DNA of 64,000 bases from Lingula anatina. Its lineage: Eukaryota; Animalia; Brachiopoda. A model generated the notes under the pieces. The model was not told the DNA's origin. It worked only from the letters and a program-made list of their open reading frames with translations, and did no database searches. Numbering within the stretch: position 1 is the first letter of the stretch; the number at the start of each line of letters is the position of its first letter. This document shows positions 1 through 64,000 of the stretch, one piece after another. The stretch is taken from contig CM120640.1 of assembly GCA_051362555.1 (NCBI GenBank), positions 4,402,001 to 4,466,000 on the forward strand. Direction: 5' to 3'. A program made the position numbers and the translations under genes.

Positions 1-79
1 CTGTTTTAACTTACCACGGCGGTCCACACGTTTTAATACTGAGAATGATTTTATTTTAGAACATTCTGTTTTAGAGAAG

Positions 80-438
80 GGGTGCCTAAAAAGTTATGGA
101 GATCGTGCTTTTATAATCTACGCCCCAAGAGTGTGGAATGGTCTACCAAATTTTATTAGGAAAACAGAAGACTTTGACAATTTTAAATCTCTTTTAAAGA
201 CCCACTTTTTTAATTCTGTCTATATCTCTTAGATTTTATTTTAATATATATATGTTTTTTTTTTTTTTTTTTAATAAGATTGATTTTTAGTAGTGTAAAT
301 TTTAAATGGTTTCCAATGAGAGTTTATGATTAAAATATTGTAGTCATTTTAATGATTTTAGTATATTAGCCATAATTGTAAGGCGCCTTGAGATAGAATG
401 TAAGGCGCCATATAAGAATCTTATTATTATTATTATTA
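80..438 (+). mobile_element. 3' end of an L2/CR1-group LINE (RT C-terminus, 3' UTR, (TTA)n tail)
   Basis: The frame ending at TAG ~231 reads KSYGDRAFIIYAPRVWNGLPNFIRKTEDFDNFKSLLKTHFF, the typical L2-clade ORF2 C-terminus (GDRAF..AP.LWN.LP....FK..LKTHLF). The tail GTAAGGCGCCTTGAG..GTAAGGCGCCATATAAG is followed by (TTA)n to 438. Confidence 0.8.
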
Positions 439-1870
439 AGTTCGAAAATCGGCATGATCAGGCCACTATTTTAGTAGTTATGCTGATTTTTTCATTTTTC
501 AGCATATATGCAACACTGTAAACACAATATAAGAAAAACAGATAAGCCAATTGTCATTAAACTCACAGGAGTGGCCAATCTTACTAAAATGCAGGTTAAG
601 TTCGAAAATCAGCATAATCGGGCCATTATTTTAGAAGTTATGCTGTTTTTTCACATTTCCTCAGATTCAGTTCTTAGGCATGTTAATAGCCTTATTATTT
701 AACTAATTAGATACGTAAAAGTGTTTGTTTGACATTTCCTGCATCTTTACAACATTGTTAGTTGATTATGTAAAAATTATGGTAAACTTGTTATCGTGTT
801 TTGTGTAATAAAGTGTCAAAAATGGAAATAAACTCATATTATTGCAGTTTGTCAGATTCAATCATCCACTATGTTCAGAATCTCAGAATGGAGGAAATTG
901 GACATTTAACACTGTTCTATTGATATTTTTCCCATCTCATCAATTTTTTTAGTTGATCATATAAAAATTGCAGTAAACTGTTTATTTTGTTTTATGTTAA
1001 AAAAAGTGTTAAAAATGGAAATAAACCCATGTCAGAACAGTGCTGTCTTGTTTACATTTTGGCATTTTCAAGGTGTGACTTTGAAGTTCCATTGGCCTGA
1101 AGACCTTTGCTGGTCACGTTTTCTGAATGTCCATGTTACTAATATTTTATTATTAAAAATTGATGGTCATTATGCTGTTAAACATTATATGTAATGTTGC
1201 ATCAAAATTTGAAGAAACCCCTATTTTGGGCACTGCTCCCATGATGACCATTTCAGAAAAACCATGTCACTTACTGTTTTCAAACTTACAGGAAAGAAAC
1301 ATGGGACTAAAATACAGCTTCAGTAGGCAATGCAGTCTGTTTGGTAATTCTTACTGCCAGTTAAACAGTTTTTTTGTGACACTTTAATTTTTCACATATT
1401 GGCATTTTCAAGGTGTGACTTTGAAGTTCCACGGGCTTGAATACCCATGCTAGTCACATTTTCTGAAAATACATGATACGTATATTTTATTATTAAAAAT
1501 TGATGGTCATTATGCTGTTAACCATTATGTAATATTACATCAGAATAGAAGAAAACACAATTTTGGGTGCTGCTGCCATGATGACCATTATGGGAAAACT
1601 ATGTTACTTATGATTGCCAAACTTTCAAAAAAGAAATACAGGACTAAAAATGCAGCCTGAGTTGGAAAAACGGTCTAATTGGCTTCTTTTTCTGGAAGTT
1701 ATACATTTTCAAAGTGCGAGCTTGAACTCCCATGGGCCTGAAGCCTTATGCTTGTTACACATTTTACTTACATTGGTATTACCTGTTGAGCATTATTAAA
1801 ATTTGATGTTGAATTTGCAGTTTAACATAATGTACTTTTGCATCAGAATTGACAGTAGCCTATTTTGTGC
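439..1870 (+). mobile_element. Internal part of a Helentron-type (HINE-like) repeat with ~300-340-bp internal duplications
   Basis: ~600-1290 is the reverse complement of ~40277-40960, which carries a HINE 5' end. The motif GGCATTTTCAAGGTGTGACTTTGAAGTTCCA recurs at ~1061 and ~1401, and in degenerate form at ~1705. Confidence 0.6.
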
Positions 1871-2581
1871 ATAGTTATTTCCTGCTTTTTGTCTGTACAT
1901 TTGACAGCTTTGCTGCCTTGTTTATTCACATGTTTAACATTTATTTGTTTTGATCTTAGCTACATGGTTTAAGAAACTGTGCTATAGCTTTTACTTGATA
2001 CAGGATTTTTGGGGATAACTGAACAAATTATAGTTGATATCTCTTTAAAAGCTTATTTACATGTACCAGTATATAGAATGGGATACCTCCATCCAGATTC
2101 CACAACCTTGATAGAGCAACATTTTTGGAAATGTTTTAGCTGGATCCACTTTATTTCAAACACAGAAGCATCTTAATTGTGGGTACCTTGCATACGTTTG
2201 CGAATATTCAGTGCCTAGGTCACTATATCCAGTTTAGTGTTTCAATGCAGCATATAATCAGCAGTGTATTAAACTTCATGTTATTTTACTAGGAGACGAA
2301 GTGCCTTTTCACATCAAATATTGTATATTTATAATTACATCTGTAACAGAGGTATATTTTGGCTGATTAACTGCTTAATAGCCTGGCTATTCTGGGATAA
2401 AAAAACCTAAGAGGAACCCATGAAGAACCTCTCATGACACACTGCTTTAGATGGCCTTAAGACCAGGCTTGAAATAATTGAAAACTGAATTAAACAAGGC
2501 AAAGTGAAAATGAGTTTAGACAAATGTACTATGTTCATAAATATAACATATTCATAATATTGCTTTGTTTGTTTTTTGCAG

Positions 2582-5500
2582 GTCTTGAGGCAGTTCATTC
2601 AGAATTGCTTAAATGAGCTGAGCAGGACAGGATTTCTGTCCATTGCATTCCCTGCCATAGGCACAGGGAACTTGGGCTTTCCAAAGGATCTTGTTGCCAA
2701 AGCCATGTTTGAAGAAATCAAGAATTTTAGTAGCGCTAATTCCCGCACAAGCCTGAAAGATGTACTCTTTGTGATTTATGAGAAAGATTTTCCACTTATT
2801 AAAGTAAGCACATATGAAATTTTACTGTATGAAATACGAATGATGTCATCTGGTGATGTACATGTATTATTACACTGTTTGAAAATAATCATGTAGCCAA
2901 CTATAATAATCACCTTGACTTTTCTACTTATTTCTACATGTATTAAGGAAGATGATGAAAAGAAATTTGCTGAATTTTTATAAATTGTTAAATTATTGCA
3001 TGGAAGTATACTTCCATGGTTATAGATGACTGAAAACTTTAATTGGGTCTTGAAGAGAAATTTATTCTTAGGACCAGACAGCAAGATAACTTTGTCCTTG
3101 CTGTTTGTAGATTTATCTATATAACCTTTGGTATGCTTGATGAGGACTGACATTTGATCGACAGTATTTTTCCCACTAGCTTGCTTGTTCATGAAGGTGA
3201 CATTTTTTAGAACATGGTATGTAATTTTCTGCAGTTATGTGAACAGTGATGGCAGATCTGTTTATCTCAGTCTGCTGTAAGTGAGTAAAAAAAATTGGAT
3301 GGGCATGCCATCAAGCCTAGAGAGGGTTGGGCAAAATTGAACTGAAAAGTCATTCATATTGCTACTATTTCTGAATTTATTTTAGGCTTTTGAGGATGAA
3401 CTTCAGCGTGTGCAAGGCAAAGGAGGGATGGGAGCAAAACCTAAAAGAAAAAGAAAGAGCAAGGCAGGAACTTCTGAAGGTGGTAGGTATATCTGCTTTT
3501 TTGAAAATGTTTCATTGAGGATTTGTTTGCTTTAATAAACAAAGAATCGTAATCTACCGTATGCACATCTTTTATTGAATGTGTTTATTGGGGATTTCTA
3601 ATTAGGTTTAGAAAAACAAAAAAAAAGTGGATTGGTAAACCCTAGTTTGATGTGGGTTGCCATGTTTTTAGCAGAGAGAGATAGCTGAATGCGCAACTTG
3701 ATGTGAGAATGCTATGTTCTTGGTTGCTTTGTTACAGGTGGCTCCCTCTATACCAACCTGACAAGCCACACTCCTGGGGGTTACCAAATGAAGATTGGCA
3801 AGATCTGTGTTCAAATCCAGAAAGATGATATTACCAAAGAAAATGTGGGAGCAATAGTTAACAGTTCAAATCCCACTCTGGACTTGTCAATGGGTAAATG
3901 TATTTTGTTTAAGCTTGTCTTGTATGAAGTTAAATATTATGATGGTTAAGGCACTGAAGTTTCTTTATTTAACAAAAAAAATTTTTTTTTAAATGAAGTA
4001 AAAAGCATTCATTAGGCCACCAAAATATATGGAATATTGTTCATGCCACGCAGCTATACTTTTTTATCTTTAAATACAGCAATGAATGTGTGCATAGAAA
4101 TGAAAGTTTCTTAACCTGTCTGAATGCTTAACACAGGTGGTGTGTCCAAGGCAATTGTTAACAGTGGAGGGAGTGCTATCCTGGATGAATGTAGAAAGAA
4201 GGGTGAGAATAAACAGCATTCATATTTTTAACATCAACTTAAATTGTAAATATTCTTGGAGGCTTGGCATTGTCAGAAAATATAAGATACATAATAATAT
4301 TGGGAAAGTGTGAAAAAAAGATTTTATTTTTTGTATGCATTTTTTCTACAGATATTTATTGATGTTTGAAATATCCATTTTCTAAGATAAAAGGCAATTT
4401 TGGAGAAAAAAAATTAAAATAACTTACATACCTGGAACTTGATTTTACATTTTAACTTTTTTTCAGTGTAAATTTTGTAGTTTACGGTAAAGTCTTGAAA
4501 ATTTCGTCGCTTAAAAATTAATTAATATTTTTAATTGTGTAAATCCGACTAATTTTTCAAAATCACCTCTCCCCGACTCCTGGGTATGACGAAATTTTCA
4601 AAAATCCGGCCTTTGGGCTTTTATCCTTAGCGACTGTTATCTTTGACCTTCCTATATGGTGGGATATTTATTACTACTTCCTAAGTCATGTTCTGGTGGT
4701 AAATAGTAATCTATTTATTAGTGCATCTCGATTAAGTTATATTTAACATACTGTACCCGAAAACATGTTGAGAATTATTTTCTCGGTAAGAAACATACCT
4801 CCTGATAGAGGAGAAGGATCAAGATAAGCCTAATTGCAACCTTGCATCATAACCTGGACGCGACATGTTAAAAAAAAATTACGCACTTGGGAACGTTTGT
4901 TTCATGCAGGGCTTTCCCCAGGATTGAGTGTCAGGCCTTCTTAAATTACCATCTGTAACTTCCTAAAAATTTACAGGGAGTTAAAATAATGATCTCCCGT
5001 TGACGATCTTCCGCAATTTAAGTTCCTTGAACTAATATGAAAACTGCATTTTTTTTATTGCTTACATCGCTAACAATCTCCCGATGAAGATGTGAAAATT
5101 GCCTGTTCGTCTAGCAAGGATCGCGAACGATCTCCCGCTGACGATCTTCCGCGAACGAAGTTCCCTAAATCCCTTGAACTAATATGAAAATTGCATTTCA
5201 TTCTTGCTTACATCGCGGACGATCTCCCAATGATGATTTTAAGCGAACAAAGTCCTGACGATAGTACGCAAACGATTATCCGCCGAAGATATGCCGTGAG
5301 CGGGGAAGTGGGGGGTTAAAAATAAAACTAAATATATATATATATATTATTTATAATATTCAAAGGGGGAGACGGATTTAAAATAATGATCTCCCGCTGA
5401 CGATCGCAAACTAAGTTCCTTGAACTAATATGAAAACTGCATTTTATTATTGCTTACATCGCGAACAATCTTCCGATGAAGATATGAAAATTGCCTTTAC

Positions 5501-8500
5501 GTCAAGCCAGGATCGCGAACGATCTCCCTCTGATATGATCTTACGCGAACAAAGTCCTGAGGATATTACGCGAACGATTCTCCGCCGAAGATATAACGTG
5601 AGCGGGGGAAGGAGGGGCGGATTAAAGATCAAATGAAAATGAATATTTTGTGTGGGGGGGGGGAGGGAGGGGGGGTTAAATAATCTCCCGCTGACGATCT
5701 TCCGCGAACAAAGTTCCCTAAATCCCTTGAACTATTATGAAAATTGCATTTCATTCTTGCTTACATCGCGAACGACCTCCCGATGATGATATGAAAATTG
5801 CCTTTTCGTCTCGCTCGGATCGCGAACGATCTCCCTCTGACGATCTTACGCGAACAAAGTCTTGACGATATTACGCGATCGATTCTCCGCTGAAGATATG
5901 CCGTGAGCGGGGGAAGGGGGGGGGTTAAAGATAAAATGAAAAATATATATTATTTATAAAATTCAAAGGGGGAGGGGGGGGGTTAAAATAATGATCTCCT
6001 GCTGACGATCTTCCACGAACGAAGTTCCCTTGAACAAATATGATAAGTGCATTTTATTCGCGCTTACATCGCGAACGATCTCCCGCTGAAGATCTGAAGA
6101 TTGCCTTTTCATCTCTCTCGAATCGCAAACGATCTCCCGCTGATGATCTTATGCGAACGGAGTCCGCTACAAATATGAAAATTATCTTCTCGTCTCGTTT
6201 GGATCGCGAACGATCTGTTGACGATATTACGCGAACGATTCTCCGCTGAAGACATGAAAATTGCCATCTCGTCCCATTCGCATTGCGAACGATCTCCATG
6301 CACGAGCCAGGTAATCGTTAAATGGTCCTAAATTGAACATGGACATGAATAGAAGTGACGGGTCCATTTCACTTCGAGATAATATCTTGATTTTTTCATT
6401 GTGTCTTCCTCATTTAGGACAGCCGCCGATAACAATAACGGCGTTACAAATGACAAAGCCGCGGCCTGTGACTTCTATTTGCCGGCTTGATAACGCACCT
6501 TAAGCCAGGTAATAGTAATGCAACTAAAGACAAAAGGCCGACGTTCCCGCAATTGAGAACGGGAATTCACATCTAAACCATCTATATTGTGAGTAACCGC
6601 TCGCAGGGGCGCACTATTGTTCCTATCTCCCATTGAGAGTGTTATCGGCAATGATATCCTGATCGTATCATTGTCTTGAATCAACTGACGCATTACCTTC
6701 ATGTTTGAGCTGGACAACGCGGCCATATTTGGTGACGAACTTTTCAAAAATTATCGATTACCTCATTTTTAAGGTCGACGAAGTTTTCAAAGGGAAAAAA
6801 ATTACGTCGGCGGAAAATCTGCCGACGAAATTTTCAAGACTTTACCGTACTCAAAACTTAATTAAATAAGTCAACTTTTAGAGAATTGTTATTTGGAGAT
6901 ATTTGGGAAAACATGAAGTTATGTTCCTGTGTCTAACCTCAAATGCATTAATTACAGGTCAAACGATGGGTGGTCTAGCTCTGACAGGAGCAGGGAAATT
7001 GAAATGCAAGTACATAATTCACTTTGATGCTCAGGTGTACTTCTATGGTAAATGGAAGGAGGCTGTCATCAAGTGCTTAGAAATGGCAGAGTCTCTAGGT
7101 CTAAAGTCTGTGGCTTTCCCTGCACTTGGAACAGGTAATGGATCAAAGCATTTGCTTTTAACTAAAACTAGAGATAAGTCTATCCTCTGTATATGTTATG
7201 AGTGCATCTGAGACGATCCATCCATCTTTAAGAAACTCTCCTTTTCTTAGAACCCCTCCTCCAGTCATATTCGTATTTAGAATATTCTGGAAAGATTCTT
7301 TCATTTCCTAATTGACACCTTGATTGGCTGTCATTTAGAACTAAGCTTATTAAACTAAGAAGTAGTACAACTATAGAGTAGCCTGCGTTTTAGTTTTGGG
7401 TGTTCTAATTTCAAGAAATTTTGACTTAAAAATACAGTATCTATCTATATATTCACAATTTTTCCTCATTGAAAAGATTGAGTAATTATAGTATATTTTT
7501 ATCATATATTGTAGGTGCACTTGGATATAATAATAACCCAGAGTCAATTGCCTCATACATGTTGGAGGGTATTGCTGACTTCTACATTAATGTTAATCCA
7601 GTTAATGTCATGCTGGTAAGGATTACTCTGTTTCAACCACATCTGCTACCTATATTTCAAAAGGTGATGAAGAACAAGCATGGGACACCATTAAAGGACA
7701 ACAGAGGTATCTTAAAAAAAGTGTGGGGTAAGTTTGATATAATGTTGTTTAAATTACTATGTGTTTTACAAGGCAGTAATGTCACATTAATTTGATCAGA
7801 AAGTGCATGTAAATGAAGGAGATCTGAAAATATTTTTAAAATATCTTTTCACATGTGATGTCGAAAAAAATTTAATATATTTGTCATCATACTATGAACC
7901 ATTTTCATTCATTGTAACACTTTCGATATTCTTTCTTTCTTGAAGATACCGTTCGAAGGCATTCATGGAAAGGGAGTGAAGTTTTGGAAAGGGAGAAAAA
8001 AGTGTTGGTTCTTGACATCTATGCAAAGGACAAGAAATCTTCTGATGCTGCAGTGCAGGGTATAGAGGACATAGTGAGAGATGAAATGGAGGACAGAATG
8101 ATAACAGATGATGAAATAGCAAGGTTCTCACCAGAACAGGTATGTTTTAAAACAGTTTCTCTAGATCTGTGGCGGAATTAGGGGGGTGTCAGGGGGATCC
8201 TGACACCACAACCACCACCACCCCCTTCGATTTCTGAGAAAAATCACACCAATGATCCTCTCTTAAAGTTAGAGTTTTAACCAGCTAAATCATAGTTAGA
8301 ACCCTACCAAATGGCATGATTCATTCGCCCTCCAAAATACCAAAAATTTTCAGGGCCCTTTAGCGACCCCATAACTCACGCCAAGGGGGGTGGGAGGTTC
8401 AGCTAATTCACATCCGCAATCCCCAGACACTTCAGCATCAACAGCTTTTGTTGATGCTAAAATGATTGAAATGAAACTACTTAAAAGTGTGCATGTGTGA

Positions 8501-10756
8501 GAGAAAGAGGAGGAGGGGGAGGTAAAATGGGGAATATGAATAATAAAAATATGTGCACAAAAATACATGTACTTTCCATATTGCCATAGGTGGATAGACT
8601 GAGGGATCTGGAAAAGAAACTGGATGTCCAGATGAACATAGAGATTCTAGGTGTCAATAGAGTCAACCGCATTCGTATACAGGGTCACAAACAAGATGTG
8701 GCCAAAGTAGTGGAAGAGTACCATAAAATCCTGAGAGAGTTGAAGGACCATGACTTGAAAATTGCAGAAGCTGAGGCATGTGCCAAGGAAGTTATGTGGT
8801 AATTGTTCTTTTGTGTTTTTTCCCATATTTGATAATTAACTCTAACTAGATTGTTATGCCTTTGAAATAGAAACTTTTTATATTTTCCATTTTATATTCT
8901 TTGTGTTTTAAAAAACGTATTTTGAATGGAATTATTTCTGTTGTACTCAAGCAAACAAACTTTAAGAATCAAATTTCCTTGAATAAGACTTAAAAGATTA
9001 TTCTCACCATTTAATATTTTGTTTTTGCCAAAGGATGTTTATTGATGGTGGAAAAAATCATCAGTATGACATGATGCTGAATGCTGATATTGAGAAAGCA
9101 TATCAAGCCAACAAAAGAGGGAGATACAAGTACAAGATCGAAGCTGGACAAACTTTAGAAATCAACTTTGCTAAGATGGAAGAAATGGTGTTGGCAGATA
9201 CAACTAGTGGCATTAAAGTTCTGCGAAAGAATTTGAAAGGTATCTTAAAACTGCTTCCATGTATTTATGATTTTTTTTTCTAAGAAAAAATTTCAGAATG
9301 AAATTAATGTTTCCCTTTCACTTTTCTCCTTTTTAAAATTGATTTTGAGGTTTTTGCAAACAATGGTCTAAATTTCCCCAGAAGACATAACTGCTTCTTT
9401 AATTTTATGTTTTCAGAAATGCAAAACCTCCCTGACGATTGGAGCCCCATGCCTAAGGGTAAAAGTCAGGTTTCAATACCAATTGCACAGTCCACACAGG
9501 AATACAAAATGGTCAAGACAAAGTTAATGCATACTGCTCAAGGTTGCATTAATCAAATTCTTAAGGTAATGTGCATGCGTAACTGCATGGACTTTCTTGC
9601 ATACATCTAAGACTAAATATATGCATACTGTGTATATGGAGTCCTAGAATATATAGTGTACAACCCCTCAATTTAGTTTAATTTTCTTTGAAATATAAAT
9701 TTGTTATGCGTTTGAAATACTATTTCTTTTAACTATCCTAAAGATAATTTCAGTGTCATCCCTTCAAAGAAGTATTAGATCAAATATTTTTAAAATGTGC
9801 AAGCAATGCATTTCACTGTACCTTTTGAGTGCTGAAAAGTTTGAAGAGCACGTTTCAAGTTGAACTGTTCATTGTATATTAGATTGAAAGGATTCAGAAC
9901 CCCACACTGTACAAGTCGTATATGGTAAAGAAAGAGGACATGGAGACACGCAACCCTGGCTTACAAAATGTGAGAGAACTTTTCCATGGAACCAGTGAAG
10001 AGACTCTACCAAGCATAAATAACACTGGTTTCAATAGAAGTTACTGTGGTAAAAATGGTAAGGCTTTGTAGGTGTTACATAGATCACTTTAGTTGTACTC
10101 CACATAACTTGGCATTTTGAGTGCTGCATTGAGACCAAAAAAAATCTGTTTTTGCAAAAATTTGTTTGGCTATGTTGATACTTATGTTTTAGCTATAATA
10201 CCAATTAAATAAAATATGGGGTGGGATGGGGCCAGTTAAAAAAAACTCCCTGATCTGAGTCAAAACTTAATTCATGTGCAATATGTTTTGTGAGGTCTAC
10301 CAAGTTAGGGAAAAAATACATGTATATCAACTTTTTTTCAGAAAACTAACCTCTCCTTTGAAATTGCTGGCTACAGGCTTGGCTACCACCAAAATGTACC
10401 AAAATGTACATGTACCTCTAGAAAAAAAGAAGTATGATATGTTCACAGTTTAAGTTCATAGTATGGTTCACATTTCAGCCACCATGTATGGTAGAGGGGT
10501 GTATTTCGCAACCCAGTCTGTTTATGCTGCAAGGGACCAGTATGCCAGACCAAACATCAATGGAGAGTGTCACATCTACCTGGCTAAAGTTCTGACTGGA
10601 GACTATACAGCAGGGAACCAGTCTCTGATTGTGCCACCTCTAAAACAAGGGAGCCAGCACTATGATTCTGTGGTTGATGATCCAAACAACCCTGGGATAT
10701 TTGTGATCTTTTCCGACAATCAAGCGTATCCGGAGTATTTGATAACATTTAATTGA
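2582..10756 (+). CDS. PARP14: PARP14-like macro-PARP mono-ADP-ribosyltransferase, gene A (3' part; 5' exons lie upstream of the window)
   Basis: GT-AG exons 2582-2803, 3386-3482, 3738-3893, 4137-4202, 6958-7134, 7515-7727, 7946-8139, 8590-8798, 9034-9239, 9417-9565, 9883-10057, 10479-10756 join in frame. Domains: Macro2 C-half (SIAFPAIGTGNLGFP), Macro3 (DDITKE..AIVNS..GGVSKAI..FPALGTG), KH-like segment, WWE (WMF..YDM..IEKAY..INF..MEE), ART ([55 protein letters not shown]) with an H-Y-I triad. Orthology to PARP14 versus PARP15 is not resolved. Confidence 0.92.
4485..6847. mobile_element. Non-autonomous TA-targeting DNA transposon (Tc1/mariner superfamily-like) in a gene A intron
   Basis: TIR CGGTAAAGTCTTGAAAATTTCGTCG at 4485 and its reverse complement ending at 6847. 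TA duplication at 4483-84 and 6848-49. Subterminal GACGAA(A/C/G)TTTTCAA repeats. The paralogous gene B intron (~32670-32690) is an empty site. Confidence 0.85.
4976..6297. repeat. Complex CpG-rich tandem repeat inside the TA-flanked element
   Basis: Recurring subunits CGCGAACGATCTCCCGCTGACGATCTT and ATATGAAAATTGC are arranged in about four higher-order units of ~290-400 bp separated by G-runs. Confidence 0.85.
8168..8400. mobile_element. hAT-like MITE fragment, same family as 62725-62935
   Basis: Shares C(A/T)GTGGCGGA(A/T)TTAGGGG..GTCAGGGGGATCCTGAC(C)nTTCGATTTCTGA with the 62.7-kb copy. Confidence 0.55.
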
Positions 10757-10980
10757 TTCCTGATTGGAAAAGTTAAGACCAGTTGGAACTGTTGGGTGAA
10801 CTGATGTTTAAGTAACTGAGGATTCGAGGAACCAAACTTTCAGTATCTGTAGAGCACATTTTCGTGGTTAAACATTTAATCAATTACAATGAATATGTAT
10901 CACACACATAGTGGAATAATTTCAGTCAGAATTAATTTTCTCACATTATTTACAAATGCATTCTGTGTATAAGAGACTAA

Positions 10981-11343
10981 TACCTCATTCACACCAGTAC
11001 TTTTAACCGCAGTCAAGGCCTGACCTGGGTCCTATCACAGTTAACTTTTCTAATGTGAACGGATGACGTAGCCCTGACCGTGGTCGAAATTAACCCAGAT
11101 CGGGGAGGTGGGTATAATCGGAGTAAACTCCTGACCGCGGTCAAGATCAGATGTCTACATATGAAGCGCACGCGCACATGTGTATGTCATTTGAGCTCCT
11201 GCCATGTTGCACAATGCTAGTAAGAGCGCATGCTTGACAGGATGCTGAGATTCTACCGCTACTGATCGCTGCCAGTGTCAGTGTGAACACGGTTTGGACA
11301 CGGTATGGTTGACTGCGGTTAACGTTCTAGTGTGAATGGCCTA
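10981..11343. mobile_element. PIF/Harbinger-type MITE in the probable 3' UTR of gene A
   Basis: Imperfect ~35-bp TIRs (CATTCACACCAGTACTTTTAACCGCAGTCAA / TTGACTGCGGTTAACGTTCTAGTGTGAATG) flanked by TAA at 10978-80 and 11344-46. Confidence 0.75.
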
Positions 11344-11484
11344 TAAAACTTGAGGTTTTTACTTAATACCCAATAATGAATAAGAAATCATTATGCCTAT
11401 ATTCTTTGAAATGATTGTATTTAATTTTATAGAATTAGTGCGTGTATTAGATATACCTTTGCTTCAATCTTGATTGTTTCTATT

Positions 11485-11488
<4 letters not shown>

Positions 11489-11535
<47 letters not shown>
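11489..11535. repeat. (TA)n microsatellite
   Basis: Uninterrupted run of TA dinucleotides. Confidence 0.95.
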
Positions 11536-11538
<3 letters not shown>

Positions 11539-13141
11539 TTTATAATTGCCATGTATACGAAGCAGTACTTAGTTTCAAAAAAAATTATTCAATTTAATAT
11601 CTTCTTTTGACATAAAATTTGATTTTCAAATTAACTGTGTGATATCTTAAGCTATGTGTGGGTTTTGTGTTTCAGCATCTTAAAGTAATTATATTGAGTA
11701 ATAGTAGTAATAGTAATTTTTTTTTTTTTTTAATAGTAAATAAGTAAATATTCTTACTCATTGTGATTGTTTAATAACATATTCACAAAAATTATATTCA
11801 TATTGTCATTTTCATCCACACAAGTGGATGCATATGTTACAGTGAAATAAACTAAACTATATTATAAAACCCATCATCAAGTGATGACATATGTGTATTA
11901 ATTAATTGTAATCTGTTGTAATAATCTAGCTGGTAATTGGTACAGCAATAAATTGAATTGAAAATTGCTCTACCATTGTAGTGTATTGTACTGCAATGGT
12001 GCAATTTATTACAAAGAAAATTACAAAGGATAATTTAAAGAAACATAGAATAAGAAACTGTATACATGTACTTACAAGTATCATGCACCAATAAAGCATC
12101 GCCATTGATTATATACATTTTTCTATGCAATTTAATGCAAACCTAAGACATACAAAACAATATGCCTTCTATCTCTACACTAAAGTAAAAAAAATACAAT
12201 ACTCCCCCACACTGATACTCTCCCGCATCATTACTCCCCTATATGCAATATTTACATATTACCGAAATTGTTCCTCATTGATATTATTTTTAAAAAGGCC
12301 ATATAAATTTGGTAAGTTGGCTACCTTATCTTGGATGAATCAATTGTATGAATATCAAATGGAAATATGGATTGGGTATTGGTGTGTTACGTTGAAAAAT
12401 TTACAACTGGGAAACCCTTGATAATGTTGCTTTTATGATTTTAAGTTAGATTTGACATTCCCCTTTGAATAAATCGTATTTTTTAAAAAATACATAGAAT
12501 TTAATTGTTATGCTCATTAACCATAGTTAAATTTACAAAATGAAATTCGTCTACCAACTGTATACAGTCGCTGCTTGTTAACCAACTTATCAATTTTGTT
12601 TAGCCTAAGGCTATGTAGATCTACATTACCAGAATTTTTAGGGGCTCAAAAACCGCTATTCTCTTCATTAATGTAGAGTTGTTCTGTCCTGCACCAGTGA
12701 TTGTAAATGTTAGTTGAAATACAGTTATCTAACATCGTCCATCTTTGTTAATGATAGGTCTATAATTAAATCCTTTCTTTTGACTTGCTTAACCAGACTG
12801 GATGGGGCACATGTACGTAAAGGTGGTACAAGACAAAAGGTCAGTGCTATTCCTGATTTTATTTATAACGATTTCTCCACATGCTGACAATATGAACTAC
12901 ATGTATCAGATGTGTAATCTGTGTCAGGATGCAGGAATGCATTCAGCCATATGGACCATAGTATGTTTGAATTCCCCATTTATTGGTTCTATGTACTGAC
13001 CCCGTTACGTGGGTTAATCATGTTAGTCCCAGGATTTTAACAATATTCCACCGCTCTGAAGGATTTCTGATGTTACATTTAAGGCATTATTTTCTTGTCC
13101 TAGATTTTTATTACAAATAAAATCTAAAGACAACACAATAA

Positions 13142-13322
13142 TTCCTAGAACCCCCAATAATTGTAAAATCTTACATTTTCACAAAGACAAAAGGCAGTAA
13201 TCGCTTAATTAGCCTAAACTGCCTTTTTATTTTTCAATAATTCAACGAATGGAGCGGTTCCTGGAGAAAAGACTATGGTGCGTAATTTGTCTTTGGATAA
13301 AACAGACTTAAAGTAAAATAGA

Positions 13323-13353
<31 letters not shown>

Positions 13354-13860
13354 ACATGGTGCGTAATCTGTAAAAGAACAAAGTGAAGTATACAGACAGT
13401 CAAAAACATCACAAAGCAAAGTTTCACACAAAGATTGACGTGAAAGACTGACTATAGATAGCCCTATTCTAAGTTACAAAGCAGACCAATTTTAGTGGGC
13501 CTATTTATTTCCTTATTTTTCCACAATATTTCGAATAAAATGTTTCACTTTTGGATTCCGAGAGGGTGGTACACTAGAAAATCGTATTACAGAAAACTTT
13601 TAAAACTAGAATTGTGTTTTGGTGTCACATTTCAAAGGGAATCTACATGTATCATACTATGCTGTGGGGGAGTATCGCTATGGGGACGTAAAGATGCGGG
13701 GATGTATCGATTCAGGAGACTATCAGTGCGGGGGATTAGCCCATACATCTACTAAAGATAAGTGCAGATATCATGTTGGTTCAAGTTGTATAATTTTGTT
13801 CGTGGTGTTATTTTTGGAAAGGGAATCACCTGCCTCCGTCAACGTCACCGGAAATGTTGT
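13142..13860 (+). promoter_or_regulatory. Putative promoter of gene B with GAS, ISRE-like, kB-like and ETS motifs
   Basis: TTCCTAGAA 13142-50 (TTC-N3-GAA); GTTTCACTTTT 13542-52; GGGAATCTAC 13637-46, GGGGATTAGCCC 13731-42, GGGAATCACC 13821-30; ACGTCA followed by ACCGGAAAT 13842-55. All lie in a CpG-richer stretch just upstream of ATG 13969. Confidence 0.45.
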
Positions 13861-13968
13861 TCTCGGAGACTTTGCACTGTATATTTTGACAGCAGCCATT
13901 TTACAGGTAGTTGCAGAATTTCAAAGAAAGAAATAGTGGGTTAAAGAGCTCACAAATACAGCTGGATC

Positions 13969-16900
13969 ATGAGTACTTTGCTTTCAGAAGTTTCTCACGT
14001 CGTTTCGGTGACAACAAATCGGCGCGTGTCTGTGTATGACTTGATAGTGCACTTTCAACAAGAAAGTGTTGGCGGTGGCGATGTTGATGTGTCGAAAACG
14101 AAAGTACTTGACGAAACCAATTTTGCTATTTATTTTGAGGATGATGCAGGTAATTATATTAAGCATCAGTTTTTATGATTCTTGGTAATTCTTTTTGTAC
14201 TTTTTAATTTAAGGTTTAAATCTGGTTTTATTGACGGCACGTGATAGATATATTAGGGCACGTGATATGCCGTAGCAATAGTCCGAAGGTCCATTGGTAT
14301 GAAGGTTCGGACTATCATGATATATTCAGTCCAGGGCCCCGTGATTTGGAAGCATTGCATAAATTTGCGAAGGGCCCATTGCGAATAGCGATATCACATA
14401 CTAAAAGTAAAGGCTACAATGTATTATATGACTTATATGGGGCTAGTATGAGCTAGTTATGGAATCGATCGGGACGCTTGCGCTCGGTCGCAATGCGCGA
14501 CGATTTCGAGTTACAGGGCCCTGTAACCGAACGGAATTTTCCCATTGAAGTTGAAAGAAAAATCTTAACAAAGGTTTCTCAACTGAATCCTGTCTAGTTA
14601 TGGGCCAATATATATAACCACCCAGCAGGCATAGTCGCGTTGGATCAACGTTGAAAACAGGTTGATACGTTGAATTGCCGTTGATCTACCTAAATTCAGC
14701 ATAGAATCAACGTTGATCCAGCCACGTCAAAACACCGTCATAATGAGACGTTGACTCAACGTTGTATTTTGGTCATTGACACAACCTTGCAGACATGGAT
14801 TGTAATTTAAAATATTAATTATTGAAAACGTGATACTTTTTTATCAATACTGTAACTAACTTTTTCAAAATAATAAAAAAAAGTGTTTTTAAGTGAAAGT
14901 GACAGTTGTTTTGTGTCTTTAGTGAACAAGTGAATTTTTTTTAACTTGTTATTCAGAAATACCAATAAACTGAATTCCTTGCAAGGTCAGCTAACACTAG
15001 GATGAATGAGTCGCTGTAAATGTGTTGGAGTGAAGTTAACAATATTGACAGTTCTCGGTACCCTAGGCCTGTTATAGATAGACAGGCTGAGGTGACTGTG
15101 ACTTTGTTATATATATATATATATATAAACCTTAGAAATCCTAACTTAAAGGCCATACATACATACACACACTGGACAATAGAAATGTCACCCCCTACTG
15201 ATCCAAAACTTTGGAGGAGATAAATGACTGTGGAATGATATGCTCCTGGTATCATTTTATTAACATCAAATTTCACCAAAAAAAAAAAAAAAAAAAAAAA
15301 AATGAGAACAAAACATACATTCTACCAAGATATGCAGTTTCAAGTCGAAAATTAGTACTTAGTGGCATAGCCACGTGACCGGATAATAGCTGCCAGTCTG
15401 AGAGTGCAAGGATTCATATAATTGTCTGATGCGTTCAGGGCTTATGCTGGCCCAAGCATGAAACACTGAATCTAACAGAGTTTGTCTGCTGGTAGGACGG
15501 GCATTTGTCCAAAAGTTTGACACATCATTCCACACATTTTCTATTATGTTTGCACCCGGACTCTGGACAGGCCACATCACCCTGCGAATGTCTTGTTGGT
15601 CAAACCAATCATCAACTGCTCTGGGTCTGTGACAAGGAGCATTGTCATCCTGGTGAACAAATGTATAATTCCTGTCACCAAACATGTTAGTAATAAATGG
15701 AAGCAAGCCTGACTCCAAAACATCGATATATTTCTGGTGATTCATGTTTCCATCAACCACTACCGATTAAATAATCAAACACAGTTAGCATTTTAATAAC
15801 ATGCTTGTGACATCAATTGCACCTCTATATTGGGTTTGGGTGTTTGCTCTGACCTCTGATGACAGACGGGTCCGATGCTGGCGAACTGCTGGTAAAGCAT
15901 TTGAACCACATGCACTGAATTTTTGAACCCGGAGCAGCATATCCATCATGGTGTGGGGCTGCATCAGCGTTAGGGTCTCACATGAAGAAGCTTGTATTAA
16001 AGTTTCACTCTCCTGGAACCATGAATAATTAAAAATAATTCATCGTTTAACCCCAAAAAGGAACATACGTTACTGTCACAAATACAAAACGTCCAACTGT
16101 GAAACGTTCTATTCACTTTGAAAATTCAGCCATCACTGGTTTTGTTGATTGATTTATCTCCTACAAGTAGCCTATAACGTTGCTAAAAATTATAATAATC
16201 TTCTGTATAGAGCAGTTAATTGTTTTTGAGCGACTTCAGTTTGCTTGTCACAGAATGTTAAAAAATGGGGAAAATACACCCTACCAACAGTAAAATAAGC
16301 ATTAAATAAAACATTTTCCCTTCATGATCCAAATATTATATCAGAAATGTCAAACTATCATGGAACCACAATATATTGTTCGGTCAGCAAAAGAAAACAT
16401 TGTATCTCTTGCACACAAGTACTTGAACAAAATGAAACATTTTGACAATTTTTCTAGGGAACATACGTTACCTAGTATAAGTGATGACGCAAAGCCCTTT
16501 GAGATACAGTTTAAATATTTATAAAAACGTCCTTACGTCATGTCTAATTTACCATGACTGAACCACTAAAAAATATATCGGAACGCAGCATAAAAATGAA
16601 AATGAAATGGCAAGAACATACGTTACCGTACGGTTTTTGGAACATACGTTACCATATAGGGCTCTTTGCGTAATGTTAAAGACATGGTAAAATTAAAAAA
16701 TTGAATTTCAGTTGAGACAGTCGTGGATTTTTGTTCTATACACATATATGTTTTGAAATATTGTATACAATTTTGAATTCATTCATTTTTATTTTTTGAC
16801 ACTTCAGCATGTGAAATGCACCTCTATATTGGGTTTGGGTGCAAAGCGACACTCATCAGAAAAAAAATTATATGACCAATTGTCATGGACTGTCCGGTTC

Positions 16901-19900
16901 CAGATTCTGTTGGCCTTAGTTCACTCTTCGTTGCCTGTTTTGTAACGATATAAGAGGTTTCAGTCTTGCAACCCTGCTGTACACTCTCTGAGCACGTAAC
17001 CGACGACAGTTTTCACAGACAGATTCTTATGTGTGAAATTGTTCCACTGTGTTGTCAACTGACAAGCAATGTTGAACCTTGACAACCTGGACATCAAAAT
17101 CAGTCGTCGGTCTTCACGGTCAGTAGTTTTTCTTGGATAACCCATCAGAGGCAATTTGTCTCTTGATCCAGTGTTTCTATACCGAGACCAGACCATCTGC
17201 ACGGTTCTAACTGAACAATTCAACTGTATCGATATTCTGACATTGCTTATATTCCACCTCTTCAGGTTAATAACTTGACGTCTATTATCGTTAGATAGTA
17301 TCCTGTATCTTGTCATATTGGAGAAAGACAGGAATGACATTTGCTGTACATGTACAAGACCAACAATACAATCCCATGGTGCAGCGGTTTTATACTCATT
17401 AGTCACATTATAAGTAGACCAGGCATTATAACTGCCCAAGATCTGCCTACTTTGATTACTCTGATTTAGGGGGTGACACTTCTATTGTCCAGTGTGTGTA
17501 TATACCCTACATATTCTTAGCCATCAAACATGTCCTACTGCTAAACACATCCAGGCTAAAAGGGTGTAGGCCCCTACCATGCTTGGGTGCAAAACATGCT
17601 TAGGAGCTAAATGCGTTGAAAAAATCAGACAAAGCAGGCACTTGGATGTTTTTACAGTGTACGTTATAATTGTGTACCTGTGTTTTGTACCAAAACACAA
17701 TTTCATGCAAGAATGTTGTCTAACAACTGGATGGGGTTGATACAATGCTGTTATCTGCTGTTGAGTCAACTTTCAAATCCATTGTTTACCCAACGTATTA
17801 TCAAAGTTATGGCTCAACGTTGTTTCAACGTTAAAAGAACATAATTTGCCCGCTGGGCAATGTGTTGAAACTAATTTTCATTTTCTTTTTTATTGTTTAA
17901 TTGATTCAGGTATATTTCCAGGATAATGCAAAGTACACTACGTATAGATTTGTAGACCCCTCTCCGTGAATTTGTAGCCCTTTCCCTTCGCTAGCCTCCT
18001 AACGCTCTCACTGTATTGGGGTTAACTTATTGTTTGACGGGTAGTGGCGTGTTCAATCTTGGGAGGGGTGTCGGCCGGACTTCATTTGCCAGTAACCCCC
18101 ATGTTGCGGGGATAAGTGGCGTGATCGATCTGGTGAGGGGTGTTTGGCTGGATATTATTGGCCAGAAACCCCGATTTTAGTTAGTTACACTTAGAACGTT
18201 CTTCATTCACTCACACGATACCCAGAAAATACACGCCATTCAAGTTCTAGGAAGAAGCAATTTCGTCAACCGTAGGAGTTTAAGTTTGATTTTGTTGATA
18301 AGTTAAAGTGAGTTTATAGTAAGTTTTAAGTTTGTTTTATTATTTAGTTATTAAATTTAGTTGAAAAATATAGCTTAAATTGCTACCGCGACGATCTTTG
18401 TTATGGTTCAGTATCCAGTAACGATGTCGATTTACTTAGGGTGATTTCGTGTTTGTTTTTGTTCACGGAAAGTGTCACTATATACGATTTACCTGGTGTA
18501 TTTCATTGTATAAACCCTATGTAAAAAGCTAGAATTCGATCGTAGAACGGATATTTGGCTTAGCGCAAACTTGCCGTATTACTGTGTTAGCGTCGGGATA
18601 CAAGTGATCTCGTTTATAGAGTTTAAAATAGCGTATCAGCGAACTTATTGTTGGCTCCCGTTTTCAGGTCACTGCGAATCTGTAGCACGTTTTCAGTACT
18701 GCTTCGCACGTTTTAGCCGGTGACACCACTTCTTGTAAAAATTTACACTTGTTTAACTAGTAGGTTACTGTAAATGCTCTTAAATTTAGTACAGATACGT
18801 TCTATTGTGAAATGGTAAATTTGCACTTAAGCTTTAGTACAAAGAACGTTCTTACCTTTATTACCGTAGCGTTGAGTTTTACAAAGCATTCTAAATATTG
18901 ACACAACTGTGTTACCGTAATTGGCCTTCAGTTCTGGACGAAATCTTTTTGTAAAATTTACTTTGTTATTGCCTTTGTAATTATATTTTGTTTTTTTTTC
19001 TTATTTAAGACGTGTTGTGTTGTGTTGTGTTGTATTGGTATGCTGTCTGATGACAAAAGTCAACGGTCAGAACAAGAAGTTATAACTTCTTGGTCTGTTA
19101 TAACTCCTTGGAACAACCAAGATAAATTCCCATCAGAATCCACCCATGGCAAAGTGCCAAAATCCAAAGTGGCCACCAATGCATAGGAAATGGGTATTTT
19201 TTGGGCATTTCATGGAAACTGGATAACTTTAAAACTTGTGAAAAGTATCATTTCTTATGTTTAAAGGCATGGCCATTCAAATGTTTAGAAATCATCAGAA
19301 ATCAAGGCCATGCCTAAATTTCAAGGTCAATCTAAAAAAAAAATTAATAGCCTAAAATACAACATTATGACTTTTTTTATTCTTTCAAAAATGAACTTTT
19401 CATGATTTTTCTAGCTCCTATTGAGAACTGCATACAAGAGATCACCAATGCGGTTGAACTATAGATGAATTTATTGAGCGTCAAACTGGCAGGTCATCTG
19501 TAAATTACTTTGCCAATTAACATATATGTTCATTATGCTGTTAAAAATGCAAAAACCCAGTTAGGAAGTGGACTAGATAAGGATCTGGCCAGTGACATAT
19601 ATATGTCACAAGGTTCAAACTCAAACAAGGTCAAACCTAAAAATGATGTGAAATACACAACACTCTATATTTTTACAAAAATATAAACTCATGATAAAAT
19701 GATGGAATATTCCAACAAAACACTTGATCTGTAATTTCAACAAGGTTTCAATAAGGTTTCAATAAGTATGACAAATGCAATGTTCAACCAGATCATTAGT
19801 GTATTTATTCACAGAGGTATTTTTTTCTTGTTGTAACTTCCAAGTTACAGTATTTTTGTTGAACCTTTTCCATTTGAGTTCCTTTTGGCTAGCAGTTGTT

Positions 19901-22900
19901 CATTAATCCCCAATTTCTAAAAAAAAAGCAATTGTGCAGATTGCCAATGTCACCCTGTCTCCAATGCAGAGTTGGGATGTTGTAAAAGCCCTTCATGTGT
20001 TCTTGAAGTCCTAAACTCTTTGTACTGTAGATGCATCTTTGATTACCATTGACCCTGTTCCTAAATAAGACCCTATCTCAGTTTGTCCAATATATTTCCT
20101 GACTCTCTTTCATCCAGCCCAGTATAGAGTACCCCAACATTGCCCTTGGAATACAAATCAAGAGATTAAACTGGCCAGGCGGTCCTTTTGCTCAACTTCT
20201 TCTCAATAAAAAGTGGTGTTGGCCTGGTACTATAAGATTGGGCGTTGACGTTTTGAAATGTAATGGTCATTATGAGTTGTAGTACAGGGGACCATCTGTG
20301 TCACAATTTCCTTCAGAACCTATGGAATGGTCTGACACAATAGCAGATAGTAGTTCACAAAATGGGCTGATGATGATCCAACACCATGAGCAATTTTTTT
20401 ACCACACTTTCTTCAGAAAACGTCACACAAACATAACATTGATGACAAAGTTAGTCATCAAAACAACGAACTCCAAGTAGGAATCTCAATTTATGAGAAA
20501 TTCTGACATGCCACTAGTGGAGCAATTGACATAATTAAGTTGATGGAGCCATTCATTATTTGTTAGGTCAAAAGTGATCCCTTGTGTGTTGTGCTTACCC
20601 TATAGGCCATCATCGAAGGGCCTTTCATTTACTTTTCCTCTGGGAAAGAAGGTTTTGACAGGATGTTGCCACTTAATAATAATAGTTGCTGACAATGCTC
20701 TGCCCTAACTACAAATCTGGTTATCTTAACAGGACAACCAGTGCAAATAACTGTATGGTCCTGCATGTCGCATGGCTTTTGCTGCTAGAACAACAAACTA
20801 AAAGCATGAGCCATTTTAAGGTGACCTTCTGTTTGTGTACATCACGCAGCATCCACAAGTACCGTTTCAAATGTGCTTTTGCAAGTCGGTGTGGGTGTGT
20901 TTCTGCTTGCAGGCACATTTTTGCAGTGTATAATATGTACATTTTTTATGTACAGACACAGCTGTATCTACATACATAGCCATCACCTTTGTCTCTAATT
21001 ACGCAGCAGGGTATTCAGGGCACAGACTGTGATCACAAGATACCGCAAATAGATTTTTAGATTTTTAGAAAATAGATTCTTCATGTGAATGGTCCCTAAG
21101 TCTGTTGATGAATTCATTGTATTTAATTTGTGTCTTGTCTAAAGAATTCCCTTTGTTCAAGACAAGCAAGACACTTCAGTATAATATAGGAGTCTTTTTA
21201 GAAAGAACTGCAATGGAGATTTTGGGAACCTTTTTAATGAGTGCTTTTTAAGCAAATTTCTTTAAAAGAAACTGACCTCTAACTTGCTTGTAATAATGAA
21301 AACAATTTATTTCATAGTTGCAGCAAAAGTTCTTCAGAATACACACACAATCCAGTCAGAAGGATCACCTGTTGAAGTAACTGTTTCCCCCTGTACAGTA
21401 GAAATTGCTGAGCAGCACAAGTTGCTGTCCATTGAAACAATATCACCATCTACATCAAGCAGTGATAGCTTCATTGTCCTTGATAAAGAAGAGGATGAGG
21501 TGGAAAGAGAGAGTGATACTTTAAGTTTTTTGAAAGCATATCCACAGGTATGAAGTATTTTAATTTAAAAATTGTCTTCTAAACTGTAGACCTATCATTC
21601 ATGCTATTTCAAATATCCTGTAAGTGATGTAATTAATTATGTTTACAAAATGCCATGTTCTTTCTTGAAGTCAGAAGTGTCCTTAATGTCAGATTTTAAA
21701 TGTCTCAGTTTTTTTATACATGAAAGAAATGTTTTATTTCTACAGAATCCACAGTCCCAGCTTCTCTCAGAGAGAGGCATTGAGAACCAGGACACAGATA
21801 AAGGAACAGATGGCAAAACCAATAACCAGTACATCTATTTTGACCATTTGGCAGAAGGTCTAACTGGGCTAAATCCGACTGGAACTTTACAACATGGACA
21901 CATAAATAAACCAGATGGAAAGCAAGCAGAGACAAATATGGTCAAAAATGAAATGGATCAGTTTGAAAGGAAGAGAGGGAATGATGGCACACAAATGTAT
22001 GTACATGTATCAGGCTGTGGTACTGAGGCAGAATCCTACATGGACCAAGAAAGTGGAAAAACATACAGCTGTGGTGGGCATAACAAAGATAAAATACAAC
22101 AGTCACATCTGTCTCAAGTCTTGCATCCCCATTTGCTTCTTGCAAGAAGAACTGATGGTGGTAGTCATGCACATGAACAACAACTCACGCTGAGTTCCAT
22201 GCCATTTCGGTCACTAACACAGAGTGAAGAGTTTCGGTTAAAACCAGGTCATTCACCACCTGCTGCAGAAATGTACATATCAGGCTATGGTATTGATGCA
22301 GAATCCCATATGGAGCAAGAAAGTGGGAAAACATATATCAGTGGTGGGCATAACAAAGATAAAATACAACAGTCACATCTGTCTCAAGTCTTGCACCCCC
22401 ATTCACTTCTTGCAAGAAGAACTGAGGGTGGTAGTCATGCACATGAACAACAAGTCATGCTGAGTTTGATGCCATTCCAGTCACTTACACAAAGTGAAGA
22501 GTTTTGGTTAAAACCAGGTCATTCACCACCTCCTGCAGAAATGTACATATCAGGCTATGGTATTGATGCAGAATCCCATATGGAGCAAGAAAGTGGGAAA
22601 ACATATATCAGTGGTGGGCATAACAAAGATAAAATACAACAGTCACATCTGTCTCAAGTCTTGCATCCCCATTCGCTTCTTGCAAGAAGAACTGAGGGTG
22701 GTAGTCATGCACATGAACAACAAGTCATGCTGAGTTCGATGCCATTCCGGTCACTAACACAGAGTGAAGAGTTTCGTTTAAAACCAGGTCATTCACCATC
22801 TCCAGTGAACACTGACCTGCCAGAAGTTCACCAGCTGGGAACTGGTGCCAAATATGCTGCTCCAGAGGAAAGAATGGGAAAAAGTTCTCTTCCAAATTTG

Positions 22901-25900
22901 TCATGCAGTTCTGCAGGGCATACTGATGACAAGAAAAGTGACAGAGGGAATCCAGAGCAACCACAAAGCACAGCTTTTAGGGAATACGGAGAAAACAGTC
23001 AAGCCCAGACACAACCAGCCACAACACAAGACATTGAGGAAGAATTTGGAAGAAAAAGATCGACAGGGCATACAAATATTGGTCACCTGCATCCAAACAC
23101 CAACCTTACTGATAGCAACTACATTTTGACCAATGAGGATCCTGTCCAGAGCTCTGGTCACACACATCACCACGAATACAGTCAGCCACCTCCCATTGCC
23201 CGTTCTGAACCCCATATTCAGCAGGATCCTGGTCACTCTGCAGGTGGTCATGCTGGTCAAATTCATCAGTATGGAGGGCCGCAAGAAAAGATGACCATTC
23301 CAGGAGATGTACGTGATCCACAGTCAGGGCAATCTTCCCCATGGCTTCTTCACTCTCCTCCTAGTGGTGATCAAACCAAGCAGGTGCCCCATATGACACA
23401 AAGTATACATATACCAAAGATGAGAGAGTCAGCAGATAGAGGGAGACAAAGTGATTTACCCCCACAAGCTGAACAAGGTAAATTGATTCAGATGTTATCA
23501 AAGACCATGCCCTCCATGGCACAGCTTGGTTCTCAGCTTGGCCTTACAGAAGAACAAATGAACCAAGAAGGCATGGCAGCTATGTTGCTGCACCTAGCTA
23601 ATGAAAATGCAAAGCTTAAAGCACAGCAACTACCAGATTGTGATGAAGATACAAAGAAGTCTGTTGCAGAAGAGGAATATCTGCCCCATCGCCAGCATGA
23701 GAAAGGTTAGCATTGATTTTGCAAAAGAAGGAGGTCAGCAACAGATTGGCACTGAAATAGTTTTTATAGCCATGTACAGGTTTTAGAAATTGTTTTTAAA
23801 ATGGAGTCGAACCAAAGATGTTACAATGTATAATGACAGTGCCTTAGTACATGTGCCTTTCCCATTGGTTAACAGCCATTTCTTACTAACAAAACCTTAA
23901 AAATTTTGTGGTGCAAAATTAACTGAGTTTTGGCCTTTTTTGGGGACAACTGTTCAGTCATCAGACAATTATTCACTTAGAAATATATAAAGGGTTACTT
24001 TCTGGAGTCTTGAAGGCTAACTGCAGGTGCGTACGGAAGCCATCTTCCAGGGTCTTTCGGAAAAGGGTCAGAATTTTTCAAGTGTACATTGACAGGCATG
24101 TTTTTTTTCTGTCGGAAGACAGATTAAAATGGAAGATGGATCAACAAAAATAATTTGGAAGACTGTCAGATAATATTTCTGGATTTGCCCCTGAACTGAT
24201 TTGAAAGTGTTCATTAGCAGCATGTAGGATACAAGCTAGATAGTTTAGCAGCATTTTGTTGTGATACGTCTCATTTATATTATATTTATAGTTGTAAGTA
24301 AAATCTCAGAATAAATCAATTCAGATATTTTGAGATTAAAAAACAATTGGCATATTTTCAGTGGTAGAGGAAAGAAGTACAAACGCCGAGTTAGCAGATC
24401 CTGGCAGAAGTATTTTAGTTGAAGTCACTATGTCTGGACCTGCAGAATGTTTTGAGGAAGAAGAGCTGAAATTCTTGTTTGAAAATGCCAAACGTACTGG
24501 AGGGGGAGATATTGACAAGTTTTATTTTTACCGTGATAAAAAGAAACTTATCATTAGATATGAGAAGAATAAAGGTATGTTTTAGTGAAGTAAAAACTGA
24601 CAGCACTTATTTACAATGAATGAGGATTGATCGTTAATGCCAAGAATAATAAACTTCAAATTTATGAAAAATCAATGACAATTAAAGTACTTGAAAGACT
24701 AGAGTTATTATATTGAAATTTTTGTATGAAGATTAACACGTTTTTCAGAAACCCTTTATGGATTTCATCTAATTTTCACCTAGACATATTCACTACTGAA
24801 ATCTGTCAGCAATCCAATAACCAGTTTAATTCATTTTAACATGTGAGTTAGTGTTTACTTATACTTTTAAGTATCCATATCATTTTTTTAATTTTATTTA
24901 AGATGATAAGAATGGTAAAATTGTTATCCAATTATATAAATTTCAGATGCACAAGGTGTTTTGAAAAATGGATCTTTTGACTATAAAGGGGTAAAATTTA
25001 CCCCCATATTGTTCCAGTCCCCAAAACCAATGCAGCAGCATCAAAAGCATGTCCAAGAGCATTCCCACAGTGCAACTGCTGCAGGCTTGGAGCATTCTGG
25101 AGGCCCCCCTTCAGAAGCAATAAGCACCCTGAAAGAAGAAGTGTCTCAATCCCAAACACAAGATCCAGTGGTACATCCTCAGTGGCTTTCAGAACAAGAT
25201 GAACAAAAATCAGATGAACACATAGGTACAATAGAAGTCAGAGGTTTCAAGGAAACTACGACTGATGAGGTTATAAGATATTTCTTCCAGAGCAAGAAAA
25301 GATCTGGAGGTGGTCAAATCAAAAGTATGGAGATCAAGAGAAAAGAAAATAAAGCCTGTATCACCTTTGAGGATGCAAAAGGTATGATCTTCATTTTCAT
25401 AAAACCTGGAGACACTATAAAGACAGAGACCTTAAAAGAAATGAGAAACGTTTGCATAAAAGAATAGATTGTGAATCTTGCCATGTGATGTTGACATTTT
25501 ACTAGTTATTTTTTGCACATTGTGCTAGAAAAGTTGTTAATGATGGTTTGTTGTTCCAGTTGCATCCCGAATAATACAAAGAGGCACCTTGACATTGGAA
25601 GACGCACCCCTGCAGATCTGTGAGTTACTTGGCCCCCAAAAACCTGTCAATGTGAAGATGCCATTACAACCCAACAAACTACTTTTGATGGGCCTGTTGC
25701 CAACAACCACTTCAGACTGCTTGAGGTTTTTTGTAGAGTACATCAGTGAGCAGGACACATTTGATATTGTGTATGGACCACAACCAGGTGTCATACTGGT
25801 GACATTCCAGGAGAAGATAGGCAAGTGATCCTATCTGATTTCTTTCCTTGAATTGGTATGACTGTGTGTCATCTTGTATGTTTGTATTGGTATCATCAGC

Positions 25901-26922
25901 ATGTATATTGCAGGGGTAGTTGTGGAATATCCAAAACTGAAAATAATTCTCAATAATGATATGTGTGACATACTGTATATCCTTGCTGTATAATTTGTGC
26001 ATGTGATTGTAAACCTTGAATGCTGTTCATATGTAAAAATTCTTTTCATTGTAAAAAAGTCAATAGTTGATTTTTTTTAAGTGACACCTGGTGTAATTTG
26101 GGGCATTTCAAGATGTATTATTATTCTTATTATTATTATTATAGATTTTTAATTGTCTGGGGGTCAGACAGTATTGTTTGAAAATTAAGCACATCAGTGA
26201 ATCTACCACAGAACTTTGCATATTATATAGTGTTTGTTGTGTCTTAGATGTATATATATTGGGAATGCATGTACATGTAAGTAATATTATCAAAAACAAT
26301 TATGGTAGCAATCAAATAGAACTAGACAATATGTATGTTTTCAGATTTTGGTATTGTCCAAAAGAGGATCCAGAAAAAGAAAAACAAACAAACATCAGAA
26401 TTTGGTAATGTCGATGCTGCACAGGTCTACTTTCCAAGTGCTGTACAGGTCCATGGCCTACCTCCTTCAACCACAAAAGATGCCCTAGAAATCCACCTGG
26501 AAGCTCAGTGTGACAGTGATGCCCATGCAGAAGTTATTCAACTAAATGTTGATAAGGGATATGGTGTGGTTGAGTTCTCTGATTACAGAGGTATTCAGAT
26601 CTATGTTTTTCTTATAAACAAGTTTTTTTTAAAGTCATTAACTCTCTTTTCTACTGAATGAATTATAGTATCAATATATTGTGTTTAATTTAAGGTGTGC
26701 ACCATAGCTTTCACTTGCTTTTTTACACCAAAGTTATGCTGGAGCTAAGGTGTTTTTCAATTAGTCAAAATGTTTTTTAATGTAAAACACCATTTTAAGA
26801 TAAATTGATGAAGAATAAGCAACAAAAAGTACATTCATACTTGCATGACATTACTTTTGTAAAGCTGTACAAAATATAAATATATGCATAATAATTAATG
26901 GAAAGCTTCAGTATTTGTATGA

Positions 26923-26980
<58 letters not shown>

Positions 26981-29900
26981 ATATTGGGCCATTATTGACA
27001 AAGGAACACAGAATAGCTGGACAAGTAATCACTTTACATGCATATTATCCCTTTTTTGGAGAGACCTCTCATCTGCCAACCTCAGGACAAGTTATAGTGA
27101 AAGTCAACCCAGCTTTTGTGAAGTATGTTCAAAAACATCCTCAAGTTTGTGGGAGGAAGTTTGCAGATGTTCTTGAGAAAGCACATGCCCAAGCCCAGTT
27201 TACTAATGATGGAGAACTCCGTCTCTCTTGCACCATCACAGATGATGCCCCGGATGCCTTTGCGCTGATCCAAACATGGGAACAAGAGGCAAGATTGAAA
27301 GTCCAGGATTTTTTTCAGCATTACTCACATGAGGTTTTCCAAATTCAACCGGATGCATGGAATAACACTGTGGAAAGAATCGCAGAGAAGCGCTTAGTTG
27401 AATCATGTGGTATTATTTTGGATATGGACCCTCACACTATGAAAATTACCCTTACTGGTGAAAATGAAATGGTAATGCTGCTGTCAAATCAAGTGAAAGC
27501 CATTCATGATGCAGAAATGAAAGCAATAGAAAGGGAGAGGGAGAAAATAAAAGATAACATATCTTTGGATGAATACAAGCTAAGACTGTTGCTTGCTTTG
27601 AACTTTTTGAACAATATGGAGGAGCAGTTTCATGACCTATCCACCAAAATTGATCTTAAAAAGGGCATTATATCCTTTGAAGGGGTTCAAGCAGATGTTA
27701 GGAATGCTAAGTTGCAAATGTATGAGAGAATTACAACATTAGTTGAAGACGAGGTTTCTCTGTCTCATTTGATGATTGACTTTTTGAAATCTCAAGCATG
27801 TCAAGATTATCTTGATCAGTGCCTTAAGTCAAGTCAAGTAGTTGCTGTGTGGACCTTTGGCGATAAAGAAATATCACTGTACGCACAGTCAAGAGACCAG
27901 TTAGAAACTGCAAATGCTATCATTTTGAGGGAGATTCAAGAAAAGACCTGTGAGTTAAATGCAGAGTCTCAGCCATTGATGAAGTCAGAAAAGTGGCAGA
28001 AGTTGTGTGACAGTCTAAATAAAGACTATCCTGGATTGTTGAAGATTTCTTCAAGTGCAGCACATTACACCATTGTGACCCTGAAAAAAGAGATGCAAGG
28101 TATTCTTGGCAGAATAAACAGGTTTTTGGAAGAAAATACCATATTGACTGTATTTGAGCCAATGGAATATGGAAGAGTAAGCTACATGAAAAACTATATG
28201 ATTGAAGGGCTGAACAATATCACTGCTAGTCTAAAACCATCTGTCATTTCAGTTGTAGCAGACAACACCAAATCAAAGCCAGGCATTATGGTTAAAGGCA
28301 CAAAAGATGGTCTGAAGGAAATTATGCCAACTATCAAGGAGTTATCCAGTTCAGTCCAGAAATGTTCATATCCTGTGGGAAAACCAGGCATGCCAAAGTT
28401 CTTCAGTGAAAAGAAAGGGCAGTCTCTGCTTGAGGGTGTTGCCATGCGTACAAAAACCATCATTGAAGTTAACCAGCCTGAGGAGACAACACCTCATGTC
28501 ATTACAGGGAAACGTGATCACCAGAAGGCAGAGGAAACCAGGGTTGTGAGGAGTCAAGTGGTTCATAGCAGCGGAAAGAAATTCTTGGTGTGTAAAGGAG
28601 ATATGAGCAAATACCCAGTTGATGTTGTGGTCAATGCAGCCAATGACCGTTTGGAGCATACAGGTGGTCTGGCAGGTGCTCTGTTAAAAGCAGGTGAGAA
28701 GGTTACATTACTTAATATTTTTTAAAGATATGGGTCTTGAAAAGGGCTGTTTTTAAATAGAGACAATTTTGATGAAAAGAGATCAATTTGACTGGTTCAC
28801 AGATCCATAAGGATGCCCCCCCCCCCCCCCCCCACTCCCCCACTGCCTTATCTCGGTTACTGACAGTGAGTGATATGATTTTAAACAGAATGTCACCAAC
28901 ACTAGTGGGCTTGATTTGGTCTTAAAGTGCAATTTAAGAACACAAATAGTCTTACATGATCTTAAAACATGAGTAAGACCATTTCTAGTCTGACAGCCAA
29001 TTAAGTTGTCTCCCCTTACACATTCTCTATTGTGAGCAGAGGTGTCCTCTATTGTGAGGGGAGGTATCCCCTATTGTGAGGGGAGGAAACTGCTTGACCA
29101 CTTAAGTAGATGTTAGATCATTTTTTATCTTAAAAGCAGATTCAGTCCATTTTAAGACTACTGCTGTAACGATTGTGAACTTAAATTGCACTTTAAGACC
29201 AAATCTAGCCCACTAGTGCAAGGTGATGTACGTTGCTATGTCAATGGACACCTGACTAATTTTGTATCATATGGTACGTGTCAGTCATGGAAAGAAGGCT
29301 GACAGGGGCTAGGATATCATTCAACACTCTGCACTAATGGCCCAATCAGATTGGACAAATTTTTATTCCCTCATTATTACTAGTATTCTGTTTTATTCAT
29401 GTTCCAGGAGGAAAAACAATCCAGGAAGAATCAAAGAAATTCCTTGAGAGTCATGAATGGTCAAGGCTCCTGGAAGGTCAGATAGCTTGGACTGGTCCAG
29501 GGAAACTACCTTGTAAACTCATTATCCATGGAGTTGTACCTATGTGGGAGGGAGACAAAGCAGGAAAAGAGAGACTGCTCAAGGCGGTAGTCTACAAGGC
29601 TTTCGAAAAGGCTAACCAAGATGGCTTCAAATCCATTGCCTTTCCAGCCATTAGTTCTGGCACCTTTGGTTATCCTGTGGACAAAAGTACCAGGGCCATA
29701 GTTGAGGCTGCTGATATGAGTTGTAGGGAAAATCCAGGCTCCAGTCTCAAAGAAATTCACTTTGTTGATGCATTTGATTCTACTGTTGATCTGTTCGGTA
29801 AGGCTGTCCACAGTGTTCTGGGGGTCACTGGTCAGTTTGGACAGCCCAAGACCAGATACAGGGGATCACCAACATTAAGGGAAGGTAAATAGGTTGATTA

Positions 29901-32900
29901 GTTTCAGCAAATTTTGTATTTAATGATCATTTTGTTAGTGATATGCAGGCCCATAACCAGCAATTTCAATAGGGGGAGGGTTCTTTTTCTGAAAAAGTGA
30001 ACCTTTTACCATGAAATATTCATGTACCTAGGTAAAATTTTACCCAGAAGGGACTTTTTCCCCGAAACCTGGCAACAAGCCTGGTTATGAATATTCCCCC
30101 ATGCAATGTAAAGATTGAATTCTCCACTACTTTCCCTACGATATGCTCATTCTGAGAATTTAGTAATAACCAGGTGGATTGCACTGTTTAACAAGCCAAA
30201 ACTATTCATTTAGTTGTCATGATCACAGCCAATCTTAATGTTACATATTATTTTAACAATTTATATTGATTTTACAAGTCTATGAGTGATTATATTTAGA
30301 TATGAGAGGGGATGACATGGTGCAGTGGCAAGACCCGGATGATATAGATACAGATGATGAGCTCCAGGCGGCAGGAGCATGGTGTTCTCGCAGAACAACA
30401 CAGAATACAGATTTCCAGCCAGGTCCTTCACCAGACTCTGTGGAGACAGCTGAAGGCATTACTGTGACTCTTGTAAAAGGGCAGCTAGCACAACAGCAGG
30501 TACAATTAATTACTATACTGATTCACAGGGAAACAATTTTTTTAATTTACTAGCTCCATATTTTTATACATTGAAATTGTATAACAAATTGCTTTAAAAG
30601 CTTTACTATTTCTGTGATTTTTATGCCTATATCAAGTACATGCTTTTCAGCAACAGCAACAGTTAATACATATCTTATGCAGCTAATTATAATTAGAGAC
30701 CAGAATTTAAGAAAATAAACTGGAGTATATATGCTATTCAGTGTTTGCCTCTTAGGAAAAATAGTTGCTGGACCGAAAGTCCAGCCATCTTGAAAAGTAG
30801 CTGGACTGAATGTCTGCCGGGTGGGAAACTTTTCAGCCCGTTCTGAAAGTTGTCAGCCCTGGGCAGATGGTCCAGCCTTAATTTCTAACACTGATGCTAT
30901 TACTTAACACCTGGGTGCATGGTATTTAGTTGCCATATTTTTATTGCAGTTATTACCTCCACCAAAGAGGTTATGTTTTCTCCCCTGTTTGTCTGTCTGT
31001 CTTTCTGTCTGTCTGTCTTCAACATAACTCAAAAAGTTATGGACAGATTTTGATGAAAATTTCAGGAACTGTCAGAAGTGGGCCAAAGTACTGATAATTA
31101 GTTTTTGGTGGTGATCCAGATCAATATCAATCAATAATCAATAATAGTAAAAAATTGCTGCCTTGGCGGAGGTCTGCATTCTCGGAGTGCTTTAATTTCT
31201 TGTTTCACATTAGACTCCAACAAGGCAGCAAAGTCTCCATCCAATGTCGTTTCACCCCTAAATTTTTTATATCTTTTATTATTGATTTTATTATTATTAC
31301 CTGTTGTCCGGGCATATCACTTTCTTTTGTTTATATAGTTTTCTTTTTTTGGTATATAATTTTCTGCAGTTATGTGAACAGTGATGGCAGATCTGTTTAT
31401 CTCAGTCTGCTCTGAGTGAGTAACAAAATTGGATGGTCATGCCTTCAAGCCTAGTGAGGGTTAGGCAAATCTGCCAACACAGAGGATCAATACATAAATG
31501 TTATTCTAAGAAATGAAAAGTTTTACATATTACTATTATTTCTGAATATATTTTAGGCCTTTGAGGATGAACTTCAGGGTGTGCAAGGCAAAGGAGGGAT
31601 GGGAGCAAAACCTAAAAGAAAAAGAAAGAGCAAGGCAGGAACTTCTGAAGGTGGTAGGTATCTGCTTTTTGAAAATATTTCATTGAAGATTTGGTTGCTT
31701 TTATGATCAGATAAAAAAAGTGTTATGATGTACCTACATCTTTTGTTGAGTGTGTTATGTAAGAAGGAGGAGCTTTTATTAGGGAAACAAATGGAAAAAG
31801 ACAAGAACAGGTGATTGGTAAACCATAGATTAATGTTCACTTTCATGTTCTTGGCAGAGAGTGATAGCTGAATCCACAATTTGAAGTGGAAATGCTATGG
31901 TCTTGGTTGTTTTGTTACAGATGGCTCCCTCTATACCAACCTGACAAGCCAAACTCCTGGCAGTTACCAAATGAAGATTGGAAAGATCTGTGTTCAAATC
32001 CAAAAAGATGATATTACCAAAGAAGATGTGGGAGCAATAGTTAACAGTACAAATCCCACTCTGGACTTGTCAGTGGGTAAATGTATTTTGTTTTAGCCTG
32101 TCTAGTTGAAGTCAGATTATAATATCATTGAAGTTTCTTGAATTAACAAAAAAAAAAAAAAAAAAGGAAAAAACATTCATTAGGCACCAACATATATGAA
32201 ATATTGGCCATGCCTCACAGCTATGCTTTTTTATCTTTAAATAGGGCAATAAATGTGTTTATCTGGCAATAAATGTGCGCATAGAAATGAAAGTGGCTTA
32301 ATCTAACTGAATGCTAAACACTTTCTGTGCTTTCACCTGCAGGTGGAGTGTCCAAGGCAATTGTTAACAGTGGAGGGAGTGCTATCCTGGATGAATGTAG
32401 AAAGAAAGGTGAGAATAAGTAGCATTCACTTTTTTAACATCAACTTAAATTGCAAATATACTTGCAGAATTGGCATTGTCAGAAAACATAAGATACATAA
32501 TAATAATATTGGGTAAGTGTGAAAAATAGATTTTATTTTTTGTAAGCATTTTTTCTCCAGATATTTATTGAGGTTTGAAATAACAATTTCTAAGATAAAA
32601 AGGCAATTTTGGAGAAAAAAACTTACATACCTGGAACTTGATTTAACATTTTAACTTTTTTACAGTGTAAATTTCGTAGTCTGCTCCAAACTTCTTTAAT
32701 AGATAAGTCAAATTTTAGAGAGTTGTTTTTTGGAGATAGTTGAGAAAACATGAAGTTATGTTCCTGTGTCTAACGTCAAATGCATTACAGGTCAAACACA
32801 GAGTGGTCTAGCTCTGACAGGAGCAGGGAAACTGAAATGCAATCACATAATTCACTTTGATGCTCTAGTGTACTTCCATGGTAAATGGAAGGAGGCTGTT

Positions 32901-35123
32901 ATCAAGTGCCTAGAAATGGCAGAGTCTCTAGGTGTAAAGTCTGTGGCTTTCCCTGCACTTGGAACAGGTAATGGAAGCATTTGCTTTTAACTAACACTAG
33001 AAATAAGTCTATCCTCTGTATATGTTATGAATGCAGTTATTTGACATGAATCCATCTAAGAGGATTCATGCATCTTAAAGGAACTCTCCTTTTCTTATAC
33101 CCCCCCCCCCCAGTCATATTTGTATTTAGAATATTCTGGAAAGCTTCTTTTATTTCCTAATTGATACCTTAAAGACAAAGAACCCCATTTTAAAATGCAA
33201 GTTTATCTGAAGTGTACTTTTTTCTTCTCAGCCTTCATGGTTGCTTGCAAAGTCAATATAATAATACATTGTAAAGGGTCGCGATACACAGGGCCGTAGC
33301 CTCCGGGGGGGGGCAGGGGGGCAGCTGCCCCCCTGGGATTTGAGGTGCAAAAAAAAATAATCGCAAAGGTAAAAAAAATAATTGCAAAGTTGGTATCAAT
33401 TCTGTGAGAAAATGCACTCATGTTAAAATGCACCAGAATGCAGTATTATACATACAGTTTTTAAAAATTTTCCACACCGTGGGAGGGGGACACCCCCTCC
33501 CCCCTCGGGGGCTTCGCCCCCTTGTGTCCGCTTACTGCTCCCCTTGGCATTTTGCTCAGGCTACGGCCCTGATACAACATCCTGTGCCATTTCCTTGTGT
33601 AAAAATTAGGCTGTGAAGGTCAGGACTCAGGAAGGCTGTGTTGTTCTAAATGATCATCTAGAACTAAGCTTATTAAACTAAAAAGGAATAAGGCTTCATT
33701 CACATGGAATGTCTATTTTCTAAAAATCTATTTTCTATTCGCGCTGTCTTAGGATCATGGTCTGTGCCCTGAATATCCCGCCGCGTAATTACTAGCAGCG
33801 CGAGTCAGTTACTTATAGTAACTTATAGTAACTGGCTCGCGCTGCCAGTAATTACGCCGCGGGATATTCAGGGCACAGACCGTGATCATAAGACATACCG
33901 CGAATAGAAAATAGAATTTAGAAAATAGACATTGCATGTGAATGAAGCCTAATGACATTGAATTCATGTGCAATGATTTGTGAGTAGGCAAAAATTGCAA
34001 TTAACCCCAGGAATATTCATTTTGGCAGGGGTTCTGTGAAAAAGCCCTTTCAAATACTTGTTTCACAACTTTCCTGGTATATAAAATATATAACCTTACC
34101 TGTAAATGCTAATATGAATTAAATGTAATATACCTGATAAACAAATATGGACATAGGTTGTTTTAGTCACATGGGGCTTTATGTATAAAAAAGCCTGAAG
34201 AATTGAAAATGTTTTTCCATAACTTTTCTTTGTGTGAGATCAATAACTCAATCTTTTCAATAGGCAAAAGTTCTCCAACCTTCAGATGCATAGCTTAACA
34301 ATCACAAAATGTATTTCTATATAGCATTTGGGGTGCTTTTGCTGCATAGAATACAACTATAGAGTAACCTGCTTTTTAGTTTTGTTGCTACCACTCAGTA
34401 AGGGTGTTCTAATTTGAAGAAATATTGACTTAAAATAGACTATCTGTAAAATTCACAATTTTTCCTCATTGAAAAGATTGAGTAATTACAGTATATTTTA
34501 TTACATATTGTAGGTGCACTTGGATTTAATAATAACCCTGAGTCAATTGCCTCAGACATGTTGGAAGGTATTGCTGACTTCTACATTAATGTTAATCCAA
34601 TTAATGTCATGCTGGTAAGGATTACTTTGTTTCAACCACATCTGCTACCTATATTCCATAAGGTTATGGAGAACAAGCATGGAACACCATTAAAAGACAA
34701 CAGAGGTATCTTTAAAAAAGTGTGGGGTAAGTTTGATATAATGTTGTTTATATTATACAGTGTGTTTTATAAGGCAGTAATGTCACATTAATTTGATCAG
34801 AAATGTACACTGAGGAGATCTGAAAATATTTTTAATATATTCGTTCACAATTTTTGTGATGTCAAAAAATTTAATACATTTGCCATCAAACTAGAAGAAC
34901 TTTTTTTCATTTATTGTAACATTTTTGATTTTCTTCATATCTTTAAGATACCTTTCTAATGCATTCATGGAAAGGGAGTGAGGTTTTGGAAAGGGAGAAA
35001 AAAGTGTTGGTTCTTGACATTTATGCAAAGGACAAGAAATCTTCTGATGCTGCCGTGCAAGGTATAGAGGACATAGTGAGAGATGAAATGGAGGACAGGG
35101 GCTGTATTCTTGAAACTTTGTAA
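13969..35123 (+). CDS. PARP14/PARP9-like macro-PARP paralog, gene B: RRM-like domains + repeat exon + KH region + Macro1 + Macro3, lacking the Macro2 core, WWE and ART (~2266 aa; could be a recent pseudogene)
   Basis: Exons 13969-14149, 21318-21547, 21746-23705, 24362-24574, 24947-25381, 25560-25820, 26345-26590, 26981-28693, 29408-29884, 30300-30499, 31557-31653, 31921-32076, 32343-32408, 32791-32967, 34514-34726, 34948-35123 total 6801 nt with compatible phases and no internal stop seen. PARP14-type RRM motifs: HFQQESVGGGDV, LFENAKRTGGGDI, FFQSKKRSGGGQI. Macro1: GDMSKYPVDVVVNAANDRLEHTGGLAGAL..FPAISSGTFGYP. The last six exons are close paralogs of gene A exons. Confidence 0.8.
15166..17498 (-). 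mobile_element. Tc1-like (DD34E) transposon, defective, interrupted and partly inverted
   Basis: TIRs CACACACTGGACAATAGAA(A/G)TGTCACCCC with TA TSDs. Minus-strand transposase pieces read MTRYRILSNDNRRQVINLKR.. and ..HQDDNAPCH..WPVQSPGANIIENVW. Same family as 61205-62590. Confidence 0.92.
15763..16841. mobile_element. CAC-terminal non-autonomous element with a 4-bp TSD (Chapaev-like), rearranged by an inversion
   Basis: The 25-bp terminus TGCACCTCTATATTGGGTTTGGGTG occurs at 15818-15842 and 16817-16841. Each copy abuts a duplicated TTTG of the Tc1 sequence. Internal GAACATACGTTAC occurs four times. Confidence 0.6.
22001..22805 (+). repeat. Coding tandem repeat, 3 x 270 bp (90 aa), in exon 3 of gene B
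   Basis: CAGGCT anchors at 22011, 22281 and 22551. Unit: MYISGYGIDAESHMEQESGKTYISGGHNKDKIQQSHLSQVLHPHSLLARRTEGGSHAHEQQVMLS..SEEF.LKPGHSPP. Confidence 0.95.
26925..26977. repeat. (TTA)n microsatellite abutting a splice acceptor
   Basis: About 17 TTA units directly before CAG|26981. Confidence 0.95.
28900..29218. mobile_element. CACTA-terminal MITE (CMC group) with a 3-bp TSD
   Basis: ~39-bp TIRs CACTAGTGGGCT(T/A)GATTTGGTCTTAAAGTGCAATTTAAG, CAA on both flanks, and a short internal CTATTGTGAG repeat. Confidence 0.8.
30950..31197 (+). mobile_element. Short Helentron-associated (HINE/DINE-1-like) element
   Basis: 5' TTATTACCTCCACCAAAGAGGTTAT hairpin, (GTCT)n microsatellite, 3' subTIR CCTTGGCGGAGGT followed by the hairpin GCATTC-TCG-GAGTGC. 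Confidence 0.75.
33289..33571. mobile_element. GC-rich hAT-like MITE
   Basis: TIRs CAGGGCCGTAGCC / GGCTACGGCCCTG with ATACA on both flanks. It lies in a block absent from the paralogous gene A intron (~7320). Confidence 0.7.
33692..33949. mobile_element. Nearly fully palindromic PIF/Harbinger-type MITE
   Basis: GGCTTCATTCACATG..CATGTGAATGAAGCC termini, TAA TSDs, arms complementary almost to the centre. A half copy lies at ~20995-21097. Confidence 0.85.
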
Positions 35124-35350
35124 CTTACTACAATTTGTAACTATTTATGCGAATTTGTCACTTGGACTTACGCGGTATTCTTGAAACACTTGTAAGTCGT
35201 GGACTTACAAACTCTTGTAACTTTTCAGGTAACTTTCCGGAATTGACGTTCGGCGCATGACTAACCCACAAGGACGTGTTCCACTCCCGTGTTTTGGGCC
35301 GATAAAATGCTTAGCTAGACATAAAAAGTCTCTTGAAATATATTGAGAAT
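35099..35350. mobile_element. One terminus of a Harbinger-like element at the truncation point of gene B
   Basis: Homology to gene A stops at GAGGACAG|. The sequence continues GGGCTGTATTCTTGAAAC with an internal copy GTATTCTTGAAAC and CTTAC/GTAAG repeats. CAG fits a CWG target. No partner TIR was found in the window. Confidence 0.5.
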
Positions 35351-35352
35351 AA

Positions 35353-37828
35353 TTGTACCACCAGCGTAGGCGCTGGCGGTACACATGGTTTTAGTCCCGA
35401 TCCGTATGTTCTGCTGGCTCCGCCGGCTCCTGCGGCTCCGCCTACAAGTTACCGTTACCGCTTCTCCTCCTAGACGGTAAGGGCCCCCATACCCATCTCT
35501 TGGATTTAGGTCACCTATAATCTCAACTTGTTCCACGTAAAATTTGGGCTTTGTCGGTATTGGGGTCTAGGTGTGGCACTCATTGCAATGCACCCTTGTC
35601 CAAAAATGGCAAAATTAAATGCTAATTATCTACCCTACAGAAGGAATTATGGGAAAAATTTCTACAGACGGCTTTCCAAAAGTCATATGTGTAGATTTCA
35701 AATATGCCCTTGGATTTGACCTTTGACCTTTATTTCAAGGTCAAACAGGCCAAAAAAACGAAATTTTTTACGAAAAAAATTTTTTTGCACTGTTATTCAG
35801 ACACTACACAGGCTTAACCAATAATATTATTGGAAAGTGTTACCCTTTGGGTCATCTTTCATCTCTGTGAATTTGGGGTCAATCGGTGAATTTTTACGGG
35901 AGTAGCGGCCATACCATAAGATACCGAAACTGAAAACTGTCTCTAATTCGGGAACCGTTAGTGCTAGAGACCCATTCTTTTTTGCATTTTGTAGAGCATG
36001 TAAAGCCCAACACTGGTGGTGGTCTCCGTTTTTTTGTATTCCATACCGTTTTCGAGTTACGCTGTATCAAAAAGTACATTTTGGTGGTTAAAGCAAAATG
36101 TGCAGTACGGTAATGGATAAAAAATTTTGAACTCCGGAAAAATAAAACATAAGGCTTGGCGAGGCAGACAACTTGTGGTCAAAAATGACATTATTTCGTC
36201 AAATTTGAACATCTGGAACTTCAGAGCACCTCCCATTTCAAGAATTTTGACCAAAATGACCTTTTCTTTATTTTAATTAATTTTTTCTGTACGAAATTTA
36301 TGGCACATTATTGTAACTCCAAAATTATAACATTAAGTCCCTTATATCTCTAAAACTGGCAGAGATAGGTCCATGGTTACTATTGAACTTGAATAGGAAA
36401 TCATATACTGGCAATCTAAGTGTGACCTTGAAATTGACCTTTGACCTACTTTTCATCATGAATTGAACTTTGCAAATTTTGGTTCCCTTTTATCTCCAAA
36501 ACTGGCAGAGATAGGTCCATAGTTACTATTGAAGTTGAATAGGAAGTCATATACTGGCAATCTAAATGTGACCTTGAAATTGACCTTTGACCTACTTTAC
36601 ACCATAAACTGAACTTTGCAAATTTTGTTCCCTTTTATCTCCAAAACTGGCAGAGATAGGTCTATGGTTACTAGTTAAGTTGAATAGGAAGTCATATACT
36701 GGCAATCTAAATGTGACCTTGAAATTGACCTTTGACCTACTTTACACCATAAACTGAACTTTGCAAATTTTGTTCCCTTTTATCTCCAAAACTGGCAGAG
36801 ATAGGTCTATGGTTACTATTGAAGTTGAATAGGAAGTCATATACTGGCAATCTTAATGTGACCTTGAAATTGACCTTTGACCTACTTTTCATCATGAATT
36901 GAACTTTGCAAAATTTGGTTCCCTTTTATCTCCAAAACTGGCAGAGATAGGTCCATAGTTACTATTGAACTTGAATAGGAAGTTATATACTGGCAATCTA
37001 AATGTGACCTTGAAATTGACCTTTGACCTACTTTATACCATAAACTAAACTTTGCAACTTTTTAATGCTTTTATTTTCAAAACTGGCAGAGATACGCCCA
37101 TAGTTACTATTGAATTTGAATAGAAAGTCATACGAGGCAATCTAAGTGTGACCTTGAAATTGACCTTTGACCTACTTTTCATCATGATATGAAGTTTACA
37201 AATTTTGGTTCCCTTTTATTTCCAAAACCGGCAGAGATAGGTCCATAGTTACTATTGAACTTGAATATGAAGTCACATACTGGCAATCTAAATGTGACCT
37301 TGAAATTGACCTTTGACCTACTTTACACCATGAACTGAATTTTGCAAATTTTGGTTCCCTTTTATTTCCAAAACTGACAAGATACGCCCATAGTTACTAC
37401 TGAATTTGAATAGGAAGTCATATACTGGCAATCTAAGTGTGACCTTGAAATTTACGTTTGACCTACTTTTTATCATGAATTGAAGTTTACAAATTTTGGT
37501 TCCCTTTTATCTCCAAAACTGGCAGAGATAGGTCCATAGTTGCTGCTGAACTTGAATAGGAAGTCATATACTGGAAATTTACTGTGACCTTGAAATTGAC
37601 CTTTGACCTACCTTACTATTAACTGAACTTTGATTGTACCATTTTTAGTTATATATATTTTTTTTGCATATTTTGAGAATTCTTGTTGATTGCATTTTTT
37701 ACAGCTTGTCAAGCACAAGACTGGTGGTGTTGTCCCTTTTTTGTGTATGTGGGGGTCTATACGATCGCGCTTACCCCAGCTGGTGGTACAATATTCGGAG
37801 GCGGTATCGCCTCTCTGATCCTCTAGTT
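35353..37828 (+). mobile_element. Non-autonomous Helentron-type element (HINE) carrying a satellite array
   Basis: 5' hairpin TGTACCACCAGCG-TAGG-CGCTGGCGGTACA, short GGCTCC repeats, 3' subTIR GCTGGTGGTACAA (37779-91), hairpin GAGGCG-GTAT-CGCCTC, and a CTAGTT end. Confidence 0.85.
36340..37633. repeat. Satellite-like tandem array, ~9 x 145-146 bp
   Basis: ACTGGCAGAGATA anchors at 36355, 36501, 36646, 36791, 36937, 37082, 37227, 37373 and 37518. Confidence 0.95.
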
Positions 37829-38726
37829 CAGAAAGATGTGTCTCAACATTTTCTTTCAAGTTTTCATCAGAAAATCCACTCATATTTGACTGTGCTTCCT
37901 CCGACATGCAAGCTCAGAAATCGAACTTGGCTCCTCTTATGGGATTCTCCTCTTCTGGGAATTGCCGCTAGCAAAAAGCACTTTAATTTATTAAATTTGC
38001 AATGAAAATGTTCAAATATATTTCCTTAAGTTAGTAGTTTATAATAAACACTCACAACATAGTTCAAATTTGATACCTGCTTGGATTGCATGTTGTCTTA
38101 GGATACCAAAGTCATACAAATAAGTTTACACCAGGTGTATATGACATTCAGTTAGATACAAAAATGTAATTTTATTTTATTTTCAGTATATTTTATTTTC
38201 AATATATAAACATTGTTATTAAATGTGAGTTGGTATAAATGTTTTTCTGTTGACCTTTGCTGTAGATGTTTTATCATGAGATCTGAGTAAATGTTATTTT
38301 CATATTAAATCACAAATAATAATACAAATAAAGTCAAATAAGTTGGCTCAACTTGTCAAAAATGACATTCAATTTAATATTAACATGTTATTTTTAATAA
38401 AATGGAGAGATTTGATGAATTTTAATTAAAATACACACTGGTATAAATGTGGAAATAAATCCTCTAAACCTTTGTTGTCATCATGAGGAGTGAGTAGGGT
38501 TTTTTTTTCATGTCAGTAAGAAATGCAAGTTACATGTACATTATACTGGTACGAATGAACATGTACCTACATGTTGATAGTGCAATCTGTACAAAAAAAA
38601 AAAGAGAGAGAGAGAAGGATTAAAATAATAATAATAATGATAATAATAAATGACCAAATGTGCTCACTGATTGTTCAATCATATTTTCAATAATTTCAGG
38701 TATTTTTTTGTTTCATATAATATTTA

Positions 38727-39118
38727 CACACACAATAGAAGTGTCACCCCTACTGAACCAATACTATGGGGGAGATAAATGACTGTGGAATGATATGCTC
38801 CTGGTATCATTTTATTAACATCAAATTTCACAAACAAATCACAAAATGAGAACAAAATGTACATTTTACCAAAATATGCAGTTTCAAGTCCAAAATTAGT
38901 ACTTAGTGGCATAGCTACGTGACCTAATAATAGGTGCCAGTCTACGAGGCAAGGATTCATATAATTGTCTGATGCATTCAAGGCTTATGCTGGCCCAAGC
39001 ATGAAACACTGAATATAACAGAGTTTCTCTGCTGGTTAGACGGGCATTTTTCAAAAGTTTTGACATATCATTCCACACATTTTCTATTATGTTTGCATCC
39101 GGACTCTGGGCAGGCCAT
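38727..39118 (-). mobile_element. Tc1-like 3' fragment
   Basis: WPAQSPDANIIENVW..RSRSYATKY plus a 3' TIR carrying a small deletion. Same family as 61205-62590. Confidence 0.88.
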
Positions 39119-40149
39119 GTCATGGTGGTGATTTCACGGTAAATATGAGGACATATTTAGAAGGGCCCCAGGGATGTGTCATAGTGGTGATTTCACGACC
39201 AAATGTCATTTTAGAAATTTCCACATTTAAATCAAATTAAATCAACATTTGGTAAAGATTGTTCAGATGTCTCTTTTATAATGACATTATATGAATCTGT
39301 TAATGTATGTTATTCATTGAAAAGAACTGTAACCAAGTTTTAAAGGATGTTTTCAGTTTAAAAAGGATTGAATAACTTTATTTACTGCTTCATCCCCAAG
39401 TTAGAGTTTAAAGCAGTCTGACTTTAATTATGTTAAAGGTCTCTAGTAATATGTCTTAATTCTGTTAATTGGCTTCAATATCTCTGACTTGTTTTAAGAA
39501 TCACTGTAATGTATTTTGTGTGTATTAGTATATAAGGAGAAGAACTTTGTATAAGAGACAGGGATTGGAGATCAGAGCTCGGAGTGAGTTTGGTCAGTCG
39601 AACCAATAGCTGGATTGTCCCTGCTGTCTTAGGAGACTCCAGATCTCTCAGCCAGAGAAATAAATGTAGAGAGAAGTCAGTTTGTAGTTGATCTCTGGAA
39701 AACATATCACTGCTGTTGTGTTACCTGCTGGAGAAGTAAATCAGACCAAAGTGTCCCCTGTGATACAAGAAACATTTTTCTGCACAATTATTCACAATTA
39801 GCAAGGCTGGCATGCAGTCAGTTGTTAGCATAGCAACAATTTTCTCACTATCACTTATGTAGGTGTTTTTGTAATAATCACGACTTGCGCATCAATATGC
39901 CGGATCTGCATACAGACTGTGTAACAGAAGGTATGGGATATGCAGTTAAAGTACACAAAGCTAATCGTTCACCACACAAAAAGAACACGTGATTTTCAGG
40001 CAGTATTTTCATATTATCAAACATTGTCTTTCATTGTTTAAGATAGTTATCAGTATGGCTAATGAAAATGTTCTAGAAAAGTCTGACATCTTTCAGTGAA
40101 GTCTCTTTTTCATTATTAAAGAGTTGGCTTTTAAGAGTATCACTTGAGA

Positions 40150-41145
40150 TAGCCTATCGTGTTTACAATGAAAGTGCACGGCGCCAGCGACAGCGACAGT
40201 GACAGCAACGCCAGCGACGACAGATGCAGGTGATGACGATATGTACAGACACATCTGTATATATTTACTGTACTGTTTGAGAACAGTAAGTGACATGGTT
40301 TTTCTTAAATGGTCATCATGGGAACAGTGCCCAAAATAGGTTTTTTTCAAATTTTGATGCAATATGTTAAACAGCATAATGACCATCAATTTTTAATAAT
40401 AAAATATTAGTATCATGGATATTCAGAAAATGTGACTAGCAAAGGTCTTCAGGCCCATGGAACTTCAAAGTCACAACTTGAAAATGCCAAAATGTAAACA
40501 AGACAGCACTGTTCTGAAAATTTTTTTTCCATTTTTAACAATTTTTTAACATAAAACAAAATTAACAGGTTACTTCCATTTTTATACAATCAACTAAGAA
40601 AATTGAAGAGATGGGAAAAATATCAATACAGCAGTGTTAAATGTCCAATTTCCTCCATTCTGAGATTCTGAACATAGTGAATGATTGAATCTGACAAACT
40701 ACAATGATATGAGTTTATTTCCATTTTTGAAACTTTATTACACAATACACGATAACAAGTTTACCACCATTTTTACATAATCAACTAATAATATTATAAA
40801 TATGCAGGAAATGTCAACCAAACACTTTTACGTATCTTATTAGTTCAATAATGAGACTGTTAACATGCCTAAGAATTGAATCTGAGGAAATGTGAAAAAT
40901 ATGCTGAAAAGTGAAAAAACAGCATAACTTCCACAATAATGGCCCTGATTTTCGAACTTGACCTGCGTTTTATGAATATTCATCAGCTGTGTAAATATAA
41001 AGCCAAAAAGTAAAACTGCCCTCCACTTATCGTGTTTACAAGGAAAGTGCACGGCGCCGGCATCGGCATCGCCATCGGCGACGGCGACGACAGACGCAGG
41101 TGATGGCAATATGTACAGACACATCTGTGTCTGTACATAAAAATG
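40150..41145 (-). mobile_element. Helentron-type (HINE) element(s) with two 5' ends, immediately upstream of TMEM214
   Basis: The minus strand begins TTTTTATGTACAGACAC-AGAT-GTGTCTGTACATA (hairpin), then GTCGCC-type microsatellite and TTGTAAACACGATA. A second 5' end lies at 40150-40260 and a stub at ~20943-20995. The body matches 600-1290 in inverted orientation. Confidence 0.75.
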
Positions 41146-41275
41146 ACACTTCCGTGATACTTCCGTGTTGTGGCTTCTCCAGCCTCGTTGTCACGAAAAA
41201 AGTAAATGTGGCTGGCTCAGACATGCGCAGTAGAGACGGCTCCAGCCTTGTACTCTTCAAACCAGAAAAATGGCA
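41146..41275 (+). promoter_or_regulatory. TMEM214 proximal promoter
   Basis: Tandem ACTTCCGTG (ETS-like) at ~41147-41167, CATGCGCA (NRF1-like) at ~41222, and AAAATGGC (YY1-like) over the ATG. Confidence 0.45.
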
Positions 41276-44200
41276 AGCGGAACCGGTTGGGAAGTTGTCG
41301 GCAAGGGCCCAAAGAAAACTAAAGGCCAGAATCAGCAGCTTACCAAGGAACAGAAAAAGGTTTTAACCGAGAATATGCCGAGAATTGAAGTTGCTGGTAA
41401 GTGGTTCACTAAAGCTGGAATTATTGCTCATAAACTTGGGCACTGACCACAGATTGTTGATTTCACGGATGCATTTCACCGGTGTCCCAAGTTGAAGTTA
41501 TGACGTGGGCGACATGTTGTCTCAGTTTCTTATGAAAAATGAATTTTGGAATGAGAATCCGAGTATATTTTACTTCAGTGCGAAATCATGCTCATTTGTT
41601 TTCGGAGGACCATTGTACGCGTAATCACACTAGAGGCAGATGGACGTGGCTTCCAGTTTCACGTCTTCAATTTAGTTTTACATCTTGCTTCGATTATCCT
41701 CAGTCAATGTTTCTAAGTACTGCAGTTAGTTTATGTGGTGTCATAAAACAGTTTTGTTGCCTATTACATTGAAAAGAAAAAGACCACAAACATTTCATTA
41801 CTTCGATTTGAATCAGAAGGTTGATGCAATTTCTAATACCATCAAAGTAATAAATACTAATATTAGGAGAACTGTAATTTTGGAAACTGGATAGTTTCAC
41901 ATTGTTTTACAAATCTTTTGCAACAATTGCTTTCCTCTGCAATGAGTAATTGTTGTGTACACCATTGATTGTTTCCAACCTGGTCAAATTGACTTTTACA
42001 TATTGCTTTTTTAATCAGCTGTTTGAGAACCTTCAGAGTACTTTTTGGCATTCTATTAGGTTTCCCATATTTACATATATTATGTACTGACATGTATTTG
42101 GATGTATATTTTCTCTTCTCAGTTGCATTGCAATTCTGACTTATTGAGTTGAAGTAGTGGCAGACCAATGGCATCACTCTTGAATGGTTAATATTCATAA
42201 AATTAGTTAAATGATCTGTTATAGATGCACAAAAGCAAGCTGCAGTTATTATCAACTCCATGCTATTTTACTCAGTAGAGATACTTATCAGACAGGAAGA
42301 TGCAATCAGTAATTCCTTTTCTTTGATAGCTCCTCTTAAGGAATCGGCTACAATTTATGATGCCTTTGTGGAAAAGGAAAGGAAGAGGCAGGAGAAAATG
42401 AGTGGGAAGGAGCAGGTGAAGCCCAGTGGGGATAGTGGCAATAAGAGGTCCAGTCAGATACCTGTATCCAAGAAAAGGCAGCAAAATGGACATAGACAGC
42501 AAGCACCCATGACTCTGGATGAGGCTCTGGTTAAGGTACCACTACCGCCTAGAAGCTGTCATCGAAACTTTTAGTTCATCATGCGAAAAGTCTTTTGTTG
42601 GAAATATAGAGATAGATTGCATTAGGATATTGCAAGGACTAGCAAGCTATTTGTCCAGCCATTATTTAGAGTCTCTGAGCAGAATATTTTATTGATAGAT
42701 AGCTTGTTAAATTTCTTACTTAGCATTATATGATACTGATTTAATTTGGTTGTCTCGTGTTGCCTTCACTTTCTGAAATTTTGCTTGATAAGATAAGGAC
42801 ACTGCGCATATAATTTACCCATTGGAGAACAGATTACATATAATTAGGTGGTTGCAAATGGCATGAAATAATGAGGTGTTACTCTTTAGCATATGCAGCA
42901 AAAATTTTTCAGAGTTTGTGATATCTCAATGCAAATTGGGATTGGCAGTTTGAGTAACTTCATTTACATGAGTCTAATGTATTTTATCCTTTTTTTAGAT
43001 TGATAAGAGTGAGCTTGAGCTGATTTTGACCAAAGATCAAGCCACTTTCCCAGAGAACCCCTCTGTCTGGTTGAAAGATATTGCATCTTTCATCAACCTC
43101 AAACTGGAGAATGTAGAGGAAAAGGACCCTGTGTTTGCAGACCAACCAAAAGGTGGGTGTTAGAAAATAGATTTATCATGATTTTTAGAAATATGCATGA
43201 CATTAACTAATTTTTCATTTTTTAACAAAATCATTTAAATTATACCACTAAAAAGAAATGTTTTGAAAATGTTTGAAGTGTGAAAACAATATTGTGAGTG
43301 TCTAGAAATTGTATCTTAGTAACAGTAAGTACTTGGTTGAAATTAAGAAAAGATTATATGAAAATATATATTCTGTCATAAATTGATAAATGTTATATTC
43401 AGGTTTAGTTGTCATTAGATGCATTAAGTAACTAAGATCTTTTAAGTTCAGCTTGGACAAAAAAAAACTATCATGCTTTGTATTCCCCTATCAGAACATT
43501 GCAGAAAATGAATCATTTGTAAAATGAATGGCTCTTGAAATAAACTTGTAATTGATAAATAACTTGCTGAGCTAAGGGTTAAGTCACACAATTTTAAGGT
43601 CTTGAAATGTTTTCAGATTACCCTGTCTGCAAGCTACCTAAAAACCTGAGGTCCTTACTGATGAACACACTAAACCAGTGCTCAAACCAAACATTGGAAA
43701 TTTTCTGGGATCACTGCATCCAGTCCATGGTTGCAGATATGGGAAAAGGTAATGATGAAAAAATCTTTTTGACATAAAAGGCTACTGTTTGATATATTAC
43801 TTATGCATGATATATTGAGTTCACATTTTCAAGCATTTCCCTTGTTTAGTGTGGTAGTTATATTTCTGTCTCTTGTTACAGGTCTGTCAACATTTGGCTA
43901 CCGTATCTTCATTCAACTAATGGCACAGTCCAAACCTGCCATTCCGCTGGGGCAACTGAAAAAGGTAAGGTTTTCCTCTTCATGTAAGTGAGGGTTTTTA
44001 GTAATTTTAAATGAAGATTTTTCCATCCATAAAGAGAGAATGAAAAAGAAACGCCCATACAGTTTGATTGTATATTTCCTCTTCAAATCTCGGTCACTAC
44101 CGAAAGTGGGTATGACTAACATGCATTTTCAATAGTATTTTTAGATGTGATGTTCATTATTTATTTGTAAAAAATGAATTATGTATGCCTTTTATCATGA

Positions 44201-47200
44201 TACAATAAAAAGATTTATTTTCTGTAGAACTTGGAGCTGATGAAGGGAAACAAGAGCAGAACACTGAGATGTTTGTCCATCATGTGGGCCTTGGGGCAGA
44301 CTGGACACACTGACTTTAGGTGTGGTCTTAAAGGTTAGTCCAGTACTTTTAGATTCGATAAATAAAAACTTTGATGTGATTTAAATAATAATGCTGTCAC
44401 ATGTGTTTAGACCTGAGTTTAAGTCAATCTTGAGGGAGTCATTCTTGACTTGGATTGCTTCTTGATATTATAACCAGAGAACATTTGCCTTGAAATGCCA
44501 TTTTTGTGGTCATTAATGATGCTATTTTTTACTTTAATTTTAGTGTGGTTGGAGCTGATGATGCCAATGACTGGAATGAAGACACTTGCTGGCTATGCTG
44601 TGGACTACTTGGAGATGCTTTTCAAGTAAATTTATTAAATTTAATAAATTCCATTATATTTAATAATTCTTCTTTATGTATGTCATCTTGTATAGGTGGA
44701 ATTTTAAAAGAAGTATATTGGCAGTAAGTGCTTTCAGAAAATTTCATAGAAAAGGAGCAAATTAAAAGTTTGGTTTTTTCGTTGATGGGTCTTGCAGTAG
44801 AGTTTGAATGCAACTGAGGTATGATGTGTTACATGATTGTTACCATACTATATCCCACAGGAACCATAAAGATTTGAGCTCAGCATCCAGTGTGATTGGT
44901 TTCAAGGAATTCTTTCCTGTGCTGGACTTGATCTACAGTACAGGAACACTACAGGCCCATCAACAGAGTAGATTACTGGCCATCTACCCAAAGATAAAGG
45001 TGAGAAAGGAGGTGGTATAGTAGCACATGCCCAAATTTTAAGGGCATAGAAAGGGGGGGGATACATATTAATTGCTAGACAATATTTGGATTAATTTCTT
45101 GTAATTTTGTTTTACATTGTTTTATTGTCTAGTGCATACAATTTAATTGATAAATCACCTTTAATCTTGTACAAAAATATTTATAATGTATGAACTGGTT
45201 AATAAGTCAACTTTAATCTTCTACAGCACTCTGTAGTTGAGATGATAATCTGTGCATGCTGTTTGTTTTTAAGACTCTGGCATTTGGAAAAACTCCTCAA
45301 AACAGCCTGAGGCACTTCTTCCCTTCGTTCCTGTCCAGACTAGGGGGATCCTCCTCCCCAGCTCTGAAAAAAGAGGTAAACCCCTTGTGGTTTTGATGAT
45401 AGACATTTTTTTCATGGATTGGTCTTAATTCATCTGCAGTGTCATTCCAAGCTTAATGTGTAATTATAGGTATAGTGGGTTTTGATATATAATTATAAAA
45501 ATGCCTCTGTTGCTAGCTCATGTCAAAAGAAAGATTTTTTGCCTTTTGAAAGTACATTATATGTTTGGAGTTGATGGCAAGTAAAATCATTCTGCTCTTT
45601 GAACAAATTTGATCTCTGTGTAATAATATTTAGGCTCTTATATTCCTCTTAATGTAACCTTTTGTCTTAAACCTGTTGAAGCTTATATTGATGTCTTTGT
45701 TTGTTTGATTAATTGATTGATTGAACGATTTTGAAATTTATTTGTGTAGTTGCTGTCTTGCCTGATCAGCTGTCTGTCTACAGACAAGCAGTGCTATAGT
45801 GTGTGGATGCAGATGTACACCAAACATCTCAGCCAGTCCAGGTAAAACATGCACCACCATAATATTATATTATTGAAACTTTTTCCCTTTTGACACAATA
45901 TTGAGTTGGATGTTTTGGTAAAAAGTAATGCATATTGGGTAAACTGCAATGTTGAATTTTTAGCAAATTTGTATGATGCTGTAATATATTTCTGTGCGGT
46001 CAATATTCTTGCTATGTTTTCAACATGCCAACATTCCTCAAACAAATGAATTGTTGCACAGAGCATTTGAGCATTTGATACTTATGTTAACGTAATTGCT
46101 AAAGCAGATTGGAGTGTGAGGCAACTTTAGCCAAGTACATTTTTTACTTTTAAAGTATTTTGCTGGAGCACATCTTGAACAACTGGCCATTGGTGTCCCG
46201 CAGTCTGGAGAAGAAGCTTCTGAAGGAAACAATCCGAGCCTTCACCATTACAAATGAGGAGCTTGCCCAGCAGGGGAAGACATCAATGGAGGGATATAAA
46301 AACCTGCCTGTGGTCTGTAAGGTATGGTGCTATGAGAGACTGAGTGCTGGCTGAGCATGATGGATTGGTTTAGTATGAAATGTTATGATGTGGAACTTGC
46401 CATCAAGTATTTGTACTATTTACTTGGCAGTGGTGTATGTTGTATGCCTAAAGTGGGTCGCTGTTGGCAGATATTCTCTGTCAAGTTTAAATGATTTATG
46501 AAAAAACTAAATGAGATATTGCTCTGCTTCTCCACACCTGCAGCTACAGGTGTTTTCATGAAAAATGTACTATTTTCTAATTAAAGGGATAATAACTCTT
46601 CGTATGAGATCAATATTTTACAATAAAAACATTGTGAATAAGTCATAGAGATATAATATATTCTGTTTTACCACAAAAACGGCAGTTATAGCTATTATTC
46701 TGATATCTGAGCTTGTCTTTAGACCACGTGACCTCCATTGATGGCTATACTCTGTTAAAATCTCTTAAGAGATTTTAACAAAAAAACAAACTTTTTAGAA
46801 AAAAACCAGGAACTAACTTTGAATGTAAAAATGGATTCATTAACCATTGGTTAGTATGGGAAAATTGTTGTTTACTCCAGGAAAATTCATTTTTTGGTCG
46901 AAACGAAGAGTTATTATCCCTTTAATGTTTAAATAATACAAGGCTACAAAAGAAGTAAAGTGTTCCATATGATTGTTATTTGTGATTTTTATGGAACTTA
47001 AGGTTTTGGAAGTATACTTTTTAAACATGGATGTTGTTTGATGAGAGATCTCACCACTTAAACTATTTGCATGGAATTTTATTGTGAAACAAAAGAGTCG
47101 TGTCATCTCATTAGTACATTGTTAAGTAACATTTTCTGTGTGGTAGCTTAGCTTTAGATCAATTACCACCTGTTGGTCTGCAAAACATGTAGGAAATAGG

Positions 47201-49062
47201 GGTTTAATTCTGCCCTACATAAAGGGATACATATGTATTGATCAAATTTTTATCAACAATAGGTGTAATTTAATCGTGAACAACATAGTAAATATTATCA
47301 GCCAGTAGGTGGTAATGTGCTTAGAGTATGATGCAGTATAAGGAGAAAAGCAGCTGCATTGGTTTTGAATAAGGAGTTATTGTTCAGTATTTGTTTCTTT
47401 ATGTTTACAGCAACTTCTCCAGAAGATGACAAGCAGTGGTTTCCCATGGATGCTTCTCTTCCTCCTCACATTTGGAAGTTTGGGTGCAGTCATTGCCTTT
47501 GACATCTACAGCAGTGGGGGGTTTGAAGGTATGTTTGTGCTCATGGAAACGGCAAAGGTATTGCTTTTGAACATATGTATTTTTTTTTCTTTATTTGAAA
47601 GATAGTGTTTTATCAGTATATGAATATTTTGCCTTAAAGAAAAGAATTCCGACAGATTAAAATTTTCTCATGTGGTTCCAGGTTCAAGAACAGAAGGGAT
47701 TTTGAAAAACACTGGGATATTGGCCTTTTCTGAGCAAGTTTGGAATAGGACCCAACTGTATGCTTCTAAACTGTCACAGTAAGTATTCATAGTTTAACAA
47801 CAATACTAAATAACTATTTTAATAGTTTTATACATATTTTTCCATGTTTATGACTTGCTTTCCCTCAAAATTATTTATCAGCAGTTTATTGTTATTCCAA
47901 ATGTGGTTGTTTCCCAACTGGAAATGCTACAAATACAAGTACTTTCAGCAAAAAATATTTTAGTAATCATCACATTTCTTAATTTAATTATGCTAATAGT
48001 CATTGCTTTTCTTTTGACATCTTCCTAAACAGGGCTGATTCAAGATATCAGTTTGGGAAACTGCAAATGCTTAATCCATTTTTATACCAGTTATAATGAT
48101 AGACTTTGTTGTTGTTTTTTTTTAATTACTTTTAAAATTTTATTTCTAAAGTGGTGTTTAAATCTGCTTGAGTTTCTAACTCATCTTTCTGGTTCCTCTC
48201 AATTGTAGATGGTTGTCTGAGAATGTGCCATATTACTGGGCCCAGTTGTGTGCTGTAACAGGACCCTATTTCAGCCTGCTGTGGGAGAAAATACAAATCT
48301 TCTGGACATTCCTGGTGGATGTGACCAGGTCGCAGCGAGAATGGCTACAGGTTAAGATTCCAGAGTTACTTATTTGGGTATGTCAGAATGAAATTTCTTC
48401 TTTTAATTATGTAAAACTTTGCCAGATGCAAAAAATGATTGGTTTGTGTTTTGTTAGAGGACTTGAGTATATTTTTCTAATTTATTTTTGATTTGAAAGA
48501 GGTTGTAGGAGGGAATTTTCATAGGCAAATGTAGTGAATTTGTTCAATTTTTCCTTTCTTTGATTTCATATAATTTTGATGTTCCTGTAATGCCATTTTA
48601 TCTCTGAAATGCATATTGTTACTTAATCATCATACTACAGAATTTAGATTAAGTTTTTCTGATCCCTTTATTAGGTGGACACAAAGGTGCCCTGGCTGTG
48701 GACATCTATAAAGTATTACTCAATGCAAGCATGGCAGTTGCTATGGTGGCTCTGGGAGCTCTTACTCTCAGGCCTTATTACATTTGGAAAGTGGCTACAT
48801 GAAAATGTTTTCACGTAAGTGTATTTATATATTACAGTTTAAAAGGATATGAAAATACTTAGTGATAACCTTTTCATATTTTATTCGTTAGTTTCCTGAG
48901 GTAGTTTATTTTTTAACAATTTCAATTTTGATCCTTTCCAGTGGAAGCCTTTCTATAGAAAACATACAACAGAGCATATCAAGCCTGCTTTTGGCAATAC
49001 AACAATATATGAGACAGTTTATGCAGTGGGTTATGGCACTGTGGACTGCCAAAACAGAATAA
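41270..49062 (+). CDS. TMEM214: Transmembrane protein 214 (~677 aa)
   Basis: 16 exons: 41270-41396, 42330-42535, 42999-43152, 43617-43748, 43882-43964, 44228-44333, 44544-44625, 44861-44999, 45274-45375, 45750-45841, 46156-46321, 47411-47528, 47682-47778, 48209-48377, 48675-48814, 48942-49062 (2034 nt). Motifs GWEVVGKG, FPENPSVWLKDIASFINLKL, SIMWALGQ, FPSFL, WMQMYTKHLSQS, and a TM segment FPWMLLFLLTFGSLGAVIAFD. Confidence 0.93.
46585..46921. mobile_element. Kolobok-like MITE in a TMEM214 intron
   Basis: Perfect 19-bp TIRs AGGGATAATAACTCTTCGT with TTAA on both flanks. Confidence 0.8.
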
Positions 49063-50164
49063 TCCATTCCAGCCAACCCTTGAAATGCCAGTATTTATTA
49101 CTATTATCAAAGTCACATGATGGACAATATCCAGTTCTGAGATCTGAAAATAAAATCCATGTTATATTAGGTTGATATTTACGTTCACATAGTTACTTTG
49201 TGTTCGCGTTATCAGAACACTAGCTGCTGTGGTGTGGGGAATTTTGGTTATCATTGTAGAGTCACAAATAGCAAATTTTATATCAAGTATTGCTGTATAT
49301 GGTGAATTTTAATGGTTCATGCTTAAGTTTGACTTCTAGTAGGATCACAACTCCTAGAGTACCAAGCCTACAGTGATGTTTGTTTCAAAACAAATATACA
49401 GTTAACAATGTAATTCTGACTTTAAAGAGTAGTACACAATGTTAAATCATGTGTAAGTATTGCACAATGTGGGCCATTTCCAAAGTAGAAATGGGGTAAG
49501 GCAAAACTTCCCATTTTGAGATGTTCCTAACCCAAGGTGCTAACAGAAAAGTAGTATTACCCCTATTGTCTACACTTGACCCCACTTTACATTGGATGGC
49601 ATCCTTTCTGTGACCCTAAAACTGGCATCGTTGTGGTTGTAAAAAGAAAGCACAAGCATTGCTTTTGTTGCAAAATGAATGCTCAATGATCGGCCAGTTG
49701 TTGGCATGTAAAGTATTGTTTTTTTTACTCTCAAACAGGACTGCACAACGGAACGCAGAAAGGATGCTGTCCAGTGAAAAGGGAGTTTTATAAATATAAA
49801 TACATGTCATCTGTTCATGACATATTAAAATATGGCATTGCTTATTCATTGCTCATGAGCAGTGCTTTTAATATAGCAGTTTGTAATATGAATATTTCCT
49901 TTTGCATAGCACAATGCACATACACTACTATCTTCACTGCATCACACTAAAAATGTATATTTATTATTGAAGTTTTGATAGCATGACATAAATGTCATCA
50001 CAAAGACCCTTTTATTCAGATACAATCTGTAAGAGACTTATTATTTAAGTAATATTTTTTCTGGATTTAATTCAAGACCTTCATGAACTGTTAAGTTCTG
50101 TTCATAAATAAAGTTACTGATACAAAGCTATATAGTTTACGTTATATTATGAAGATTGTGCACA

Positions 50165-50967
50165 TCAAGAGTTAAAGAACACATGCTTGGTGTTCTCGTA
50201 CAGTTTATTTGCTAATTCACCGATGTCTTCTTTTCTTGCAGCAGCCATCACCTCCAATACTTGTCTGAAAATAAAAAATATGAAATTTCACTTGAGGAAA
50301 AAAATGAGAAAGGAGTTCTAGAAATACACATTTAAGAAGAATGGGATTGACATTAATTATAATAGTTCATCGCTTAAATCCAAGTATGTTTTTCTTTAGA
50401 AACAGATAGAAATCTAACTAAATGAAACAAAGCATTTCTAAAGAATACTTTTTATCAAAATTTATGCACTAAGCCCCAGCAAATAAAAACTGTCCATACA
50501 TAATAAAGGCTGGTTCATTTCTGCTTTTCACTGTGTACCCAGATTCCCATTTCTCTTTCTTCTTGTTGGGAAATGTAGTTTTAACGGACTTGGCGCCAGC
50601 ATGTGACGGCCTGATCTCACACCAGGGGGCATCTAGAAATGATCAGTTTACCAATATTCATATCAAAATGAATGGCAGTCCCTTTTCATTCTTTTAGGTA
50701 ATAAATACATGTGTAATGTAATTTTTTTTTAGTCTGTGTATTACGTAATTTTTTTCAAAAACTATGTGGTAGTAAATTCTGTAATAGACTGAAATGAAAG
50801 TGTTTACCTGTTTCAATCATTAGTCTCTCACTTGGTATGGAACACATAGCATCAATATTCTCCTGTGTTTTCAGTGAACTGAAATGATAACATCACACTT
50901 AATTTCAGTATCATAACTTGGTTCTATCTTAACAAAACTCCAAAAACCAACAAAAATACCTTAGATC

Positions 50968-51018
<51 letters not shown>

Positions 51019-53275
51019 TGTTTTCATGTAAAGAACTAATATCATGACATAACTTTTTACAATTTCTCTTATCTCTAGCAAACAACAGTCCTGACATACC
51101 AGCCATTAATACCAATATACATTCCAATATCTGTTAAGGAGCGAGCTTCTTCTGCAGTCCCAGTAAATGAATGAACCTAGATAATGTACAAAGCATATGA
51201 ACTGAAATTAAGTTTTCAAGTATTAACTTACAATAACTTAATTAAATATATGTTAAAAATACTTGTTGAAACAATCTATAAAAAAGTGATAATCAAGAGT
51301 TCTCATGTTGCATTCTACCTTAAAGGCTATGTTTAACACAAGGTTTTAAGCCGTCAATGTACAACACACAAATTTACCACAGCTTTGGAGAATCGCTCAC
51401 GGTTTCGTTTCAGTATGCTTAGAAAATCCTCATTACAATTTCTGGAGTGGAGAAACATGGGAAGGCGAGTTTCTTCTGCAAGCTCAAACTGCTTTTCAAA
51501 ATACCTACAATAAGATAACATTTAACAATTTTAAACAAAATGGGGAAACCTATAGCTACTTTTTCACAAGACCAGGACTTTCATCAATCAAAATTCACTT
51601 TGATTTTTCAATTTTGTTCACCTCAATAACAAGAAACATATTCAAACAAATTTGCTTACTTCAACTGCACATCTTTGGGGCAAAAGTGTAGCCTGTCATA
51701 ATCTGAAAAACAGACAATGAATATCCAAATAAAACCTGCTTTAACACGTTTTTAAGGATCCTAGTGGTCCTGGATAATTCTGTAAATATAATCCAGATTT
51801 TTTAATTCAATGTATCCAGTTATAAACAAAGATGTCAAAGTCCCTAGCAGTGAATTGCTTTTATATACAAAAATCACAAATCTTCACCATATTTACCTAG
51901 ACCACATTCACCTACAGCTACAACCTTGTCCTTGTTTTCTCTTATCAATGTTTTCATGTCATCCAGGTATTGCTCTGGAGAACCTGTTGCCTCAAACTCC
52001 TGGCATCTGGTTGGATGACAGCCAACTGTGCAGTGTAAGGCATCTGGAGGTAGCAGTTTTTATGTATGTTCACATATTTACTATGGTTGTTGTTATCAGA
52101 ATACAAGCTTCTCTGGGTGGATTTTTGATTATCACTGTAGAGTCACAAAAAAACTCATCATTTTATATTAAACATGACTGTACTTGGTAACTATTTAATA
52201 GAGTACTACCATTAGTTTTAGCTAGTTCAAGAGCTTCCTTGCTGTCTTTTAAACTCCCTCCTGTAATGAGAATCTGAAAGATGAAATTATAAGATGATCA
52301 ATATTTGGTTATTTAAAGCTAAAAATAACTGAAAAAGTAAAATTCTTTCTTCTATCTCAGATCTCTCTCTCATTTAAGTATATTTACAGTTTCTTTGGTT
52401 TATTCATGAAATCCACAAATGTATTTTGTGTGTTGTTTTGTTTATCTGCTTTCATTTCTATTCATTCTTAAATGATGATGTACATGTAGTATGTACACCA
52501 CATACATGTATACCTCCATCACCAAATTTCAAGAGTTACCTTTTCCACACCAATGCCAAATGCCCTTTGCAGAACTTCTTGCAAATCATCTGAAAATTGT
52601 AATAATAGGCTAAAATTAACAACAACTTATACATTTAACATTTGCCCAAATTTACTGCCTCTACCTCTTTTTTTCACATTTTCTGAGTGCATTAAAATGC
52701 AGTAAACATAATACGAGTTTACAGATTTACACTCAGTTTACAAGAAACACACAGTCAAACTTAACTTCTTTGGAAGGATACACAGTCATATACCCCATAA
52801 CATACCTTGATGCTTTTTAGAACCATGGTATAACCCTCTGAACATAGGATCTACAATAAAAGTATGTGAGTTAACAACATCATAGAACATGATCTTTCAA
52901 ATTTAAACAAAAATAATAATTAATTTTTATTACTTTACCGATTAAAGCATTAAAAACACCAAAAACAATATACACGTTACTGACGGGGATTGCATGGAAA
53001 ATCTTTCAATGAGTTTACCTGTCAAGTTTGCTCCGATGTCTGTGAACACATGAACATCATGAAAGGACGTAGACGATGACACCGGTCGAGGAGCACACAT
53101 AAAAAAAATATAAAAAGATAAACAATTTAGTGATTAAAAAGGAATTTGCTATTAAATCATTTGATTAAAGCTGCATCAAAATAATGCGTTATGAATTACA
53201 GTATGTGCGGCAATGCGGTGGACATACGATAAACGTACCAATGAAACGAAATGTGGTTCTTATGGGCGCAGCCAT
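50165..53275 (-). CDS. TATDN1: TatD DNase domain-containing 1 (~304 aa)
   Basis: 12 minus-strand exons: 53275-53239, 53039-53019, 52850-52806, 52589-52540, 52273-52210, 52043-51897, 51702-51660, 51504-51378, 51176-51100, 50878-50808, 50632-50500, 50264-50165 (915 nt). Motifs [76 protein letters not shown]. Confidence 0.95.
50972..51016. repeat. (TA)n microsatellite in a TATDN1 intron
   Basis: Run of TA dinucleotides. Confidence 0.9.
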
Positions 53276-53520
53276 CTTTATTTTAAACACAGGGATCTGT
53301 AGAGCAGCTTGAATGAAATTTTTGTCTTGATATACCGTTATTACTTACGATGATATTCGAAAACAATATACATATTACAATTTTTTTCTTAATCTTTTAC
53401 CAATATAATACGTATGTTTTGCGGAGATTATTCATAACGAAACAATTCCCTATGAATCGCGCGCCACCTATAATGCAGCGGGGAAATTTCAGGAGCAAAA
53501 CAACTGAATGGTGTGTGAGT
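53276..53520. promoter_or_regulatory. Bidirectional promoter of TATDN1 and RAE1, with a probable non-coding first exon of RAE1
   Basis: The genes are head-to-head. YY1-like AAGATGGCTGC overlaps the TATDN1 ATG; GCGCGCCA lies at ~53459; a donor GTGAGT at 53515 pairs with the acceptor TTTCTAG| at 54317. Confidence 0.55.
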
Positions 53521-54324
53521 ACTTTAGACGAATGTGCACCTTTATATTATTCTTTACCTTCTGTAGTTAACTTATTAGAGTTCTTCCTAAGCCTTAGCAG
53601 TGAGTCGTTCATATGTTGTATTTTGATTGTGGTTGGAACAAGATTTGAGCTCAAGATTTGATTCGTACCCTTTCTTTTAGTTTGACATCCTCAATCTCAT
53701 GCATTGACTGCTACATTCTCTCTCAAATGGTGCTCAGAACACAAAAGGATGGTCTCCATAGCCTCTTAAAGCTTACTCTGAATCTAGAAGCTCTGTTGGT
53801 GTAATTTAAAAGAAAAAATGATGTATATTGTGTAACTTGTGGCTCTATGGCTAACAAACTGCTTACAAATTAGAGATATTCAGCAAAATTTATCATGCGT
53901 AAAGATTGGAATAAGGAGAACCAGTTTCACATTACTGATATTTTTATTCTACCTGTACTTATTTATTTTACTTATTTTACTTACTTATTTCAAGCACAAA
54001 ATATATTCCTATGCAAGCTTAAGTACTTAGTACGATATTTAGGGTGTTATTATTCACAGTGATGCTAGATAGCTGTTGCTCTAGCTGTGGTCGTACATTG
54101 AGCATTTGTTGGGAGTTTATTTGTTTTCTGTAATAATACCGTTGTTTTATATTAACTCAATTGCAAAATAATTGTTTTGTCATCCTATCATTTCAAACTG
54201 TTTGCTGTTTGTTGTTGAGAATTAAATATGTAATTTCTAAATCATATATGTAGGCAATGCAATGTTTTATGTATGGTTACCTTTTATATGAAAAAAATTT
54301 CTTGTTTTCCTTTCTAGATTCACA

Positions 54325-57300
54325 ATGAATTTATTTGGTGGATCATCAACTGGGTCTTTTGGTGGAGGCTCCTTGTTTGGAGGTAACCAGCAAGTGGTGG
54401 TGAACTATAACCCTATGAAGGATGTGGAGGTAGCCTCTCCACCAGATGACAGTGTCAGTTCTCTCCAGTTCAGCCCAGGGACGCTAACTTCTACATTTCT
54501 AGTGGCTGGAAGCTGGGATAACAATGTAAATTGAATTACATATTTCAAACTGTATAGTGTCTAACAGTAACTTAGTGACGCATAGTGTGCATGTCACTTG
54601 CCTGTCTTCTGACTGACTGGAAAATGGCAAGTTTGGGTGATCAAATATAATTATAAAACCATGGTGGGGATAAAAAGGTGAAAGAAAATATTGTCAGCAT
54701 ATGGTCCTAAACATATTTGTTCATACAATGTGAATAGCTGAAATACAAGCTACTTAACAGAAACTGCTTATTATGGTGGCTACTTTTGAAGTAGGGGGAG
54801 GGGTTGAGTGAAGTTTGTGCAAGTGATCTGTTGTTTGTATATGTTTGGTTTTACACTTATTCTGCTGCCAATCCTGGACTTAATTTAAATCTAATCTATT
54901 TCATAGTGCACAATTAACTATAAAAATAATTCAAGTGCTGATATTTTTTTAAAAAGCACTGTTAGGGAGAAATCTTCTTTACTGACATTGATACCTTCCA
55001 TACACTATAGGGGTTCTAGTTAAGTTTTTCAAGTACATAAAGTTTTTTTTAGATATATAAATAGAATATATTTTTTGGTATAAAATTGTATTTCAAGAAG
55101 AACAGCATGTAATAATGACTTGTATATATGTCAGGTTCGGTGCTGGCAGGTAGAACAGAATGGCCAGACAATACCCAAAGCACAACAGACACATACGGGG
55201 CCCGTGCTGGATGTGGCATGGAGTGATGTAAGTATAAGGAAAACTTAGGTGTCCAGGCAAAAAAGATTTGATACAATCATGGTCATGCTGCAGCAGCTTT
55301 AAAAAAATAACTAAGTAATGTCTGTAATCTTATAACTTAATGCAAGGAGACAAATGTTAATTACGAGATTGACACAGGATCTTTTTTGATAGAAGACAAA
55401 TTGTTGTTGAAAAATGATGGGTCTTGCTGTCTATATGATATGAATGTGCTTCTGTTTGTCAGGATGGCACAAAAGTTTTTACTGCCTCTTGTGACAAAAC
55501 AGCAAAAATGTGGGATTTGGCAAGCAACCAAGCCATGCAGATAGCCCAGGTAAAATTAATGACTTAGATTGTTATATTACCTAAAATGTTTTCCATTTTG
55601 TGCTAAAGTAAGAACAATAAAATTTATCGTCAGGTAGTTCTGATCAGTACATACAAGCCTCAATATGCTCGTGAACAGTAATAGATTATAACGTTTTGAT
55701 ATATTTATGTTTTTGTGTTAGTATGTGAAGTGCAAAAAGAATTGTATAAAAGACTATATCTCTTGGTTCTTTCCCCAGCATGATGCTCCCATTAAAACTA
55801 TCCACTGGATCAAAGCCCCGAGTTATAGCTGTGTGATGACTGGCAGCTGGGATAAAACACTAAAGGTATCATGACCAGAAACATCTAATATATCACTTAG
55901 TAGACTGGTGTATCACTTGATATATAGGCTGGTGCATGGGTAGCTGATGTTTAACTGGCTTTGATGTCAATACTTGTCCTAGTTTTTGTTGTGTTAAATT
56001 TGGCTTTTGGCTTAAAACTGTAGTGATGATACATGGAATCCTTTCTGGTGATTTTCCAATTTCAAGTATTGGTTCAGTTTGTCTGCCAATTTGCCCATTC
56101 ATTTCCATACATCTCAGACAATATTTCCAGTCAGTGGCTTTTCTGAATTTTGTCAGCTTGTGTTAAAGTGCATAAATGAATTTTAAGTAAGACAAAGAAC
56201 TGGAGTCATAAATTGGAGTTCTTAAAAGAAGGTTTTCACTTTTTAGTTCTGGGATACTAGGAGTCCCAATCCAATGATGACTATAAACCTTCCTGAAAGA
56301 GTTTATTGTGCAGATGTGGTAAGTTTAAACGGAAACAGTGTGAAAAGAATTGAAGCAAGACTTTAAAAAATCTGTGATACCTATAGTTGTATTGAAGTAA
56401 AGATATTAAAATTATAAAAAAAGGCTGATCTTCAAATATGTTGTCTATCCACATATGTAAAATTATAGCATTATGCTGAATTTTTAGGTGCTTTTACTTT
56501 AAGATAAATGTGTCTTTCTTTACATTTTCAGCATTACCCAATGGCAGTTGTAGGCATAGCTGGGAGAGGTATCATCATATATCAACTGGAGAACCAGCCA
56601 AGAGAATATAAGACAATGGATTCTCCTCTCAAATATCAGGTTAGACATGAAATGCCCTACAACAGGAAGAAAAAGTACACTTTTTTTCAAGTTTTAAGAC
56701 CTGTAACTGATTTTCAACTTATCATAGCAAATATTGACAAAAACTAATGCTTTTATGCAAGAAATTTTACATAATAATTTGTGGGTAATTTAATTTTTTT
56801 CTGTTGATAATATATTTCATAAATCTTTCAGCATCGGTGCATCAGTATATTCCTGGACAAGAAAACCAATGGCCCGGTGGGTTTTGCTCTGGGTAGCATT
56901 GAGGGAAGAGTGGCCATACAGTACCTCAGTCCTACAAACCCCAAAGATAACTTCACTTTCAAATGCCACAGATCCAATGGTACAACAGGAGGGGCACAGG
57001 ATATTTTTGCAGTAAGAAAATGATGTATTACAGCTTTACTGGTGTCATCCAAAACTGATTATAAAAAATCTATTGTAACTTTATATGCAGAAAAGTGATC
57101 AGAATTCATTATGTGGAAGGAAGGTGTCAGCTTGTAGACATTGACATGTGAAAATCCAGGGGGAGGGGTCTTGTTTGTTTAAGTTGTGCCAAAGATTTGG
57201 TTTTAAGATGACTCCATTGAGCACACTATATGAAAATATTTTCAATATATTATTCAGGTCAATGGCATTGCTTTTCATCCAGTCCATGGCACTTTGGCTA

Positions 57301-57994
57301 CAGTGGGGAGTGATGGAAGATTTAGCTTCTGGGATAAAGATGCCAGAACTAAACTGAAAACCTCCGAGCAGCTCCCTATGCCCATCACTTGCTGCCATTT
57401 TAATGCAGCAGGAAACATTTTTGCTTATGCTTCAAGTTATGATTGGTCAAAGGTAATTTTATAGATTTTAATGATAGTTAACAATACAATAATTGCACTT
57501 GTATTTCACATACAGACTTGTATTTTCATCCTATTGTTGAAAGCGTCAGTTGTGGTATAATTCAACTACAACTACTGCGCCTTGATATAATTACACTCTT
57601 GTATGTCAATTACAGTGGGTGACTTGTGTTGTAACTAGTACACACAATGCGCAACATTTTAACTATACTTCTAAGTGTAACTTAACATGTGAAAGTAACA
57701 AAAGCTTTGGTAACCCAAAAAACTGCTAGTTTATTAACTTTTATCAATACCTCAGGCAGTATTCTTCAGGGGAACTTTATGGTCTTGACGATTTCCACTA
57801 TGCAGATTTACATTTTAAGGGATTCATTTTATGGATAGTGTGATTTGTATGGAAGAGTTTCATTGCATGATAAAATTGAAAGAAATCTTTACATATTCCA
57901 GGGTCACGAAGGGTTTGATCCCCATAAGATGAAACCGCACGTTCTTCTCAGGTCTTGCTATGATGAGTTAAAACCAAGTAACAAGAAATCCTAA
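54325..57994 (+). CDS. RAE1: mRNA export factor Rae1/Gle2 (WD40, ~371 aa)
   Basis: Exons 54325-54525, 55135-55227, 55463-55549, 55779-55865, 56247-56318, 56532-56639, 56832-57011, 57258-57452, 57902-57994 (1116 nt). Motifs [100 protein letters not shown]. Confidence 0.97.
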
Positions 57995-58734
57995 GAGAAG
58001 TATCAACATATTTTGGGAACCCAACTTGACTACAGTGCACAGTAAATACGTATTCAGCCAAATTGTCTGTCGTATGTGCACTTCTTGTGATTTTCAGAAA
58101 ACTGAACAAGAGAGTCTAACATTCGTTATTTGCATGAATATTTAGTTACACCATTAAAGTATGGTAAACAGCACATAAAAAACCTTGTATCATTGGTAAA
58201 ATAGTTTGTCTCCAGTACTGAAAAAATATACCAGAGGCCAGATATTACAGTAACGCAGAAAATAAAAAAAAAAGCAGACAAGCTAACCTATTGTCAGTTT
58301 AAAATATATCATTTATATGTTTAAAAATTTTGTTTTTGAGATTAAAGGCTGTAAGGAAATTACTGTGTGGAATTTGTAAATTATTGTTCAATCACCAGAT
58401 TACCTTTAAAATGGAAAGATCTGATGAAGAGAACTAAAGTTGCAATTTGGAACAAAACACTAATGTAACATAACATTAATTAATTATTAAAGATCAACTT
58501 AAATTCATGTTGTTGTGTGATTCTCTGTTCTGATAACTGCAAGACGGTGAAAATGAACAGTATATTTATTGTCTGTGAGTACAAATCCAATAGACATGAT
58601 GCCATTAAGTAGATAGACTTCTTGTATTCGTGATTTGAAACTATGTTTCTCACCACTTAAAATGCATCAATTTTTCATAGTTCTTACCAGGTAATTAAAA
58701 TTAATATCACTCAATTTAAATTAAGTATCAATTA

Positions 58735-60832
<2,098 letters not shown>

Positions 60833-61204
60833 GGTTCGGATAGTTTCACCTTAGATCACCCCCACCTTTTAACGCTGTTATAAAGTCCGTGTGCGCTATA
60901 TAGTTAGACACAACCTAACCAAAGACCTGAATATGGGACATGGTCCACAGATTATCTGCCAATGGTTCATATTTACACGTGGCGTGTTGTCATACAAATT
61001 GTTGACAATGGACATCACTCAGCCGTCATTCACCCGCCCTGATGTTCTAGGTATTCAGGCAATGCTTCCCTTCTGAACATTGCTAACTTGTAGTGTAATA
61101 AAGCTTTATTCCACTGATATCTGTTACAGGGTGCTAGCTGTCAACTTGATTGGTTGGTACATCTTGAACCTATATAAAGTGACCCTTATTATAATTCCAA
61201 ACTA

Positions 61205-62590
61205 CACACACTGGACAAAAGAAGTGTCACCCCCTAACTCAGAGTAATAAAAGTAGGCAGATCTTGGGTATTTATAATGCCTGGTCTACTTATAACGTGA
61301 CTAATGAGTATAAAACCGCTATACCATTGAATTGTATTGTTGGTCTTGTACATGTACAGCAAATGTTATTCCTGTCTTCCTCCAATATGGCAAGATACAG
61401 GCAATTATCTAACGGTTATAGGTGCAAGTTGTTAACCTGAAGAGGCGGAATATAAGCAATGTCAGAATATCGATACAATTGAATTGTTCAGTCAGAACCG
61501 TGCAGAGGGTCTGGTCTCGGTATAGAAACACTGGATCAAGAGACAATTTGCCTCTGATGGGTCGTCCAAGAAAAAATACTGGCCGTGAAGACCGACGACT
61601 GATTTTGATGTCCAGGTTGTCAAAGTTCGACACTCCTTGTCAGTTGACAACACAGTGGAACAATTTCACACATAAGAATGTGTATGTGAAAATTGCTAGG
61701 CGTCGGTTACATGCTCAGAGAGTGTACAGCAGGGTAGCAAGACTGAAACCTCTTATATCGTTACAAAACAGGCAACGTAGAGTAAACTAGGGTCAACAGG
61801 ATCTGGAACTGGACAGTTCATGACAATTGGTCCTATATATTTTTTCTGATGAGTGTCGCTTTGGTCTGACCTCTGATGACAGACGGGTACTATGCTGGCA
61901 AACTGATGGTAAAGCATTTGAACCACATGCACTGAATTTTCGAACCCGGAGCAGCATATTCATCATGGTGTTGGGCTGCATCAGCATCCATGGCTTGGGC
62001 GAATTGATAGTGGTTAATGGAAACATGAATCACTAGAAATATATCGATGTTTTGGAGTCAGGCTTGCTACCATCTATTACTGACATGTTTGGTGACAGGA
62101 ATTATCCATTTGTTCACCAGGATGACAATGCTCCTTGTCACAGGCCCAGAGCAGTTGATGATTGGTTTGACCAACAGGACATTCGCAGGGTGATGTGGCC
62201 TGCCCAGAGTCCGGATGCAAACATAATAGAAAATGTGTGGAATGATATGTCAAAACTTTTGACAAATGCCCGTCTAACCAGCAGAGAAACTCTGTTATAT
62301 TCAATGTTTCATGCTTGGGCCAGCATAAGCCCTGAACGCATCAGACAATTATATGAAACCTTGCTTCGTAGACTGGCACCTATTATTAGGTCACGTGGTT
62401 ATGCCACTAAGTACTAATTTTGGACTTGAAACTGCATATTTTGGTAGAATGTATATTTTGCTCTCATTTTGTGATTTTTTGTGAAATTTGATGTTAATAA
62501 AATGATACCAGGAGCATATCATTCCACAGTCATTTATCTCCCCCATAGTATTGGCTCAGTAGGGGTGACACTTCTTTTGTCCAGTGTGTG
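61205..62590 (+). mobile_element. Full-length defective Tc1-like transposon (DD34E)
   Basis: Perfect 29-bp TIRs CACACACTGGACAAAAGAAGTGTCACCCC and TA TSDs. The transposase (~61387-62417) has an HTH/GRPRK region, FSDE, QDDNAPCH and SPDANIIE (34 residues between D and E). It is broken by frameshifts (~61420, ~61789, ~61845) and a TAG at 62034. Confidence 0.95.
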
Positions 62591-62724
62591 TACACTACCA
62601 CAATATAAAAAAACGCCATCAAAAATTAATATAGTGTTTTATATAATGGGGGTAAACATTCAAAATTCCTGTGATTCAATGACATCAAATTCCGTTTGTA
62701 TTTAACTTAGAATGGTTGGTACAC

Positions 62725-62935
62725 CAGTGGCGGATTTAGGGGTTGTCAGGGGGATCCTGACCCCCCCCCCCCCCCCTTCGATTTCTGAAAAAAAAAATGG
62801 TCCCCTCTTGAAATTAGAATTTTGACTAGTATATGTGAATCATAGTTCTAAACCGTACCAAATGGCACCGTTCGCCCACAAAAACACCAATTTTTTTTTT
62901 TTTTGGGGGGGGGATAATCCTGGATCCGTCCCTTT
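62725..62935. mobile_element. hAT-like MITE
   Basis: CAGTGGCGGATTTAGGGG..CCTGGATCCGTCCCT termini; related copy at ~8168. Confidence 0.55.
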
Positions 62936-63270
62936 ACACGTAGAGCTAAAAAAACACACTAAGTGACCGTTATTTTAAAAACTAGACTACCAAAATATAA
63001 AAAGGGGTTCTCAACAAATCCATAGATCTATATATTAGGGATGACTTTTTTATTTCTATGATTTAATGAAATTTCATTTTTAAAACACTCTATCAAATAA
63101 AAGTTTTGACTCTTATGACATAAGTACAAAAAACGATGGAACCTTTTAGAAGCCTTACGGAGTTTTACCTGTGATCTCTTCTTAATTCTGTTGCGTTACA
63201 TGTCATGACCAAAGTATATCTTCCCATCCCTTGAGATAGGATCCTTTAACTTGACTTTTTATGTATCTTA

Positions 63271-63678
63271 GACTGCATTCCCACAGATTTAGATCGATCC
63301 ATCTGGATCGACCTAACTCCCTGGGGGTTCACGCTAAATTGCTGTCAGCCGATTGCATACTATAGTTAATTAGCCCCTTACAGCTTTTAGTAGGCGGGAC
63401 AGTAAACTAGTGAGACTCCCCCACGGGGATAGATCGATCTAAAATCTGTGGGAATGCAGTCATAGAGTGCATTCCCAGAGATTTAGATCGATCAATCCGG
63501 ATCGACCCAACTCCCTGGGGGTTCACGCTAAATTGCTGTCAGTCGAGCGCGCACCATAGTTAATAGCCCCTTACAGCTTTTAGTAGGCGGGACAGACATT
63601 TAAGCCGGCTAAGCTGACAGTAATCTAGTGAGACTCCCCACAGGGATAGATCGCTCTAAAATCTGTGGGAATGGGGTC
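63271..63678. mobile_element. Tandem dimer of a Harbinger-type MITE
   Basis: Units 63271-63461 and 63465-63678, each with GA(C/G)TGCATTCCCA(C/G)AGATTT TIRs. Flanks are TTA / ATA / TTA. Confidence 0.8.
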
Positions 63679-64000
63679 TTAGTCTCCCGAAAATTTAAGG
63701 TTAAATAATAATGGTGCTAACATTATAAGATATGAATAGATTTACCTAATGAAGTTCAGTCGACCCTAGGCCACTTTGAAAAAAAAATGCAATTGCCATA
63801 AAATGTCGATTGGCTATTCCAAAATTTTATTTTCGACGACACTGGCTCCAGTGTTGGGATTCATGGGACTGAGTGCGTTTATCACTTTTTGTTTTAAAAT
63901 TGACAAAGTTGGTTAGGTTTTTCTTATGTGATTCAATTGAATTATAATAAATGGGATGTAATCACGTTCTGGGAAAAAAAATTAGCTGTTGATTTAACAG

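What the first reader, a model, noticed from the sequence alone, without database searches (positions are those of the whole stretch)
2582..35123. Tandem macro-PARP pair: an ART-bearing 'writer' next to a transferase-less paralog that keeps a hydrolase-type Macro1
Seen: gene A ends in WWE + ART with H-Y-I. Its close paralog gene B has a stop-free ~2266-aa spliced frame with RRM-like domains, a KH region, Macro1 and Macro3, and no WWE or ART exons anywhere before TMEM214. B's Macro1 retains NAAN, H-x-GGL and the G-T-F-G-Y loop, although HAVGP is changed to HGVVP. Established: Macro1 of mammalian PARP14 and PARP9 is an ADP-ribosyl hydrolase, Macro2/3 are readers, and these are interferon-responsive antiviral genes. 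Inference: B may be a newly arisen eraser/reader-only regulator or decoy of A, functionally convergent on PARP9, or simply a recently killed duplicate.
Basis: partly seen in the sequence, partly recalled or inferred. Interest (0 to 1): 0.8.

Follow-up and report, generated by a model that had tools for sequence, protein, structure and literature searches.

The report
Truncated young PARP14 duplicate in Lingula
A brachiopod carries two side-by-side copies of a PARP14-like immune gene, and the second has lost its transferase end and one ADP-ribose-reading domain, but it is likely a recently crippled, barely expressed duplicate rather than a new PARP9-like eraser.

Summary
The anatomy is confirmed. 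Gene A ends in WWE-ART (H-Y-I). Gene B is an open 2266-codon, 16-exon frame (RRM-KH-Macro1-Macro3) that lacks 153 Macro2 residues and breaks mid-exon at 35098; no WWE/ART follows. The named homologues are Lingula anatina proteins. A RefSeq model from a different haplotype (XP_023932274.1) has the same two losses, so misassembly is unlikely. A and B diverged about 12% at neutral sites under purifying selection (dN/dS 0.29), so B was constrained for most of its history, and the geometry suggests the losses came later. The eraser reading is weak. B keeps the Asn, Gly and Phe catalytic markers, but its Macro1 departs from the family consensus more than A's does (sign-flip p=0.01), including G1790V (G in 116 of 119 homologues; polymorphic in B) and I1832T. 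In four RNA runs every read at seven Macro1 diagnostic sites was A-type (38-58 reads per site); it is not shown that those animals carry B. Best reading: a recently crippled duplicate (0.55). A functional transferase-less reader or decoy remains open (0.25), because the frame is intact and B alleles differ by only 4 of 1307 residues. A dedicated eraser gets 0.12.

The parts
2582..10756 (+). Gene A, 3' part (12 exons): end of Macro2, Macro3, KH7-8, WWE, ART with H-Y-I; the 5' part lies upstream of the window
   Evidence: 679 of 713 residues identical to RefSeq XP_023932230.1 (P0002)
8097..10756 (+). The part of A with no counterpart in B (rest of the KH7 exon, KH8, WWE, ART)
13969..14149 (+). 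Gene B exon 1 (predicted), RRM-like
   Evidence: phase fit; exons 1-2 hit 10 of 119 homologues weakly (best E 3e-5); no Pfam hit; not covered by RNA lays
21318..26590 (+). Gene B exons 2-7: a 654-aa low-complexity exon with a 3 x 270-nt repeat (21999-22803), then RRM-like domains
26981..28693 (+). Gene B exon 8: KH region and start of Macro1 (D1716, NAAN, H-x-GGL)
   Evidence: 100% match to P0001
29408..29884 (+). Gene B exon 9: rest of Macro1 with G1763E (29455), G1790V (codon 29536-29538) and I1832T (29662)
30300..30499 (+). Gene B exon 10: linker and the first residues of Macro2
30500..31556 (+). Intron holding the in-frame (phase 0 to phase 0) loss of the Macro2 exons; homology to A resumes near 31318 (A about 3174); repeat-rich
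31557..35098 (+). Gene B exons 11-16, paralogous to A 3386-8096 (94.7% nt in exons, 89% in introns): Macro3 and part of KH7
35099..35261 (+). Foreign sequence after the break: read-through stop at 35121-35123; alternative splice from a donor after 35061 to an acceptor at 35229, as in the RefSeq model
35351..37792 (.). High-copy repeat element with 14-nt inverted arms and an internal 145-nt tandem array (36338-37632); a non-autonomous transposon by inference
41271..48800 (+). TMEM214 gene downstream of B (approximate ends read from the sequence)
   Evidence: Pfam PF10151 on two exons

Best explanation
Gene B is a tandem copy of a PARP14-like gene that lacks most of Macro2 and all of KH8, WWE and ART, and it is likely a recently crippled, barely expressed duplicate rather than a dedicated eraser. 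Shown: the anatomy, about 12% neutral divergence from A, dN/dS 0.29, presence in several haplotypes, and B-side departures from consensus in Macro1. Inferred order of events: (1) full-length tandem duplication upstream of TMEM214; (2) both copies held by purifying selection for most of the time since; (3) constraint on B relaxed, so Macro1 gathered changes at conserved positions and a deletion between repeat-rich introns removed Macro2 in frame; (4) an insertion into exon 16 with loss of everything 3' of it removed KH8-WWE-ART. The frame is still open because step 4 is recent. The order of steps 3 and 4 is unknown. A remains the predicted writer, reader and eraser in one chain. Any B protein would be a low-level RNA- and ADP-ribose-binding fragment with weakened hydrolase activity.
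For: Geometry: a simple tandem duplication that ends inside a gene truncates the upstream copy, but here the downstream copy is truncated. This points to secondary loss (inference). The break is mid-exon into unrelated sequence next to a high-copy repeat, and no remnant of A 8097-13968 lies between the break and TMEM214. Macro1: of 15 A/B differences, 11 favour A's residue among 119 homologues and 4 favour B's (sign-flip p=0.010; 0.014 and 0.015 in 45 invertebrate-named and 74 other homologues; HMM score 228 vs 213 bits). The KH region is balanced (5 vs 4) and Macro3 is 3 vs 1. G1790V is present in the window and in P0001 but absent from a B-type contig in DNA run X2, so a substitution at a 116/119-conserved glycine segregates in B. 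RNA: A-type reads were 42/42, 44/44, 42/42, 55/55, 58/58, 38/38 and 40/40 at seven Macro1 sites in four runs (amino-acid identity of the sites), which puts B's share below about 5-7%. Lingula duplicates genes 2-4 times faster than other lophotrochozoans (PMC4595640), and tandem PARP14 clusters are known (PMC13224862).
Against: The 6.8-kb frame has no stop or frameshift, against about 86 expected if B had been neutral since duplication. Decay can therefore occupy only the last 3.5% or so of B's branch, yet two large deletions and a skewed Macro1 must be fitted in or just before it. dN/dS is 0.29 (95% interval 0.16-0.53). Two B haplotypes differ at 4 of 1307 residues, against about 15 expected if neutral at the 0.5% nucleotide distance seen in run X2 (p=0.0007; the distance is borrowed from a different pair and those two haplotypes share G1790V, so the test is soft). 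B is present in four samples from three studies. The Macro2 loss keeps frame (about 1 in 3 by chance). All four catalytic markers of PMC10221186 are kept. In RNA run X12, 4 of 7 reads carried B's bases at 35054 and 35060, and runs X12 and X19 had some depth beyond the break. The RNA animals have no matched DNA and may lack B; no immune-challenged sample is known among them.
Confidence: 0.55

Rival explanations
1. B is a functional transferase-less regulator that works as a reader, scaffold or decoy. RRM and KH domains would bind RNA, Macro3 (and a Macro1 shifted from cutting to binding) would hold A-modified targets, and without KH8-WWE-ART it would compete with A without writing marks.
For: Open frame and dN/dS 0.29. 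Few amino-acid differences between B alleles (4 of 1307 vs 11 of 595 between A alleles outside the WWE region, Fisher p=0.001). Presence in four samples. Changes are concentrated in Macro1 while the KH region is balanced. Loss of Macro1 activity recurs in mammalian PARP14 (PMC10221186). A loop-2 Ile-to-Ala change raised ADP-ribose binding with normal hydrolysis in coronavirus Mac1 (PMC10802294 abstract).
Against: No B-type read at seven Macro1 sites. Macro2, one of the two readers, is deleted and leaves an orphan strand. The purifying signal is also explained by B's earlier full-length life. Low allele diversity is also explained by a recent common ancestor.
Confidence: 0.25
2. B is a dedicated eraser convergent on PARP9: its Macro1 would remove mono-ADP-ribose written by A.
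For: D1716, N1730, G1737-G1738 and G1831-T-F1833 are present. Thr is an accepted loop-2 residue, and a coral PARP14 Macro1 is active (PMC10221186). Best structural relatives by sequence are PARP14 and PARP9 macrodomains. One B allele keeps the VGP glycine.
Against: Macro1 is the domain moving away from consensus, the opposite of what selection for an eraser predicts. A already has a consensus Macro1. PARP9 keeps an inactive ART and binds DTX3L through a KH1-KH2-ART region (PMC13224862), which B cannot copy. No B-type reads at Macro1.
Confidence: 0.12
3. B is not a paralogue but a deeply diverged deletion allele of the A locus, placed in tandem by the assembler, or it is otherwise an assembly product.
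For: The two RefSeq models lie on different contigs (411,601 and 407,724 bases). RNA animals show only A-type reads. A's alleles are unusually diverse. Contig depth in X2 (about 100-140 for B-specific contigs, about 200 for shared ones) fits either model. No contig bridging 35098 was displayed.
Against: A-B divergence (dS 0.127, introns 0.118) is about 7 times the reported 1.6% heterozygosity (PMC4595640). The window has no N. Both losses recur in P0001. In run X2 an A/B-shared contig ends exactly at 35098, as expected at a branch, and B-type contigs extend to the 37803-38328 flank. Four samples hold 0.63-0.77 of B's sampled words.
Confidence: 0.08

Closest known systems
PARP14 (human; PARP14-like macroPARPs of invertebrates; Lingula XP_023932230.1 = A-like, XP_023932274.1 = B)
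   Same: A has the Macro1-2-3, KH8, WWE, ART layout. B shares the RRM, KH, Macro1 and Macro3 parts and is 91% identical to the A-like protein over exon 8. B is already in RefSeq as a partial PARP14-like model.
   Different: B lacks 153 residues of Macro2 and all of KH8, WWE and ART.
PARP9 (vertebrate partial duplicate of PARP14)
   Same: Arose from PARP14 by partial duplication, has two macrodomains including Macro1, and has no transferase activity (PMC10221186, PMC13224862).
   Different: PARP9 keeps Macro1+Macro2, two KH domains and an inactive ART, has no RRMs, binds DTX3L, and is about 500 My old and conserved. B has Macro1+Macro3, no ART fold, is young, and its Macro1 is departing from consensus.
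PARP15 and mammalian PARP14s with dead Macro1 (cow, polar bear, little brown bat)
   Same: Show that macroPARP copies repeatedly shed or inactivate domains (PMC10221186).
   Different: They keep an active ART; B lost it.
Other annotated PARP14-like proteins without ART (P0010, P0026, P0061, P0095, P0106, P0110, P0116)
   Same: 7 of the 119 other homologues retrieved have macrodomains but no ART by HMM.
   Different: All keep three or more macrodomains. One is labelled partial and the rest may be split models or isoforms; this was not checked.

Membership tests
PARP14-like macroPARP (gene A) | Three tandem macrodomains, WWE and ART | tested here: met
   Window shows the end of Macro2, Macro3, WWE and ART; the A-like RefSeq protein has 3 Macro + WWE + PARP
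PARP14-like macroPARP (gene A) | Mono-ART triad H-Y-hydrophobic | tested here: met
   H and Y match 108 and 111 of 112; Ile placed by recalled alignment
PARP14-like macroPARP (gene B) | N-terminal RRM and KH arrays | tested here: met
   PF23085, PF23222, PF23248, PF23251
PARP14-like macroPARP (gene B) | Three macrodomains plus WWE-ART | tested here: not met
   Two macrodomains, no WWE or ART; a derived fragment, not a full member
PARP9 | Macro1+Macro2 followed by an inactive ART | tested here: not met
   Macro1+Macro3 and no ART
PARP9 | Heterodimer with DTX3L | not tested
   No DTX3L orthologue was sought; the ART and KH8 surfaces named in PMC13224862 are absent from B
Hydrolase-type Macro1 | Asn/Ser and Gly flanking loop 1; hydrophobic plus aromatic residue in loop 2 (PMC10221186) | tested here: met
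   N1730, G1737-G1738, T1832-F1833; Thr occurs in 3 of 119 homologues
Hydrolase-type Macro1 | Conserved VGP motif (PMC7925111; role untested there) | tested here: not met
   V1790 in the window and P0001, G in 116 of 119 homologues; one B allele keeps G
Hydrolase-type Macro1 | Measured de-MARylation | not testable with these tools
   needs an assay
Unprocessed pseudogene | Stops or frameshifts and neutral evolution | tested here: not met
   Open frame, dN/dS 0.29; only the structural losses are disabling
Unprocessed pseudogene | No functional transcript | tested here: inconclusive
   0 B-type reads at seven Macro1 sites; 4 of 7 B-type reads near the break in one run; carriers not genotyped

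The most novel reading that the evidence does not exclude
B is a selected, inducible, transferase-less PARP14 offshoot: an RNA-binding RRM-KH scaffold with a Macro1 being retuned from cutting to binding and a Macro3 reader, which damps or redirects its neighbour A. It would be an invertebrate case of a PARP9-like regulator caught at birth, reached by deleting the ART instead of inactivating it, with hydrolase-site alleles (G or V at 1790) still segregating.
Probability: 0.3. Interest if true: 0.62.

Novelty: new variant of a known kind. Interest (0 to 1): 0.3.

Why it matters
If B is decaying, it is one more birth-and-death event in a fast-duplicating immune gene family, and RefSeq already holds a partial model; the added value is a dated, polarised case and a natural variant of the untested VGP glycine. 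If B is functional, it would show how non-catalytic regulators such as PARP9 start from PARP14. The A/B pair (15 Macro1 differences) would then be a ready test of which residues tune a macrodomain between hydrolase and reader.

Tried and rejected
No whole genome is held for this window, so a genome-wide search for an orphan B 3' end could not be run; only the window was searched. A matching right-hand terminal repeat for the sequence that starts at 35099 was not found: 2 matches, both on the + strand. No RNA holder was listed by the run index, which is no evidence on expression. The B-specific splice joints were not among the rows displayed (15 of 98; 15 of 67), so their absence is not shown. 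Only 40 of 486 and 40 of 398 variant rows were displayed. Sites 29424, 29451, 29470 and 31578 showed B's base in some RNA reads. I set them aside as likely A-allele polymorphisms because neighbouring diagnostic sites in the same runs were all A-type. Site 32025 gave 59 of 60 A-type. Site 34669 is not diagnostic, because P0001 has A's residue there. The first polarisation (Macro1 9 vs 0) used ad hoc thresholds and one poorly covered column, so the threshold-free test is the one relied on; both were run after seeing the motif change. An ISRE-like scan near exon 1 gave one hit, inside the exon: uninformative. Literature searches: Lingula + PARP14 gave 0 papers; G97 + Mac1 + hydrolysis 0; truncated or dominant-negative PARP14 paralogues nothing relevant in 12 of 75 listed; PARP14 + oyster + dsRNA one Aplysia paper, listing only; PMC5413906 does not mention VGP. 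Earlier scan findings: none. No structure prediction was run: it would not resolve a single substitution. No supplements were read; the alignments in the supplements of PMC10221186 may include these Lingula proteins.

Full report
Observation. I rebuilt both genes from splice sites. Gene A's 12 exons in the window (2582-10756) give 713 residues and a stop, with Pfam Macro, KH_PARP14_8, WWE and PARP matches. The triad His and Tyr are those of 108 and 111 of 112 ART-bearing homologues; the Ile is placed from recalled alignment. Gene B's 16 exons (13969-35123) give 2266 residues and one stop. tblastn of A and an ART HMM on six frames find no WWE or ART outside A, and TMEM214 follows. Exons 1-4 of B are predicted from phase and weak homology and have no RNA support.

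Identity. B's exon 8 is 100% identical to P0001, a Lingula anatina PARP14-like partial model (XP_023932274.1), and 91% identical to P0002 (XP_023932230.1), which has Macro1-2-3, KH8, WWE and ART. P0001 differs from window B at 4 of 1307 residues, so it is another haplotype. It has the same in-frame Macro2 skip and no WWE/ART, and it ends through a donor after 35061 spliced to an acceptor at 35229 inside the foreign sequence. B lacks P0002 residues 710-862.

Is B real? Four samples from three studies hold 0.63-0.77 of the sampled words of 29300-35400 (one may be the window's source). In DNA run X2 the eight displayed contigs match B with 20 differences in 4039 bases, from exon 2 to the flank at 37803-38328. 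A contig of about double depth ends exactly at 35098, as expected where A and B part (inferred, since no bridging contig was displayed). The window has no N. A-B divergence is 0.127 at synonymous sites and 0.118 in introns, about seven times the 1.6% heterozygosity reported for Lingula (PMC4595640, passages). A deep-allele reading stays possible because the two RefSeq models lie on different contigs.

History. Over 286 shared codons there are 24 nonsynonymous and 22 synonymous differences, dN/dS 0.29 (Fisher p=6e-5; interval 0.16-0.53). Neutrality over B's whole branch predicts 41-52 nonsynonymous differences and about 86 stops or frameshifts in 6.8 kb; none is seen. So B was constrained for nearly all of its history. 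A simple tandem duplication ending inside a gene truncates the upstream copy, whereas here the downstream copy is truncated. The break is mid-exon, into unrelated sequence beside a high-copy repeat, and nothing of A 8097-13968 remains before TMEM214. I infer a full-length duplicate that was truncated later. The purifying signal therefore does not show that the truncated form is selected.

Macro1. The markers used to predict hydrolase activity (Asn/Ser and Gly at loop 1, hydrophobic plus aromatic in loop 2; PMC10221186, parts 2 and 3 of 7 read) are present in B: N1730, G1737-G1738, T1832-F1833. But among 119 homologues B departs at conserved columns: G1763E (G in 103, E in 0), G1790V (G 116, V 1), I1832T (I 83, T 3) and T1843A (T 50, A 4). 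Of 15 differences, 11 favour A and 4 favour B (sign-flip p=0.010; similar in 45 invertebrate-named and 74 other homologues). The KH region is balanced at 5 vs 4 and Macro3 is 3 vs 1. The homologues are related and distant and the test is post hoc. The VGP glycine may bind a water at the beta-phosphate and was untested as of PMC7925111 (passages). A loop-2 Ile-to-Ala change left hydrolysis normal and raised binding in viral Mac1 (PMC10802294, abstract). So loss of activity is not shown. G1790V is polymorphic: a 345-base B-type contig in X2 with two differences carries the glycine codon. Human PARP14 and PARP9 Macro1 are hydrolases (PMC10499325, passages; PMC13224862, passages and sections 6 and 9).

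Expression. Six RNA runs from three studies were laid, 6-26% of each read. At 96% likeness, depth on B's exons 2-7 was near zero apart from 1-2x on part of exon 3. At 90% likeness, reads at seven Macro1 sites where both B alleles differ from P0002 were all A-type: 42/42, 44/44, 42/42, 55/55, 58/58, 38/38 and 40/40. B's share is below about 5-7%. Against this, in X12 4 of 7 reads had B's bases at 35054 and 35060, and depth at 35122-35310 was 1.3 in X12, 4.1 in X19 and 0 in X13 and X14. That may be a trace of B transcripts, B-like A alleles or repeat reads. The B-specific joints were not among the rows displayed. These animals carry A alleles unlike the window's (sites 32370 and 34710-34716) and have no matched DNA, so they may lack B. 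The result is 'not detected', not 'silent'.

Evidence for continued function. The frame is open. The Macro2 loss keeps frame. The two B haplotypes differ at 4 of 1307 residues against about 15 expected if neutral at X2's distance (p=0.0007). That distance is from another pair, and the two haplotypes share G1790V, so a recent common ancestor explains it too.

Mechanism and verdict. Most likely (0.55), B is a recently crippled duplicate, and A remains the predicted writer, reader and eraser. A transferase-less reader or decoy gets 0.25, a PARP9-like eraser 0.12, and an allele or assembly product 0.08. B is not a PARP9 member: PARP9 keeps Macro1+Macro2 and an inactive ART and binds DTX3L through its KH-ART region. 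Partial and tandem duplications of PARP14 are known, and 7 of 119 other homologues also lack an ART as annotated. I found no paper naming both Lingula and PARP14. The Macro1+Macro3, ART-less layout is a new variant of a known kind, with interest 0.3.

Noticed in passing
window 9034-9565 (A residues 445-562) vs P0002: Window A and the RefSeq A-like protein differ at 23 of 118 residues in the WWE and the start of the ART, against 11 of 595 elsewhere (Fisher p=9e-12). This suggests a mosaic allele, conversion from another paralogue, or diversifying selection on WWE.
   Followed up: partly
window 7100-7720 (A residues 229-306): P0002 carries B's residue at four sites (L229V, Y254D, V269I, L306F): either a gene-conversion tract between A and B or changes private to window A.
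   Followed up: partly
window 21999-22803: Three 270-nt (90-aa) repeats at 93% identity inside a 654-aa Ser/Gln/Gly/His-rich exon with no match in 119 homologues.
   Followed up: partly
window 25820-25821: GC-AG intron donor in gene B; the exon join agrees with P0001.
   Followed up: yes
window 35096-35116: The foreign sequence starts right after a CAG and looks like the left terminal repeat of a DNA transposon (Harbinger-like, recalled); no right end was found in the window.
   Followed up: partly
window 15164-17500, 38726-39117, 61203-62592: Degenerate Tc1/mariner-like copies at 88-96% identity, with DDE_3 Pfam hits; two lie in B's 7-kb first intron.
   Followed up: partly
window 577-1295 vs 40264-40980: An inverted 87% match of a high-copy, transcribed repeat lying in A's intron and just upstream of TMEM214.
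   Followed up: no
window 4482-6849 and 33171-34351: Copy-specific intron insertions: 2.4 kb in A with a 303-nt tandem array, and 1.2 kb in B.
   Followed up: no
window 50200-60350: Downstream genes: a minus-strand TatD-like gene (about 50.2-53.1 kb; label recalled, untested), a RAE1-like gene from 54326 (label recalled; no Pfam hit on the one exon tried), and a minus-strand regucalcin/SMP-30 gene (Pfam SGL).
   Followed up: partly
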